From positions 62,001-112,295 of the forward strand of contig QPGO01000216.1 of NCBI GenBank assembly GCA_008632985.1: a stretch of 50,295 bases of DNA, in the 5' to 3' direction. The stretch is from Psammoneis japonica (taxonomy: Eukaryota). The translations under genes and the position numbers were made by a program. The stretch's first letter is position 1. The number at the start of each line of letters is the position of its first letter. This document shows, one piece after another, positions 1 to 50,295 of the stretch. A model generated the notes under the pieces. The model had not been told where the DNA came from, did no database searches, and saw nothing but the letters and a program-made list of their open reading frames with translations.

Positions 1-3000
1 CACACCGCAGTGTCTCCCGCCACACTTCTTGCTTACGGTGTTTGTTGGGAGCAAGAGGGCGACACTGCATGCGACTGCCACGTAAAGCTTGTTAAAAGAA
101 TTTTTGGCAATAAACCTGTGCTTGACAGGGTTGCTTTTTGTTCTGACCGTGGCCATTGGACACTTAAGTTGCTTGTCTGTCTGTTGGAGAACGGGGCTGA
201 AGTTCATGGTGCGGTGCGTCATCAACATTGGTGTCAGTTTACCTGCAATCAAGATTTGAAGACAGGTGACCCGCGGACATTGATTGACAAAGTTGGGCCA
301 TCGACTCTTTGCACTGGCACAGGGAAGGTTGCAGATCGGGACATTTGTCTGAATGCATGTCGAAATGGCACAAATGGCATAGCGCTTGCAATGTCGTCGA
401 TCATTGGCGGAGCGCATTGGGATTGTGTGCCGATTGAGCCAAAGCAAGTCTCTGCTCGAATTCCATGCGCTTGCAGTTCAGAGTGGCGCCAAGCTCTTAC
501 TTTTCATCCATTTCTCCTGGACAAGAACAGCAGCATTGATGATGAAACAATGTTGATGTTGGGCAAATTGGGCATCGATCATGTCACTGAGTGTCAAGGA
601 CATGTAGAATGGCGTGCTGCTCGGAAAAACGCAGTGACCTCATCAGGTGCCAACACACAAGTGTCAATGCAGCTTAAGATTGACAAAGAAAGAGAGCAGC
701 GACGACCGCATTGGGTTGTCATTGAAGAGCATCTTAGCACTTCGTCGGGCATCGTGGGAGATGAGTCAAACAATGAGGCAAGCAGAGTCTCGCAAGCTGA
801 TGCTGTGGGAGTGGAAGATGGTCATGTCAACCAAACTGCTGATGGCTCTGAGAACAATGTGGGAGAACAAGTGGGCCTGGAGCACCATTTGGCCGAGATC
901 GAAAAAGGACTAGATTCTGACATGGACATGGCTGACTTCCAAAAGGACTTAGATTCTGACATGGATGACGATGAACGACTCTTAGCCATTGAAAGCCGAG
1001 TGGATGAAGCAAAAGAGAAGAGAAGGGAGCAGAAAGAGAAAGCAAAGGAGCTGCTGAGTGACGCAGCTGACACGACCGCAAGAAACAATGAGCTGCGTGT
1101 CAAACTCACAGCAGATTTGAAAGCGGGCTTACACAAAAATTTGCTCAAGGACATCACAAAGCAGATGGGATGGAAAGTTCTAAAGACAAGTGGTGGAAAC
1201 TTGAAGAATGCCATTAAATGGCTAGAGGCTTCACTGGCCTCTTGTCCCTTCATTGTGCTCAGCAAACCTCAGCTGCAAGCGAAGTGTCGTGGGTGCATTA
1301 ACAGCACGGCACCGTCTAGTGTCAACACGGTCCCTCAGCTGGTGGCTGTTTTAAGTGGCAAAACTTCTGCACCCGTCGCCTCAAAAGACACTGTGGATCC
1401 AACCACGCCTCTTGAAGCTGCCATTCACACCAACTTTCTTCCTCCGCTTAAAGGCGAAGCAGCAGAATTGTGTAAGACAGGTCATCAGATGGAGCCCAAG
1501 TATGGAGAAGATCTTCTCACCGTTACAAAAGATGGTTTGTCGCTGGAGAATGGTTCTATTTTGTCGGTGGACTGTCTCTTTAGAGCTGGATTGCTGCAAA
1601 AAGAAGGAAGACGACATCAGAAGGATTCTCCAGATTTCATTGCTGTCGCATCCCTTGATGGCGAGCGAATCATCGTGGTTGCGGAAATGAAGGCACGATG
1701 CAAATCGTCAACTGCTGCAAAGGAAAGGAAGCGACTCTCAGAAGTCGGCAACTTCTCCATCATTGATTGCAACTCTCCCAAACTGGGCAAGTGCACATTA
1801 AAGCGATCAGAGGCCATCCAGGTTAGTGTCATTCCATGCAATCAAAAGTTTTTTGTACGGACAATGCTCACAAATGCTTTTCCTCGACACACCATCGCAG
1901 TGCGCCCATCATGCTAGCACTGTCGGAGTCAACTATGTCATGCTTGCCACAGGGGACCGCCTGGGTTTAACTGGCACAGTGGTGATCAGGCACAACAATG
2001 AATTTCTAGACAACTGCCAAAAATGTGTTGACGACATGTGTGAATCATCGTTGAAGTGGGCGTGCGATGATGACGTCGACATTCCCGTTGACGAGATAAA
2101 GGTGGCAGCAAAGAAAGCAAGAGTAAAGTTGGACTGTGAGACATTTGTGAAATCATTTTACTTTTGGAAAGAAATGACAAAGGCAAAGAACTTACCATTG
2201 CCACCGTGCAATAGAATCATTCCCATGCAGGACGGGTGTTGGAACTTGACCAAGTGTGGATCAGACGTTAAAACGCAGCATTGCCAAGAACAAGCCGCTT
2301 GTGTTCCTGAGGATTCACCAGGTGCAAAGGCGTTTGACCGTGTGCAGATGACAGTGCTTTCCGACGTGCAAAAGGGTGCTCAGAATTTCTTCACAAACTC
2401 TGATCTGGAAAAATGCAAGAATCTTGACTCGTGTCGCGACTGCACCCGTCACACTTTGAGCTTCATGGAAGCTCTCATGCAAGCATCTTGGATGTTTGAG
2501 ATGCTTTCCAAAGGACAGCAAGGGGATGGGAACAGTGCAAGAGCACCTGCTGACAGGCCAATGGTGACTCCAGCCAGGCCTTCAGAAGCAAGACGGTGGC
2601 TGAGAGGCTCGATTGAGCAAGAGGATACCGCCACAATTGCAAAGGAGTCCAGCAAGTCCCCCAAACGCGGCATTTTACCCGCTCTGACAAATCAACCAAA
2701 CACTCTTGAAAAAGCACATCCCCACAAGCGCTTCAAGCATTGTAAAGGCATGCCATTGCCTGGAGCATGCCCTGACACAGGGAACGATGCTGGATCCGGA
2801 GGCTTGGGTCATTGCATTCTTTGCAAGAGAAAGACCCACTTTTTTTGCTCTGACTGCAGGAATTGGTTTTGCCATGACAAGTCACGTCCTGACGACACCA
2901 GAGCTCCATATTTTCGAGACGCTGCAACACATCAAAACGGAAATAGTCAAATCACTGGCAAGCACACGTGCTTTGTGCAGTGCCATCCGACGACATTGTC

Positions 3001-3031
3001 CAACTTGGAAAAAAGACATGCACCAGAATGA
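1..3031 (+). pseudogene. piggyBac-like DDD transposase with inserted YqaJ-like PD-(D/E)xK nuclease domain; 5'-truncated by the window; exons <1-1821 and 1901-3031
   Basis: piggyBac-type motifs: SDRG(H<Y)W..L...L...G..V.G.VR (D at 145), WNLTKCGSD (2240-2266, compare YNxxKGGVD), and C-terminal CxxC..CxxC..C..CxxxH. Between them are YqaJ motifs Q..EW..AR...TSS, G...E, SPD, EMK and Q. Frame is open but has only ~5 Tyr in ~983 codons, so it is decayed. Confidence 0.7.
1822..1900 (+). other. 79-nt phase-0 spliceosomal intron
   Basis: CAG|GTTAGT donor, CTCAC branch-like site at 1867-1871, CGCAG acceptor. Removal joins ORFs 10..1917 and 1826..3031 in frame (EAIQ|CAHHASTVG), completing the nuclease Q-motif. 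Confidence 0.8.
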
Positions 3032-3700
3032 GCCATTGCACCATTCACACCCCATTGTTCTCGGCACTCACCTCAGTCAATCTTTCAACACGAAAGAGGC
3101 GGCATGGACACCGGTGCGAGTGGTGCGGAGGTGAAAATACACACTCCGTAGTGTCGTTCCTGAACATCCTTTGTATCCTGCCGTTGTCAACAAAACCATT
3201 CGTACCCCATCATTGTCAACAATGTCAAGTGCACTGCGTCATTCGAGACATAAAAGGCGATTGTCAGACGGTGGGTGATGTTGGGGGAAAGAGGCATTTG
3301 GCACAAGGAAACAACATTCATCAACTATGGCAATAACAAGCTGCGATTTGCAAGTCGGTTTTCGCCATTTTTTGTTCTCAGCATGCACCTTGTTCATTCT
3401 TTCAAAACACACCCTTGTTGACCATGCAAAGACTTTTACAAAACGTCCCTGCATGTCTCTGGGCATGGCTTGGTTGACAAGAAGGGCAACCAAGAGGTAC
3501 AGCAGCAAGAGTGATGTGGAGGTGTTGCAAACAAAAAAAGTGAAAAAAAAGCTGTGTAAAACACCCGACAATGTCCTGCCGTTAAAACGGGATAAAGACA
3601 TTTCCCTCCAGCTTGTCGGACGCGACACATCATACGAACACTTTTCGTGGAGGCGAGCGAGATCGAAAATCGAAAAATGCTCATGTCATGAGGATAAAAT

Positions 3701-3722
3701 CGTCTTACATAAAGACGGTTAG
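3701..3722 (+). other. Possible right terminus of the piggyBac-like element
   Basis: Small hairpin CGTCTT-ACATA-AAGACG, then GG|TTAG (near the GG|TTAA end pattern); composition changes just downstream. The partner end is outside the window. Confidence 0.25.
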
Positions 3723-3746
3723 AAAAAAACTCTGTGACAGATTGAT

Positions 3747-4520
3747 GTGATTATACAGCACCCACTTCACACTGGCAAAAGACAATCTCACAACACCCGT
3801 GCGGTTGCATTGTACAATGTACGAGGCAAGACATTAAAATTTATATCATGTCGACACACGAGATGTGCCAAAGATCTAAAAAAAAAAAGAAGAAAAGAAA
3901 AATGGACATTTATCCACTTAGTGCACGAAACCAGTGCCTTCGGAATGACAAACAACACCGGCACGTCAAAAAGAAACGTCCAAATAACGATTAAAATCCA
4001 ACTGATAGATGGTTGAAGTACAAAAAATCCATAATGGAATTCATAACCATCCCAGGATTATCCAAGACGAAATGGTTAGAAAACATTCTTGACCATCGTT
4101 AATTACTTACGATACGTGGAAGTGCAGCAGAGCAATGTGGCACATAAAGTAAGCCAGCCAGAACTACACGAAATCCACAAGTGCGTAAAAGTGAACATTA
4201 AGTACTGGGCATAATGCTATGTACAATCGATATCATGAAAGACACTGCAGGACAATTAGTCCTAGAGTGTTCATATCAACAAAGAACGTCAATGAGAATA
4301 CTCGACGTAATACTATATGTATAGACATATTAAGTGAGAAACAAACGATGTCACTCTCAGAAGACATTCGGAAATTGGAACGGCCCTATTATAGCTATAT
4401 GGCCTATATAAAACAACAACAGTCATTACTAATGGCACAATACAGTGACCGTGGAGACATTATTAACACTGTCAATGTCCGTCGAATAACCCATTTAACA
4501 AATGACTCTAATGTGCAATT
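3747..4520 (+). pseudogene. Heavily eroded AT-rich relic, possibly gypsy RNase H/integrase
   Basis: Faint peptide resemblance only (YNVRGKTLKFISCRH; H...HP). Followed by a purine tract and a TG-starting LTR-like repeat. Confidence 0.3.
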
Positions 4521-4531
4521 AGGGAGGCGAA

Positions 4532-4898
4532 TGCAGTATGCGACTGTTATGTGCATATTTATGATTTTATATTATTTATATGTCAATCGTACCACAGTCG
4601 TGGATACGTACAAAGGACAGAACGATCACACAGAGTTGATCGGATGTCGAGGATTGCAAATACGATCGATTGACGATGTTGACATCTTACGTGTCAACAG
4701 CAATCGTATCCGGACAATCTGTTGTCACGAATATATTCTCCGAAAGGCCTTTTGTCTGTAGAAGCAGTGCAGAAGCTTTGGGCCATTGAGAACTCGTTCG
4801 GAGAAACCAAAAATCACAGAGTAAAATTCAATCTTATAATTTCCACTTTTCGCACACTATTCTACTTTCGTTTACACTCGTTCTTCGAGCATAGTGCA
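4532..4898 (+). mobile_element. LTR, family L (probably gypsy 3' LTR), with PPT-like AGGGAGGCGAA at 4521-4531
   Basis: Starts TGCAGTATGC and ends GCATAGTGCA (terminal inverted repeat). The same 3' end recurs at 5087, 16245 and 25577. Confidence 0.65.
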
Positions 4899-5087
4899 GG
4901 ACAATCTGTTGTCCCAAACATGTTCTCTGAAATGCCTTTTGTCTGTAGAAGCAGTGCAGAAGCTTCAGGCCATTGAGAACTCGTTCGGAGAAACCAAAAA
5001 TCACAGAGTGTAAAATTTAATCTCACAATTTTCACTTTTCATGCTTGATTCTACTTTCGTTTACACTCATTCTTTGAGCACAGTGCA
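4899..5087 (+). repeat. Tandem duplication of the 3' half of LTR-L (copy of 4712-4898)
   Basis: Both units run GGACAATCTGTTGTC...GAGCAYAGTGCA. Confidence 0.85.
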
Positions 5088-5226
5088 CGTGACGGGAGAT
5101 CCATTGCACGGAGAGAGTCGGCGATAACTTGATGGACACGCTCAACGAAAGCGCCAGCTTGAGGATTCTTGATTGTTGCAGGCTTCGGCTTGACTCCACA
5201 ACTGCAGAGAAGATCCGTAAACTCAG
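5088..5226 (-). pseudogene. Gypsy integrase core fragment (likely the continuation of element G1)
   Basis: EFTDLLCSCGVKPKPATIKNPQAGAFVERVHQVIADSLRAM. Confidence 0.8.
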
Positions 5227-5467
5227 GATGGGTTCCAGTCCCAGGTGGGACTTTTTGTGACATTTGCCCAGCAGAATTCTACGTGCAAGCTCTGCAGTTC
5301 ACACTCTGGTCAATGGATGCATTTGTCTTCGACATAAAATAAACGGCCAAGTTTGCAGCACATGTGTCTCTGCACGCACTCAAAGTTTTGGATGATGCGC
5401 CTGCCCTGCACCATTCTTGAGACACTCGAGAATGGCGTAGAAGGAAAAAATGTTAAAAGTTGTTGAC
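5227..5467 (+). mobile_element. Truncated, mutated copy of MITE-like element X
   Basis: Aligns with 46489-46729 and starts at the same terminal inverted repeat. Interrupts gypsy integrase sequence. Confidence 0.7.
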
Positions 5468-5479
5468 ATCCACGGACCG

Positions 5480-5758
5480 TGACAGGATTTGAACAGGATT
5501 CAGGTGCGCACGAAATGTCGCGCGCCATTTTAGTTTACCGCGCACAGTTTTGTGTGCTCTTTAGTTCCGCGTGCACGCACGTGATGCAGTTTGCTTTCGA
5601 GCCACACGGCTCACAAGAACAATGACAGCAGCCCAATTGTACCAACTTACATGTCTTTTGGCTCCTGCAACAGTCTCTGAGCGGAGACTCATCTGCCACT
5701 TAGACAGCAGCAAGGAGTCATTGTTTGAATTCTTGCCATTTGCCTTCAATTTCTGTCA
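5480..5758 (+). repeat. 5' LTR of copy A
   Basis: TGACAGG...TTCTGTCA; direct repeat of 12262-12540. Confidence 0.95.
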
Positions 5759-5775
5759 GATTGACAGTCTTGCGC
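5759..5775 (+). promoter_or_regulatory. Primer binding site (putative tRNA-Asn half-molecule); also at 17690, 32659 and 45473(-)
   Basis: GATT(A/G)ACAGTCTTGC directly after the 5' LTR. Its reverse complement GCAAGACTGTTAATC is an anticodon arm with GTT. Confidence 0.65.
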
Positions 5776-6694
5776 ATCTGCCCATTGAGCAACCGCCATC
5801 ATCGTCGTTGATTTACCGACGATGCTATTTCAATTCTACGTGGACCTCCGTGCATGTTCTGCATGTACATCGGCAAGTCCACACGCATTCAATGCCAGGC
5901 ATCGGCAGGAATTTAACGTCACCGTCAAGTCTCCTTGCCGCTGGACATCTGGATTGATCACACTGCCTTTTGTCGCTGAAGACATGCATTCAACGGTTAC
6001 ATCCAAGTCTGTCCTTGATCCTCATCCCTTGACACACCCATTCAACGGTTAACGGTCAAGAACCCCACACATTCAAAGATCTACGTCGCTGAAGACATGT
6101 GCACACACATGTCTTCACGGCCAAGAACTTGAACCCACTCTTTGGACTGCGGCTTTGCCACCACTCTACAAGCACACCGAGTCTGTTGTACCTGATCTAC
6201 CCTGGACCACTGGTGCTCCACAGTTCCACTAGGTCCACGAGGATGACTGTGAGATCAAGCAGCTGTGATTACAGCCTACGTTGGGGCGAGGGTGTTTTCC
6301 CGCGTTTGTTCGTTCGTCCACAGCGCCTGACACCTGCGTCAACTGGCCAGCCTGATCGGGAAATCTAACCGACATAAAATAAGAACGAATTGGGGGTCTT
6401 GTCCACCTCTAGTCAGCTTACCTGCAGGGGTTTACAACCCGCTACTCCGCTCGTAAGCAACCCAAAGCGCCACTGGCTGTGGGTTCGGACGTGCCAGCAC
6501 AACTCTACGGACTGGATGGGAAGTTTAGCACTTGACAACGAACGGGATAGCACAACCCAGCGACTTCTGATTTTAAGATAGTTCAAGATTTCAAGTCAAG
6601 TCCATTTCAAGTCAAGTCCATTCCCACTCAAGTTTCAAGTCTACCTCCACGTCCTGACAAGAATCGCCTGCCCTGACACCATTTCTTGTCTGCC

Positions 6695-9600
6695 ATGGTT
6701 CTTACTCATCAGCAACAAACCGATGGTTTTGAGCACATTGTTGGAACCGTACTTGCCCAAGGTGCTGGAAGCCCTCTTTGTTTGGCTTTGACCCATGACA
6801 GCATGGACTTGTGCCAAGAACTGTTCACGTTCATACCTTCCCAAATCGACTCGCTTGAGTGCGATAACGGCACCAATGTGATCCCATTGCCCCAAGGTTA
6901 TAAGAACATGTTAGCAGCTCTAGTTAGTCTGTACATTGTCAAAGCACACAAAGGCCTTGATGTTGCCAATGACTCCTCATTGTTCATGCATGATGAGTTT
7001 CTTGCTTGCCGCCTCAGCCCCGACTGCATGTCTTCTGTGTCCGTCGGCAGCTCACCTCTTGCACCTCCGCATGTCACCAACCCGACCAAGGCACGCGACC
7101 CAGTGCGAGACTTCAAGCGAGGCATCAAGCGTGACCCCACTGCTTTCACGGCTCTCAAATCCGACAAGCAGTGGCACACTTGGCACACCTCACTTGTGGC
7201 ACAAGCCCATGCCCAAGACGTCGAGTGCATTCTAGACTCGTCGTACAAACCGACCAGCCCCGAAGACAAACTGCTCTTTGCTGAACAGCAAAAGTGCATG
7301 TTCGCCGTCTTCGAATGCATCCTTCTCACCGACAAGGGCAAAGCTCTCATTCGCGAAAATGTGGGGTCTTCTGACACCCAGACCGTCTGCCACGCCTTGT
7401 CCGAGTGTGCGCTCGCCTCCACCCGCGCATCTATCGAGTCCTCCACCTTGCTCACGCACCTCACCACCGCACGCCTTGGTGATGGCACTTGGAAAGGTCC
7501 GACCCACGGGTTCATCCTTCATTGGCAGGATCAGTTGCGCAAGTGCGAGGCACTCATCCCGGCCAGTGACCACTTCTCTGAAGGACAGAAGCGCGTCATG
7601 CTCGAGAATGCCGTACATCCTGTCGAGGAACTCCGCGCCGTCAAGAACCAAGCTGATCAACATCGCACGCAGAGTGGCAAGAGCCTCACATGCGATCAAT
7701 GTTGTGGCTTGCTCCTCTCCGCGGCGGCTCAACACGACAGCACGTTTCAACCCAAGACGACACCTCGAGCTCCCCGCCGCGCCACACACGCACACGACAT
7801 CTGCTCCGAGGAACCATCCGATGATGTGTTCTATGACATCGACAGCGACATTGACGTCCTTCAGGCTAACGCTGCCTACACCCGCGGTCCCAGCCTCACC
7901 GGCGACCAATGGAAACGTCTCCCTCCCAACCACCAACGGATTTGGGATTCATTGCCCAATTCCTCCAAGGCGATCATCCTTGAGCATTCTCGTCCACCTC
8001 CCTGCAACCCATGAGCCGGCAACTGCCATGAGTCCATTGCGGTCAACCTTCACGACCAATGACTTGGGAGTGACGGTGATGTCAACTTGTCCGCCACAAC
8101 TCCTGCTGACTCTGGTGATCCCACTCCAAATGTGAGTGCCACTTCAGACAATCCCATTCTGGTGCAACGCCTGTTGTCTCCTAACCAAGCCCCCAACGCC
8201 AGTCGACCGGGCCCATCCGCCGCTCCCTCTACCTCGCCTGCTCCTCCAGATGACATGGAACTTAACGGCTGCACTTGCCGCCGCGTCAACAACCACAATG
8301 TCATTTGCTCTGCCTCCGCTCATCGCTCTACACGCACTGGTGCTCTAGTCGATCGTGGAGCCAATGGCGGCATTGCTGGCGATGACGTTCACGTCATTGC
8401 ACACACCTCTCACCAAGTCGACGTTCAGGGCATTGACGACCATCAATTGGTGGACATCCCCATTGTCACCGCTGGTGCTGTCATTGAGACACAGTGTGGC
8501 CCCGTCATCACCATCCTCCATCAGTGCGCACACATGGGAAAAGGCAAGACCATTCATTCCTGTGGCCAGCTCGAATGGTACAAACATGATGTCAACGTTT
8601 GCTCTGTCAAGGTGCCCAACGGCTTGCAGCGTGTCGCCACCCCTGATGGCTGTGTCATCCCAATTGACATCAAGGGTGGCCTGCCTTATGTTGCCATGCG
8701 ACCCCACACTGATGACGAATGGGACACCCTGCCACATGTCATCCTTGCCGGTGATGACACATGGGACCCTTCCGTCCTTGATCACTCTATCACTGACGAC
8801 GACCAGTGGTGCGACGCGATCTCTGACCTGCAGGACGATCCCACTGCCAACCTGTTTGACGAGTGCGGCAACTGCCATCACCGTGTCATTGTCAACAAGG
8901 CCATCATGTCTGCCTCCTTGTCTGCCGATCACGCGTCCGCCCTCGATGACCACCTCATTCCGAATGAAGACGTGTTCTACGAGTGTCATCTACACGCGAT
9001 TGACCCCAAGGACGATGACGTTCCACCTCCAGAGCGCAATGTGCAGCCCAAGGAACCCCCCTGCGAGTCTCTTCGGCCCTGCTTTGGTTTCCAACCTGCC
9101 GACACGGTTCGTTGCACTTTCGACTGCACCACGCAATGCGCCCGGTACGCACCTTAAGAAGGCCTGCAAATCGCCCAACCCCGCCCTTAATGTGCACCGC
9201 CGCAACAAGCCTGTCGCCACTGACACCGTTTGTGCCGACACCCCGGCCATCGACTCTGGTTGCACCAGCACCCAACTGTTTGTTGGTGCCAAGTCTACCG
9301 TCACTGACGTCTGCGGCACCAAAACCGACAAAGAGTTTGTCAACACACTCGAGGATCAGATCTGTGAGCATGGTGCTCCATCCAAACTCATCAGCAACCG
9401 TGCTCAAGTTGAGATCAGCAACAAGGTGCTCGAGATTCTACAAGCCCTCTTCATCTCCAGCTGGCAAAGCGAGCCTCACCAGCAACACCAAAACTTTGCC
9501 GAACGCCAACACCAGACCGTGAAGCGCATGGCGAACACCATCATGGACCGTTTCGGTTCGCCTGCCCACACATGGCTGCTGGCACTCATGTGCGTTTGCT

Positions 9601-12261
9601 TCGTGCTCAACCACACAGCGTCCCCACGTCTCCACTGGCGCATGCCCCTCGAGACTCTTGCTGGCTCCACCCCGGACATCAGCCCATTGCTCCGCTTTCA
9701 CTGGTGGGAACCTGTGTGCTTCCACCTCGATGACTCCGATTGGCCGTCCGAATCCCGTGAGTTGCGTGGATGCTTTGTTGGCATTGCTGAGCACGTTGGC
9801 CACCAGATGTCCTTTGAGATTCTTTCTGATGACACTCAGAAGATCCTCTGCCGGTCCAATGTACGATCCGCTACCACCGATCCTTCCGTTCAAAACCTGC
9901 GTCTTGATCCTCCTGATGGGGAGCCACCTGAACCCATCATCAGATCTCGCCATGACAACAACCCCGTTGATTCACCTGATGGGGAGATCAGGACACCCAA
10001 GATGCCAGTTTTCAATCCGCAAGACATCATTGGACGCACCTTCCTCATGCAGCCACAAGAGGATGGACAATGCCACAGAGCTCGCATCGTCAAGGCAGTC
10101 GAAGATCACAACTGGAAAGTGAACGGCAACCCCGAGCTCACTAAGTTCATCTGCTCTGTCAACAACGACGAATACGAGGAAGTCCTGGCCTGCAACGACA
10201 TCATGAATCACATCGAGCAAGAAGACGAAGACACCACTGTTTGGAAATTTCAACGCATTGTGTCACACGAAGGACCTCTGAAGCCTCATGACCCAACCTG
10301 GAAGGGCTCAAGCTACAACATCATGCTTGAATGGGAAAGTGGGGAGATCACGTCCGAGCCTCTTGCCATCATCGCCAAGGATTGCCCTGTCACCTGCGCC
10401 ATGTGTGCACGAGAGAACGGACTTCTCGACACTGATGGCTGGAAGTGGTTCCGCACCATCGCGAGGCGCCAGAAGAAGCCATTCCGCATGGCCAACCAAG
10501 CCAAGCTTCGCTCCTTCTGCACTGCACCTTGCTAAAAGTGCGGACACAAAGTTCCCCGGAACTACAAACACGCCATGTCCCTAGACGAACGCAACGGCAA
10601 CCGCAAATGGGGAGACGCAACCAATCTTGAGATGGACCAACTCAATGAATACGAAGTCTTTCATGACTGCGGGCCCTCCGAGTTTTCCACTCCTCCTGCG
10701 GGACACAAGAAGATCCGAGTGCACCTGGTGTACGACGTGAAACACGACGGCCGCCACAAGGCACGACTTGTAGCCGATGGACACCTCACGGACGCACCCA
10801 TTGACAGTGTCCACTCTGGAGCATTCTCCCTTCGTGGCCTTCGGCTGATGATTTTCCTGGCCGAACTCAATGAGTTGGAGACATGGGCCACCGACATTGG
10901 CAATGCCTGCCTTGAAGCCACCACCAAGGAGAAGCTGTACATTGTAGCTGGACCTGAATTTGGCAAACTCGAAGGCCACATTCTTGTCATCTACAAGGCC
11001 CTGCATGGACTGCGCAGCTCTGGTCTCCGCTGGCATGAGCGCTTCGCCGACTGCCTGCGAGCTGAAGGTTTCTTCCCCTGCCGCGCCGAACCCAACATTT
11101 GGATGCGCAGGAACGGCGACCACTGCGAATTTGTTGCCGTTTATGTGGATGACCTCGCCATTGCCATGAAGGATCCTCAATCTTTCGTCGACACCCTCAC
11201 GGAAAAGCACAAGCTCAAGCTCAAGGGCACAGGACCGATTGAGTTCCATCCAGGCTGCGACTTCTCCCGGGATCCTGACGGCACCTTGTGTCTGTCTCCA
11301 TGCAAGTACATCAAATGCATGGTTGACAGCTGCACACAACTGTTTGGGGAGAAACCTGCCACCAATGTCCTGTCCCCTCTGGAAAAGGGTGACCACCCCA
11401 AACTGGACACTTCTGAACTGCTGGAGCCCGATGGCATTCAACAGTTCCAGTCTCTTGTTGGTTCCCTCCAATGGGCAGCGTCTCTTGGTCGAATTGACAT
11501 CACCACGGCTGTCATGTCACTCTCTGGCTTCCGAGCTGTGCCCCGTCAAGGTCACTTGGATCATGCCAAACGCATCTGTGGGCACCTCTCCAAGATGCGA
11601 CACGGCGCTCTCCGCGTTCACATGGAAGAACCCAACTGTTCAGATCTCCCTGCACCGGCCTGTGAATGGATGCATTCCGTGTGTGGCGAAGCAGAGGAGA
11701 TGATCCCTGAGGACGCTCCACTGCCCCTTGGCAAGTTTGTCACTGCCACCCACTACGTCGATGCAAACTTGCATCATTGCATGCTCACCGGACGCTCTGT
11801 CATGGGAATGCTCCACTTCCTCAACAAATTCCCGGCTGATTGGTTCTCCAAGAAGCAAGCCACCGTGGAGACTGCGACCTGCGGGTCTGAATTTGTTGCC
11901 ACAAGGACTTGTGTCGAGCAGATTGTCGACCTGCGCATCACCCTGCGTTACCTCGGCGTCCCGATCCGTGACATTAGTTGCGTGTTCGGTGACAACAAGT
12001 CGGTTGTGGACAGTGCCACCATCCCGCACTCCAAGTTACACAAGCGACACACCGCTCTGTCGTTCCACCATGTGCGTGAAGCGATTGCCTCTGGTTGCCT
12101 TGAGTTCCACTTCATCGAAGGCTCCCGCAACCCTGCTGACATTCTCAGCAAGCATTGGGGTTGCTCCCAAATCTGGGACCTTCTCCGTCCCCTCATGTTT
12201 TGGAACTTCATTCCATCCGAAGTCGAGTCTGTTTCTGTGACTCCTCAAGCAAACTGGGGAG
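6695..12261 (+). pseudogene. gag-pol of copy A (stops, deletions, frameshift)
   Basis: PR DRGANGG; IN ATDT / S(N<D)RAQVE / EPHQQHQNFAE; RT KARLVADG, YVDD; RH YVDANL, GSEF, GDNKSV, NPADILSK. Confidence 0.92.
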
Positions 12262-12540
12262 TGACAGGATTTGAACAGGATTCAGGTGCGCGCGAAATGT
12301 CTCTCGCTATTTTAGTTTGCCGCACACAGTTTTGTGTGCTCTTTAGTTCCGCGCGTACGCATGCGATGTAGTTTGCTTTTGAGCCACATGGCTCACAAGA
12401 ACAACAACAGCAGCCCGATCATGCCAACTTACACGTCTTTTGGCTCCTGCAACAGTCTCTGAACGGAGACTCATCTGCCATTTAGACAGCAGCAAGGAGT
12501 TGTTGTTTGAATTCTTGCCATTTGCCTTCAATTTCTGTCA
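12262..12540 (+). repeat. 3' LTR of copy A
   Basis: Follows PPT AAACTGGGGAG; 279 bp. Confidence 0.95.
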
Positions 12541-15500
12541 GACCAAAAAGATCGACCTGCATTGCTTGCCAGGGTTGGCAAATGGTGTCCGGAAGAGGCA
12601 ATTCGCCACAATTCACGGTCGTGCGCTTGGACTTGGGACATTCTTGGCATTTGCGGACATGCACATGGACTTTCGCTGGAGAGCTGCATCTTTTTTCTGA
12701 TGCTCGGCAATTGTGTCAAAAGTAACGGGGAATGCCGAAGGATCGATTTCCAACAAAGTCATTTCCTCGTAGTCGCTCTGATCAACTTGGATGACAGGGC
12801 AGCGACTTGAAAAATCAGCCACAACATTTTGAGGGCCTGGAAGGCAGTCGAAAGAGCAACCACATTCTTTGAGGAGCAAGCGCCAGTGTTTGACGCGCTC
12901 GGACTTGAATGTTTCGAAAGTGAGGTTCTTGTGATCGCTGAAAAAATAGCATCGATGGCCAAAAAGGATGTTTTTGAAATTTTCAACCGTTTCGACGAGC
13001 AACAGGAGTTCTTTTTCCATCGTTGTGTAATTCTTTTGTGCTGGAGATAATTTTTGGCTGTAGAATGCGATGGGCCATTTGCCATCCTCAAAAACTTGAG
13101 CAATCACAGCACCAAGCTGGCAATCACTCGCATCCAGATAAATCTTGAAAGGTTTGGAAAAGTTGAGGAATCGGAGGAGGATTTCGCGTGCCACAATTTT
13201 TTGCATTTGATTGAAGGCTTGAGCATGGACATCGGTCCACTTGAACTTGACTTTGTCCAAGGACAGCACAGTTAAGGGCATGAGAGTGTGACTGCGTCGG
13301 TGCCACAATTTCTTGCAATGATTCATGAACCCGATGAAACCACGTAGTTGGCGATGGTTTTGAGGGTGAGCAAAGCAAAGTGAGGGTAGAATCTTTTTGT
13401 TTTGAGGGCGAATGCCTTTTGCAGTGACAGCACAGCCCAAGTGGTCCACTGTTTGGGCAGCGACACAGGTTTGTTTGACGTGCACATGGAGATTGCTCTT
13501 GAGCAGTTGCTGGAGGACCAGTTCGAGCCACTGAAGGTGTTGATTGAAGTCGCGCTTTGTAAAAAGAATGATGTTGTCAATGTGGACCATGGCATCTTCC
13601 ATGTCACATAGAAGATCGGCCACACAAGCTTGAAAAATATCGCTTGCTGGCTTAATTCCCTGCAGAAGCCGGTTGTGGCAGCATTTGGCCCAAGGCAGGA
13701 TGACACCACATAATTTTTTCAACTCGTCATCCACTGCGAAGTGACAATAGCCGCGATTTAAGTCTGAGCAAGTTTCGCAAGTGAAACCATCAACTTTCCA
13801 AATGAAATCATTGACAATGGGCAATGGGTGTGGATGTTGCTCAAGACATTTGTTGAGCTTGCGCAGGTCGGAGAGAAAATGGATGCCACCATCTTTTTTT
13901 GGTTGGAAAAGGCAAGGAGCACCCCACGATGAATGTAGACGTCGAGTGACGACGTTGATTTTCTTGAGGTCATCCACCTCTTTGCAAGCCAAAGGACACA
14001 AGGATTGTGGGATGGTGCAGGCTTTTGTGCAATGCGGCCGCGAACCGGGTTTTAAGGTCAAATGAACCAGTTTTCCAGGCACGGCTCCAAGCGCACCATC
14101 AAATGATCCAGGACAGCAACCAAATGGGTCAATCAGCTGATGCTGTTGGTCGGAAGTGAGATGGTTGCATCGTAAAACCATGTCTCAGAAATTGTGCTTG
14201 TCGCAGGCATTGCTTGTCATGCCGCGAACTTGGCGGTTGACAGCGTTTTGGAAAAACTTGGGTAATTCAGCATCACCAGGATGAATCGAATTGACTTCAT
14301 CTTGGTCAAAAGAACCCTTGGATTGCATTGTAAGGGTGACATCATCCCACGTGATTGTTCGATGTTTAAAATCAAAAACGAGTCCCATTTCTGTGGCCGT
14401 TTTTCGTCCGATGATGATGTCATGTTTCCCGACGGCTTTGTCTTCCACACAAGCATCGACGGAAACCTTCTTTGATGGTGTGAAGTCTGGGAACTTCAAG
14501 GTGAGCATTGCGATTTCATGAAGGTTAACGGCACTGTAACGTCCTTTGACAGGAACGTCACACTCACGGATTTTGTGAGGAATTCCGCAAAGAGCCAATC
14601 ACTTCACAAAGTTGCGATTCGTGCTGGTGTCCAGCAAAGCAATGCGAAATTTGTGCATTCCAGAATGAGCATTTATCATCTGGACTCGCGCTTCCATGGC
14701 AAGGTCATCCTCAACCTCCGATTCTGGAAAATCGTCTTGGAGGGAGGCAACATCTTCGAAAATGTCATTGATGTCGTCTGACATGATGCCATCAGCGTCG
14801 TTTGGATTGGAGCGTGCAGCTCTGGAGTCCACATTGTTGTTTTCAACATTTCATGTGCGACTCTGTGTTGGACATCGATGCCCTGGCTTGCTTTGGGAGT
14901 TGTTTTGACGGTTTGGCGCATTGCGATTTGCACGATTCCCCTCACAGTTTTCATGCTCACAACGAATGATGTTGCACTCCTGACCGTTCGGGTGTACAAT
15001 GCCATGGATTGGACATGCTTGTCCTTGGTTGTCGTGATTTCTGTTCCTCGCATTGCAATTCTGACTCTGATTCTGGCCATGACGCGTGTTTTGATCATCA
15101 TCACATCGACTCTGGCTGTTGTCGTGTCGGCTGTTGGCAGATCATTCACATCCACGTCTTTCCATGTGACAGAGACTTTCACAGCATTGAGCTTGATCAT
15201 TCAAGCCAAATTGCAAAGACGGGCTTTAGTTTGTGCTTCAGCCCAAGCTTTGGGTCCACATTTTTGTAAATCATGGATGATTCGGCTTCCGTGAATGATG
15301 GAACCCTTTCGTCTTGACATTGTGATGGAGAAGGCATGATGCCAATCAACTTGTTAAAGCGACGGATTTCATTAACAAATGAGTGGAATGTCTGGTTTCT
15401 GGGCTTCTTAAGACTTTGAAGCCATTCCTTGGTGTCAAGGGCAATTTCTCTGTCCATGTGCTGAAGGAGAAATTCTTCGCGACAAGCATCGAATGTGTCT

Positions 15501-16170
15501 TGGTCGCGGTCCATGCATTGGTCAACAATGTTGTTCCACATGTCTTTTGGTGAACCAGTCATAAGACGGGACACAAGACAGAAACATGGCTGTCCTTCGT
15601 TTGTCCGAGTTCTTGAACGAGGTCATCGAAGTCGGACCAGAAGGCAAGGACATCTTCAGGCTCAGTCGCAAGAGTTTGCGTCCTCAACTGAAGTTTTGGG
15701 CCCATCTGGATTGGCTAGATCAATGGTGCTTTCAAAAGTGACGAATTTGTCTTTGCGTCGCTCTTCTTCAGAGCGCTCAGGATGCTTGAGTTTGAATGGG
15801 CAGTTTTCTGCTGACATGTCTGGTCAGGACAACATGTTGGCAGGTGTGTCTCAAGAGAGATAAATGGATGTTTGGGGAGTGAATTTGCTGTGCCCAATGG
15901 TGCCAGATGGTTGTAAAGCAGTGTTGTTAATTTGACTGTTGCCAATGTTGTGAGAAGAACTGGACAAGATTTGGCTGCTCCGAAAGCTCGTAGAAAAGAC
16001 ACTGAGAAACCATGTGGAAATTGACAGAAAGTAGAATTCGGAAGACATCTAGAAGACTCTGGAGACATGGAGATCTTTCTAGAAAGTGTCATCTTTGACA
16101 CGTTTGACATCTCGTTGACACTTCTTGACATCCACGAATGAATGCACAAATGAAGTGTGGATGACCGTGA
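12541..16170 (-). mobile_element. Ty3/gypsy element G1, decayed; gag-pol ~15817 to 12541; probable 5' LTR remnant ~15912-16170
   Basis: gag (WLQSLKKPR, CPIH..H..EC), PR LLDTSTN, RT SDLRKLN / DLNRGYCHF / HIDN, RH DASD..LGAV / EKELL / SDH, IN VDLFG. The order is PR-RT-RH-IN. LTR boundaries are approximate. Confidence 0.88.
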
Positions 16171-16179
16171 CACTCGGCA

Positions 16180-16245
16180 CTCATAATTTTTGCTTTTCAT
16201 GCTTGATTCTACTTTCATTTGTGCTCATTCTTTGAGCACAGTGCA
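16180..16245 (+). repeat. 3' end fragment of LTR-L
   Basis: Matches ~5022-5087, ending GAGCACAGTGCA. Confidence 0.8.
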
Positions 16246-16429
16246 TTGTGTGTACACACCACAGAAGTTAAAAACACGGAAAATGAAAATTTTAACTGTT
16301 GTGCCTTTGTAAATTCTTCCATGAGCAGGCATGAAATGCATCAGTTCTGCTGGAATCGATTTCCAAGCGGAAGCAGCTCAATCCGAGCAATGCCTCAAGA
16401 TGGAACACTGTTTTTTGTCTACAAGACAA

Positions 16430-17240
16430 GAGGATTCATTCTGATGCAATCCATTCCAAGTGCCTCAGGATCAAGGACTCTACAAGTGCACAGCAGCATC
16501 AAAATGTCTACACCAAGTCATGGTTGGATAGAATTTCAGCTCATGAGTCGACAAGATCCAAGAAATGCATCTGCTGTGCAAGGAGAGACTGTTGGAGAGT
16601 TTTGAGACCAAATCAATGAGCCTCGAGTTCAAGGAGCAAGAAGGAACCATTGGAAAGTGCCTCAAGAGTCTCTTGTCTCATGTCTTTCCAGAAATTACAC
16701 TTCAGAATCAGAGTTGTTATTTTCGAGATGATCTGAAGACACCAAGGGCTCTCAGCAGCAAGAAAGTGCCTGTTAGACCCAAGAGGTCAATGAAGAGCAT
16801 CTGTGTGACCCTTCAATCGATTCTAAGTCGAATCTAGCAGGAAACCAAGCCGTGAGCTGTTGGCCATCACTCACACCGCAAGGATGGCAGCATCAGTCTG
16901 CTGTCCAAAATGATGAACTGCTGGAACGTACTCTTGATGAGCTGATTGAGTTTTGAGTCGTCTAGAAGTCGTTTGTGACATCTGTGACAATGAACCATGT
17001 CAAATCAGGCTCTGACAGCAAAGTTGATTCCAAAACCAAAATGGTTCCAAGTTTGGTTCTGAAAATGGTCTCCTGGATGGTGCCTGAACAATCCAAAGTG
17101 AATGACAGGTGCCATCTTTGAAAAAGGAACACCTGCATCATGGATTGAAGCTGTTCTGAAAATGAAGCAGCAAAAAGAGTGCAAGGGTGGCTCTGAGAGA
17201 GACCCAAAAGTATGATGCTCTAACAGCAATCGCACGTGAT
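16430..17240 (+). pseudogene. Eroded gypsy-type gag fragments
   Basis: LLSHVFPEITLQNQSCYFRDDLKTPR resembles gypsy gag F...Q..Y.R..L.KPR (compare G1 LQSLKKPR). FEKGTPASW near 17110. Confidence 0.45.
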
Positions 17241-17530
17241 GTGACGACAGCAGAAAATGCCTCTGTGAATGAGGAATTGAATGCCACAGTGACTGGGCAG
17301 TTCACAAAAACAATTAAAATGAAATCCTTGGCAAAGGAACATAAAAATAAGAGTGAAAATTACGACTCTAAAACACTCAGTGAATGAAACCATCAATTTG
17401 GAAAAATTGATCCGATCGATTCAGATCAAAAATTTGTGCCACTCAAGGAGTGTAACGCGTTACAGGACGTCTGGCAATCCAGAAAAAACATCATAGTGTG
17501 TCAGAATAGTCCTGTTCTTGCTGTTCACAT

Positions 17531-20500
17531 GAGCACTTGGCTCACAAGAATTTCAACAGCAGCCCGATTATGCCGACTCACACATCTTTCGGCTCCTGCA
17601 ACGGTCTCTGAGCAGAGACTCATCTGCTGTTTAGACAGCAGCAAGGAGTCATTGTTTGAATTCTTGCCATTTGCCTTCAATTTCTGTCAGATTAACAGTC
17701 TTGCTCATTGTCAACCCATTGAGCAACCGCCATCATCGTCGTTGATTTACCGACGATGCCACCTCAATTCTGCGTGGACCTCCGTGTGTGTTCTACGTGT
17801 ACATCGGCAAGTCCACACGCATTCAATGCCAGGCATCAGCAGGAATTTAACGTCACCGTCAAGTCTCCCCACCGCTGGATGTCTGGATTGATTGTGCTGC
17901 CTTTTGTCGCTGAAGACATGCATTCAACGGTTGTGTCCAAGTCCATCCTTGATCCTCATCCCTTGATGTGCCCATTCAACGGTTAACAGTCAAGAACCCT
18001 TTACATTCAAAGTTCTTCGTAGCTGAAGACACACACACACATGTCATCACGGCCAAGAACTTGAACCCACTCTTTGGACCACGGCTTTGCTGCCACTCTA
18101 CAAGCACACCGAGTCCATTGTACCTGATCTACCCCAGACTGCTGGTGCTCCACAGTTCTGCTAGGTCCACGAGGACGACTGTGAGAGCAAGCAGCCGTGA
18201 TTGCAGCCTGCGTTGGGGCGAGGGTGTTTTCCCGCGTTTGTTCGTTCATCCACAGCGCCTGGCGCCTACGTCAACTGGCCAGCCTGATTGGGAAATCCAA
18301 CCGACATAAAATAAGAACGGTTCGGGGGTCTTGTCCACCTCTAGTCAGCTTGCCTGCAGGGGTTTGCAACCCGCTACTCCGCTCGTAAGCAACCCAAAGC
18401 ACCACTGGCTGCGGGTTCGGACGTGCCGGCACAACTCTGCCGACCGGACAGGAAGTTTAGCACTTAACAACGAACGGGACAGCACACCCCAGCGACTTCT
18501 GATTTTAAGATAGTTCAAGACATCAAGTCAAGTCCATTCCCACTCAAGTTTCAAGTCTACCTCCACATCCTAACAAGAATCGCTTGTCCTGGCACTGCTT
18601 TTGTCTGCCATGGTTCTCACCCGTCAGCAACAAACCGATGGTTTTGAGCACGTTGTTGGAACCGTGCTTGCCCAGGGTGCTGGAAGCCCTCTTCGTTTGG
18701 CTTTGACCCACGACGGCACGGACTCGTGCCAAGAACTGTTCACGTTCATACGTTCCCAAATCGACTCGCTTGAGTGCGACAACGGCACTAATGTGATCCC
18801 ATTGCCCCAAGGTTATAAGAACATGTTAGCAGCTCTAGTTAGTCTGCACATTGTCAAAGCACACAAGGGCCTTGATGTCACCAATGACTTTTCGTTGTTC
18901 GCGCATGATGAGTTCCTTGCCTGCCGCCTCAGTCCCGACTGCATGTCTTCTGTGTCCGTCGGCAGCTCACCTCTTGCACCTCTGCACGTCACCAACCCGA
19001 CCAAGGCACGCGACCCAGTGCAAGACTTCAAGCAAGGCATCAAGCGTGACCCCACTGCTTTCACGGCTCTCAAATCCGACAAGCAGTGGCACACTTGGCA
19101 CACCTCACTTGTGGCACAAGCCCGTGCCCAAGACGTCGAGTGCATTCTAGACTCGTTGTACAAACCGACCAGCCCCAAAGACAAACTGCTCTTTGCTGAA
19201 CAGCAAAAGCACTTGTTCGCCATCTTCGAATGCATCCTTCTCACCGACAAGGGCAAAGCTCTCATTCGCGAAAATGTGGGGTCTTCTGACGCCCAGACAG
19301 TCTACCGCGCCTTGTCCGAGCATGCCCTTGCCTCCACCCATGCATCCATCGAGTCCTCCACCTTGCTCACGTACCTCACCACCACATGCCTTGGTGATGG
19401 TACTTGGAAAGGTCCGACCCATGGGTTCATCCTTCATTGGCAGGATCAGCTGCACAAGTGCGAGGCACTCATCCCGGCCAGTGACCACTTCTCTGAAGGA
19501 CAGAAGCGCGTCATGCTGGAGAATGCCATGCATCCTGTCAAGGAACTCTGCGCCATCAAGAACCAAGCTGATCAACATCGCACGCAGAGTGGCAAGAGCC
19601 TCACATGCCATCAATGTTGTGGCTTGCTCCTCTCCGCGGCGGCTCAATGCGACAGCATGCTTCAACCCAAGACGACACCTCGAGCTCCCCACCGCGCCAT
19701 GTGCGCACATGACGTCTGCTCCGAGGAACCATCCGATGATGTGTTCTATGACATCGACAGCAACATTGACGTCCTTCAGGCTGATGCTGCCTACACCCGT
19801 GGTCCCAGCCTCACCGGCGACCAATGGAAACGTCTCCCTCCCGACCACCAACGGATTTGGGATTCATTGCCCAATTCCTCCAAGGCGATCATCCTTGAGC
19901 ATTCTCGTCCACCTCCTTGCAACCCACGAGCCGGCAACTGGCATGAGTCCGTTGTGGTCACCCTTCACGACCAACAACTTGGGAGTGACGGTGATGTCAA
20001 CTTGTCCGCCATGACTCTTGCTGACTCTGGTGATCCTGCTCCGGATGTGGATGCCCCTTCAGGCAATCCCATTCTGGCGCATCTCACCAAGCACAAGCCA
20101 CTGCCACCCGGTGATCTGCAATGCCTATTGTCTCCTGCCCAAGCCCCCAAAGTTAGTCGATCTGGCCCATCCGCCGCTCCCTCTACCTCGCCTGCTCCTC
20201 CAGATGACACAGAACTTAACGGCCGCACTTGCCGCCGCGTTGGTGACCACACTGTCATTTACTCTGCCTCCTCTCATCGCTCCACACGCACTGGTGCTCT
20301 AGTCGATTGTGGAGCCAACGGCGGCATTGCTGGCGACGACGTTCGCATCATTGCATGCACCTCTTGCCAAGTCAATGTTCAGGGCATTGACTGCCATCAA
20401 TTGGTGGACATCCCCATTGTCACCGCTGGTGCCGTCATTGAGACACAGCATGGTCTCATCATCGCCATCCTCCATCAGTGCGCACACACGGGAAAGGGCA

Positions 20501-23500
20501 AGACCATTCATTCCTGTGGCCAGCTCGAATGGTGCAAACACGATGTCAATGATCGCTCTGTCAAGGTGCCCAATGGCTTGCAGCGTATCGCCACCCCTGA
20601 TGCGGCCCTACACTGACGACGAATGGGACACCTGCCACATGTCATCCTTGCCAGTGATGACACATGGGACCCTTCCGTCCTCGATCACTCTGTCACTGAC
20701 GACGACCAGTGGTGCGACACGATCTCTGACCTGCAGGACGATCCCACTGCCAACCCATTTGACGAGTGCGGCAACTGCCGTCACCGTGTCGATGTCAACA
20801 AGGCCATCATGTCCGCCTCCTTGTCTGCCGACCACGCGTCCGCCCTCGATGACCACCTCATCCCAAATGAAGATGTGTTCTACGAGCATCATCTACACGC
20901 GATTGACCCCAAGGACAACGACGTTCCACCTCCGGAGCGCCATGTGCAGCCCAAGGACCCCCCTGCGAGTCTCTTTGGCCCCACTTTGGTTTCCAACCCA
21001 CCAACACGGTTCGTCGTGCTTTCGACTGCACCACGCAATGCGCCCGCATGCCCACCGGTGCGCACCTTAAGAAGGCCTACAAATCACCCAACCCCGCCCT
21101 TGATGTGCACCGCCGCAACGAGCCCATCGCCGCTGACACCGTTTGTGCTGACACCCCGGCCATCGACTCTGGTTGCACCAGCGCCCAATTGTTTGTTGGT
21201 GCCGAGTCTGCCATCACTGACGTCTACGGCACCAAAACCGACAAAGAGTTTGTCAACACACTCGAGGATCAGATCCGTGAGCACGGTGCTCCTTCCAAAC
21301 TCATCAGCGACCGTGCCCAAGTTGAGATCAGCAACAAGGTGCTCGGGATTCTACAAGCCCTCTTCATCTCCAGCTAGCAAAACAAGCCTCACCAGCAACA
21401 CCAAAACTTTGCCGAACGCCGACACCAGACCGTGAAGCGCATGGCAAACACCATCATGGACCGTTTCGGTTCGCCTGCCCACACATGGCTGCTGGCACTC
21501 ATGTGCGTTTGCTTCACACTCAACCACACAGCGTCCCCACGTCTCCACTGGCGCATGCCCCTTGAGACTCTCACTGGCTCCACCCCGGACATCAGCCCAT
21601 TGCTTTGCTTTCACTGGTGGGAACCCGTGTGCTTCCACCTCGATGACTCCGATTGGCCGTCCGAATCCCGTGAGTTGCGTGGACGCTTTGTTGGCATTGC
21701 TGAACACGTCGGCCACCAGATGACCTTTAAGATTCTTTCTGATGACACTCAGAAGATCCTCTGCCGGTCTAATGTACGATCCGCTACCACCGATCCTTCC
21801 ATTCAAAACCTGTGTCTTGATCCTCCTGATGGGGAGCCACCTGAACCCATCATCAAATCTCGCCATGACGACAACCCCGTCGATTCACCTGATGGGGAGA
21901 TCAGGACACCCAAGATGCCAGTTTTCGATCCGCAAGACATCATTGGACGCACCTTCCTCATGCAGCCACAAGAGGATGGACAACACCACAGAGCTCGCAT
22001 CGTCAAGGCCGTCGAAGATCACGACTGGAAAGTGAACAGCAACCCCGAGCTCACTAAGTTCGTCTGCTCTGTCAACAACGACGAATACGAGGAAGTCCTG
22101 GACTACAACGACATCATGAATCACATTGAGCAAGAAGACGAAGACACTGCTGTTTGGAAATTTCGACGCATTGTGTCACACGAAGGACCTCTGAAGCCTC
22201 ATGACCCAACCTGGAAAGGCTCAAGCTACAACATCATGCTTGAATGGGAAAGTGGGGAGATCACGTCCGGGCCTCTTTCCATCATCGCCAAGGACAACCC
22301 TGTCACCTGCGCCATCTATGCACGAGAGGACGGACTTCTCGACACTGATGGCTGGAAGCGGTTCCACACCATCGCAAGGCGCCAGAAGAAGCTGTTCCGC
22401 ATGGCCAACCAAGCCAAGCTTCGCTCCTTCTGCACTGCACCTCGCTACAAGTGCGGATACAAAGTTCCCCGGAACTACAAACACGCCATGTCCCTAGACG
22501 AACGCAACGGCAACCGCAAATGGGGAGACGCAACCAATCTCGAGATGGACCAACTCGATGAATACGAAGTCTTTCATGACTGTGGGCCCTCCGAGTCTTC
22601 CACTCCTCTTGCGGGACACAAGAAGATCCGAGTGCACCTGGTGTACGACGTGAAACACGACGGCCGCCACAAGGCACGACTCGTAGCCGATGGACACCTC
22701 ACGGACGTACCCATCGACAGTGTCTGCTCTGGAGTAGTCTCCCTTTGTGGCCTTTGGCTGATGATTTTCCTGGCCGAACTCAACGAGTTGGAGACATGGG
22801 CCACCGACATTGGCAATGCCCACCTTGAAGCCACCACCAAGGAGAAGCTGTACATTGTAGCTGGACCCGAATTTGGCAAACTCGAAGGCCACATTCTTGT
22901 CATCTACAAGGCCCTGTATGGACTGCACAGCTCCGGCCTCCACTGGCCCGAGCGCTTCGCCGACTGCCTGCGAGCTGAAGGTTTCTTCCCCTGCCGCGCC
23001 GAACCCGACATTTGGATGCACAGGAATGGCGACCACTACGAACATGTTGCCGTTTATGTGGATGACCTCGCCATTGCCATGAAGGATCCTCAATCTTTCG
23101 TCGACACCCTCATGGAAAAGTGCAAGTTCAAGCTCAAAGGTGCGGGACCGATTGAGTTCCATCTAGGCTGCGACTTCTCCCGGGATCCTGACGGCACCTT
23201 GTGTCTGTCTCCGCGCAAGTACATTGAACGCATGGTCGACAGCTGCACACGACTGTTTGGGAAGAAACCTGCCACCAACATCCTGTCCCCTCTGAAAAAG
23301 GGTGACCACCCCGAACTTGACACTTCCGAACTGCTGGAGCACAATGGCATTCAACAGTTCCAGTCTCTTGTCGGTTCCCTCCAATGGGCAGTGTCTCTTG
23401 GTCGAATTGACATCACCACGGCCGTCATGTCACTCTCTGGCTTCCAAGCTGCACCCCGTCAAGGTCACTTGGATCGTGCCAAACGCGTCTGTGGGCACCT

Positions 23501-24454
23501 CTCCAAGATGCGACACGGCGCTCTCCGTGTTCGCACGGAAGAACCCAACTGTTCAGATCTCCCTGCACCGGCCTGTGAATGGATGCATTCCGTGTATGGC
23601 GAAGCAGAGGAGATGATCCCTGAGGATGCTCCACCGCCCCTTGGCAAGTTTGTCACTGCCACCCACTATGTCGATGCAAACCTTGTGTCATTGCATGCTC
23701 ACCGGACGCTCTGTCATGGGAATGCTCCACTTCCTCAACAAATTCCCGGCTGATTGGTTCTCTAAGAAGCAAGCCACAGTGGAGACTGTGACCTGCGGGT
23801 CTGAATTTGTTGCCGCAAGGACTTGTGTCGAGCAGATTATCGACCTGCGCATTACCCTGCATTACTTCGGCGTCCCGATCCGTGACATTAGTTATGTGTT
23901 CAGTGACAACAAGTCGGTTGTGGACAGTGCCACCATCCCGCACTCCAAGTTACACAAGCGACACACCGCTCCATCGTTCCACCATGTGCATGAAGCGATT
24001 GCCTCTGGTTGCCTTGAGTTCCACTTCATCGAAGGCTCCCGCAACCCTGCTGACATTCTCAGCAAGCATTGGGGTTGCTCCCAAATCTGGGACCTTCTCC
24101 ATCCCCTCATGTTTTGGAACTTCATTCCATCTGAAGTCGAATCTGTTTCTGTGACTCCTCAAGCAAACTGGGGAGTGACAGGATTTGAACAGGATTCAGG
24201 TGCGCGCAAAATTTCGCGCGCTGTTTTAGTTTGCTGCACACAGTTTTGTGTGCTCTTTAGTTCCGCGCGTACGTGCACGATGTAGTTTGCTTTTGAGCCA
24301 CATGGCTCACAAGAACAACAACAGCAGCCCGATTGTACCAACTTACACGTCTTTCGGCTCCTGCAACGGTCTCTGAACGGAGACTCATCTGCCATTTAGA
24401 CAGCAGCAAGGAGTTGTTGTTTGAATTCTTGCCATTTGCCTTCAATTTCTGTCA
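17531..24454 (+). mobile_element. Copia family 1 copy B (5' LTR truncated ~17531-17689; gag-pol 18610-24175; 3' LTR 24176-24454)
   Basis: Colinear with copy A, same motifs, with its own deletion at ~20600 and nonsense/frameshift lesions. Confidence 0.93.
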
Positions 24455-24981
24455 GACCAAAAAGATCGACCTGCATTGCTTGCCAGGGTTGGCAAATGGT
24501 GTCCGGAAGAGGCAATTCGCCACAATTCACGGTCGTGCGCTTGGACTTGGGACATTCTTGGCATTTGCAGACATGCGCATGGACTTTCGCTGGAGAGCTG
24601 CATCTTTTTTCTGATGCTCGGCAATTGTGTCAAAAGTAACGGGGAATGCCGAAGGATCGATTTCCAACAAAGTCATTTCCTCGTAGTCGCTCTGATCAAC
24701 TTGGACGACAGGGCAGCGACTTGAAAAATCAGCCACAACATTTTGAGGGCCTGGAAGGTAGTCGAAAGAGCAACCACATTCTTTGAGGAGCAAGTGCCAG
24801 TGTTTGACGCACTCGGACTTGAATGTTTCGAAAGTGAGGTTCTTGTGATCGCTGAAAAAATAGCATCGATGGCCAAAAAGGATGTTTTTGAAATTTTCAA
24901 CCGTTTCGACGAGCGACAGGAGTTCTTTTTCCATCGTTGTGTAATTCTTTTGTGCCGGAGATAATTTTTGGCTGTAGAATG
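24455..24981 (-). repeat. Duplicate of gypsy G1 segment 12541-13067
   Basis: 527 bp, 8 substitutions by eye. Same LTR/flank junction and same internal deletion. Confidence 0.95.
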
Positions 24982-25296
24982 TCGACCTGCACATCACCCT
25001 GCATTACCTCGGCGTCCCGATCCGTGACATCAGTTACATGTTCGGTGACAACAAGTTGGTTGTGGACAGTGCCACAATCCCGCACTCCAAGTTACACAAG
25101 CGACACACCGCTCTATCGTTCCATCATGTGCGTGAGGCGATTGCCTCTGGTTACCTTGAGTTCCACTTCATCGAAGGCTCCCGCAACCCTGCTGACATTC
25201 TTAGCAAGCATTGGGGTCACTCCCAAAGCTGGGACCTTCTCCGTCCCCTCATGTTTTGGAACTTCATTCCATCTGAAGTCGAATCTGTTTCTGTGA
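24980..25296 (+). pseudogene. Copia family 1 RNase H C-terminal fragment
   Basis: FGDNKLVVDSATIPHSKLHKRH...NPADILSKHWG. Confidence 0.9.
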
Positions 25297-25577
25297 CAGA
25301 TCAATCACACAGAATTGATCGGATGTCAAAAAATGCAAATACAATCGTACGATGATGTTGACATCTTATGTGTCAATGTCAATCGTATCCGGACAATCTG
25401 TTGTCACGATCTTATTCTCCGAAAGGCCTCTTGTCTGCAGGGACAGCACAAATGCTTTAGGCCATTGAGAACTTGTTCGGAGAAACCCAAAATGATTGCA
25501 CAGAAACAATTCTCATAATTTTCACTTTTCACACTTGATTCTGCTTTTGTTTGTGCTCGTTCTTCGAGCACAGTGCA
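25294..25577 (+). repeat. LTR-L fragment
   Basis: Aligns with ~4616-4898. Confidence 0.85.
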
Positions 25578-25639
25578 CCACTCTTCGAAGCCGATGTTTC
25601 CAGCTGAATGCCGATCACATTGAAAAATGTGATGCCGTG

Positions 25640-26740
25640 AACAGAGTTAATGACGGAACCAATGGTCCTCGACTCACATTGTCATGCTTCTAATCTCAAT
25701 GATGTGACAGCTGCGGCAACTCATCTGACTCCAAAGGAGCAAAAGCAATTGATCTTCCCTTTGAAAAGATTTAAATGTCTTTTCGATGGTTCTCCAAGCG
25801 AGTGGACTGGAAAACCTCGCAGTGAAATCTGGCGCGAAACCGCATCACACGAAAGGTTTCCTGTTCCGCAAGCCTTGGAGGCGACTCACATGGAGATTGA
25901 AAGGCTCTGTAAGCTAAAAGTCCTAAAGAAAAATGAACCATTCTGAATGGACATCTCCAACCTTAAAAAAAAAATAGAAAAATGGTGGAAGCTCCTTGGT
26001 TTCTGTCCGACTTTCGTGAACTGAATAAGAGGCCAGTACGCACGCCGCATCCTCTGTCAAATGTTCAGGACACACTTCAGAAACTAGAAGGTTTCACATG
26101 TACGACCTCACTTGGTTTGAATGTGGGACACTGTCACATCAAAAAAAAAACACATGTCGTGCCAACATGAAAATCATGCTGTGGGGAGAAAATGAGTACT
26201 GTGGATTTCCAATGAGAATCCATGGAGCCCCAGATGTTTTTGTGCAACACATGAGCGAACTCATGGCAGGTTTGAAGTTGTCAGAACGACCACACATGAT
26301 CGTTCACACCTGACAAAAAGTGACTTCAAAATGTCACCTGTGCAAGAAAAGCTTGAAACGGCATTATACGACTAGAACAGTCACTTAGAAGGTTAACAAC
26401 AAAAAGTCCTTCACCACTTAACTTGAAATAAACTATCAAGACTTCCATGCGCAATGATGTGCATTCGATCACAAAGAAAATGGAGACGATTCAGGCAATC
26501 GCAACACTGAGAAAAACGTAAATAACACTGCGACATCTTGTTGTTATACGTTGCTGCTATCAAGACATGTAGTCTCAACGATCTCCTGTACAATGCTAGC
26601 CAAATTCACCTCAATAAAGGTCAAACGGCAGAAGCACAAGTACGGAACGAAAAGTCTCCAAAAATGTGGAGCGCATCAAATCAAAAACTACATTGTTATC
26701 ATGCACGAATTTCAACATTATACGTTACTGAATAAATGCT
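25640..26740 (+). pseudogene. Old gypsy reverse transcriptase relic
   Basis: HLTPKEQKQL..LFDG; FLSDFRELNKRPVRTPHPL..VQDTLQKLEGFTCTTSLGLNVGHCHI; PM...APDVF. The right boundary is uncertain. Confidence 0.75.
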
Positions 26741-26747
26741 GATATAC

Positions 26748-27330
26748 TGTCACGAATATAGGCAGTTTATGCACTGTTGGCGATTGGTCCACTATCGCTT
26801 ATTCAGTGGTCCCAGTGGCGTAACATCTCACAATTCTAGAACCTGTTGATGCTGTTCAACACTCTGTCTTGTCTTACACCCAATTCTTAGCTATCATGGT
26901 AGTATTTATTCACTTTATCAGAGCCAATACGCTATGATGTTCATCGCCTGGAACGGGCATCGCGAACGGTACGATGGCATCGTTGCGATCGATCGATTTT
27001 TGCGGTAAGCGCCATGTTGGTCCCATGGTTGCTCGCGTAATCGCTGAGTCCTTTATATATATCAACATTCATGGATATGAACGATATGCTCTTGGAGACC
27101 AGAGCTGTGATCCGTTAGACATGACGTTAGTGGACGGAATGTTTGATCACGTGGATGGAATATGTTGGCTAAGACATGCAAACAATTGTGGTAAAGATGA
27201 CACAGTGATTTATGCACTGAGGTCTGTTATTTGATCATGTACATTTGATTAATCAAAATACGTTGTCAAACTGTTTAGACACTGTACATGTGGATGCATG
27301 TCTGTTGCCAATCATTGCTTGGGAGTGACA
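26748..27330 (+). repeat. Candidate 5' LTR of copia family 2
   Basis: Bounded by TGTCAC...GTGACA, AT-rich, just upstream of the gag start. No second copy in the window. Confidence 0.35.
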
Positions 27331-27458
27331 CCACCTGCTCGAGGGTTCGCTAAGTAGAAACAGCCAAATCGGCACAAGAACCACACATTTCTCTCACTTT
27401 TCTCCACTCACACAAGTGGATGCTCACGCGTCAAAACTCGAATGACTGTTGATGCACC

Positions 27459-30400
27459 ATGGCCGCTGCCGCAGCCTTTGCCGCTTGTCTTACGTGTTGT
27501 GGATGCAATGCGCAGACGCGCACCTACATGGCCGGTCAAGGCTTTACTGCTGTTGAGGACTTGGAACAGGTCCCTTTGGCAGAAATCACTGACATGACCA
27601 AGGGCATTGTGAAAAGCGTGGACACCGCCGCTGACCCCCAAGTCCGCTTCCCATGCCTGGCAAATCGCAAGTTCAAGGCACTGCGACTACCGCAGAGCCC
27701 GAAACCAACAGCCGACCGCTGCTCTCTTTGCTGGTGACGTTGTTGGAACATGGACGGCACGTCTCACAGAACTGGAACAATTCAAGTCAGCAGACTCAGA
27801 TGATGAGTGTAGTGGATGGAGACCCGACGAAGCTAGCGGATTTCGAAGCATGCCAGCAGCACATGAAGACTCTGGTAGAAAATGCTAAGAACCGCAATGC
27901 TGACACTCGTGGAATCGCGTCCATCCAATGCCGCAACAACCGGTGCGGAAACCCTGGCGGAAAGCACCAACCTAAAAAGGATAAGCCCAGGATCCGGGCA
28001 GGCCATTATCCCATTGAAGAGAGGAATGCTCTTGATGGCCCTGAGCAAGAGCAGGTCAAGAAGCTCCACGATGCCAAGAAAGCCGAGAAGAAACGCAAAG
28101 CTGCAGCTGCGTCCTCGGAGGCTGAATCGGTCGACACCGAAACGCACGCTGTTAAGAAGGTAGCTGTTGCCAAGCCTGAACCTAAGCCTGCTGATGAACA
28201 AAAGGACTCCAAAGAGTTGAATAAACCTGCCGCCAATGCAGGCACGCAGTTCGGACGTAGCGCACACAAGACACCTCAGAAGGAGGAATGAACAGTTGTG
28301 CCAGCACTGGAAGGCACAGAACCGAATGTTGCTAAACCTGCTGGCACCATGCATTTATTTGGGCGATTCTTAAAGGACACACATGTCTCTTTGTCATCTG
28401 CTGGAAATTCAGATGGTGAAGCAACCACTGATTTGGACTTGCACGCTGACACGTGTGCTGTTGGGTCCAATTTTATAATGCACTCTGACATCGACAGGAT
28501 AAGCCCAGGATCCGGGCAGGCCATCATCCTGTTGAAGAGTGGAATGAACTTGATGGTTCCGAATGAGAGCAAGTTCAAAAGCTCCGTGATGCCAAGAAGG
28601 CCGAAAAGAAACGCAAAGCTGCTGCTGCGTCCTCGGAGGCTGAGTCGGTCGACACCGAAACTCGCGCTGTAAAGAGAGCAGCTATTGCCGAGACTGCTCC
28701 TCAACCTGCTGATACACCGAAAGACTCCGATGAGCCTGATAAACCTGCTGCCAATGCGGGCACCCAGTTTGGACGTAGTGTGCATAAGAAACCTCAGAAA
28801 GAGGAATGAACAGTTGCGCCAGGGTCGAATTTTGTGATGTGCTCCGACATCGACAGAACTGTCGTGGTACACCCTTGCTCTGAAGAGCATGCACCAATGA
28901 AAAATGTTCCTATTTGCACGGCTGCCACCGTGTGGGTTGATCCAACTGATGGACAACTGCACCTGCCATTGGTCCATGAGGCTGTGTTTTTCGGGGACAA
29001 GATGACTGACACTCTGCTGTGCCCCAACCAACTGCGAGCGAATGGACTGACTGCCCACGACACCCCTCACCAGTTTGATCTGAGTGGCACACACTCTATT
29101 TCTTTCCCTGACTCGAACATCAGGATGCCTTTGCGTGCACGAGGTGTTGCTTCAGTCTTTGACTCGCACAAGCCGACAAAGGAGGATCTGGAGAACCTTC
29201 CCCAGCTGGAACTAACATCACCCCTGAGATGGGCGCCCTCCACTGATGCCCTGGTGCAAAAGAAGGAAGAGCATGCATGTGCTAGTGTGTGCCAAGGATG
29301 ATGAATGCAACCAGGTGTGTCGCTTCAATTCATTCATGTCAAACATCCTGTCACGACGAGAATGTCATTGTGGATGCTGATGACGACGAATCTCTGTATC
29401 ACCGCCTGGTTGCTCAGGTGAATGTCTCCCACAACAACATTGAGGGAGACGGGCTACATGACCGGTATGACCCAGATGTCCACCCAGATTGTGCCAAGCG
29501 GAAACGGGTGCATGCACTGTCGACCTCGAGTTGTGCATCGAATGTCACACCCAAAACACTCTCTAAAAGGTGGGAACATTGGCCTGACGGCCGCTAAGAA
29601 CACCCTTAGAGTGACGACCCAGGCAGGGGTCCACAATGTCTACACACCATCCGAGCGGAAAGTCCAGAAGAAAGCCCCTTGGCTTAAGTTCCCCGCTGTC
29701 AAGGGACGCTTCTACTCTGACCAGATGTTTTTGAAGGTTAAATCAATGCATGGCGAGACAGGAGGAAGTGCATTTGCCAATGGAAGAGGGCATGACAGGT
29801 TCTATCCTTGGAAGAGGAAACAGGACCACCCAAACACTGTCATGTCATTCACGCATGACGTTGGCACACCGCAAGTCCTTGTGTCAGATGGCGTGCCGGA
29901 AATGGCAGAAGGCCAGACCAAAGAGATTTGCAAGGAATGCAGGATGCACCAGGAGGTGTCCACCCCGCACAGCCCCTGGCAGAACCTAGCCGAGGCATCC
30001 ATTCGTGAGTTGAAGAAGAGAGTCCGCGTGACTCTACGCCGGACTGGCGCTCACAGGCGACTTTGGTCCTGTAGTGCCAAATGGACATGTGACATCCGAT
30101 GCATGATTGCGAGTGGCTTGTCGGACATGGGAGGACGAGTCCCAGAAGAGGAGGTGACAGGTTCAACACCTGATATTTCGTCCCTCTCTCTCTTTGATTG
30201 GTGTCAACCTGTCCATCATTGCATGCCTGTGGCAGAGTTCCCACACAAGAAAAAGTGCATTGGCCATTGGCTCGGAGTGGCTGACAACTGCACTGATGAC
30301 ATGGCATTCATTGTCCTGCCCGAATCAGGCAGACCCATCATTTGGAAAGATGCACGGGCCACACCGGAGGATGACCTTAAAACTCCAGCAATCCAAACGG

Positions 30401-32399
30401 ATCTTGCATCGGTCGATCAAGCTTTGATCGAACGGCTTAACATCCCGGAACAGGATGCCAATGCTGGCTTCCCTGAACTCCCTGACGACTTCATGGACGA
30501 ATGGGACGATGCCGTTGAACCCGTGGAACCTGACACTTCCAAACCAGAAGCTGATGACTGTGCCCTGGAGGAGCTAGATGAGCATCTCACAGCTCAAGTC
30601 ATGTTACCACGTGGAGGCAAGCTGACTCATGCTAGGGTCATTGCACGCAAACGAGACAGCAATGGGGTTCCCATTGGCACTGGGGAACGACAACCCTGTC
30701 CTAGACTTGAGGACACATGATGTGGAATTTCCTGACGGATCCACTGATTCCCACACTGCTGACGCAATTGCAGAGAACCTGTTCGCTCAGATCGACTCTG
30801 AAGGGAATGCCCACCAGATTATGAAGGAGACAGTCGATCACCGACGTGATGCCCGTGCCGTTACGGCTGATGACGGGCACACAACGACTAAGACTGGCAG
30901 GCGTGCTCCTGGGAGGACGACCGTAGGCTGGGACCTGCAAAAGTCGAATGGAAGGATGGGACTGCATCCTGGGTTCCTCTCAAGAATTTGAAGGAATCCA
31001 ATCCAGTCGAGGTTGCTGAGTATGCTGCAGCGAACAAAGTAGCCAGCGAACCAGCTTTTAACTGTTGGGTCCGAGACGTCTTGCGTCGCAGGTCAAGGAT
31101 CCTAAAGAAAGTCAAGTCGCGTTACTGGAAACGTGCGCATAAGTTCGGAATGACGTTCAGAATGCCTGCTTGAATGCACACACTGAGGAAAAGTGTTGCA
31201 CCACTGCTGGCCTGGAATTCAGGAAGCATGACGAGGGAAGGCCAGTGATTGTTGTCCGAGTATGGTCTCAAGTCTTCAGGTGCAAGATTTAGGGAACACA
31301 TGGCAGCCACTTTGCATGATGCTGGGTTTGAGTCTTGCAAGGCTGACCCGGATGTCTGGCTGTGAGCTGCGGCCAAGCCGGATGGCTTCAAGCACTGGGA
31401 ACATGTGCTTGTCTGCATGGACGACCTGTTGTGCGTCTCCCATGAACCCCAGAAGGTTATGGATTATATGAGCTCTAGGTGCACCCTCAAGGACGGAAGT
31501 GTCTGCGAGCCAGAAGAGCACTTGGGCGCCCAGATCAGAAAGTGCCAGCTGTCTGACTCGGACGGCAAGACACGCTGGGCTATGTCCTCTGACCTTTGTG
31601 TCAAAAGGGCATTGGCTGATGTTGAATTGGAGCTTAAGAAAACTGACAGGCGTCTTCCGACGAAGGCATCGACGCCCTTGAGCTCGGGATGTGGGCCTGA
31701 ACTGGATGGTTCACCCGAGTTGAATGCCAAAACGGCTAACTGCTGCCAAGGCCTTGTTGGTGTGCTACAATGGGCAGTTGAACTAGGGCGAGTGGACATT
31801 TTTGTTGCTGTCTCGCTTGTGTCCTCCTGCTTGGCAGCACCACGAGTTGGACACCTGGACGAGGTGCTCCACATCTTTGCATGCTTGAAGGCTCACTCTA
31901 AGTCTGCGCTAGTGTTCGATGACACTGAGCCTGTCTTTGACGAGAGTCGCTTTGCCAAGTGTGATTGGGAAGAACATTGCCCTGGCACGGCTGAACCAAT
32001 GCCGCCGAACATGCCGGAGGCACGTGGGAACAGCGTGACCACTGCTTGCTTTGTCGATGCTGATCACGCCGGATGCCGTGTGACGTGCAGGTCCCACACT
32101 GGGATCCTGACATTTGTCCAACGAGTGCCCATCTTGCATTGCTCTAAGCGGCAGAATGCCGCAGAGTCTTCTACTTTTGGGTCGGAGTTCGTGGCTATGA
32201 AGACTGCAGTGGAGCAAATTGAAGCCTTGCGTTGCAAGCTTCGGATGCTCGGAATCCCCATGGATGGGGCCACCAATGTTTTCTGTGACAATGAGGCTGT
32301 CTTCAAGAACTCAACTAAACCAGAGTCCACTTTGAAGAAGAAGCACAATGCAATTGCCTGTCACAGGACTCGTGAGGCACAAGCTGCTGGAACAGTGCG
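27459..32399 (+). mobile_element. Ty1/copia (CoDi-type) family 2, internally deleted and rearranged; cut by copy C
   Basis: gag N-term MAAAAAF..; PR DLHADT; IN YSDQMF / SDG / SPWQNLAEASIRELK; RT VCMDD (<YVDD); RH DADHAG, GSEF, CDNEAV, KKKHNAI. Most of the RT N-half is deleted near 31150. Confidence 0.88.
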
Positions 32400-35300
32400 T
32401 GACAGGATTTGAGTGGGATTTAGGTGCGCGCGAAGTTTGCGGCACACAGACTTGTGTGCTCTTTAGTTCCGCGCGTACGCACGATGTAGTTTGCTTTCGA
32501 GCCACACGGCTCACAAGAATAATGACAGCAGCCCGATTGTACCGACTTAGACGTCTTTCGGCTCCTGCAACGGTCTCTGAGCAGAGACTCATCTGCTGTT
32601 TAGACAGCAGCAAGGAGTTGTTGTTTGAATCCTTGCCATTTGCCTTCAATTTCTGTCAGATTAACAGTCTTGCTCATTGTCAACCCATTGAGCAACCGCC
32701 ATCGTCGTCGTTGATTTACCGACAACGCTGTTTCAATTCTGCGTGAACCTCCGTATATGTTCTACGTGTACATCGGCAAGTCTGCGTGCATTCAATGCCA
32801 GGCATCGGCAGGAATTTAACGTCACCGTCAAGTCTCCTTACCGCTGGATATCTGGATTGATTATGCTGCCTTGTGTCACTGGAGACATACATTCAACGGT
32901 CACATCCAAGTCTATCCTTGATCCTCATCCCTTGATGTACCCATTCAACGGTTAACGGTCAAGAACCCTACATATTCAAAGATCTACGTCGCTGAAGACA
33001 TGTGTACACATATCTTCACGGCCAAGAACTTGAACCCACTCTTTGGACTGCGGCTTTGCTACCACTCTACAAGCACACCGAGTCTATTGTACCTGATCTA
33101 CCCCGGACTACTGGTGCTCTACAGTTCCACTAGGTCCACGAGGACGACTGTGAGAGCAAGTAGCCGTGATTACAGCCTACGTTGGGGCGAGGGTGTTTTT
33201 CCCGCGTTTGTTCGTTCATCCACAGCGCCTAACGCCTACGTCAACTGGCCAGCCTGATCGGGAAATCCAACCGATATAAAATAAGAACGGTTCGGGGGTC
33301 TTGTCCACCTCTAGTCAGCTTACCTGCAGGGGTTTACAACCCGCTACTCCGCTCGTAAGCAACCCAAAGCGCCACCAGCTGCGGGTTCGGACGTGCTGGC
33401 ACAACTCTACGGACCAGATAGGAAGTTTAGCACTTAACAACGAACGGGATGGCACACCCTGGCGACTTCTGATTTTAAGATAGTTCAAGATTTCAAGTCA
33501 AGTCTATTTCAAGTCAAGTCCATTCCCACTTAAGTTTCAAGTCTACCTCCGCGTCCCAACAAGAATCGCTTGCCCTGACACCGCTTTTGTCTACCATGGT
33601 TCTCACTCGTCAGCAACAAACCGATGGTTTCGAGCACGTCGTTGGAACCATGCTTGCCCAAGGTGCTGGAAGCCCTCTTCGTTTGGCTTTGACCCACGAC
33701 GGCATGGACTTGCACCAAGAACTGTTCACGTTCATACCTTCCCAAATCGACTTGCTTGAGTACGATAACGGCACTAATGTGATCCCATTGCCCCGAGGTT
33801 ATAAGAACATGTTAGCAGCTCTAGTTAGTCTGTACATTGTCAAAGCACACAAAGGCCTTGATGTTGCCAATGACTCTTCGTTGTTCACGCATGATGAGTT
33901 CCTTGCCTGCCGCCTCAGTCCCGACTGCATGTCTTCTGTGTCCATCGGCAGCTCACCTCTTGCACCTCCGCACGTCACCAACCCGACCAAGGCATGCGAC
34001 CCAGTGCGAGACTTCAAGCGAGGCATCAAGCGTGACCCCACTGCTTTCACGGCTCTCAAATCCGACAAGCAGTGGCACACTTGGCACACCTCACTTGTGG
34101 CACAAGCCCGTGCCCAAGACGTCGAGTGCACTCTAGACTCGTCGTACAAACCGACCAGCCCCGAAGACAAACTGCTCTTTGCTGAACAGCATAAGTACAT
34201 GTTCGCCGTCTTCGAATGCATCCTTCTCACCGACAAGGGCAAAGCTCTCATTCGCGAAAATGTGGGGTCTTCTGACGCCCAGACCGTCTACCGCGCCTTG
34301 TCCGAGTGTGCGCTCGCCTCCACCCGCGCATCTATCGAGTCCTCCACCTTGCTCACGCACCTCACCACCGCACGCCTTGGTGATGGTACTTGGAAAGGTC
34401 CGACCCACAGGTTCATCCTTCATTGGCAGGATCAGTTGCGCAAGTACGAGGCACTCATCCCGGCCAGTGACCACTTCTCTGAAGGACAGAAGCGCGTCAT
34501 GCTCGAGAATGCCGCACATCCTGTCGAGGAACTCCGCGCCGTCAAGAACCAAGCTGATCAACATCGCACGCAGAGTGGCAAGAACCTCACACATGATCAA
34601 CATTGTGGCTTGCTCCTCTCCGCGGCGGCTCAATGCGACAGCATGCTTCAACCCAAGACGACACCTCGAGCTCCCCGCCGCGCCATGTGCGCACATGAAG
34701 TCTACTCCGAGGAACCATCCGATGATGTGTTCTATGACATCGACAGCGACATTGACGTCCTTCAGGCTAACGCTGCATGCACCTGCGGTCCCAGCCTCAC
34801 CGGCGACCAATGGAAACGTCTCCCTCCTGACCACCAACGGATTTGGGATTTGTTGCCCCATTCCCCTAAGGCGATCATCCTTGAGCATTCTCGTCCGCCT
34901 CCCCGCAACCCACGAGCCGGCAACTGCCATGAGTCCGTTGCGGTCAACCTTCACGACCAACGACTTGGGAGTGACGGTGATGTCAACTTGTCCACCACGA
35001 CTCCTGCTGACTCTGGTGATCCCGCTCCAAATGTGGGTGCCACTTCAGACAATCCCATTCTGGCGCATCTCACCAAGTGCAAGCCACTGCCACCCGGTGA
35101 CCTGCAACGCCTGTTGTCTCCTAACCAAGCCCCCAACGCTAGTCGAAAGGGCCCAGCCGCCGCTCCCTCTACCTCACCTGCTCCTCCAGATGACACAGAA
35201 CTTAACGGCCGCACTTGCCGCCGCATCAACAACCACAATGTCAGTTGCTCTGCCTCCGCTCATTGCTCCACACGCACTGGTGCTCTAGTCGATCGTGGAG

Positions 35301-38300
35301 CCAAACGGCGGCATTGCTGGCGATGACGTTCACGTCATTGCATGCACCTCTCGCCAAGTCGACGTTCAGGGCATTGACGACCATCAATTGGTGGACATCC
35401 CCATTGTCACTGCTGGTGCCGTCATTGAGACACAGCGTGGTCCCGTCATCACCATCCTCCATCAGCACGCATGCACGGGAAAAGGCAAGACCATTCATTC
35501 CTGTGGCCAGCTCGAATGGCACAAACATGATGTCAACGATCGCTCTGTCAAGGTGCCCAACGGCTTGCAGCGTATCGCCACCCCTGATGGCTGTGTCATC
35601 CCAATTGACATCAAGGGTGGCCTGCCTTGTGTTGCCATGCGAACCTACACTGACGATGAATGGGACACCCTGCCACATGTCATCCTCACTGGTGATGACA
35701 CATGGGACCCTTCCGTCCTCGATCACTCTATCACTGACGATGACCAAAGGGACGACACGATCTCTGACCTACAGGACAATCCCACTGCCAACCTGTTTGA
35801 CGAGTGCGGCAACTGCCGTCACCGTGTCATTGTCAACAAGGCCATCATGTCCGCCTCCTTGTCTGCCGATCACGCGTCCGCCCTCGATGACCACCTCATT
35901 CCGAATGAAGACGTGTTCTACGAGTGTCATCTACACGCGATTGACCCCAAGGACGATGACGTTCCGCCTCCGGAGCGCAATGTGCAGCCCAAGGAACCCC
36001 CCTACGAGTCTCTTTGGCCCCACTTTGGTTTCCAACCTGCCGACACGGTTCGTCGTACTTTCGACTGCACCACGCAATGCGCCCGCATGCCCGCCTGTGC
36101 GCACCTTAAGAAGGCCCACAAATCACCCAACCCCGCCCTTAATGTGCACCGCCGCAATGAGCCTGTCGCCACTGACACCGTCCATGCCGACACCCCAGCC
36201 GTCGACTCTGGTTGCACCAGCGCCCAACTGTTTGTTGGTGCCGAGTCTACTGTCACTGACGTCTGCGGCACCAAAACCGACAAAGAGTTTGTCAACACAC
36301 TCGAGGATCAGATCCGTGAGCGTGGTGCTCCTTCCAAACTCATCAGCGACCGTGCCCAAGTTGAGATCAGCAACAAGGTGCTCGGGATTCTACGAGCCCT
36401 CTTCATCTCCAGCTGGCAAAGCGAGCCTCACCAGCAACACCAAAACTTTGCCGAACGCCAACACCAGACCGTGAAGCGCATGGCGAACACCATCATGGAC
36501 TGTTTCGGTTCGCCTGCCCACACATGGCTGCTGGCGCTCATGTGCGTTTGCTTCATGCTCAACCACACAGCATCCCCACGTCTCCACTGGCGCAAGCCCC
36601 TCGAGACTCTCACTGGCTCCACCCCGGACATCAGCCCGTTGCTTCGCTTTCACTGGTGGGAACCCGTGTACTTCCACCTCGATGACTCCGATTGGCCGTC
36701 CGAATCCCGTGAGTTGCGTGGACGCTTTGTTGGTGTTGCTGAACACGTCGGCCACCAGATGACCTTTAAGATTCTTTCTGACGACACTCAGAAGATCCTC
36801 TGCCGGTCTAATGTACGATCCGCTACCACCAATCCTTCCGTTCAAAACCTGCGTCTTGATCCTCCTGATGGGGAGCCACCTGAACCCATCATCAAATCTC
36901 GCCATGACGACAACCCCGTCGATTCACCTGATGGGGAGATCAGGACACCCAAGATGCCAGTTTTTGATCCGCAAGACATCATCAGATGCACCTTCCTCAT
37001 GCAGCCACAAGAGGACGGACAACGCCACAGAGCTCGCATCGTCAAGGCCGTCGAAGATCACGACTGGAAAGTGAACGGCAACCCCAAGCTCACTAAGTTT
37101 GTCTGCTCTGTCAACAACGACGAATACGAGGAAGTCCTGGCCTGCAACGACATCATGAATCACATTGAGCAAGAAGACGAAGACACTGCTGTTTGGAAAT
37201 TTTGACGCATTGTGTCACACGAAGGACCTCTGAAGCCTCATGACCCAACCTGGAAAGGCTCAAGCTACAACATCATGCTTGAATGGGAAAGTGGGGAGAT
37301 CACGTCCGAGCCTCTTGCCATCATCGCCAAGGACGACCCTGTCACCTGCGCCATCCATGCACGAGAGAACGGACTTCTCGACACTGATGGCTGGAAGCGG
37401 TTCCGCACCATCGCGAGGCGCCAGAAGAAGCTGTTCCGCATGGCCAACCAAGCCAAGCTTCGCTCCTTCCGCACTGCACCTCACCACAAGTGCGGATGCA
37501 AAGTTCCCCGGAACTGCAAACACGCCATGTCCACAGATGAATGCAATGGCAACAGCAAATGGGGAGACGCAACCAATCTCGAGATGGACCAACTCGATGA
37601 ATACGAAGTCTTTCATGACTGCGGGCCCTCCGAGTCTTCCACTCCTCCTGCGGGACACAAGAAGATCCGAGTGCACCTGGTGTACGACGTGAAACACGAC
37701 GGCCGCCACAAGGCATGACTCGCAGCCGATGGACACCTCACGGATGTGCCCATCGACAGTGTCTACTCTGGAGTAGTCTCCCTTCGTGGCCTTCGGCTGA
37801 TGATTTTCCTGGCCGAACTCAACGAGTTGGAGACATGGGCCACCGACATTGGCAATGCCTGCCTTGAAGCCACCACCAAGGAGAAGCTGTACATTGTAGC
37901 TGGACCCGAATTTGGCAAACTCGAAGGCCACATTCTTGTCATCTACAAGGCCCTGCATGGACTGCGCAGCTCCGGCCTCCGCTGGCACGAGCGCTTCGCC
38001 GACTGCCTGCGAGCTGAAGGTTTCTTCCCCTGCCACGCCGAACCCGACATTTGGATGCACAGGAACAGTGACCACTACGAACATGTTGCCGTTTATGTGG
38101 ATGACCTCGCCATTGCCATGAAGGATCCTCAATCTTTCGTCGACACTCTCACGGAAAAGTGCAAGTTCAAGCTCAAGGGTGCGGGACCGATTGAGTTCCA
38201 TCTGGGCTGCGACTTTTCCCGGGATCCTGACGGCACCTTGTGTCTGTCTCCGCGCAAGTACATCGAACGCATGGTCGACAGCTGCACATGACTGTTTGGG

Positions 38301-39231
38301 GAGAAACCTGCCACCAACGTCCTGTCCCTCTGGAAAGGGTGACCACCCGAACTGGACACTTCCGAACTGCTGGGGCCCGATGGCATTCAACAGTTCCAGT
38401 CTCTTGTTGGTTCCCTCCAATGGGCAGTGTCTCTTGGTCGAATTGACATTGCCACGGCCGTCATGTCACTCTCTGGCTTCCGAGCTGCGCCCCGTCAAGG
38501 CCACTTGGATCGTGCCAAACGCGTCTGTGGGTGCCTCTCCAAGATGCGACACGGCGCTCTCCGCGTTCGCACGGAAGAGCCCGACTGTTCGGATCTCCCT
38601 GCACCGGCCTATGAATGGATGCATTCCGTGTATGGCGAAGCAGATGAGATGATCCCGAAGGACGCTCCACCGCCCCATGGCAAGTTTGTCACCACCACCC
38701 ACTGCGTCGATGCAAACTTGCATCATTGCATGCTCACCGGACGCTCTGTCATGGGAATGCTCCACTTCCTCAACAAATTCCCGGCTGATTGGTTCTCTAA
38801 GAAGCAAGCCACCGTGGAGACTGCGACCTGCGGGTCTGAATTTGTTGCCGCAAGGACTTGTGTCGAGCAGATCATCCACCTGCGCATCACCCTGCGTCAC
38901 CTCGGCGTCCCGATCCGTGACATTAGTTACATGTCCAGTGACAACAAGTCGGTTGTGGACAGTGCCACCATCCCGCACTCCAAGTTACACAAACGACACA
39001 CCGCTCTCTCGTTCCACCATGTGCGTGAGGCGATTGCCTCTGGCTACATTGAGCTCCACTTCATCGAAGGCTCCCGCAACCCTGCTGACATTCTCATCAA
39101 GCATTGGGGTTGCTCCCAAATCTGGGACCTTCTCCGTCCCCTCATGTTTTGGAACTTCATTCCATCCGAAGTCAAATCTGTTTCTGTGACTCCTCAAGCA
39201 AACTGGGGAGTGACAGGATTTGAACAGGATT
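32400..39231 (+). mobile_element. Copia family 1 copy C (5' LTR 32400-32658; gag-pol 33596-39210; only ~21 nt of 3' LTR)
   Basis: Colinear with copy A. PPT plus TGACAGGATTTGAACAGGATT, then an abrupt switch to inverted copy D. Confidence 0.93.
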
Positions 39232-42200
39232 TGTAACTTGGAGTGCGGGATGGTGGCACTGTCCACAACCAACTTGTTGTCACCGAACATGTAACTAATG
39301 TCACGGATTGGGACGCCGAGGCAACGCAGAGTGATGCGCAGGTCGACAATCTGCTCGACACAAGTCCTTGCAGCAACAAATTCAGACCCGCAGGTCGCAG
39401 TCTCCACGGTGGCTTGATTCTTAGAGAACCAATCAGCCGGGAATTTGTTGAGGAAGTGGAGCATTCCCATGACAGAGCATCTGGTGAGCATGCAATGATG
39501 CAAGTTTGCATCGACAGTGGGTGGCAGTGACAAACTTGCCAAGGGGCGGTGGAGCGTCCTTCGGGATCATCTCCTCTGCTTCGCCGTACACGGAATGCAT
39601 CCATTCACAGGCTGGTGCAGGGAGATCCGAATGGTTGGGCTCTTCCGTGTGAATGCGGAGAGCGCCGTGTCGCATCTTGGAGAGGTGCCCACAGACGCGT
39701 TTGGCACGATCCAAGTGACCTTGACGGGGCGCAGCTCGGAAGCCAGAGAGTGACATGACGGCCGTGGCAATGTCAATTCGACCAAGAGACACTGCCCATT
39801 GGAGGGAACCGACAAGAGACTGGAAGTGTTGAATGCCATCGGGCTCCAGCAGTTCGGAAGTGTCCAGTTCAGGGTGGTCACCCTTTTCCAGAGGGGACAG
39901 GACGTTGGTGGCAGGTTTCTCCCCAAACAGTCGTGTGCAGCTGTCGACCATGCGTTCGATGTACTTGCGCGGAGACAGACACAAGGTGCCGTCAGGATCC
40001 CGGGAGAAGTCGCAGCCTAGATGGAACTCAATCGGTCCCGCACCCTTGAGCTTGAACTTGCACTTTTCCGTGAGAGTGTCGACGAAAGATTGAGGATCCT
40101 TCAAGTCCATGGCGAGGTCATCCACACAAACGGCAACATGTTCATAGTGGTCACCGTTCCTGTGCATCCAAATGTCGGGTTCAGCATGGCAGGGGAAGAA
40201 ACCTTCAGCTCGCAGGCAGTCGGCGAAGCGCTCATGCCAGCGGAGACCGGAGCTGCACAGTCCATGCAGGGCCTTGTAGATGACAAGAATGTGGCCTTCG
40301 AGTTTGCCAAATTCGGGTCCAGCTACAATTTACAGCTTCTCCTTGGTGGTGGCTTCAAGGCAGGCATTGCCAATGTTGGTGGCCCATGTCTCCAACTCAT
40401 TGAGTTCGGCCAGGAAAATCATCATCCGAAGGCCACAAAGGGAAACTACTCCAGAGCAGACACTGTCAATGGGTGCGTCCGTGAGGTGTCCATCAGCTGC
40501 GAGTCGTGCCTTGTGGCGGCCGTCATGTTTCACGTCGTACACCAGGTGCACTCGGATCTTCTTGTGTCCCGCAGGAGGAGTGGAAGACTCGGAGGGCCCG
40601 CAGTCATGAAAGACTTCGTAATCATCGAGTTGGTCCATCTCAAGATTGGTTGTGTCTCCCCATTTGCGGTTGCCGTTGCGTTCGTCTAGGGACATGGCAT
40701 GTTTGTAGTTCCGGGGAACCTCGCATCCACACTTGTAGCGAGGTGCAGTGCGGAAGGAGTGAAGCTTGGCTTGGTTGGCCATGCAGAATGGCTTCTTCTG
40801 GCGCCTCGCGATGGTGCGGAACCGCTTCCAGCCATCAGTGTCGAGAAGTCCGTTCTCTCGTGCATAGATGGCGCAGGTGACAGGGTCATCCTTGGCGATG
40901 ATGGCAAGAGGCTCGGACGTGATCTCCCCACTTTCCCATTGAAGCATGATGTTGTAGCTTGAGCCTTTCCAGGTTGGGTCATGAGGCTTCAGAGGTCCTT
41001 CGTGTGACACAATGCGTCGAAATTTCCAAACAGCAGTGTCTTTGTCTTCTTGCTCGATGTGATTCATGATGTCGTTGCAGGCCAGGACTTCCTCATATTC
41101 GTCGTTGTTGACAGAGCAGATGAACTCAGTGAGCTCGGGGTTGCCGTTCACTTTCCAGTCATGATCTTCGACGGCCTTGACGATGCGAGCTCTGTGGCGT
41201 TGTCCGTCCTCTTGTGGCTGCATGAGGAAGGTGCGTCCTGATGATGGGTTCAGGTGGCTCCCCATCAGGAGGATCAAGATGCAGGTTTCAAACGGAAGGA
41301 CCAGTGGTGGCGGATCGTACATTGGACCGGCAGAGGATCTTCTGAGTGTTGTCAGAAAGAATCTTAAAGGTCATCTGGTGGCCGACGTGCTCAGCAATGC
41401 CAACAAAGCGTCCACGCAACTCACAGGATTCGGACGGCCAATCGGAGTCATCGAGGTGGAAGTGCACGGGTTCCCACCAGTGAAAGCGGAGCAATGGGCT
41501 GATGTCTGGGGTGGAGCCAGTGAGAGTCTTGAGGGGTGTGTGCCAGTGGAGACGTGGGGACGCTGTGTGGTTGAGCATGAAGCAAACGCACATGAGCGCC
41601 AGCAGCCATGTGTGGGCAGGCGAACCGAAACGGTCCATGATGGTGTTTGCCATGCACTTCACGGTCTGGTGTCGGCGTTCGGCAAAGTTTTGGTGTTGCT
41701 GGTGAGGCTCGCTTTGCCAGCTGGAGATGAAGAGGGCTCGTAGAATCCCGAGCACCTTGTTGCTGATCTCAACTTGAGCATGGTCGCTGATGAGTTTGGA
41801 TGGAGCACCACGCTCACGGATCTGATCCTTGAGTGTGTTGACAAACTCTTTGTCGGTTTTGGTGCCGCAGACATCAGTGACGGTAGACTTGGCACCAACA
41901 AACAGTTGGGTGCTGGTGCAACCAGAGTCGATGGCCGGGGTGTCGGCACAAACGGTGTCAGTGGCGATGGGCTCGTTGCGGCGGTGCACATTAAGGGCGG
42001 GGTTGGGTGATTTGTAGGCCTTCTTAAGGTGCGCACCAGCGGGCATGCGGGCGCATTGCGCGGTGCAGTCGAAAGTACGACGAACCGTGTCGGCAGGTTG
42101 GAAACCAAAGTGGGGCCGAAGAGACTCGTAGGGGGGTTCCTTGGGCTGCACATTGCACTCCGGAGGCAGGACGTCATCGTCCTTGGGGTCAATCGCGTGT

Positions 42201-45200
42201 AGATGACACTCGTAGAACACGTCTTCATTCGGAATGAGGTGGTCATCGAGGGCGGATGCGTGATCGGCAGACAAGGAGGCGGACATGATGGCCTTGTTGA
42301 CAACGACACGTGACGGCAGTTGCCGCACTCATCAAATAGGTTGGCAGTGGGATCGTCCTGTGGGTCAGAGATCGCATCGCACCACTGGTCGTCGTCAGTG
42401 ATAGAGTGATCGAGGACGGAAGGGTCCCATGTGTCATCACCGGTGAGGATGACATGTGGCAGGGTGTCCCATTCGTCATCAGTGTAGGGTCGCATGGCAA
42501 CATAAAGCAGGCCACCCTTGATGTCAATTGGGATGACACAGCCATCAGGGGTGGCGATGCGCTGCAAGCCGTTGGGCACCTTGACAGAGCGATCGTTGAC
42601 ATCATGTTTGTGCCATTCGAGCTGGCCACAGGAATGAATGGTCTTGCCTTTTCCCGTGCATGCGTGCTGATGGAGGATGGCGATGACGGGACCACGCTGT
42701 GTCTCAATGACGGCACCAGCGGTGACAATGGGGATGTCCACCAATTGATGGTCGTCAATGCCCTGAACGTCGACTTGGCGAGAGGTGCATGCAATGACGC
42801 GAACGTCGTCGCCAGCAATGCCACCGTTTGGCTCCACGATCGACTAGAGCACCAGTGCATGTGGAGCAATGAGCGGAGGCAGAGCAACTGACATTGTGGT
42901 TGTTGACGCGGCGGCAAGTGCGGCCATTAAGTTCTATGTCATCTGGAGGAGCAGGTGAGGTAGAGGGAGCGGTGGCTGGGCCCGGTCGACTGGCATTGGG
43001 GGCTTGGTTAGGAGACAACAGGCGTTGCAGGTCACCGGGTGGCAGTGGCTTGCACTTGGTGAGATGCGCCAGAATGGGACCATCTGAAGTGGCATCCACA
43101 TTTGGAGCGGGATCACCAGAGTCAGCAGGAGTCGTGGCGGACAAGTTGACATCACCGTCACTCCCAAGTCGTTGGTCGTGAAGGTTGACCACAACAGACT
43201 CATGGCAGTTGCCGGCTCGTGGGTTGCGGGGAGGCGGACGAGAATGCTCAAGGATGATCGCCTTGGAGGAATGGGGCAACAAATCCCAAATCTGTTGGTG
43301 GTCGGGAGGGAGACGTTTCCATTGGTCGCCGGTGAGGCTGGGACCATGGGTGTAGGCAGCGTTAGCCTGAAGGACGTCAATGTCGCTGTCGATGTCACAG
43401 AACACATCATCGGATGGTTCCTCGGAGCAGACGTCGTGTGCGCATATGGCGCGGCGGGGAGCTCGAGGTGTCGTCTTGGGTTGAAACGTGCTGTCGCATT
43501 GAGCCGCCGCGGAGAGGAGCAAGCCACAATGTTGATCGTATGTGAGGCTCTTGCCACTCTGCGTGCGATGTTGATCAGCTTGGTTCTTGACGGCGCGGAG
43601 TTCCTCGACAGGATGTACGGCATTCTCGAGCATGACGCGCTTCTGTCCTTCAGAGAAGTGGTCACTGGCCGGGATGAGGGCCTCGTACTTGCGCAACTGA
43701 TCCTGCCAATGAAGGATGAACCCGTGGGTCGGACCTTTCCAAGTACCATCACCAAGGTGTGCGGTGGTGAGGTACGTGAGCAAGGTGGAGGACTCGATAG
43801 ATGCGCGGGTGGAGGCAAGCGCATGCTCGGACAAGGCGCGGTAGACGGTCTGGGCGTCAGAAGACCCCACATTTTTCCGAGTGAGAGCCTTGCCCTTGTC
43901 GGTAAGAAGGATGCGTTCGAAGACGGCGAACATGTGCTTTTGCTGTTCAGCAAAGAGCAGTTTGTCTGCAGGACTGGTCGGTTTGTACTACGAGTCTAGA
44001 ATGCACTCGACGTCTTGGGCACGGGCTTGTGCCACAAGTGAGGTGTGCCAAGTGTGCCACTGCTTGTCGGATTTGAGAGCCGTGAAAGCAGTGGGGTCAC
44101 GCTTGATGCCTCGCTTGAAGTCTCGCACTGGGTCGCGTGCCTTGGTCGGGTTGGTGACATGCGGAGGTGCAAGAGGTGAGCTGCCGACGGACACAGAAGA
44201 CATGCAGTCGGGACTGAGGCGGCAGGCAAGGAACTCATCATGCGTGAACAACGAGGAGTCATTGGCAACATCAAGGCCTTTGTGTGCTTTCACAATGTAC
44301 AGACTAACTAGGGCTGCTAACATGTTCTTATAACCTCGGGGCAGTGGGATCACATTGGTGCCGTTATCGTACTCAAGCGAGTCGATTTGGGAAGGTATGA
44401 ACGTGAACAGTTCTTGGCACGAGTCCGTGCCGTCATGGGTCAAAACCAAACAAAGAGGGCTTTCAGCACCTTGGGCAAGTACGGTTCCAACAATGTGCTC
44501 AGAACCATTGGTTTGTTGCTGACGAGTAAGAACCATGGTAGACAAGAAACGGTGTCAGGGCAGGCGATTCTTGTCAGGATGCGGAGGTAGACTTGAAACT
44601 TGAGTGGGAATGGACTTGACTTGAAATGGACTTGACTTGAAATCTTGAACTATCTTAAAATCAGAAGTCGCCGGGTTGTGCTATCCTGTTCGTTGTTAAG
44701 TGCTAAACTTCCCATCCGGTCCGTAGAGTTGTGCCGGCGCGTCCGGACCCGCAGCTGGTGGCGCTTTGGGTTGCTTACGAGCAGAGTAGCGGGTTGTAAA
44801 CCCCTGCAGGCAAGCTGACTAGAGGTGGACAAGACCCCCGAACCGTTCTTATTTTACATCGGTTGGATTTCCCGATCAGGCTGGCCAGTTGACGTAGGTG
44901 TTAGGCGCTGTGGACGAATGAACAAACGCGGGAAAACACCCTCACCCCAACGTAGGCTGTAATCACGGCTACTTGCTCTCACAGTCGTCCTCGTGGACCT
45001 AGTAGAACTGTAGAGCACCAGTGGTCCGGGGTAGATCAGGTACAATAGACTCGGTGTGCTTGTAGAGTAGCAGCAAAGCCACAGTCCAAAGAGTGGGTTC
45101 AAGTTCTTGGCCGTGAAGATGTACACACACATGTCTTCAGCGACGGAGATCATTGAATATGTAGGGTTCTTGACCGTTAACCGTTGAATGGGTATATCAA

Positions 45201-45752
45201 GGGATGAGGATCAAGGATAGACTTGGATGTAACCGTTGAATGTATGTCTTCAGCGATAAAAGGTAGTATAATCAATCCAGATATCCAGCGGTAAGGAGAC
45301 TTGACGGTGCCGTTAAATTCCTGCCGATGCCTGGTATTGAATGCACGTAGACTTGCCGATGTACACGTAGAATATATACGGAGGTCCACGTAGAATTGAA
45401 ACAGTGTCGTCGGTAAATCAACGACGACGATGGCGGTTGCTCAATGGGTTGACAATGAGCAAGACTGTTAATCTGACAGAAATTGAAGGCAAATGGCAAG
45501 AATTCAAACAATGACTCCTTGCTGCTGTCTAAATGGCAGATGAGTCTCCGCTCAGAGACCGTCACAGGAGCCGAAAGACGTGCAAGTTGGTATGATCGGG
45601 CTGCTGTTATTATTCTTGTGAGCCATGTGGCTCGAAAGCAAACTACATCGCGTGCGTACGCGCGGAACTAAAGAGCACACAAAACTGTGTGCGGTAAACT
45701 AAAATGGCGCGCGACATTTCGCGCGCACCTAAATCCCATTCAAATCCTGTCA
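39232..45752 (-). mobile_element. Copia family 1 copy D, inverted (5' LTR 45752-45474; gag ATG 44536; truncated within RNase H)
   Basis: Reverse complement of the family 1 sequence; 279-bp LTR; PBS at 45459-45473. Confidence 0.93.
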
Positions 45753-46331
45753 AGCGGAGGGAGTCCATTTGTGAGTCTCGATGAACTTCTGATGGTGGTG
45801 CTATGTCTTGATGATTTTTTTAAATTGGGACTTTGTCATGTGGGTGCCTTCAACACCATTTGTGCACACTTTAGCATGGTCATCAAGAACAGAAATGTCA
45901 CTGCCGTCTAAAGAATCGGCACCCACATCGTCTTTGTCAGGAAAAGAAAGATCACTGGCATGACCGTCAAGGTCTCCGGATGCAGACGGTACACTGGCGT
46001 GATCATTGCCTTGAGCAGACGAGTCGTTGCCATTGGAGTCATCTTCAGAGCTAAGATTGACGTCATCAGACAGGTTTGCCGCCACGTTGGATGTCAAAAA
46101 GATGTCATTGAGCAAGCCGTCGTGGTCTCGAGACGTGACAAAGGGGTGTGATGGGCGAATTTCGCATTCGGTGTTATCAACGAATGATTCAGAGTGAGAG
46201 GAGAGACGTCGCTTTTGCTTGGGCATGACTTTGAGATGGGGCATGGTTGCAACGGCAGGATGGGCAAACCGCCATGGGCCATTGCGGCATGAACAGAGGA
46301 CGTAGAAACCCACGGACTTCTCGTCATACAA
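45753..46331 (-). other. Acidic low-complexity ORF fragment of unknown origin (possibly a transposase N-terminus), cut by copy D
   Basis: PKQKRR basic patch followed by D/S-rich tract; no diagnostic motif. Confidence 0.25.
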
Positions 46332-46488
46332 CTTTCGCGGTTCTGTGCTGATTCACCAGAAACACAGGGGATTAGACCCATAGATCACAAGCAGAAGGGA
46401 CAAATGCATCGAACACGACTGCCCAGAGGAATGGTGCCAATGAAAGATTGTGATTCGGTGGAGAGGAGGGGGTTTTGGAGGGAAAGCA

Positions 46489-46878
46489 GACGCGTTCCAG
46501 CCCTAGGTGGGACTCCGTGTGACATTGGGCCCGTAGAATTCTACGTGCGAGCTCCGTAGTACGAGAATCTAATTAATGGATACATTTATCTTAAACATCA
46601 AATAAACGGCCAAGTTTGTGGTACAATTATGCCTCTTGCGACTCGACGTTTTTGCAAATGCGCCCACCCTACGCGATTCTTAAGACATTAAAGAATCGCG
46701 CTGTAACAAAAAATGTCAAAAGTTGTTGGACGGATCGCTCATTAAGTGTACCGTAAAATGAGACAAAATATCGAAAAAATCACGTAGAAATCTACGTGCG
46801 CGACATACGACGTGATTCAAAAAACTATCGATGTCACAGTTCAGTAGTACGAGGTCCCACCTGGACCTGGAACGCGTC
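46489..46878. mobile_element. MITE-like element X (390 bp)
   Basis: 25-bp TIRs (22/25 match: GACGCGTTCCAG...GGTGGGAC), inner inverted CGTAGAWTTCTACGTG motifs, flanked by AGCA/AGCA. A second partial copy begins at 5227. Confidence 0.6.
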
Positions 46879-47100
46879 AGCAGAAAAGGGTGGAAAATTT
46901 CGCAGAATTATCGACATTCATCATGAGGACGGAACTGCAGAAATTTGGGCGAAAATGCCACACACAACATGAAAATGAATGTGTTTCGGCTGGAACGAAA
47001 TGCAATTGTCCTCAGTTGAGGGAACAACACGGCCGTGTGACTTGGTGTTTTGGCATTCAAGTCAACAAATGTAATTTAAATAAAATGCATTGTGCAGCAA

Positions 47101-47436
47101 TGAATGCGTGACATTCTAATCTGTGAATTGAAAATAAATAAAAATGTTGTCTTTGCAATGGGTGAATGTCAATAATCTGGAGGGGGGTCTGCCAATCTGT
47201 GCGCGCGTGTGCACGCCATGAGAGGGTGGGGTTTGATGACTTGTGACTCAAGGCCTTTTTGCAAGGTCTAACTTGAAAAGACTTGACATTCTTGAGAAAA
47301 ATTGTGAAAAGACTTGGAAGGGCTCGCTGATGGGGAACCCTGGCCAACATCTCCGTTGTTGTCTAATGCGTCAACCAATTGCACATGTCAGAGGAGGCAC
47401 TCTCGGTCATCAGAGCACAAACAACTATTTCGTTCA
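47101..47436 (-). repeat. Probable 3' LTR of gypsy G3 (PPT AGAGGGGAAGAG at 47448-47437)
   Basis: On the minus strand the PPT is followed by TGAACG. The distal end (...ATTCA at 47101) is a best guess. Confidence 0.5.
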
Positions 47437-47539
47437 CTCTTCCCCTCTATGGTGCAAGGAACCCGCGCGCCATGGAATCACTTGACTACATTCAAACTAA
47501 AACATGAAGAAAGGGAAACCCAGACGTTGGGAAGAAAAC

Positions 47540-50295
47540 CCTCAACTTCGATGCGGCACCAATCAACGGATGTTAATCCGTTCCATTACATGTGGTGCAC
47601 GCACAATCGAAACAGTCCCATTGGTGTGGACTTGTGCTATCCGAAATGGTCCAAAAGCCCGTTCTTGCAACCTAGCTGGTTCCACGGACTTGATTAAAAC
47701 ATCTTGTCCGACTTGATGATCAAAAGATCATCGCTTCACGTTCTGTCTTCGGAGATTTTCATTGATGAGGACTTGGCAATTGGCTTGCATCGTAGCTAAA
47801 TCCACAACAACTGGGAGATCCAAAATCATGTCTCGGTGGAATACGAGCGCACCCGGTCAAATTCCCATGGATCTTGAGTGTGAGCAACGGAGAGCACAGG
47901 AAGCAGTGGCTAAGGCATCATCCACTGTTTGAGCCACCTGTTGAACATCATGAGGAGTGTTAGCAACCAGCACCATTCGCAAAATGTTAGCTGCCGTTTG
48001 ATGCATGTGTTTGCAAATCGCGTTTGCCATTGGGTTGTGCGAGGCAGCAGGTGCATCTGCTGTTCCGGCTTGATTTAGTAACATCTGAAACTCCCAGCCA
48101 ATGAATTCACCACCATTGTCATGGACACAGCGGTTTGGCCTGGGACAGCGAGACAACCAAAGATTGCAAAATTTGTCAGTCACATGTTGCAAGGTTTTGT
48201 TTTCAATGCAAGTGAGTTCCGCAAGCCCAGTTGCTGCATCAATGCATGTGAGGGCTTTGAATTCAATTTCTTGGCCCTGAACATCAACTTTCCAGGGGCC
48301 AATCAAATCCACTGCTGCTTCTGTCCAGGGTGCCAAGGGTGCTTCTCGCTCTGGCAGTTTGCCACATCCTGGTCCGAGTTGTTTAAAATGCTGACAGGTG
48401 TCACACACTAATTCATTGCAGGAGCTGTGCAAAGCAGGATGCCACAGGTGAGTGCGAATGCTCTCATACATGTGCACAATTCCGCAGTGTCCGAGCACAT
48501 GATGGCACCACGAAATCACATCGGGCAACAATTCAGTGGGAATGCAAATCTTCCATAAACCCGGTGGATCAGTCGGCCGCACACGACAACAAATCAACGG
48601 TTGGTCATTGACAATTTTGATGACAAATTCCTGGGGATTCTGTTGCTGTTGTTCATTCAACTCATGGTCCTCGAATTGAAATTGTTGCATCCACAGCATC
48701 TCTGACGGATTCAGCATCTCTTCCAAACTTGGACAATTAAGAAAGCATTCAAACAGTTCTGGCTCATCAACAAGTGAGGAAAATGCGTGAGACTCATTCA
48801 TCTTTGCATGAGAGCATTTAAAATGGGATGCCAAAGTGCAGAGTTCATCCTCGAGTTCATCTTTAGCTAGTTCCGACATGTCCAACTTTTCAAAATCAAC
48901 AATTGTGCCTCTGGGCTTGCTGTTTGGTCCTTGACTCTTCCCCTCTGAAGGCAGATCCATTCGTGGGAGTCAAGAAAAACAGTCTGCAAGCACGTCATCC
49001 TTGCCTTCAACATGTCGCCGAGTAACATAATGCGAAAAACTCTTTGAAGCACATTGCAACAGCAAGGAGTTCCTTTTCCATCATTGAATAACTGCGTTGT
49101 GTTGCAGAAAGTTTCTTAGACCAACAGGCAACTGGTTGGCCATCTTGAATGGTGGCTGCACCCATTTGACAGTCTGATGAATCGGTGCATGCGTGAAAGG
49201 GACTATTGTGGTTTAGATGCACCATGAGAGCTTCAGATGCGACGATGGCTTTCATTTCATCAAAAGCTTTCTGGCATGCTTCGGTCCATTCGAATGGGCC
49301 TTTGCCTGTCAGGTCTGTCAAGGGAGCTAGAAGGTGCGATCGATGAGGCCACATGTTTCGGCAGCAAGTGACAGCACCAAGGAACGACCGCAGTTGAGAG
49401 ATGTTACGAGGCGGTTGCAACCGTAGGATGCCTCGACTTTCTTCTTCCAGGGTTTAATTCCATTTGGCGTGAGCCAATGCCCTGGGAAGTCAGTTTCCTG
49501 GACACACCACTCACACTTGAGCGGATTAACCTTGAGGCCATTCTCCTGTAGATGATGTAAAACTTTGTTAAGGCGGGTTAGATGTGATTCAAAAGTGTTG
49601 TCAAACATGCCCACGTCATCAACGCACGTTTCCACGTCTACGTCATGCATGATCTTTTCAATTGCTGCTTGTGCAATGCCGGGAGATGTCTTTAATCCCA
49701 TGGCCATCCGACAGTGTTGGAATTTCCCATGCGGAGTCACTGTCGTCGTCAATTCCTTTGATTCCTCCTCCAACTCAAGATGATAAAAGAAGATGGTGAG
49801 ATCAATTTTCGTGAAAAATTTACATCCAGCACGGCATTGCAATGCATCTTGAATCACTGGTAAAGGGCAGACCTTTTGCTTGAGTACTTTGTTGAGTTCT
49901 CTAAAATCTGAGACCCAACAAACTTGACCATCTTTCTTGGGAGCAACAAAAGCACCCGATGCCCATTCCGTTGGTCCACAAGGGCGTAGCACCCCAACAT
50001 TAACACGATGCTTGAGCTCTTTCTTGAAGGCCTCTTGATTCATTTGAGGGACTGCATGCGGTTTGGAATGACAAGGTGTTGCACCTTCTTCCACCTCCAG
50101 GTGAACCTTCTCGTGCGGATAGACTCCTAATGTGCCATCAAACAAGGTGTCATATTTTGCCAGCACTCATTGGAGTTGTTGTCGTTGGTCTTCCGTCAAG
50201 TGATGCAAATCTTTAACAATGTTGGCAGCATCAGTTGGTTTGTACTTCGCATCGAGAATGCAACCAGCACAGGCATCGTCCAATTCGTAGGAGTC
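47540..50295 (-). pseudogene. Gypsy element G3 pol (RT-RH-IN), running off the window end
   Basis: SDFRELN, CVDD (<YVDD), TDSSD.QMG, EKELL, HHVLGH..CDTC, VDLIGPW, HDNGGEF, NP.ANAI, GPF motif near 47650. Confidence 0.92.

Follow-up and report, generated by a model that had tools for sequence, protein, structure and literature searches.

TpA and CpG dinucleotides decay in parallel in a probable nest of dead LTR retrotransposons

The window, that is the whole stretch of 50,295 nucleotides analysed here, contains 42 frames of at least 200 aa on both strands together, and no host gene is evident within it. We read it as a nest of dead LTR retrotransposons, in which a single copia family is represented by four copies, next to two relics of gypsy elements and one element that could not be classified. 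Taken jointly with decay by two processes and the participation of a deaminase, this is an interpretation that we favour with moderate confidence. The following features were delineated:

1 to 1299, plus strand: ORF assigned to an unclassified element and already open at the window start, with five unnamed homologues
5479 to 12542, plus strand: copia copy A, full length, inserted into gypsy-1 (self-BLAST, junctions)
12673 to 15817, minus strand: gypsy-1 relic with gag, reverse transcriptase (RT) and RNase H, split by copia A (Pfam, tblastn)
17530 to 24456, plus strand: copia copy B with a truncated 5' LTR (17530-17691) and a 3' LTR at 24175-24456 (self-BLAST, junctions)
24587 to 24982, minus strand: gypsy-1 fragment beside copia B, a duplicate of the copia A flank 12543-13067 (self-BLAST, tblastn)
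24976 to 25310, plus strand: isolated copia fragment homologous to copia A 11920-12254 (self-BLAST)
32398 to 39231, plus strand: copia copy C with a 5' LTR at 32399-32660, broken off about 20 bp inside the 3' LTR, with its own 5' flank (self-BLAST, junctions)
39232 to 45755, minus strand: copia copy D with a 5' LTR at 45472-45752, ending about 220 bp short of the 3' LTR, with its own 5' flank (self-BLAST, junctions)
45190 to 45296, minus strand: 107-bp untranslated block of copia D, with homologues in A (5933-6039), B (17867-17973) and C (32836-32942)
47554 to 50268, minus strand: gypsy-2 relic with RT, RNase H and integrase, of a family different from gypsy-1 (Pfam, tblastn)

Copia A is delimited by LTRs at about 5479-5760 and 12261-12542 with the termini TG..CA and by a 5-bp target duplication (GACCG/GACCA), and Pfam identified RVT_2 at 10536-12371 (E 3e-23). 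The 3' junctions of copia A and B are identical, so a single insertion, duplicated later, gave rise to both. Copies C and D are arranged tail to tail. A further piece of gypsy-1 is located at 5081-5242 on the minus strand. Pfam matches comprise RT_RNaseH_2 (E 3.5e-27) and Retrotrans_gag in gypsy-1, and RVT_1, RT_RNaseH_2 and Integrase_H2C2 in gypsy-2, which sits in DNA of low read depth. No Pfam family was found for ORF 1 to 1299, and none of three ORFs examined matched a solved structure.

TpA is depleted in the window as a whole (observed/expected 0.32), TpG (1.47) and CpA (1.37) are in excess, and the value for CpG is 0.78. The TpA ratio drops to 0.19 over 12561-17519 in the gypsy-1 region and to 0.26 over 47230-50291 in the gypsy-2 region; locally it is near normal (0.83 at 4001-5000). 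Using the cut-offs of a preprint on the marine alga Bigelowiella natans (Mettrop et al., bioRxiv 10.64898/2026.01.13.699255), TpA was at or below 0.43 in 40 of 50 1-kb windows, and the CpA+TpG cut-off of 1.52 was also passed in just 8 of the 50.

The alignment of the four copia copies contains 663 transition columns compared with 80 transversion columns, and nearly all transitions occur at CpG or TpA. At pyrimidine-purine (YR) dinucleotides, 119 TpA sites are variable and 44 invariant, the corresponding numbers for CpG sites being 272 and 202. With a majority-rule ancestor, which is free of assumptions on direction, A>G changes affected 42/396 TpA but only 45/4884 other A (odds ratio 12.8, p 4e-25), and T>C changes 28/384 TpA versus 50/4676 sites elsewhere (p 6e-13). 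The rate at TpA thus exceeds that at other A:T sites, a point on which the original prediction had been staked. When the ancestor was built by the YR rule, A>G was found at 135/648 TpA, 8/1260 ApA and 11/1604 GpA, T>C at 109/656 TpA, 10/1168 TpT and 14/1896 TpC, and CpG changed by C>T in 209/1944 and by G>A in 205/1952 cases. The 135 A>G and 109 T>C changes on the sense strand agree with the earlier claim that both strands are hit. Individual codons and counts given at that time were also correct, namely the QK[Y] codon reading TGC in A (7295), CAC in B (19210), TAC in C (34196) and CAC on the minus strand in D (43936), and the 107-bp block with 11 TpA in D and TG/CA at 10 (A), 11 (B) and 5 (C) of them, next to 0, 3 and 3 other differences, respectively; the same applies to all other coordinates and counts that were re-checked.

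Each copia copy has lost at least 26-51% of its recognisable ancestral TpA and 16-27% of its CpG sites, with transitions at other sites amounting to about 0.3-0.9%. Retained TpA number 79 (A), 88 (B), 112 (C) and 119 (D) out of 161 recognised ancestral ones, and retained CpG 346, 355, 398 and 375 out of 472 sites. CpG decay had been predicted to accompany that of TpA, and it is indeed seen in all four copies; TpA decay tracks it from copy to copy and looks steady, or clock-like. The base following TpA influences the change (T>C>G~A), with TAY being preferred about twofold over TAR.

The direction of change was polarised with 120 homologous proteins as outgroup for copia. Conserved Tyr is retained in 33/83 codon-copies, the replacements including 32 Cys, 13 His and 5 Phe, as compared with retention of 12/12 conserved Cys, 63/68 His and 1368/1521 of all other conserved residues pooled. 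Conserved Arg was converted to His, Cys, Trp or Gln in 22/117 codon-copies. Tyr losses are likewise present in gypsy-1 (3/11 retained; 4 Cys, 4 His), in gypsy-2 (3/14 retained; 5 Cys, 3 His) and in ORF 1 to 1299, where all four Tyr that are invariant in homologues are now His (three) or Cys (one) and where Tyr content is 0.3% compared with 1.6-3.0% in homologues. Several element families are thus affected. The original prediction had named copia, gypsy, a piggyBac-like gene and a MITE; the Tyr losses uphold the first two, no piggyBac Pfam match was found among 13 + 61 ORFs, and the copies of short MITE-like repeats have diverged too far to give a clear signal, with 8/54 and 10/51 of their differences being either TA-type or CA/TG doubles.

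CA, TG and TA are all present at 44 sites of the four-copy alignment, which calls for a TA ancestor, whereas CG and TA never occur at one and the same site. Together with the Tyr analysis this confirms the predicted direction, from TpA to TpG/CpA and opposite to that of RIP. Formally, differences between TA in one copy and TG/CA in another are symmetric and could also have been generated by a RIP-like C>T process at CpA/TpG that creates TpA, making the TA-rich copies the mutated ones; RIP is reported to favour CpA (PMC2621366). Outgroup polarisation refutes such an origin: conserved His and Cys never became Tyr, conserved Tyr mostly became Cys or His, the sites with three states and the lack of CG+TA sites speak against it, and TpA is depleted rather than enriched. 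We attach practically no credence to it.

The original prediction placed the process at the DNA level and after insertion, and comparisons within the nest bear this out. Comparison of the copia A LTRs with each other gave 21 differences, among them 5 TA-type and 3 CA/TG double sites, and differences between LTRs of one element must have arisen in DNA after insertion. The non-copia flank that A and B share by duplication shows 8 differences in 525 bp, of which 7 are CpG-type and one is TA-type, and nothing else. Between the fragment at 24976-25310 and copia A there are 22 differences (5 TA-type, 1 CA/TG double, 5 CpG-type). ADAR-like editing of retrotransposon transcripts before reverse transcription, inherited at insertion, would be in line with 32 Tyr-to-Cys versus 13 Tyr-to-His changes on the sense strand, and its TpA context fits the 5' U preference that is called typical of ADARs in the Discussion of the B. 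natans preprint (10.64898/2026.01.13.699255). Yet editing at the RNA level is already largely refuted by TA-type changes between the copia A LTRs and by the one in the duplicated flank, and we consider it hardly credible. The two strands are about equally affected (135 A>G, 109 T>C), and ApA is not raised. ADARs prefer G at +1, which is the reverse of the order observed here, and the +1 preference alone explains why Cys is in excess at TAY codons.

An artefact of sequencing or assembly, such as long-read base-calling errors at modified bases, might be suspected from the concentration of differences at two palindromic dinucleotides able to carry modifications; in addition, only 47% of the words sampled from 39232-48500 occur in the best sequencing run. 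However, a 3,800-letter contig derived from reads of a public run (X1), which may be the window's own sample, matches the TA-poor gypsy-2 stretch at 47230-50291 over 3,062 bases with 0 differences. The same signature is also found in other records, on three contigs from metagenomes and in two proteins from the database, and in B. natans the process was seen directly by mutation-accumulation sequencing. Of an artefact we see next to no likelihood.

Related sequences allow the two types of decay to be separated. Out of 49 related metagenome copia loci, 46 retain the conserved Tyr, with 0-1 turned into Cys or His. The remaining three (TA observed/expected 0.13-0.31) have Tyr changed at 10/19, 14/16 and 12/15 positions. 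Two of these three, loci L029 and L036, are 94.5% identical, and their 79 differences include 25 of TA-type, 20 CA/TG doubles and just 8 of CpG-type; conserved Arg was lost to His, Cys, Gln or Trp in 0/23 and 0/22 cases, respectively. TpA loss alone is thus seen in L029 and L036, and CpG loss alone in L010, L016, L035 and L045-L048. The same signature is present in 2/120 database homologues. Judging from these sequences, the TpA signature is apparently a property of the host rather than of the element family.

Mutated TpA cluster in the 5' two thirds of copia B (runs test p 0.002). Within each copy, TpA sites that became TG and those that became CA alternate at random, with runs as expected in 4/4 copies and same and different outcomes balanced at every distance >2 bp. 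Processive single-strand deaminases usually leave strand-coordinated clusters, of which this random interspersion gives no sign. One mechanism put forward in the original prediction, error-prone repair by a Pol-eta-like polymerase (A>G at WA) starting from T:G mismatches that result from 5-methylcytosine deamination, would explain why CpG and TpA decay co-occur. Mutated TpA are slightly more frequent than expected at distances of up to 5 bp from a mutated CpG (15% versus 9%, p 0.016), which leaves room for some coupling, and a small excess is also seen in copies C and D (p about 0.03). The fit is nevertheless poor and the mechanism very improbable. The WA motif includes ApA, which stays at background (8/1260 versus 135/648 for TpA), mutated TpA lie at most weakly closer to mutated CpG, the pooled distance test not being significant (p 0.14), and L029 and L036 combine heavy TpA change with almost no CpG change. 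Moreover, TpA changes alone are reported in preprint 10.64898/2026.01.13.699255.

We propose instead that two separate dinucleotide-specific transition processes operate in situ and that a host enzyme acting on silenced foreign or repeated DNA is responsible for the one at TpA, a model that we think has somewhat better than even prospects. The first process, CpG to TpG/CpA, would proceed via deamination of 5-methylcytosine in presumably methylated repeats, of which it is the ordinary signature. The second would be an A:T to G:C transition of an A following T on either strand, striking single sites independently and both strands about equally. The candidate actor is probably a TadA/ADAT2-like adenine deaminase working on DNA. 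In silenced sequences of foreign or repetitive nature it may turn an A preceded by T into inosine, which would then be copied as G. Enzymatic agency, deamination chemistry and targeting to repeats are elements of the model that we infer, the deaminase because the TpA signature equals the B. natans hypermutation for which such a mechanism has been proposed.

A base modification at TpA in silenced DNA, such as an oxidised thymine like 5-hydroxymethyluracil or a methylated adenine, might cause mispairing at replication or faulty repair without a deaminase, and we rate this as improbable but worth keeping in mind. TpA is palindromic like CpG, and the changes, which hit sites one by one on either strand and accumulate along with the decay of CpG, resemble the effect of a symmetric mark. 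Hydroxymethyluracil in dinoflagellates, however, favours both TpA and TpC, and TpC shows no more than background T>C here (14/1896). We know of no mark reported to produce A:T>G:C at such a rate, and our literature search found just the B. natans preprint.

It is doubtful, and a little less probable still, that TpA is hypermutable genome-wide and that repeats display this context-dependent bias only because they are unconstrained. All parts of the window are TA-poor, the low-depth gypsy-2 relic included, and the decay looks clock-like across copies. By contrast, neither the inferred source copy (about 6.4 kb with 161 recognised ancestral TpA and a maximum of 42 ambiguous ones) nor the copia D untranslated region was TA-poor. 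Such a composition would be hard to sustain under a rate at least 25-fold above background unless the family arrived recently. TA is near normal at 4001-5000 (observed/expected 0.83), and a contig departing a repeat at 46561 continues into TA-rich sequence; this continuation and the composition of the source copy are hints of targeting. The only species in which the process has been measured, B. natans, is described as having an otherwise normal genome.

The original prediction knew of no such system, but in 2026 viral DNA integrated in the genome of B. natans was reported to undergo A>G/T>C hypermutation restricted to TpA (Mettrop et al., bioRxiv 10.64898/2026.01.13.699255). A>G/T>C made up 230/231 mutations in two viral regions of mutation-accumulation lines, all of these at TpA, at a rate about 1000 times that in the remainder of the genome and in 11/15 lines; RT and DDE domains were enriched in TpA-poor coding sequences, and adenine deamination was proposed with an ADAT2-like candidate. 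Both cases share TpA to TpG/CpA changes on both strands of genome-resident DNA and TpA-poor, CpA+TpG-rich stretches. They differ in that the targets there are a giant-virus or virophage insert and here high-copy LTR retrotransposons, that some lines only are affected there whereas decay here is long-term and seemingly steady, and that strong parallel CpG decay occurs here. CpG, LTR, copia and gypsy are mentioned 0 times in the text of the preprint, in which the double TpA and CpG signature thus has no counterpart.

As in RIP of ascomycete fungi, heavy transition-only mutation at one dinucleotide hits both strands of repeats and destroys coding capacity. RIP, however, changes C to T, mostly CpA to TpA, thereby enriching TpA and lowering GC, whereas here TpA is destroyed, stop codons disappear instead of being created, and single-copy relics are hit as well. 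Decay of methylated CpG accounts for the CpG half, with CG to TG and CG to CA being symmetric (209 and 205 events), but leaves the TpA changes unexplained, and the two site classes never overlap. ADAR, TadA and ADAT2-ADAT3 resemble the proposed activity in that deaminated A is read as G and the 5' neighbour is U or T. The tRNA target of TadA and ADAT2-ADAT3 is U33-A34, often followed by a pyrimidine, and TAY is favoured over TAR here. The changes described here differ in being heritable, in DNA and on both strands, and the enzyme is a candidate by analogy; activity on DNA has been reported for amphioxus ADAT2 (PMC10354150).

Our analysis adds to the B. natans case LTR retrotransposons as long-term targets, CpG decay in parallel with TpA decay, the preference for TAY over TAR, and the occurrence of the signature in 3/49 related metagenome loci.

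Over its 50,295 bases the window has a GC content of 51% and is depleted of TpA, the observed/expected (o/e) ratios being 0.32 for TA, 1.47 for TG, 1.37 for CA and 0.78 for CG. TA o/e was at most 0.43 in 40 of 50 1-kb windows, and in 8 of the 50 the CA+TG value was in addition at least 1.52; TA and CA+TG were inversely related (Spearman −0.51). Clustered 1-kb windows poor in TpA and rich in CpA+TpG, i.e. the long-term footprint of TpA hypermutation, are present in the window. Self-comparison revealed one 7-kb element in four copies with pairwise identities of 92.7–95.0%. These and the other elements discussed here are the following:

5479–12542, + strand, copia copy A (self-comparison)
17530–24456, + strand, copia copy B (self-comparison)
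32398–39231, + strand, copia copy C (self-comparison)
39232–45755, − strand, copia copy D (self-comparison)
12673–15817 and 5081–5242, − strand, gypsy-1 relic, which hosts copia A
47554–50268, − strand, gypsy-2 relic
1–1299, ORF of unassigned family that shows loss of Tyr codons

The four-copy element is a copia-type LTR retrotransposon, as judged from an RVT_2 match (E 3e-23), TG..CA LTR termini and a 5-bp target duplication in A. The two parts of this duplication (5474–5478 and 12543–12547) read GACCG and GACCA, their sole mismatch being a CG/CA change. Since the 3′ junction is identical in A and B and the same flank is also present beside B, both copies derive from one insertion that was duplicated later. 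Copies C and D have unlike 5′ flanks and unlike 3′ break points and are therefore separate insertions, arranged tail to tail. No spacer separates them at 39231/39232, and their truncation points, both close to the 3′ end, are not the same. The idea of a palindromic duplicate that has one common break was rejected because end points and 5′ flanks differ, and the C–D comparison was excluded from the post-duplication evidence. Contigs of sequencing run X4 depart from the window sequence at 39232/39233. Background divergence between A and B is about 2% at the 5′ end and declines towards the flank, where it reaches 0, and mutated TpA sites of B are concentrated in the two thirds nearest its 5′ end (p 0.002 in a runs test). 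Copy B (17530–24981 with its flank) is probably a mosaic, and the pattern suggests later gene conversion or recombination; as a consequence of the mosaic structure, the total A–B difference is not usable as one clean post-duplication clock.

Pfam search of the ORFs in the window disclosed no host gene. The piggyBac-like gene of the original prediction was not confirmed either, as no piggyBac domain was detected in 13 + 61 ORFs (Pfam, E up to 1) and none of three ORFs matched a solved structure. The first named relative listed for gypsy is a diatom protein (37% identity), a match without diagnostic value. An ORF at 1–1914 (+ strand), open at the window start, has five homologues with 42–52% identity; no Pfam family was found in it or in these homologues. 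It probably belongs to a mobile element of unclassified type and likewise shows Tyr→His/Cys loss. Two stretches are less decayed, namely 4001–5000 (TA o/e 0.83, CG o/e 1.04) and 46001–47000 (TA o/e 0.50, CG o/e 1.15), the latter overlapping a short repeat with a summed word depth of 80,849 at 46304–46970. Both may be young insertions. Stop-free frames of ≥200 amino acids number 42, many of them overlapping, on both strands and with several frames over the same DNA, because TAA and TAG are lost together with TpA.

All re-checked coordinates of the original prediction proved correct. This includes the QK[Y] codon (TGC in A, CAC in B, TAC in C and CAC in D) and a 107-bp block in which 11 TpA of D are TG or CA at 10, 11 and 5 positions in A, B and C, respectively, with 0, 3 and 3 other differences from D. 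In the four-copy alignment the variable columns comprise 663 transitions and 80 transversions; transitions fall nearly all within pyrimidine–purine (YR) dinucleotides, with about 66 transition columns outside CpG and TpA. CpG sites were variable in 272 and invariant in 202 cases, TpA sites in 119 and 44. CA, TG and CG co-occurred at 42 sites, CA, TG and TA at 44, and CA and TG only at another 42, while no site in the alignment carried both CG and TA across copies. When the ancestor was set to CG if present in any copy, else to TA if present in any copy (YR rule), changes per copy-site at TpA were 135/648 for A>G and 109/656 for T>C, with both strands being hit as predicted. At CpG they were 209/1944 for C>T and 205/1952 for G>A, which bears out the claimed co-occurrence of CpG decay. 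The remaining transition classes amounted to 0.3–0.9% and transversions to 80/24112 by the same rule. Mutations at TpA in the window consist almost solely of A>G and T>C, which yield TpG or CpA, and CpG decay constitutes a second, separate class; TpA loss exceeds CpG loss, and each is at least an order of magnitude above background. Among 161 recognised ancestral TpA, 79 are retained in A, 88 in B, 112 in C and 119 in D, and among 472 ancestral CpG 346, 355, 398 and 375; the losses per copy are lower bounds because sites gone from all four copies cannot be seen. Older-looking copies show greater loss of both. The CpG changes to TpG and CpA, symmetric on both strands and accompanied by CpG depletion, have the form of methylated-CpG decay, and it is likely from this pattern that the cytosines concerned are methylated.

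The direction of change was examined with a majority-rule ancestor, which assumes none. A>G occurred at 42/396 TpA versus 45/4884 other A (odds ratio 12.8, p 4e-25) and T>C at 28/384 versus 50/4676 (p 6e-13), in line with the predicted excess at TpA over other A:T sites. This excess was 13-fold by majority rule and about 30-fold by the YR rule. Reverse changes were rare per site under majority rule (C>T at CpA, 24/2104; G>A at TpG, 31/1656). Sites at which CA, TG and TA each occur in some copy require a TA ancestor, and a CG→TG/CA→TA model is disfavoured because it predicts sites with both CG and TA, of which 0 were seen. As an outgroup, 120 homologous copia proteins with 55–68% identity were mapped onto the copies, Tyr codons being regarded as conserved if ≥80% of the homologues have Tyr. 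At 83 such codons the copia copies have Tyr 33, Cys 32, His 13 and Phe 5 times. Conserved Cys was retained at 12/12 and conserved His at 63/68 positions, with none changed to Tyr, and all other conserved residues, pooled, were retained at 1368/1521. The same loss of Tyr is seen in gypsy-1 (3/11 retained; 4 Cys, 4 His), in gypsy-2 (3/14 retained; 5 Cys, 3 His) and in the ORF at 1–1299 (0/4 retained; 3 His, 1 Cys). Majority rule, CA/TG/TA sites and outgroup Tyr thus agree that TpA was converted to TpG and CpA; the hypermutation is confirmed and statistically overwhelming. Fungal RIP (C>T, mainly CpA→TpA, which raises TpA and AT) does not describe these elements, as the direction is reversed and TA o/e is 0.32. 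The original prediction had likewise placed the direction opposite to RIP, and the outgroup comparison agrees for copia, gypsy-1, gypsy-2 and the ORF at 1–1299.

By the mechanism of retrotransposition, the two LTRs of an element are identical at insertion. The LTR pair of A differs at 21/282 positions, of which 9 are CpG-type (CG versus TG/CA), 5 TA-type (TA versus TG/CA), 3 CA/TG doubles (CA versus TG) and 4 others, and between A and B the duplicated gypsy flank shows 8 differences in 525 positions (7 CpG-type, 1 TA-type, 0 other). These differences, together with the common A/B junction and the low-depth gypsy-2 relic, identify integrated DNA as the target: the process acts on DNA already integrated, and the predicted DNA-level, post-insertion origin is upheld by the LTR and flank differences. 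Editing of an RNA intermediate as main source is ruled out by the LTR pair, the duplicated flank and the target duplication. ADAR prefers G at position +1. Hyperediting of the ADAR type, with A>G on the sense strand only, before integration and next to a 3′ G, does not fit changes that affect both strands after insertion with a +1 order of T>C>G~A.

A 3,800-letter contig of public run X1 (Logan) aligned to 47230–50291 with 0 differences and 0 gaps at a depth of 34.6, X1 possibly being the sample behind the assembly of the window, such that the match is not independent of the organism. The segment has a TA o/e of 0.26 and contains gypsy-2 with its Tyr→Cys/His changes. The window sequence at 47230–50291 is what the reads say, and a nanopore artefact was set aside on account of this match. 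Of the sampled words of 39232–48500, 47% are present in X1 contigs; the contigs that cover the copia copies are all short. The runs listed as containing window sequence come from one study, possibly on the window's own sample, and include no RNA run. Summed word depth, which is not equivalent to copy number, was 12,000–85,000 for copia versus about 35–130 in the flank, suggesting that the copia family is very high-copy.

The TpA mutation rate varied about twofold with the +1 base (T 0.29, C 0.22, G 0.14, A 0.13), TAY being preferred over TAR, and among tetranucleotides ATAT was the most and TTAA the least mutable. This preference accounts for Tyr (TAY)→Cys being commoner than Tyr→His, with no need to assume an effect of the transcription strand. 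TG and CA outcomes were randomly interspersed within each copy (runs as expected in 4/4) and balanced at every spacing >2 bp, which points to independent single-site hits on either strand; runs and spacing tests revealed no strand-coordinated clusters in the four copies. The spatial link between TpA and CpG mutation is weak at most. The original prediction had invoked error-prone repair of the Pol-eta type at WA, tied to mismatches from C deamination. The Pol-eta motif, A>G at WA, covers both TpA and ApA. Mutated TpA was indeed slightly enriched within 5 bp of mutated CpG (15% vs 9%, p 0.016), but the pooled association had a p of 0.14, ApA was at background, and two metagenome loci, L029 and L036, show TpA changes with almost no CpG changes. 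Such repair fits poorly, and we consider it very improbable.

These two loci belong to 49 metagenome loci related to the copia reverse transcriptase (64–69% nucleotide identity to the window). In 46 of them TA o/e is 0.52–1.02 and conserved Tyr is kept, with 0–1 changes to Cys/His. The other three, L021, L029 and L036, have TA o/e values of 0.31, 0.27 and 0.13 and carry Cys/His at 10/19, 14/16 and 12/15 conserved Tyr positions, respectively. L029 and L036 are 94.5% identical, and their 79 differences include 25 of TA-type, 20 CA/TG doubles and 8 of CpG-type; His, Cys, Gln or Trp, the products of CpG decay, replace conserved Arg at 0/23 positions in L029 and 0/22 in L036. Seven loci (L010, L016, L035, L045–L048) have a CpG o/e of 0.13–0.30 and ordinary TpA (0.52–0.85), as would be expected of hosts that methylate CpG but are devoid of the TpA process. 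Since both TpA-only and CpG-only loci exist, either process can occur without the other. P0116 and P0084, two of the 120 database homologues, display the same signature as L021, L029 and L036. Judged from these sequences, the TpA process probably exists in other hosts as well, and it goes with the host rather than with the element. In another homologue, P0001 (1070 amino acids), residues 1–454 and 456–1069 both match the same copia RT/RNase H region; the protein, encoded on a contig of 1.86 Mb, probably results from reading through tandem or nested copies and is not among the 15 homologues with the fewest conserved Tyr retained.

That a DNA-level process acting at TpA is real we regard as very probable, and that it is targeted as rather probable. 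A TpA mutation bias of the whole genome appears improbable: both the inferred source copy and, in its untranslated region, copy D were TA-rich, the stretch at 4001–5000 has near-expected TA and CG, and a contig leaving a repeat continues into TA-rich sequence. These are hints at either targeting or a recent arrival of the family.

The earlier interpretation is supported in part. The original prediction knew of no description of such a process, but both the signature and the mechanism favoured here are already contained in a preprint on Bigelowiella natans, the only account of TpA-directed A:T>G:C mutation of repeats found in the accessible literature (Mettrop et al., bioRxiv 10.64898/2026.01.13.699255). 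In mutation-accumulation lines of this alga 231/302 nuclear mutations lay in integrated giant-virus and virophage regions, and 230 of these 231 were A>G or T>C, all at TpA; the rate in viral regions was about 6e-7, roughly 1000 times that in the rest of the genome, and hypermutation was seen in only 11/15 lines (10.64898/2026.01.13.699255). According to the same text, windows poor in TpA and rich in CpA+TpG form 124 clusters, reverse-transcriptase and DDE domains are overrepresented among TpA-poor coding sequences, and the authors propose that an ADAT2-like protein deaminates adenine in DNA; in contrast to the present case, CpG, LTR, copia and gypsy are never mentioned there (10.64898/2026.01.13.699255). 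The phenomenon in the window belongs to a kind whose first report dates from 2026; it is a further case that brings new detail and is not categorically new. What it appears to add are retrotransposon copies as long-term substrates, parallel CpG decay and relative rates, as well as the +1 preference, the absence of strand coordination and the environmental occurrences.

The strict requirement for a 5′ T, the pyrimidine preference at +1 and the precedent in B. natans favour adenine deamination. In this model an enzyme would deaminate adenine in DNA where the 5′ neighbour is T, with silenced foreign DNA as its target. The tRNA anticodon-loop target of TadA/ADAT enzymes resembles the +1 pyrimidine preference, whereas the ADAR preference is opposite. 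The lack of strand-coordinated clusters argues against deamination, as does the fact that we know of no enzyme for such TpA-directed mutation. Taken as a whole, enzyme-mediated deamination of adenine in a 5′-T context, directed at silenced foreign DNA, seems to us a fairly likely statement; for deamination as the chemistry our confidence is tentative and stays below even. A serious rival, even if an unlikely one, is a route driven by DNA modification in place of a deaminase: TpA is palindromic like CpG and could carry a symmetric mark.

RIP is the textbook example of a genome that mutates the repeats it carries. It was not until 2026 that a counterpart directed at adenine was described, for viral inserts of one alga; in the window the same signature has been wiping out ordinary LTR retrotransposons on an evolutionary time scale. 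The rates, the TAY preference, the independent hits and the separability from CpG decay are constraints on any candidate enzyme. Conversion of conserved Tyr to Cys/His combined with low TpA is a simple test for metagenomes and allows a survey of how far the process has spread. Gene prediction in such genomes will yield long but spurious ORFs on either strand, because stop codons vanish from dead elements, as the 42 long frames illustrate. Given a host of the window other than B. natans, it is possible, though in our judgement slightly on the doubtful side of even, that TpA-directed A:T>G:C editing is a widespread and long-acting genome defence of eukaryotes that operates alongside cytosine methylation. 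If so, it would not be peculiar to the viral inserts of one chlorarachniophyte, L021, L029, L036, P0116 and P0084 would represent further independent hosts, and LTR retrotransposons would be erased through the loss of Tyr codons and TA-containing signals, without new stops.

Follow-up and report, generated by a model that had tools for sequence, protein, structure and literature searches.

The main difference among cut-and-paste transposases is the way in which the second DNA strand is cut. The piggyBac superfamily is defined by a TTAA target-site duplication and by termini of the CCC..GGG type, and in its canonical members the second and third catalytic aspartates (D2 and D3) lie roughly 100 amino acids apart; in bacterial IS4 transposases the third motif is of the YREK type. 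Tn7 divides the work between two proteins, such that the PD-(D/E)XK protein TnsA cuts the 5′ strands and the DDE transposase TnsB the 3′ strands; TnsA is a restriction-enzyme-like endonuclease, and not of the lambda-exonuclease type. The KolobokE report describes a DDD/E transposase and a PD-(D/E)XK, lambda-exonuclease-like nuclease in one protein, with the nuclease placed downstream of its transposase domain, and lists as Kolobok features the ADGxW and DGDSS motifs, a CCHC finger after the first aspartate (D1) and a C/DxxH signature (PMC9587614). In ISL2EU, to which a sequence-only reading of the present locus had pointed as a precedent, a YqaJ-type exonuclease is indeed found, carried as a separate gene (PMC4122938); the transposase next to it is PIF/Harbinger-like and has a THAP domain.

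The DNA analysed here, a stretch of 50,295 nucleotides from Psammoneis japonica that we refer to as the window, starts inside a transposase gene on the forward strand, and this gene belongs to a large, unnamed eukaryotic family in which a nuclease sits in the middle of the transposase. We regard it as probable that positions 1 to 3031 are the 3′ three quarters of the gene, which would encode a protein of about 1270 amino acids, and that the family represents an undescribed group of eukaryotic DNA transposons, with an IS4/piggyBac-type DDD core that is predicted to be RNase-H-like, an inserted YqaJ/lambda-exonuclease nuclease and a piggyBac-like finger. The first ~290 codons, including the DDDK motif with D1, lie upstream of the window. 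Frame 1 is open from 1 to 1821 and resumes at 1901, up to the stop codon at 3029-3031; between the two parts lies an intron of 79 nt (GT..AG, 1822-1900), inside the nuclease domain, and P0007 and P0006, both of them related predicted proteins, are continuous across the junction (EALQ/xAHHAST). Every motif position given by the sequence-only reading holds, in one frame broken by this intron, and the distance that it had put at ~680 codons between D2 and D3 is 680 codons once the intron is removed. The window contains no second copy of the gene, and searches for Rfam families, tRNAs and tandem arrays were all negative; the locus is surrounded by LTR retroelements.

As judged by profile comparison, the middle region is well supported as a YqaJ/lambda-exonuclease-type domain, for which a PD-(D/E)XK fold is predicted. 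It begins with an N-terminal helix motif segment (559-735, with QGHVEWRAARKNAVTSS at 595-645), continues in a core within the first exon (1402-1821, delimited by profile comparison and conserved columns), whose motifs are GHQMEP (1480-1497, of which GHQME is 1480-1494), DSPDF (1624-1638, with SPD at 1627-1635), VVAEMKAR (1675-1698, with EMK at 1684-1692) and a glutamine (1819-1821), and ends beyond the intron (1901-2065, CAHHAST ... SLKWAC). When the family's nuclease region, with its insert cut out, was aligned by hhalign to a 14-row YqaJ reference made of lambda exonuclease and PF09588-verified loci, the probability was 95.7% (E 8.4e-9, 179 columns), with the G..E, D, ExK and Q columns in register, and 91.4% with the insert retained. 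All 13 controls stayed at or below 0.6% (reversed template, 0.3%; 10 column shuffles, ≤0.4%; other parts of the protein, 0.6% and 0.3%). The N-terminal W..R..TaS motif and the catalytic motifs follow in order, and all are present in the window copy, such that the ordered YqaJ set proposed from the letters alone is borne out, as is its division by both an acidic insert and the intron.

Among other searches of the nuclease region, the PHROG ‘RecE-like exonuclease’ profile (phrog_434) matched 3 of 36 members, all in this same region (best E 1.6e-5); Pfam YqaJ matches were sub-threshold only (P0082, 0.017; the L006 ORF, 0.046); in a PDB profile search the nucleases listed were all lambda exonuclease, four sequences with E 0.43. 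Alignment to lambda exonuclease alone was weak (16.8%), and the ESM Atlas was uninformative for the nuclease half, the best named cluster being Herpes_UL24 at 0.88. The arginine of QGHVEWRAARKNAVTSS aligns with that of lambda exonuclease KLRLGVITAS, an arginine that binds the 5′ phosphate.

The two halves of the nuclease are separated by about 278 codons (646-1479) of acidic, partly SAP-like sequence. The variable insert itself (736-1401) is acidic and of low complexity over ~760-1000, and then helical and SAP/HeH-like, with a conserved segment comprising LKAGLHKNLLKDITKQMGW (1117-1173) and AIKWLEA (1210-1230). In two relatives, Pfam Rho_N/SAP matches fall at the insert site; that of P0051 scores 27.7 bits and passes the cut-off, and that of P0100 is sub-threshold. 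A SAP reading of the insert was also tried by hhalign against one SAP protein and set aside, the result (0.9%) not being significant.

The middle part of the transposase core occupies positions 1-558, as placed by hhalign against an IS4 alignment and by the family alignment, and includes the D2 motif FCSDRGHW, read directly from the sequence (136-159, Asp codon 145-147), G(T>A)VR(R>H)Q (205-225), a beta-rich ‘insertion-domain’ motif NACRNGTNGIALAMSS (352-399) and an acidic WD (415-420). Assignment of the D1 and D2 core to the IS4/piggyBac clan of DDE transposases is supported at the level of profiles: a 27-row IS4 (PF01609) alignment matches it at 89.8% (E 1.8e-6, 131 columns), in which DDDK is paired to D1, and DRGY to D2, and the reversed template and six shuffles give 0.1% or less. 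Seven members gave a match to Pfam DDE_Tnp_1, and one, P0024, exceeded the gathering score, with 27.3 bits against a cut-off of 23.

The piggyBac flavour specifically, as against a looser IS4/piggyBac-like identity, is less firm, since it rests on the D3 motif, the finger, ESM features and one sub-threshold Pfam match. The finger, a Cys-rich zinc finger that would bind DNA (2801-3031, CxxC..CxxC..C...CxxxxH, stop codon included), carries the alignment of the family to our piggyBac-like reference, a single Pfam-verified protein (the L190 ORF, DDE_Tnp_1_7 at 8e-15), which reaches 64% (E 6.5e-5; reversed and 10 shuffled templates ≤0.7%); hmmsearch scored the finger at 21.5 bits. With the finger removed, the reference matches at just 0.9%, and its N half at 0.1%; at mact 0.2, D2, D3 and the finger are all collinear. 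Among about 147 family proteins and ORFs scanned, none matched DDE_Tnp_1_7 above cut-off, the one match being that of P0028 (16.6 bits against 22.4, E 0.005). ESM features place DDE_Tnp_1_7 in 28 of the 30 nearest clusters (top score 0.91), which we treat as a lead only, and PDB profile searches with three alignments (A1, A5 and A4) did not list piggyBac at E ≤ 10. As to further piggyBac references, PF13843 was absent from the 401 prokaryote genomes searched, three motif scans of viral contigs gave 1 of 23 loci that was truly piggyBac-like, and a search for relatives with the viral-contig piggyBac-like locus returned itself only. The piggyBac-like identity that had been proposed thus stands in part: the clan-level core and the finger uphold it, whereas the missing DDE_Tnp_1_7 match above cut-off, along with the missing TTAA duplication in all three relatives with both ends, does not.

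Motif collinearity points to a third catalytic aspartate behind the nuclease, which would then be nested within the catalytic domain. The post-nuclease part (2066-2800, delimited by motif collinearity only) contains LPLPPCNRIIP (2192-2224) and the candidate D3 motif WNLTKCGSD (2240-2266, Asp 2264-2266), beyond which come a helical region and an SPKR-bearing linker. Aligned alone to the L190 reference this region scores 0.1%, and its best local alignment sets P....WN..KGGSD exactly against P....YN..MGGVD. The nesting claimed from the letters is compatible with this collinearity; the post-nuclease D3 lacks statistical support, which is one of the points that would favour a different arrangement, fused and not nested. 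Here the triad would be complete ahead of the nuclease, its third residue supplied by the W-(D/E) at 415-420, and everything beyond would be C-terminal additions, as reported for KolobokE, a precedent for a downstream lambda-exonuclease-like fusion (PMC9587614). The acidic W-(D/E) column is conserved in 31 of 33 rows and lies about 50 amino acids before the nuclease; that said, it is a mixture of D and E, fails in the other two rows, and sits just ~8 residues past the ...SS strand, whereas the third aspartate of the piggyBac-like reference is 47 residues past it, within P....YN..MGGVD. The family has a motif resembling the latter only after the nuclease, where the Asp is kept in 25 of 26 rows, and the N and K in 23 of 23 each. 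We consider the fused arrangement unlikely, and return to the nested one below.

At E ≤ 1e-3 the family numbers 662 representatives, 84 of which remain at ≤ 1e-30; a ‘longer’ homologue search gave no result. Family proteins are roughly 1100 to 1450 amino acids long, and 21 of 150 among the matches listed (of 662) measure 1090-1382. The members are eukaryotic, contain introns and are spread over many environmental eukaryotic contigs; they currently go unannotated because the family is without a Pfam name, and of 26 long members compared with Pfam, 25 were without a match at E ≤ 0.01, the remaining one matching Rho_N. Motif blocks are all conserved and collinear (DDDK ... DRGY..GT.KR ... WN..KGGSD), and the fusion is kept throughout the family. 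DNA contigs encode all motifs in the same order in uninterrupted ORFs (L001, 1360 codons; L004, 1456). In a 36-row alignment the candidate catalytic columns are near-invariant, both in the DDD triad (D1 31/31, D2 33/33, D3 25/26) and in the nuclease (R 33/33, E 27/27, D 28/28, E 28/28, K 25/27, Q 26/26); on this evidence the motifs are not the product of chance.

Evidence for mobility comes from the relatives. Terminal inverted repeats (TIRs) flank three of them (L001, 18/18 nt; L006, 19 nt; L004, about 22 nt), starting (C)ATATCC or GAGT..ATATCC. In five of six loci (L001, L002, L006, L007 and L008) an ATATCC-type terminus is found upstream of the ORF; L004 has it at its right end, and ATAGCC at its left. 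Perfect subterminal palindromes of 18-28 nt follow the ATATCC ends in five of six loci. Neither TTAA nor any other clear target-site duplication was seen in the three relatives with both ends, the placement of which could be off by a few bases. L003 is a copy of L004, 99.5% alike, minus 565 nt internally; the left end of L006 is not shared by L005, and L004 and L006 each have a second ORF, unrelated to that of the other.

The window holds neither end of its element. A 3′ non-coding part (3032-3565) is recognised by likeness to other genomic copies, which extends to at least ~3498, with an unrelated high-copy repeat from near 3566; it bears TTGTCAAC / GTTGACAA repeats at 3184, 3213, 3415-3426 and 3465-3480. 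The relatives' terminal motif has no match in the window, and GGATAT is absent from 3032-5480. Further contigs from the DNA run to which the window belongs, 95-97% alike, pass from 1-377 straight into 2514, which amounts to an internal deletion of 2136 nt, and also cover 2652-3476. Synonymous and non-synonymous differences between near-identical copies (6/5, 4/4 and 0/0) are too few to read. The window copy has an intact frame and differs at 4 of 45 near-invariant family columns; because three of these unusual substitutions adjoin the second aspartate, its own DDE activity is doubtful.

These same features could be taken to suggest a host gene domesticated from such a transposase and immobile in the P. 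japonica genome, a reading that we find improbable. It would account for the intact frame with at least one intron, for the substitutions beside D2, for a full-length form represented by one contig at the lowest depth (36.8), and for the lack of a TIR in the window; against this, the same run contains further copies, 95-97% alike, with a large internal deletion of the kind typical for derivatives of DNA transposons, the neighbours of the locus are LTR retroelements, and relatives are bounded by TIRs. Chance motifs, or a chimera of two genes through annotation or assembly, would fit the lack of any real Pfam (E ≤ 1) or NCBIfam match on the window's two pieces, and can be discarded given the clean profile-profile controls, the near-invariant catalytic columns and the single ORFs on independent DNA contigs.

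Synthesising these findings, we think it probable that the nuclease is inserted in the loop that connects the beta-rich insertion domain to the helix carrying the third aspartate, and in turn holds the acidic and SAP-like insert. For this nested enzyme we propose the following scheme. The palindromes behind the ATATCC ends would probably bind the protein, with the DDD site nicking the ends and transferring 3′ strands at the TIR ends. We suggest that the built-in nuclease probably acts on 5′-phosphorylated ends, because the arginine aligning with that of lambda exonuclease is kept, and that it may strip off or resect the 5′ strand that is not transferred; a hairpin step could be replaced in this way, by analogy with TnsA beside TnsB in Tn7. 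Alternatively, the nuclease may prepare the ends or the donor gap for repair. We infer these roles, and the division of labour between the two active sites, from the architecture; because several members look intact (ORFs of 1360 and 1456 codons between TIRs), the question can be addressed at the bench. If the scheme is right, a complete phage-type exonuclease within a transposase core would solve second-strand cutting in a new way, in a single polypeptide. A bolder proposal, which we put forward tentatively and would not yet favour, is that of a new eukaryotic cut-and-paste group at superfamily level, with DDD and lambda-exonuclease-type sites in one nested fold, the nuclease standing where Tn5 and piggyBac have the hairpin-forming insertion domain, second-strand processing dependent on 5′ ends and free of a hairpin, and ATATCC termini with subterminal palindromes in place of a TTAA rule.

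Set beside described systems, the family resembles the piggyBac superfamily in its DDD motif order (xDDxK/xSxDE-like D1, DRxY/F..GT.+R, with aromatic-N..xGGxD as the candidate third motif), in the beta-rich segment between D2 and the candidate D3 and in the C-terminal Cys-rich finger; it differs in a D2-D3 distance of about 620-720 amino acids, a whole nuclease being inserted, in its ATATCC termini, which are not of the CCC..GGG type, and in lacking the TTAA duplication (3/3 relatives) and any above-cut-off Pfam match. With bacterial IS4 (DDE_Tnp_1) it shares the D1-D2 profile alignment and one member that passes the Pfam cut-off, whereas a YREK-type third motif is seen neither before nor after the family's nuclease, and the family is eukaryotic, with introns, a C-terminal finger and the nuclease. 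The Kolobok features are not conserved (no Cys/His column from D2 to the nuclease, and no CCHC finger after D1). Since the KolobokE fusion is already in print (PMC9587614), a two-nuclease transposase as such is not new, and of the unusual lineage first proposed here it is the nested position and the superfamily that would be new; we found no description in the literature of a nuclease nested midway in a piggyBac/IS4-like enzyme. ISL2EU is alike in that its DDE transposase is accompanied by an exonuclease of the YqaJ type (PMC4122938). Finally, Tn7 has no sequence relation to the family and may offer a working model of how the labour is divided, and the nested enzyme, if our reading is true, would be a natural analogue of the TnsA/TnsB pair.

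The gene at window 1-3031 lies on the plus strand as a single unit that is already in frame as it enters, with an open stretch in frame 1 (1-1821), a 79-nt GT..AG intron (1822-1900), and a resumed coding stretch (1901-3031) running up to a stop at 3029-3031; the predicted sequences of two relatives, P0007 and P0006, are continuous across the intron junction. Homologues carry ~290 extra N-terminal residues, the VSLDDDKK motif among them. On re-reading the sequence, all of the motifs that the sequence-only reading had assigned to this copy were located at the positions claimed, with the wide spacing of the two Asp motifs also borne out (680 codons between them). The C-termini of four close relatives (P0001-P0004) diverge straight after ‘QLKV’, opposite window ~1250-1300, in a manner that resembles intron read-through; as the window frame is unbroken there, the window copy may have lost an intron at this point.

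Word-based searches gave only 9 relatives, each shortened by introns or contig ends. A family profile search of 1.84 billion representatives matched 662 proteins at E<=1e-3, of which 315 reach <=1e-10 and 84 reach <=1e-30, with 21 long members (1090-1382 aa) among the 150 matches listed. A Pfam scan of about 147 family proteins/ORFs found no Pfam family that accounts for any member, and all ten members looked up bear only the name ‘hypothetical protein’. The order of blocks is fixed across the family: DDDK, DRGY..GT.KR, A(F/Y)RNGTG..SS, T..QG..W...R.FS.TSS, GH..E, DS.D, E.K.R, Q..HHA, WN..KGGSD and C..C..T..C..C..C....C....H, with the candidate catalytic columns nearly invariant. Since the full motif set also sits inside single ORFs on environmental DNA contigs (L001, 1360 codons; L004, 1456 codons), the fused architecture is not an artefact of gene modelling.

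The proposed YqaJ identity of the nuclease region is upheld by profile comparison. With the variable insert removed, the nuclease region aligned by hhalign to a reference of 14 proteins (lambda exonuclease, its relatives, and PF09588-verified loci of Bacillota genomes) over 179 columns, at 95.7% probability and E 8.4e-9, with G..E, D, ExK and Q in register; keeping the insert gave 91.4%, and controls (the protein’s two other parts, the template reversed, and ten shuffles of its columns) reached <=0.6%. Matches to Pfam YqaJ itself were sub-threshold only (P0082 at 0.017; the L006 ORF at 0.046), and in a profile search of PDB entries the N-terminal nuclease motif drew four sequences of lambda exonuclease (E 0.43). 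The PHROGs ‘RecE-like recombination exonuclease’ was found in 3 of 36 members scanned (best E 1.6e-5) at a constant location, and is the sole PHROGs family matched by more than one. The family’s invariant Arg (33/33) pairs in the alignment with that of lambda exonuclease KLRLGVITAS, which in that enzyme holds the 5' phosphate.

For the transposase core, the family minus its nuclease matched a reference of 27 IS4 (PF01609) proteins from bacterial genomes at 89.8% and E 1.8e-6 (controls <=0.1%), with DDDK falling on D1 and DRGY on D2, the first two candidate catalytic Asp. Seven members matched Pfam DDE_Tnp_1, one of them above the Pfam cut-off, and a single member matched DDE_Tnp_1_7, below it; in ESM features, 28 of the 30 nearest clusters fall in the DDE_Tnp_1_7 set, which is a lead only. 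Our piggyBac reference is one copy only, L190 (1841-4029; DDE_Tnp_1_7, E 8e-15), a frame-broken, Pfam-verified gene spread over two frames on a MAG contig binned as giant virus; it has a C-terminal Cys-rich finger of its own. The family matched that finger at 64% and E 6.5e-5 (controls <=0.7%; 21.5 bits by hmmsearch); with the finger left out, the comparison was non-significant (0.9%). A looser alignment to L190 is collinear across D2, D3 and the finger.

It is this collinearity that makes it likely, though unproven, that the nuclease is nested within the core, with D3 behind it: the third Asp of L190 lies within P....YN..MGGVD, 47 residues past the ...HT strand, and the family’s P....WN..KGGSD is nearly invariant and found only downstream of the nuclease. 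A rival candidate for the third catalytic residue is a W-(D/E) column ahead of the nuclease, acidic in 31/33 and 8 residues past the ...SS strand. The window copy retains D2, the candidate D3 and every nuclease residue. At 4 of 45 near-invariant columns it differs from the family: DRG(Y>H), G(T>A), R>H, Y>C; all but one of these changes adjoin D2. With its frame intact, it may be a weakened or inactive transposase.

Relatives have the features of a mobile element: TIRs flank the ORF in three of them. Neither TTAA nor any other clear duplication was seen at the flanks of these three complete elements. An ATATCC-type sequence lies 250-450 nt 5' of the ORF in five of six loci, the sixth (L004) having it at the right end and ATAGCC at the left; perfect 18-28-nt palindromes sit directly inside the element ends, also in 5/6. 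L002 and L007 have the 15-mer ATATCCATAGTGAGT in common, and are elsewhere just 66-74% alike, in short coding stretches; L003 is a 99.5% alike copy of L004, minus 565 nt internally. L006 has a second ORF (5196-6410) with two SAP domains (E 9.6e-10) between transposase and right TIR, to which the second ORF of L004 is unrelated.

Neither TIR was found in the window. In run X1, the one public DNA run containing the window’s sequence, window 348-2543 is one contig with zero differences (depth 36.8), and other contigs, 95-97% alike at depth 60-74, join 1-377 straight to 2514 or cover 2652-3476; they correspond to copies lacking 2136 nt internally. Across 70-3498, 35 of 36 listed differences from the other copies are transitions, which may reflect deamination-type mutation acting on repeats. 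Similarity to the other copies ceases somewhere in ~3498-3566, at the start of an unrelated, very high-copy repeat (~3566-5400, with ~187-189-nt direct repeats at 4712-5087 and a related stretch at 25295-25577; summed source-run contig depth, thousands to tens of thousands).

Transposons are abundant through the whole window, which has zero tRNA and zero Rfam matches. Four ~7 kb LTR retrotransposons (5479-12542, 17534-24456 and 32380-39170 on the plus strand; 39232-45752 on the minus) carry LTRs of ~280 nt and an RT of Copia type (RVT_2, E 3e-23) and are mutually 89-96% alike, two lying head to head; Gypsy-type fragments (RT_RNaseH, Integrase_H2C2, RVT_1) occupy 12613-14184, 47857-48969 and 49327-50166 on the minus strand.

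The two-active-site transposase family is real, and the sequence-only reading correct in outline; the family is best called IS4/piggyBac-like instead of being placed in piggyBac proper. Full-text literature yielded no piggyBac/IS4-like transposase that encloses a YqaJ or lambda-exo domain; the family may already be catalogued in Repbase or Dfam. KolobokE, a Kolobok lineage, has a lambda-exo-like nuclease placed downstream of its transposase domain in one protein, and its motifs (ADGxW, CCHC, DGDSS and C/DxxH; PMC9587614) are absent from the family; in ISL2EU elements YqaJ is a separate ORF (PMC4122938).
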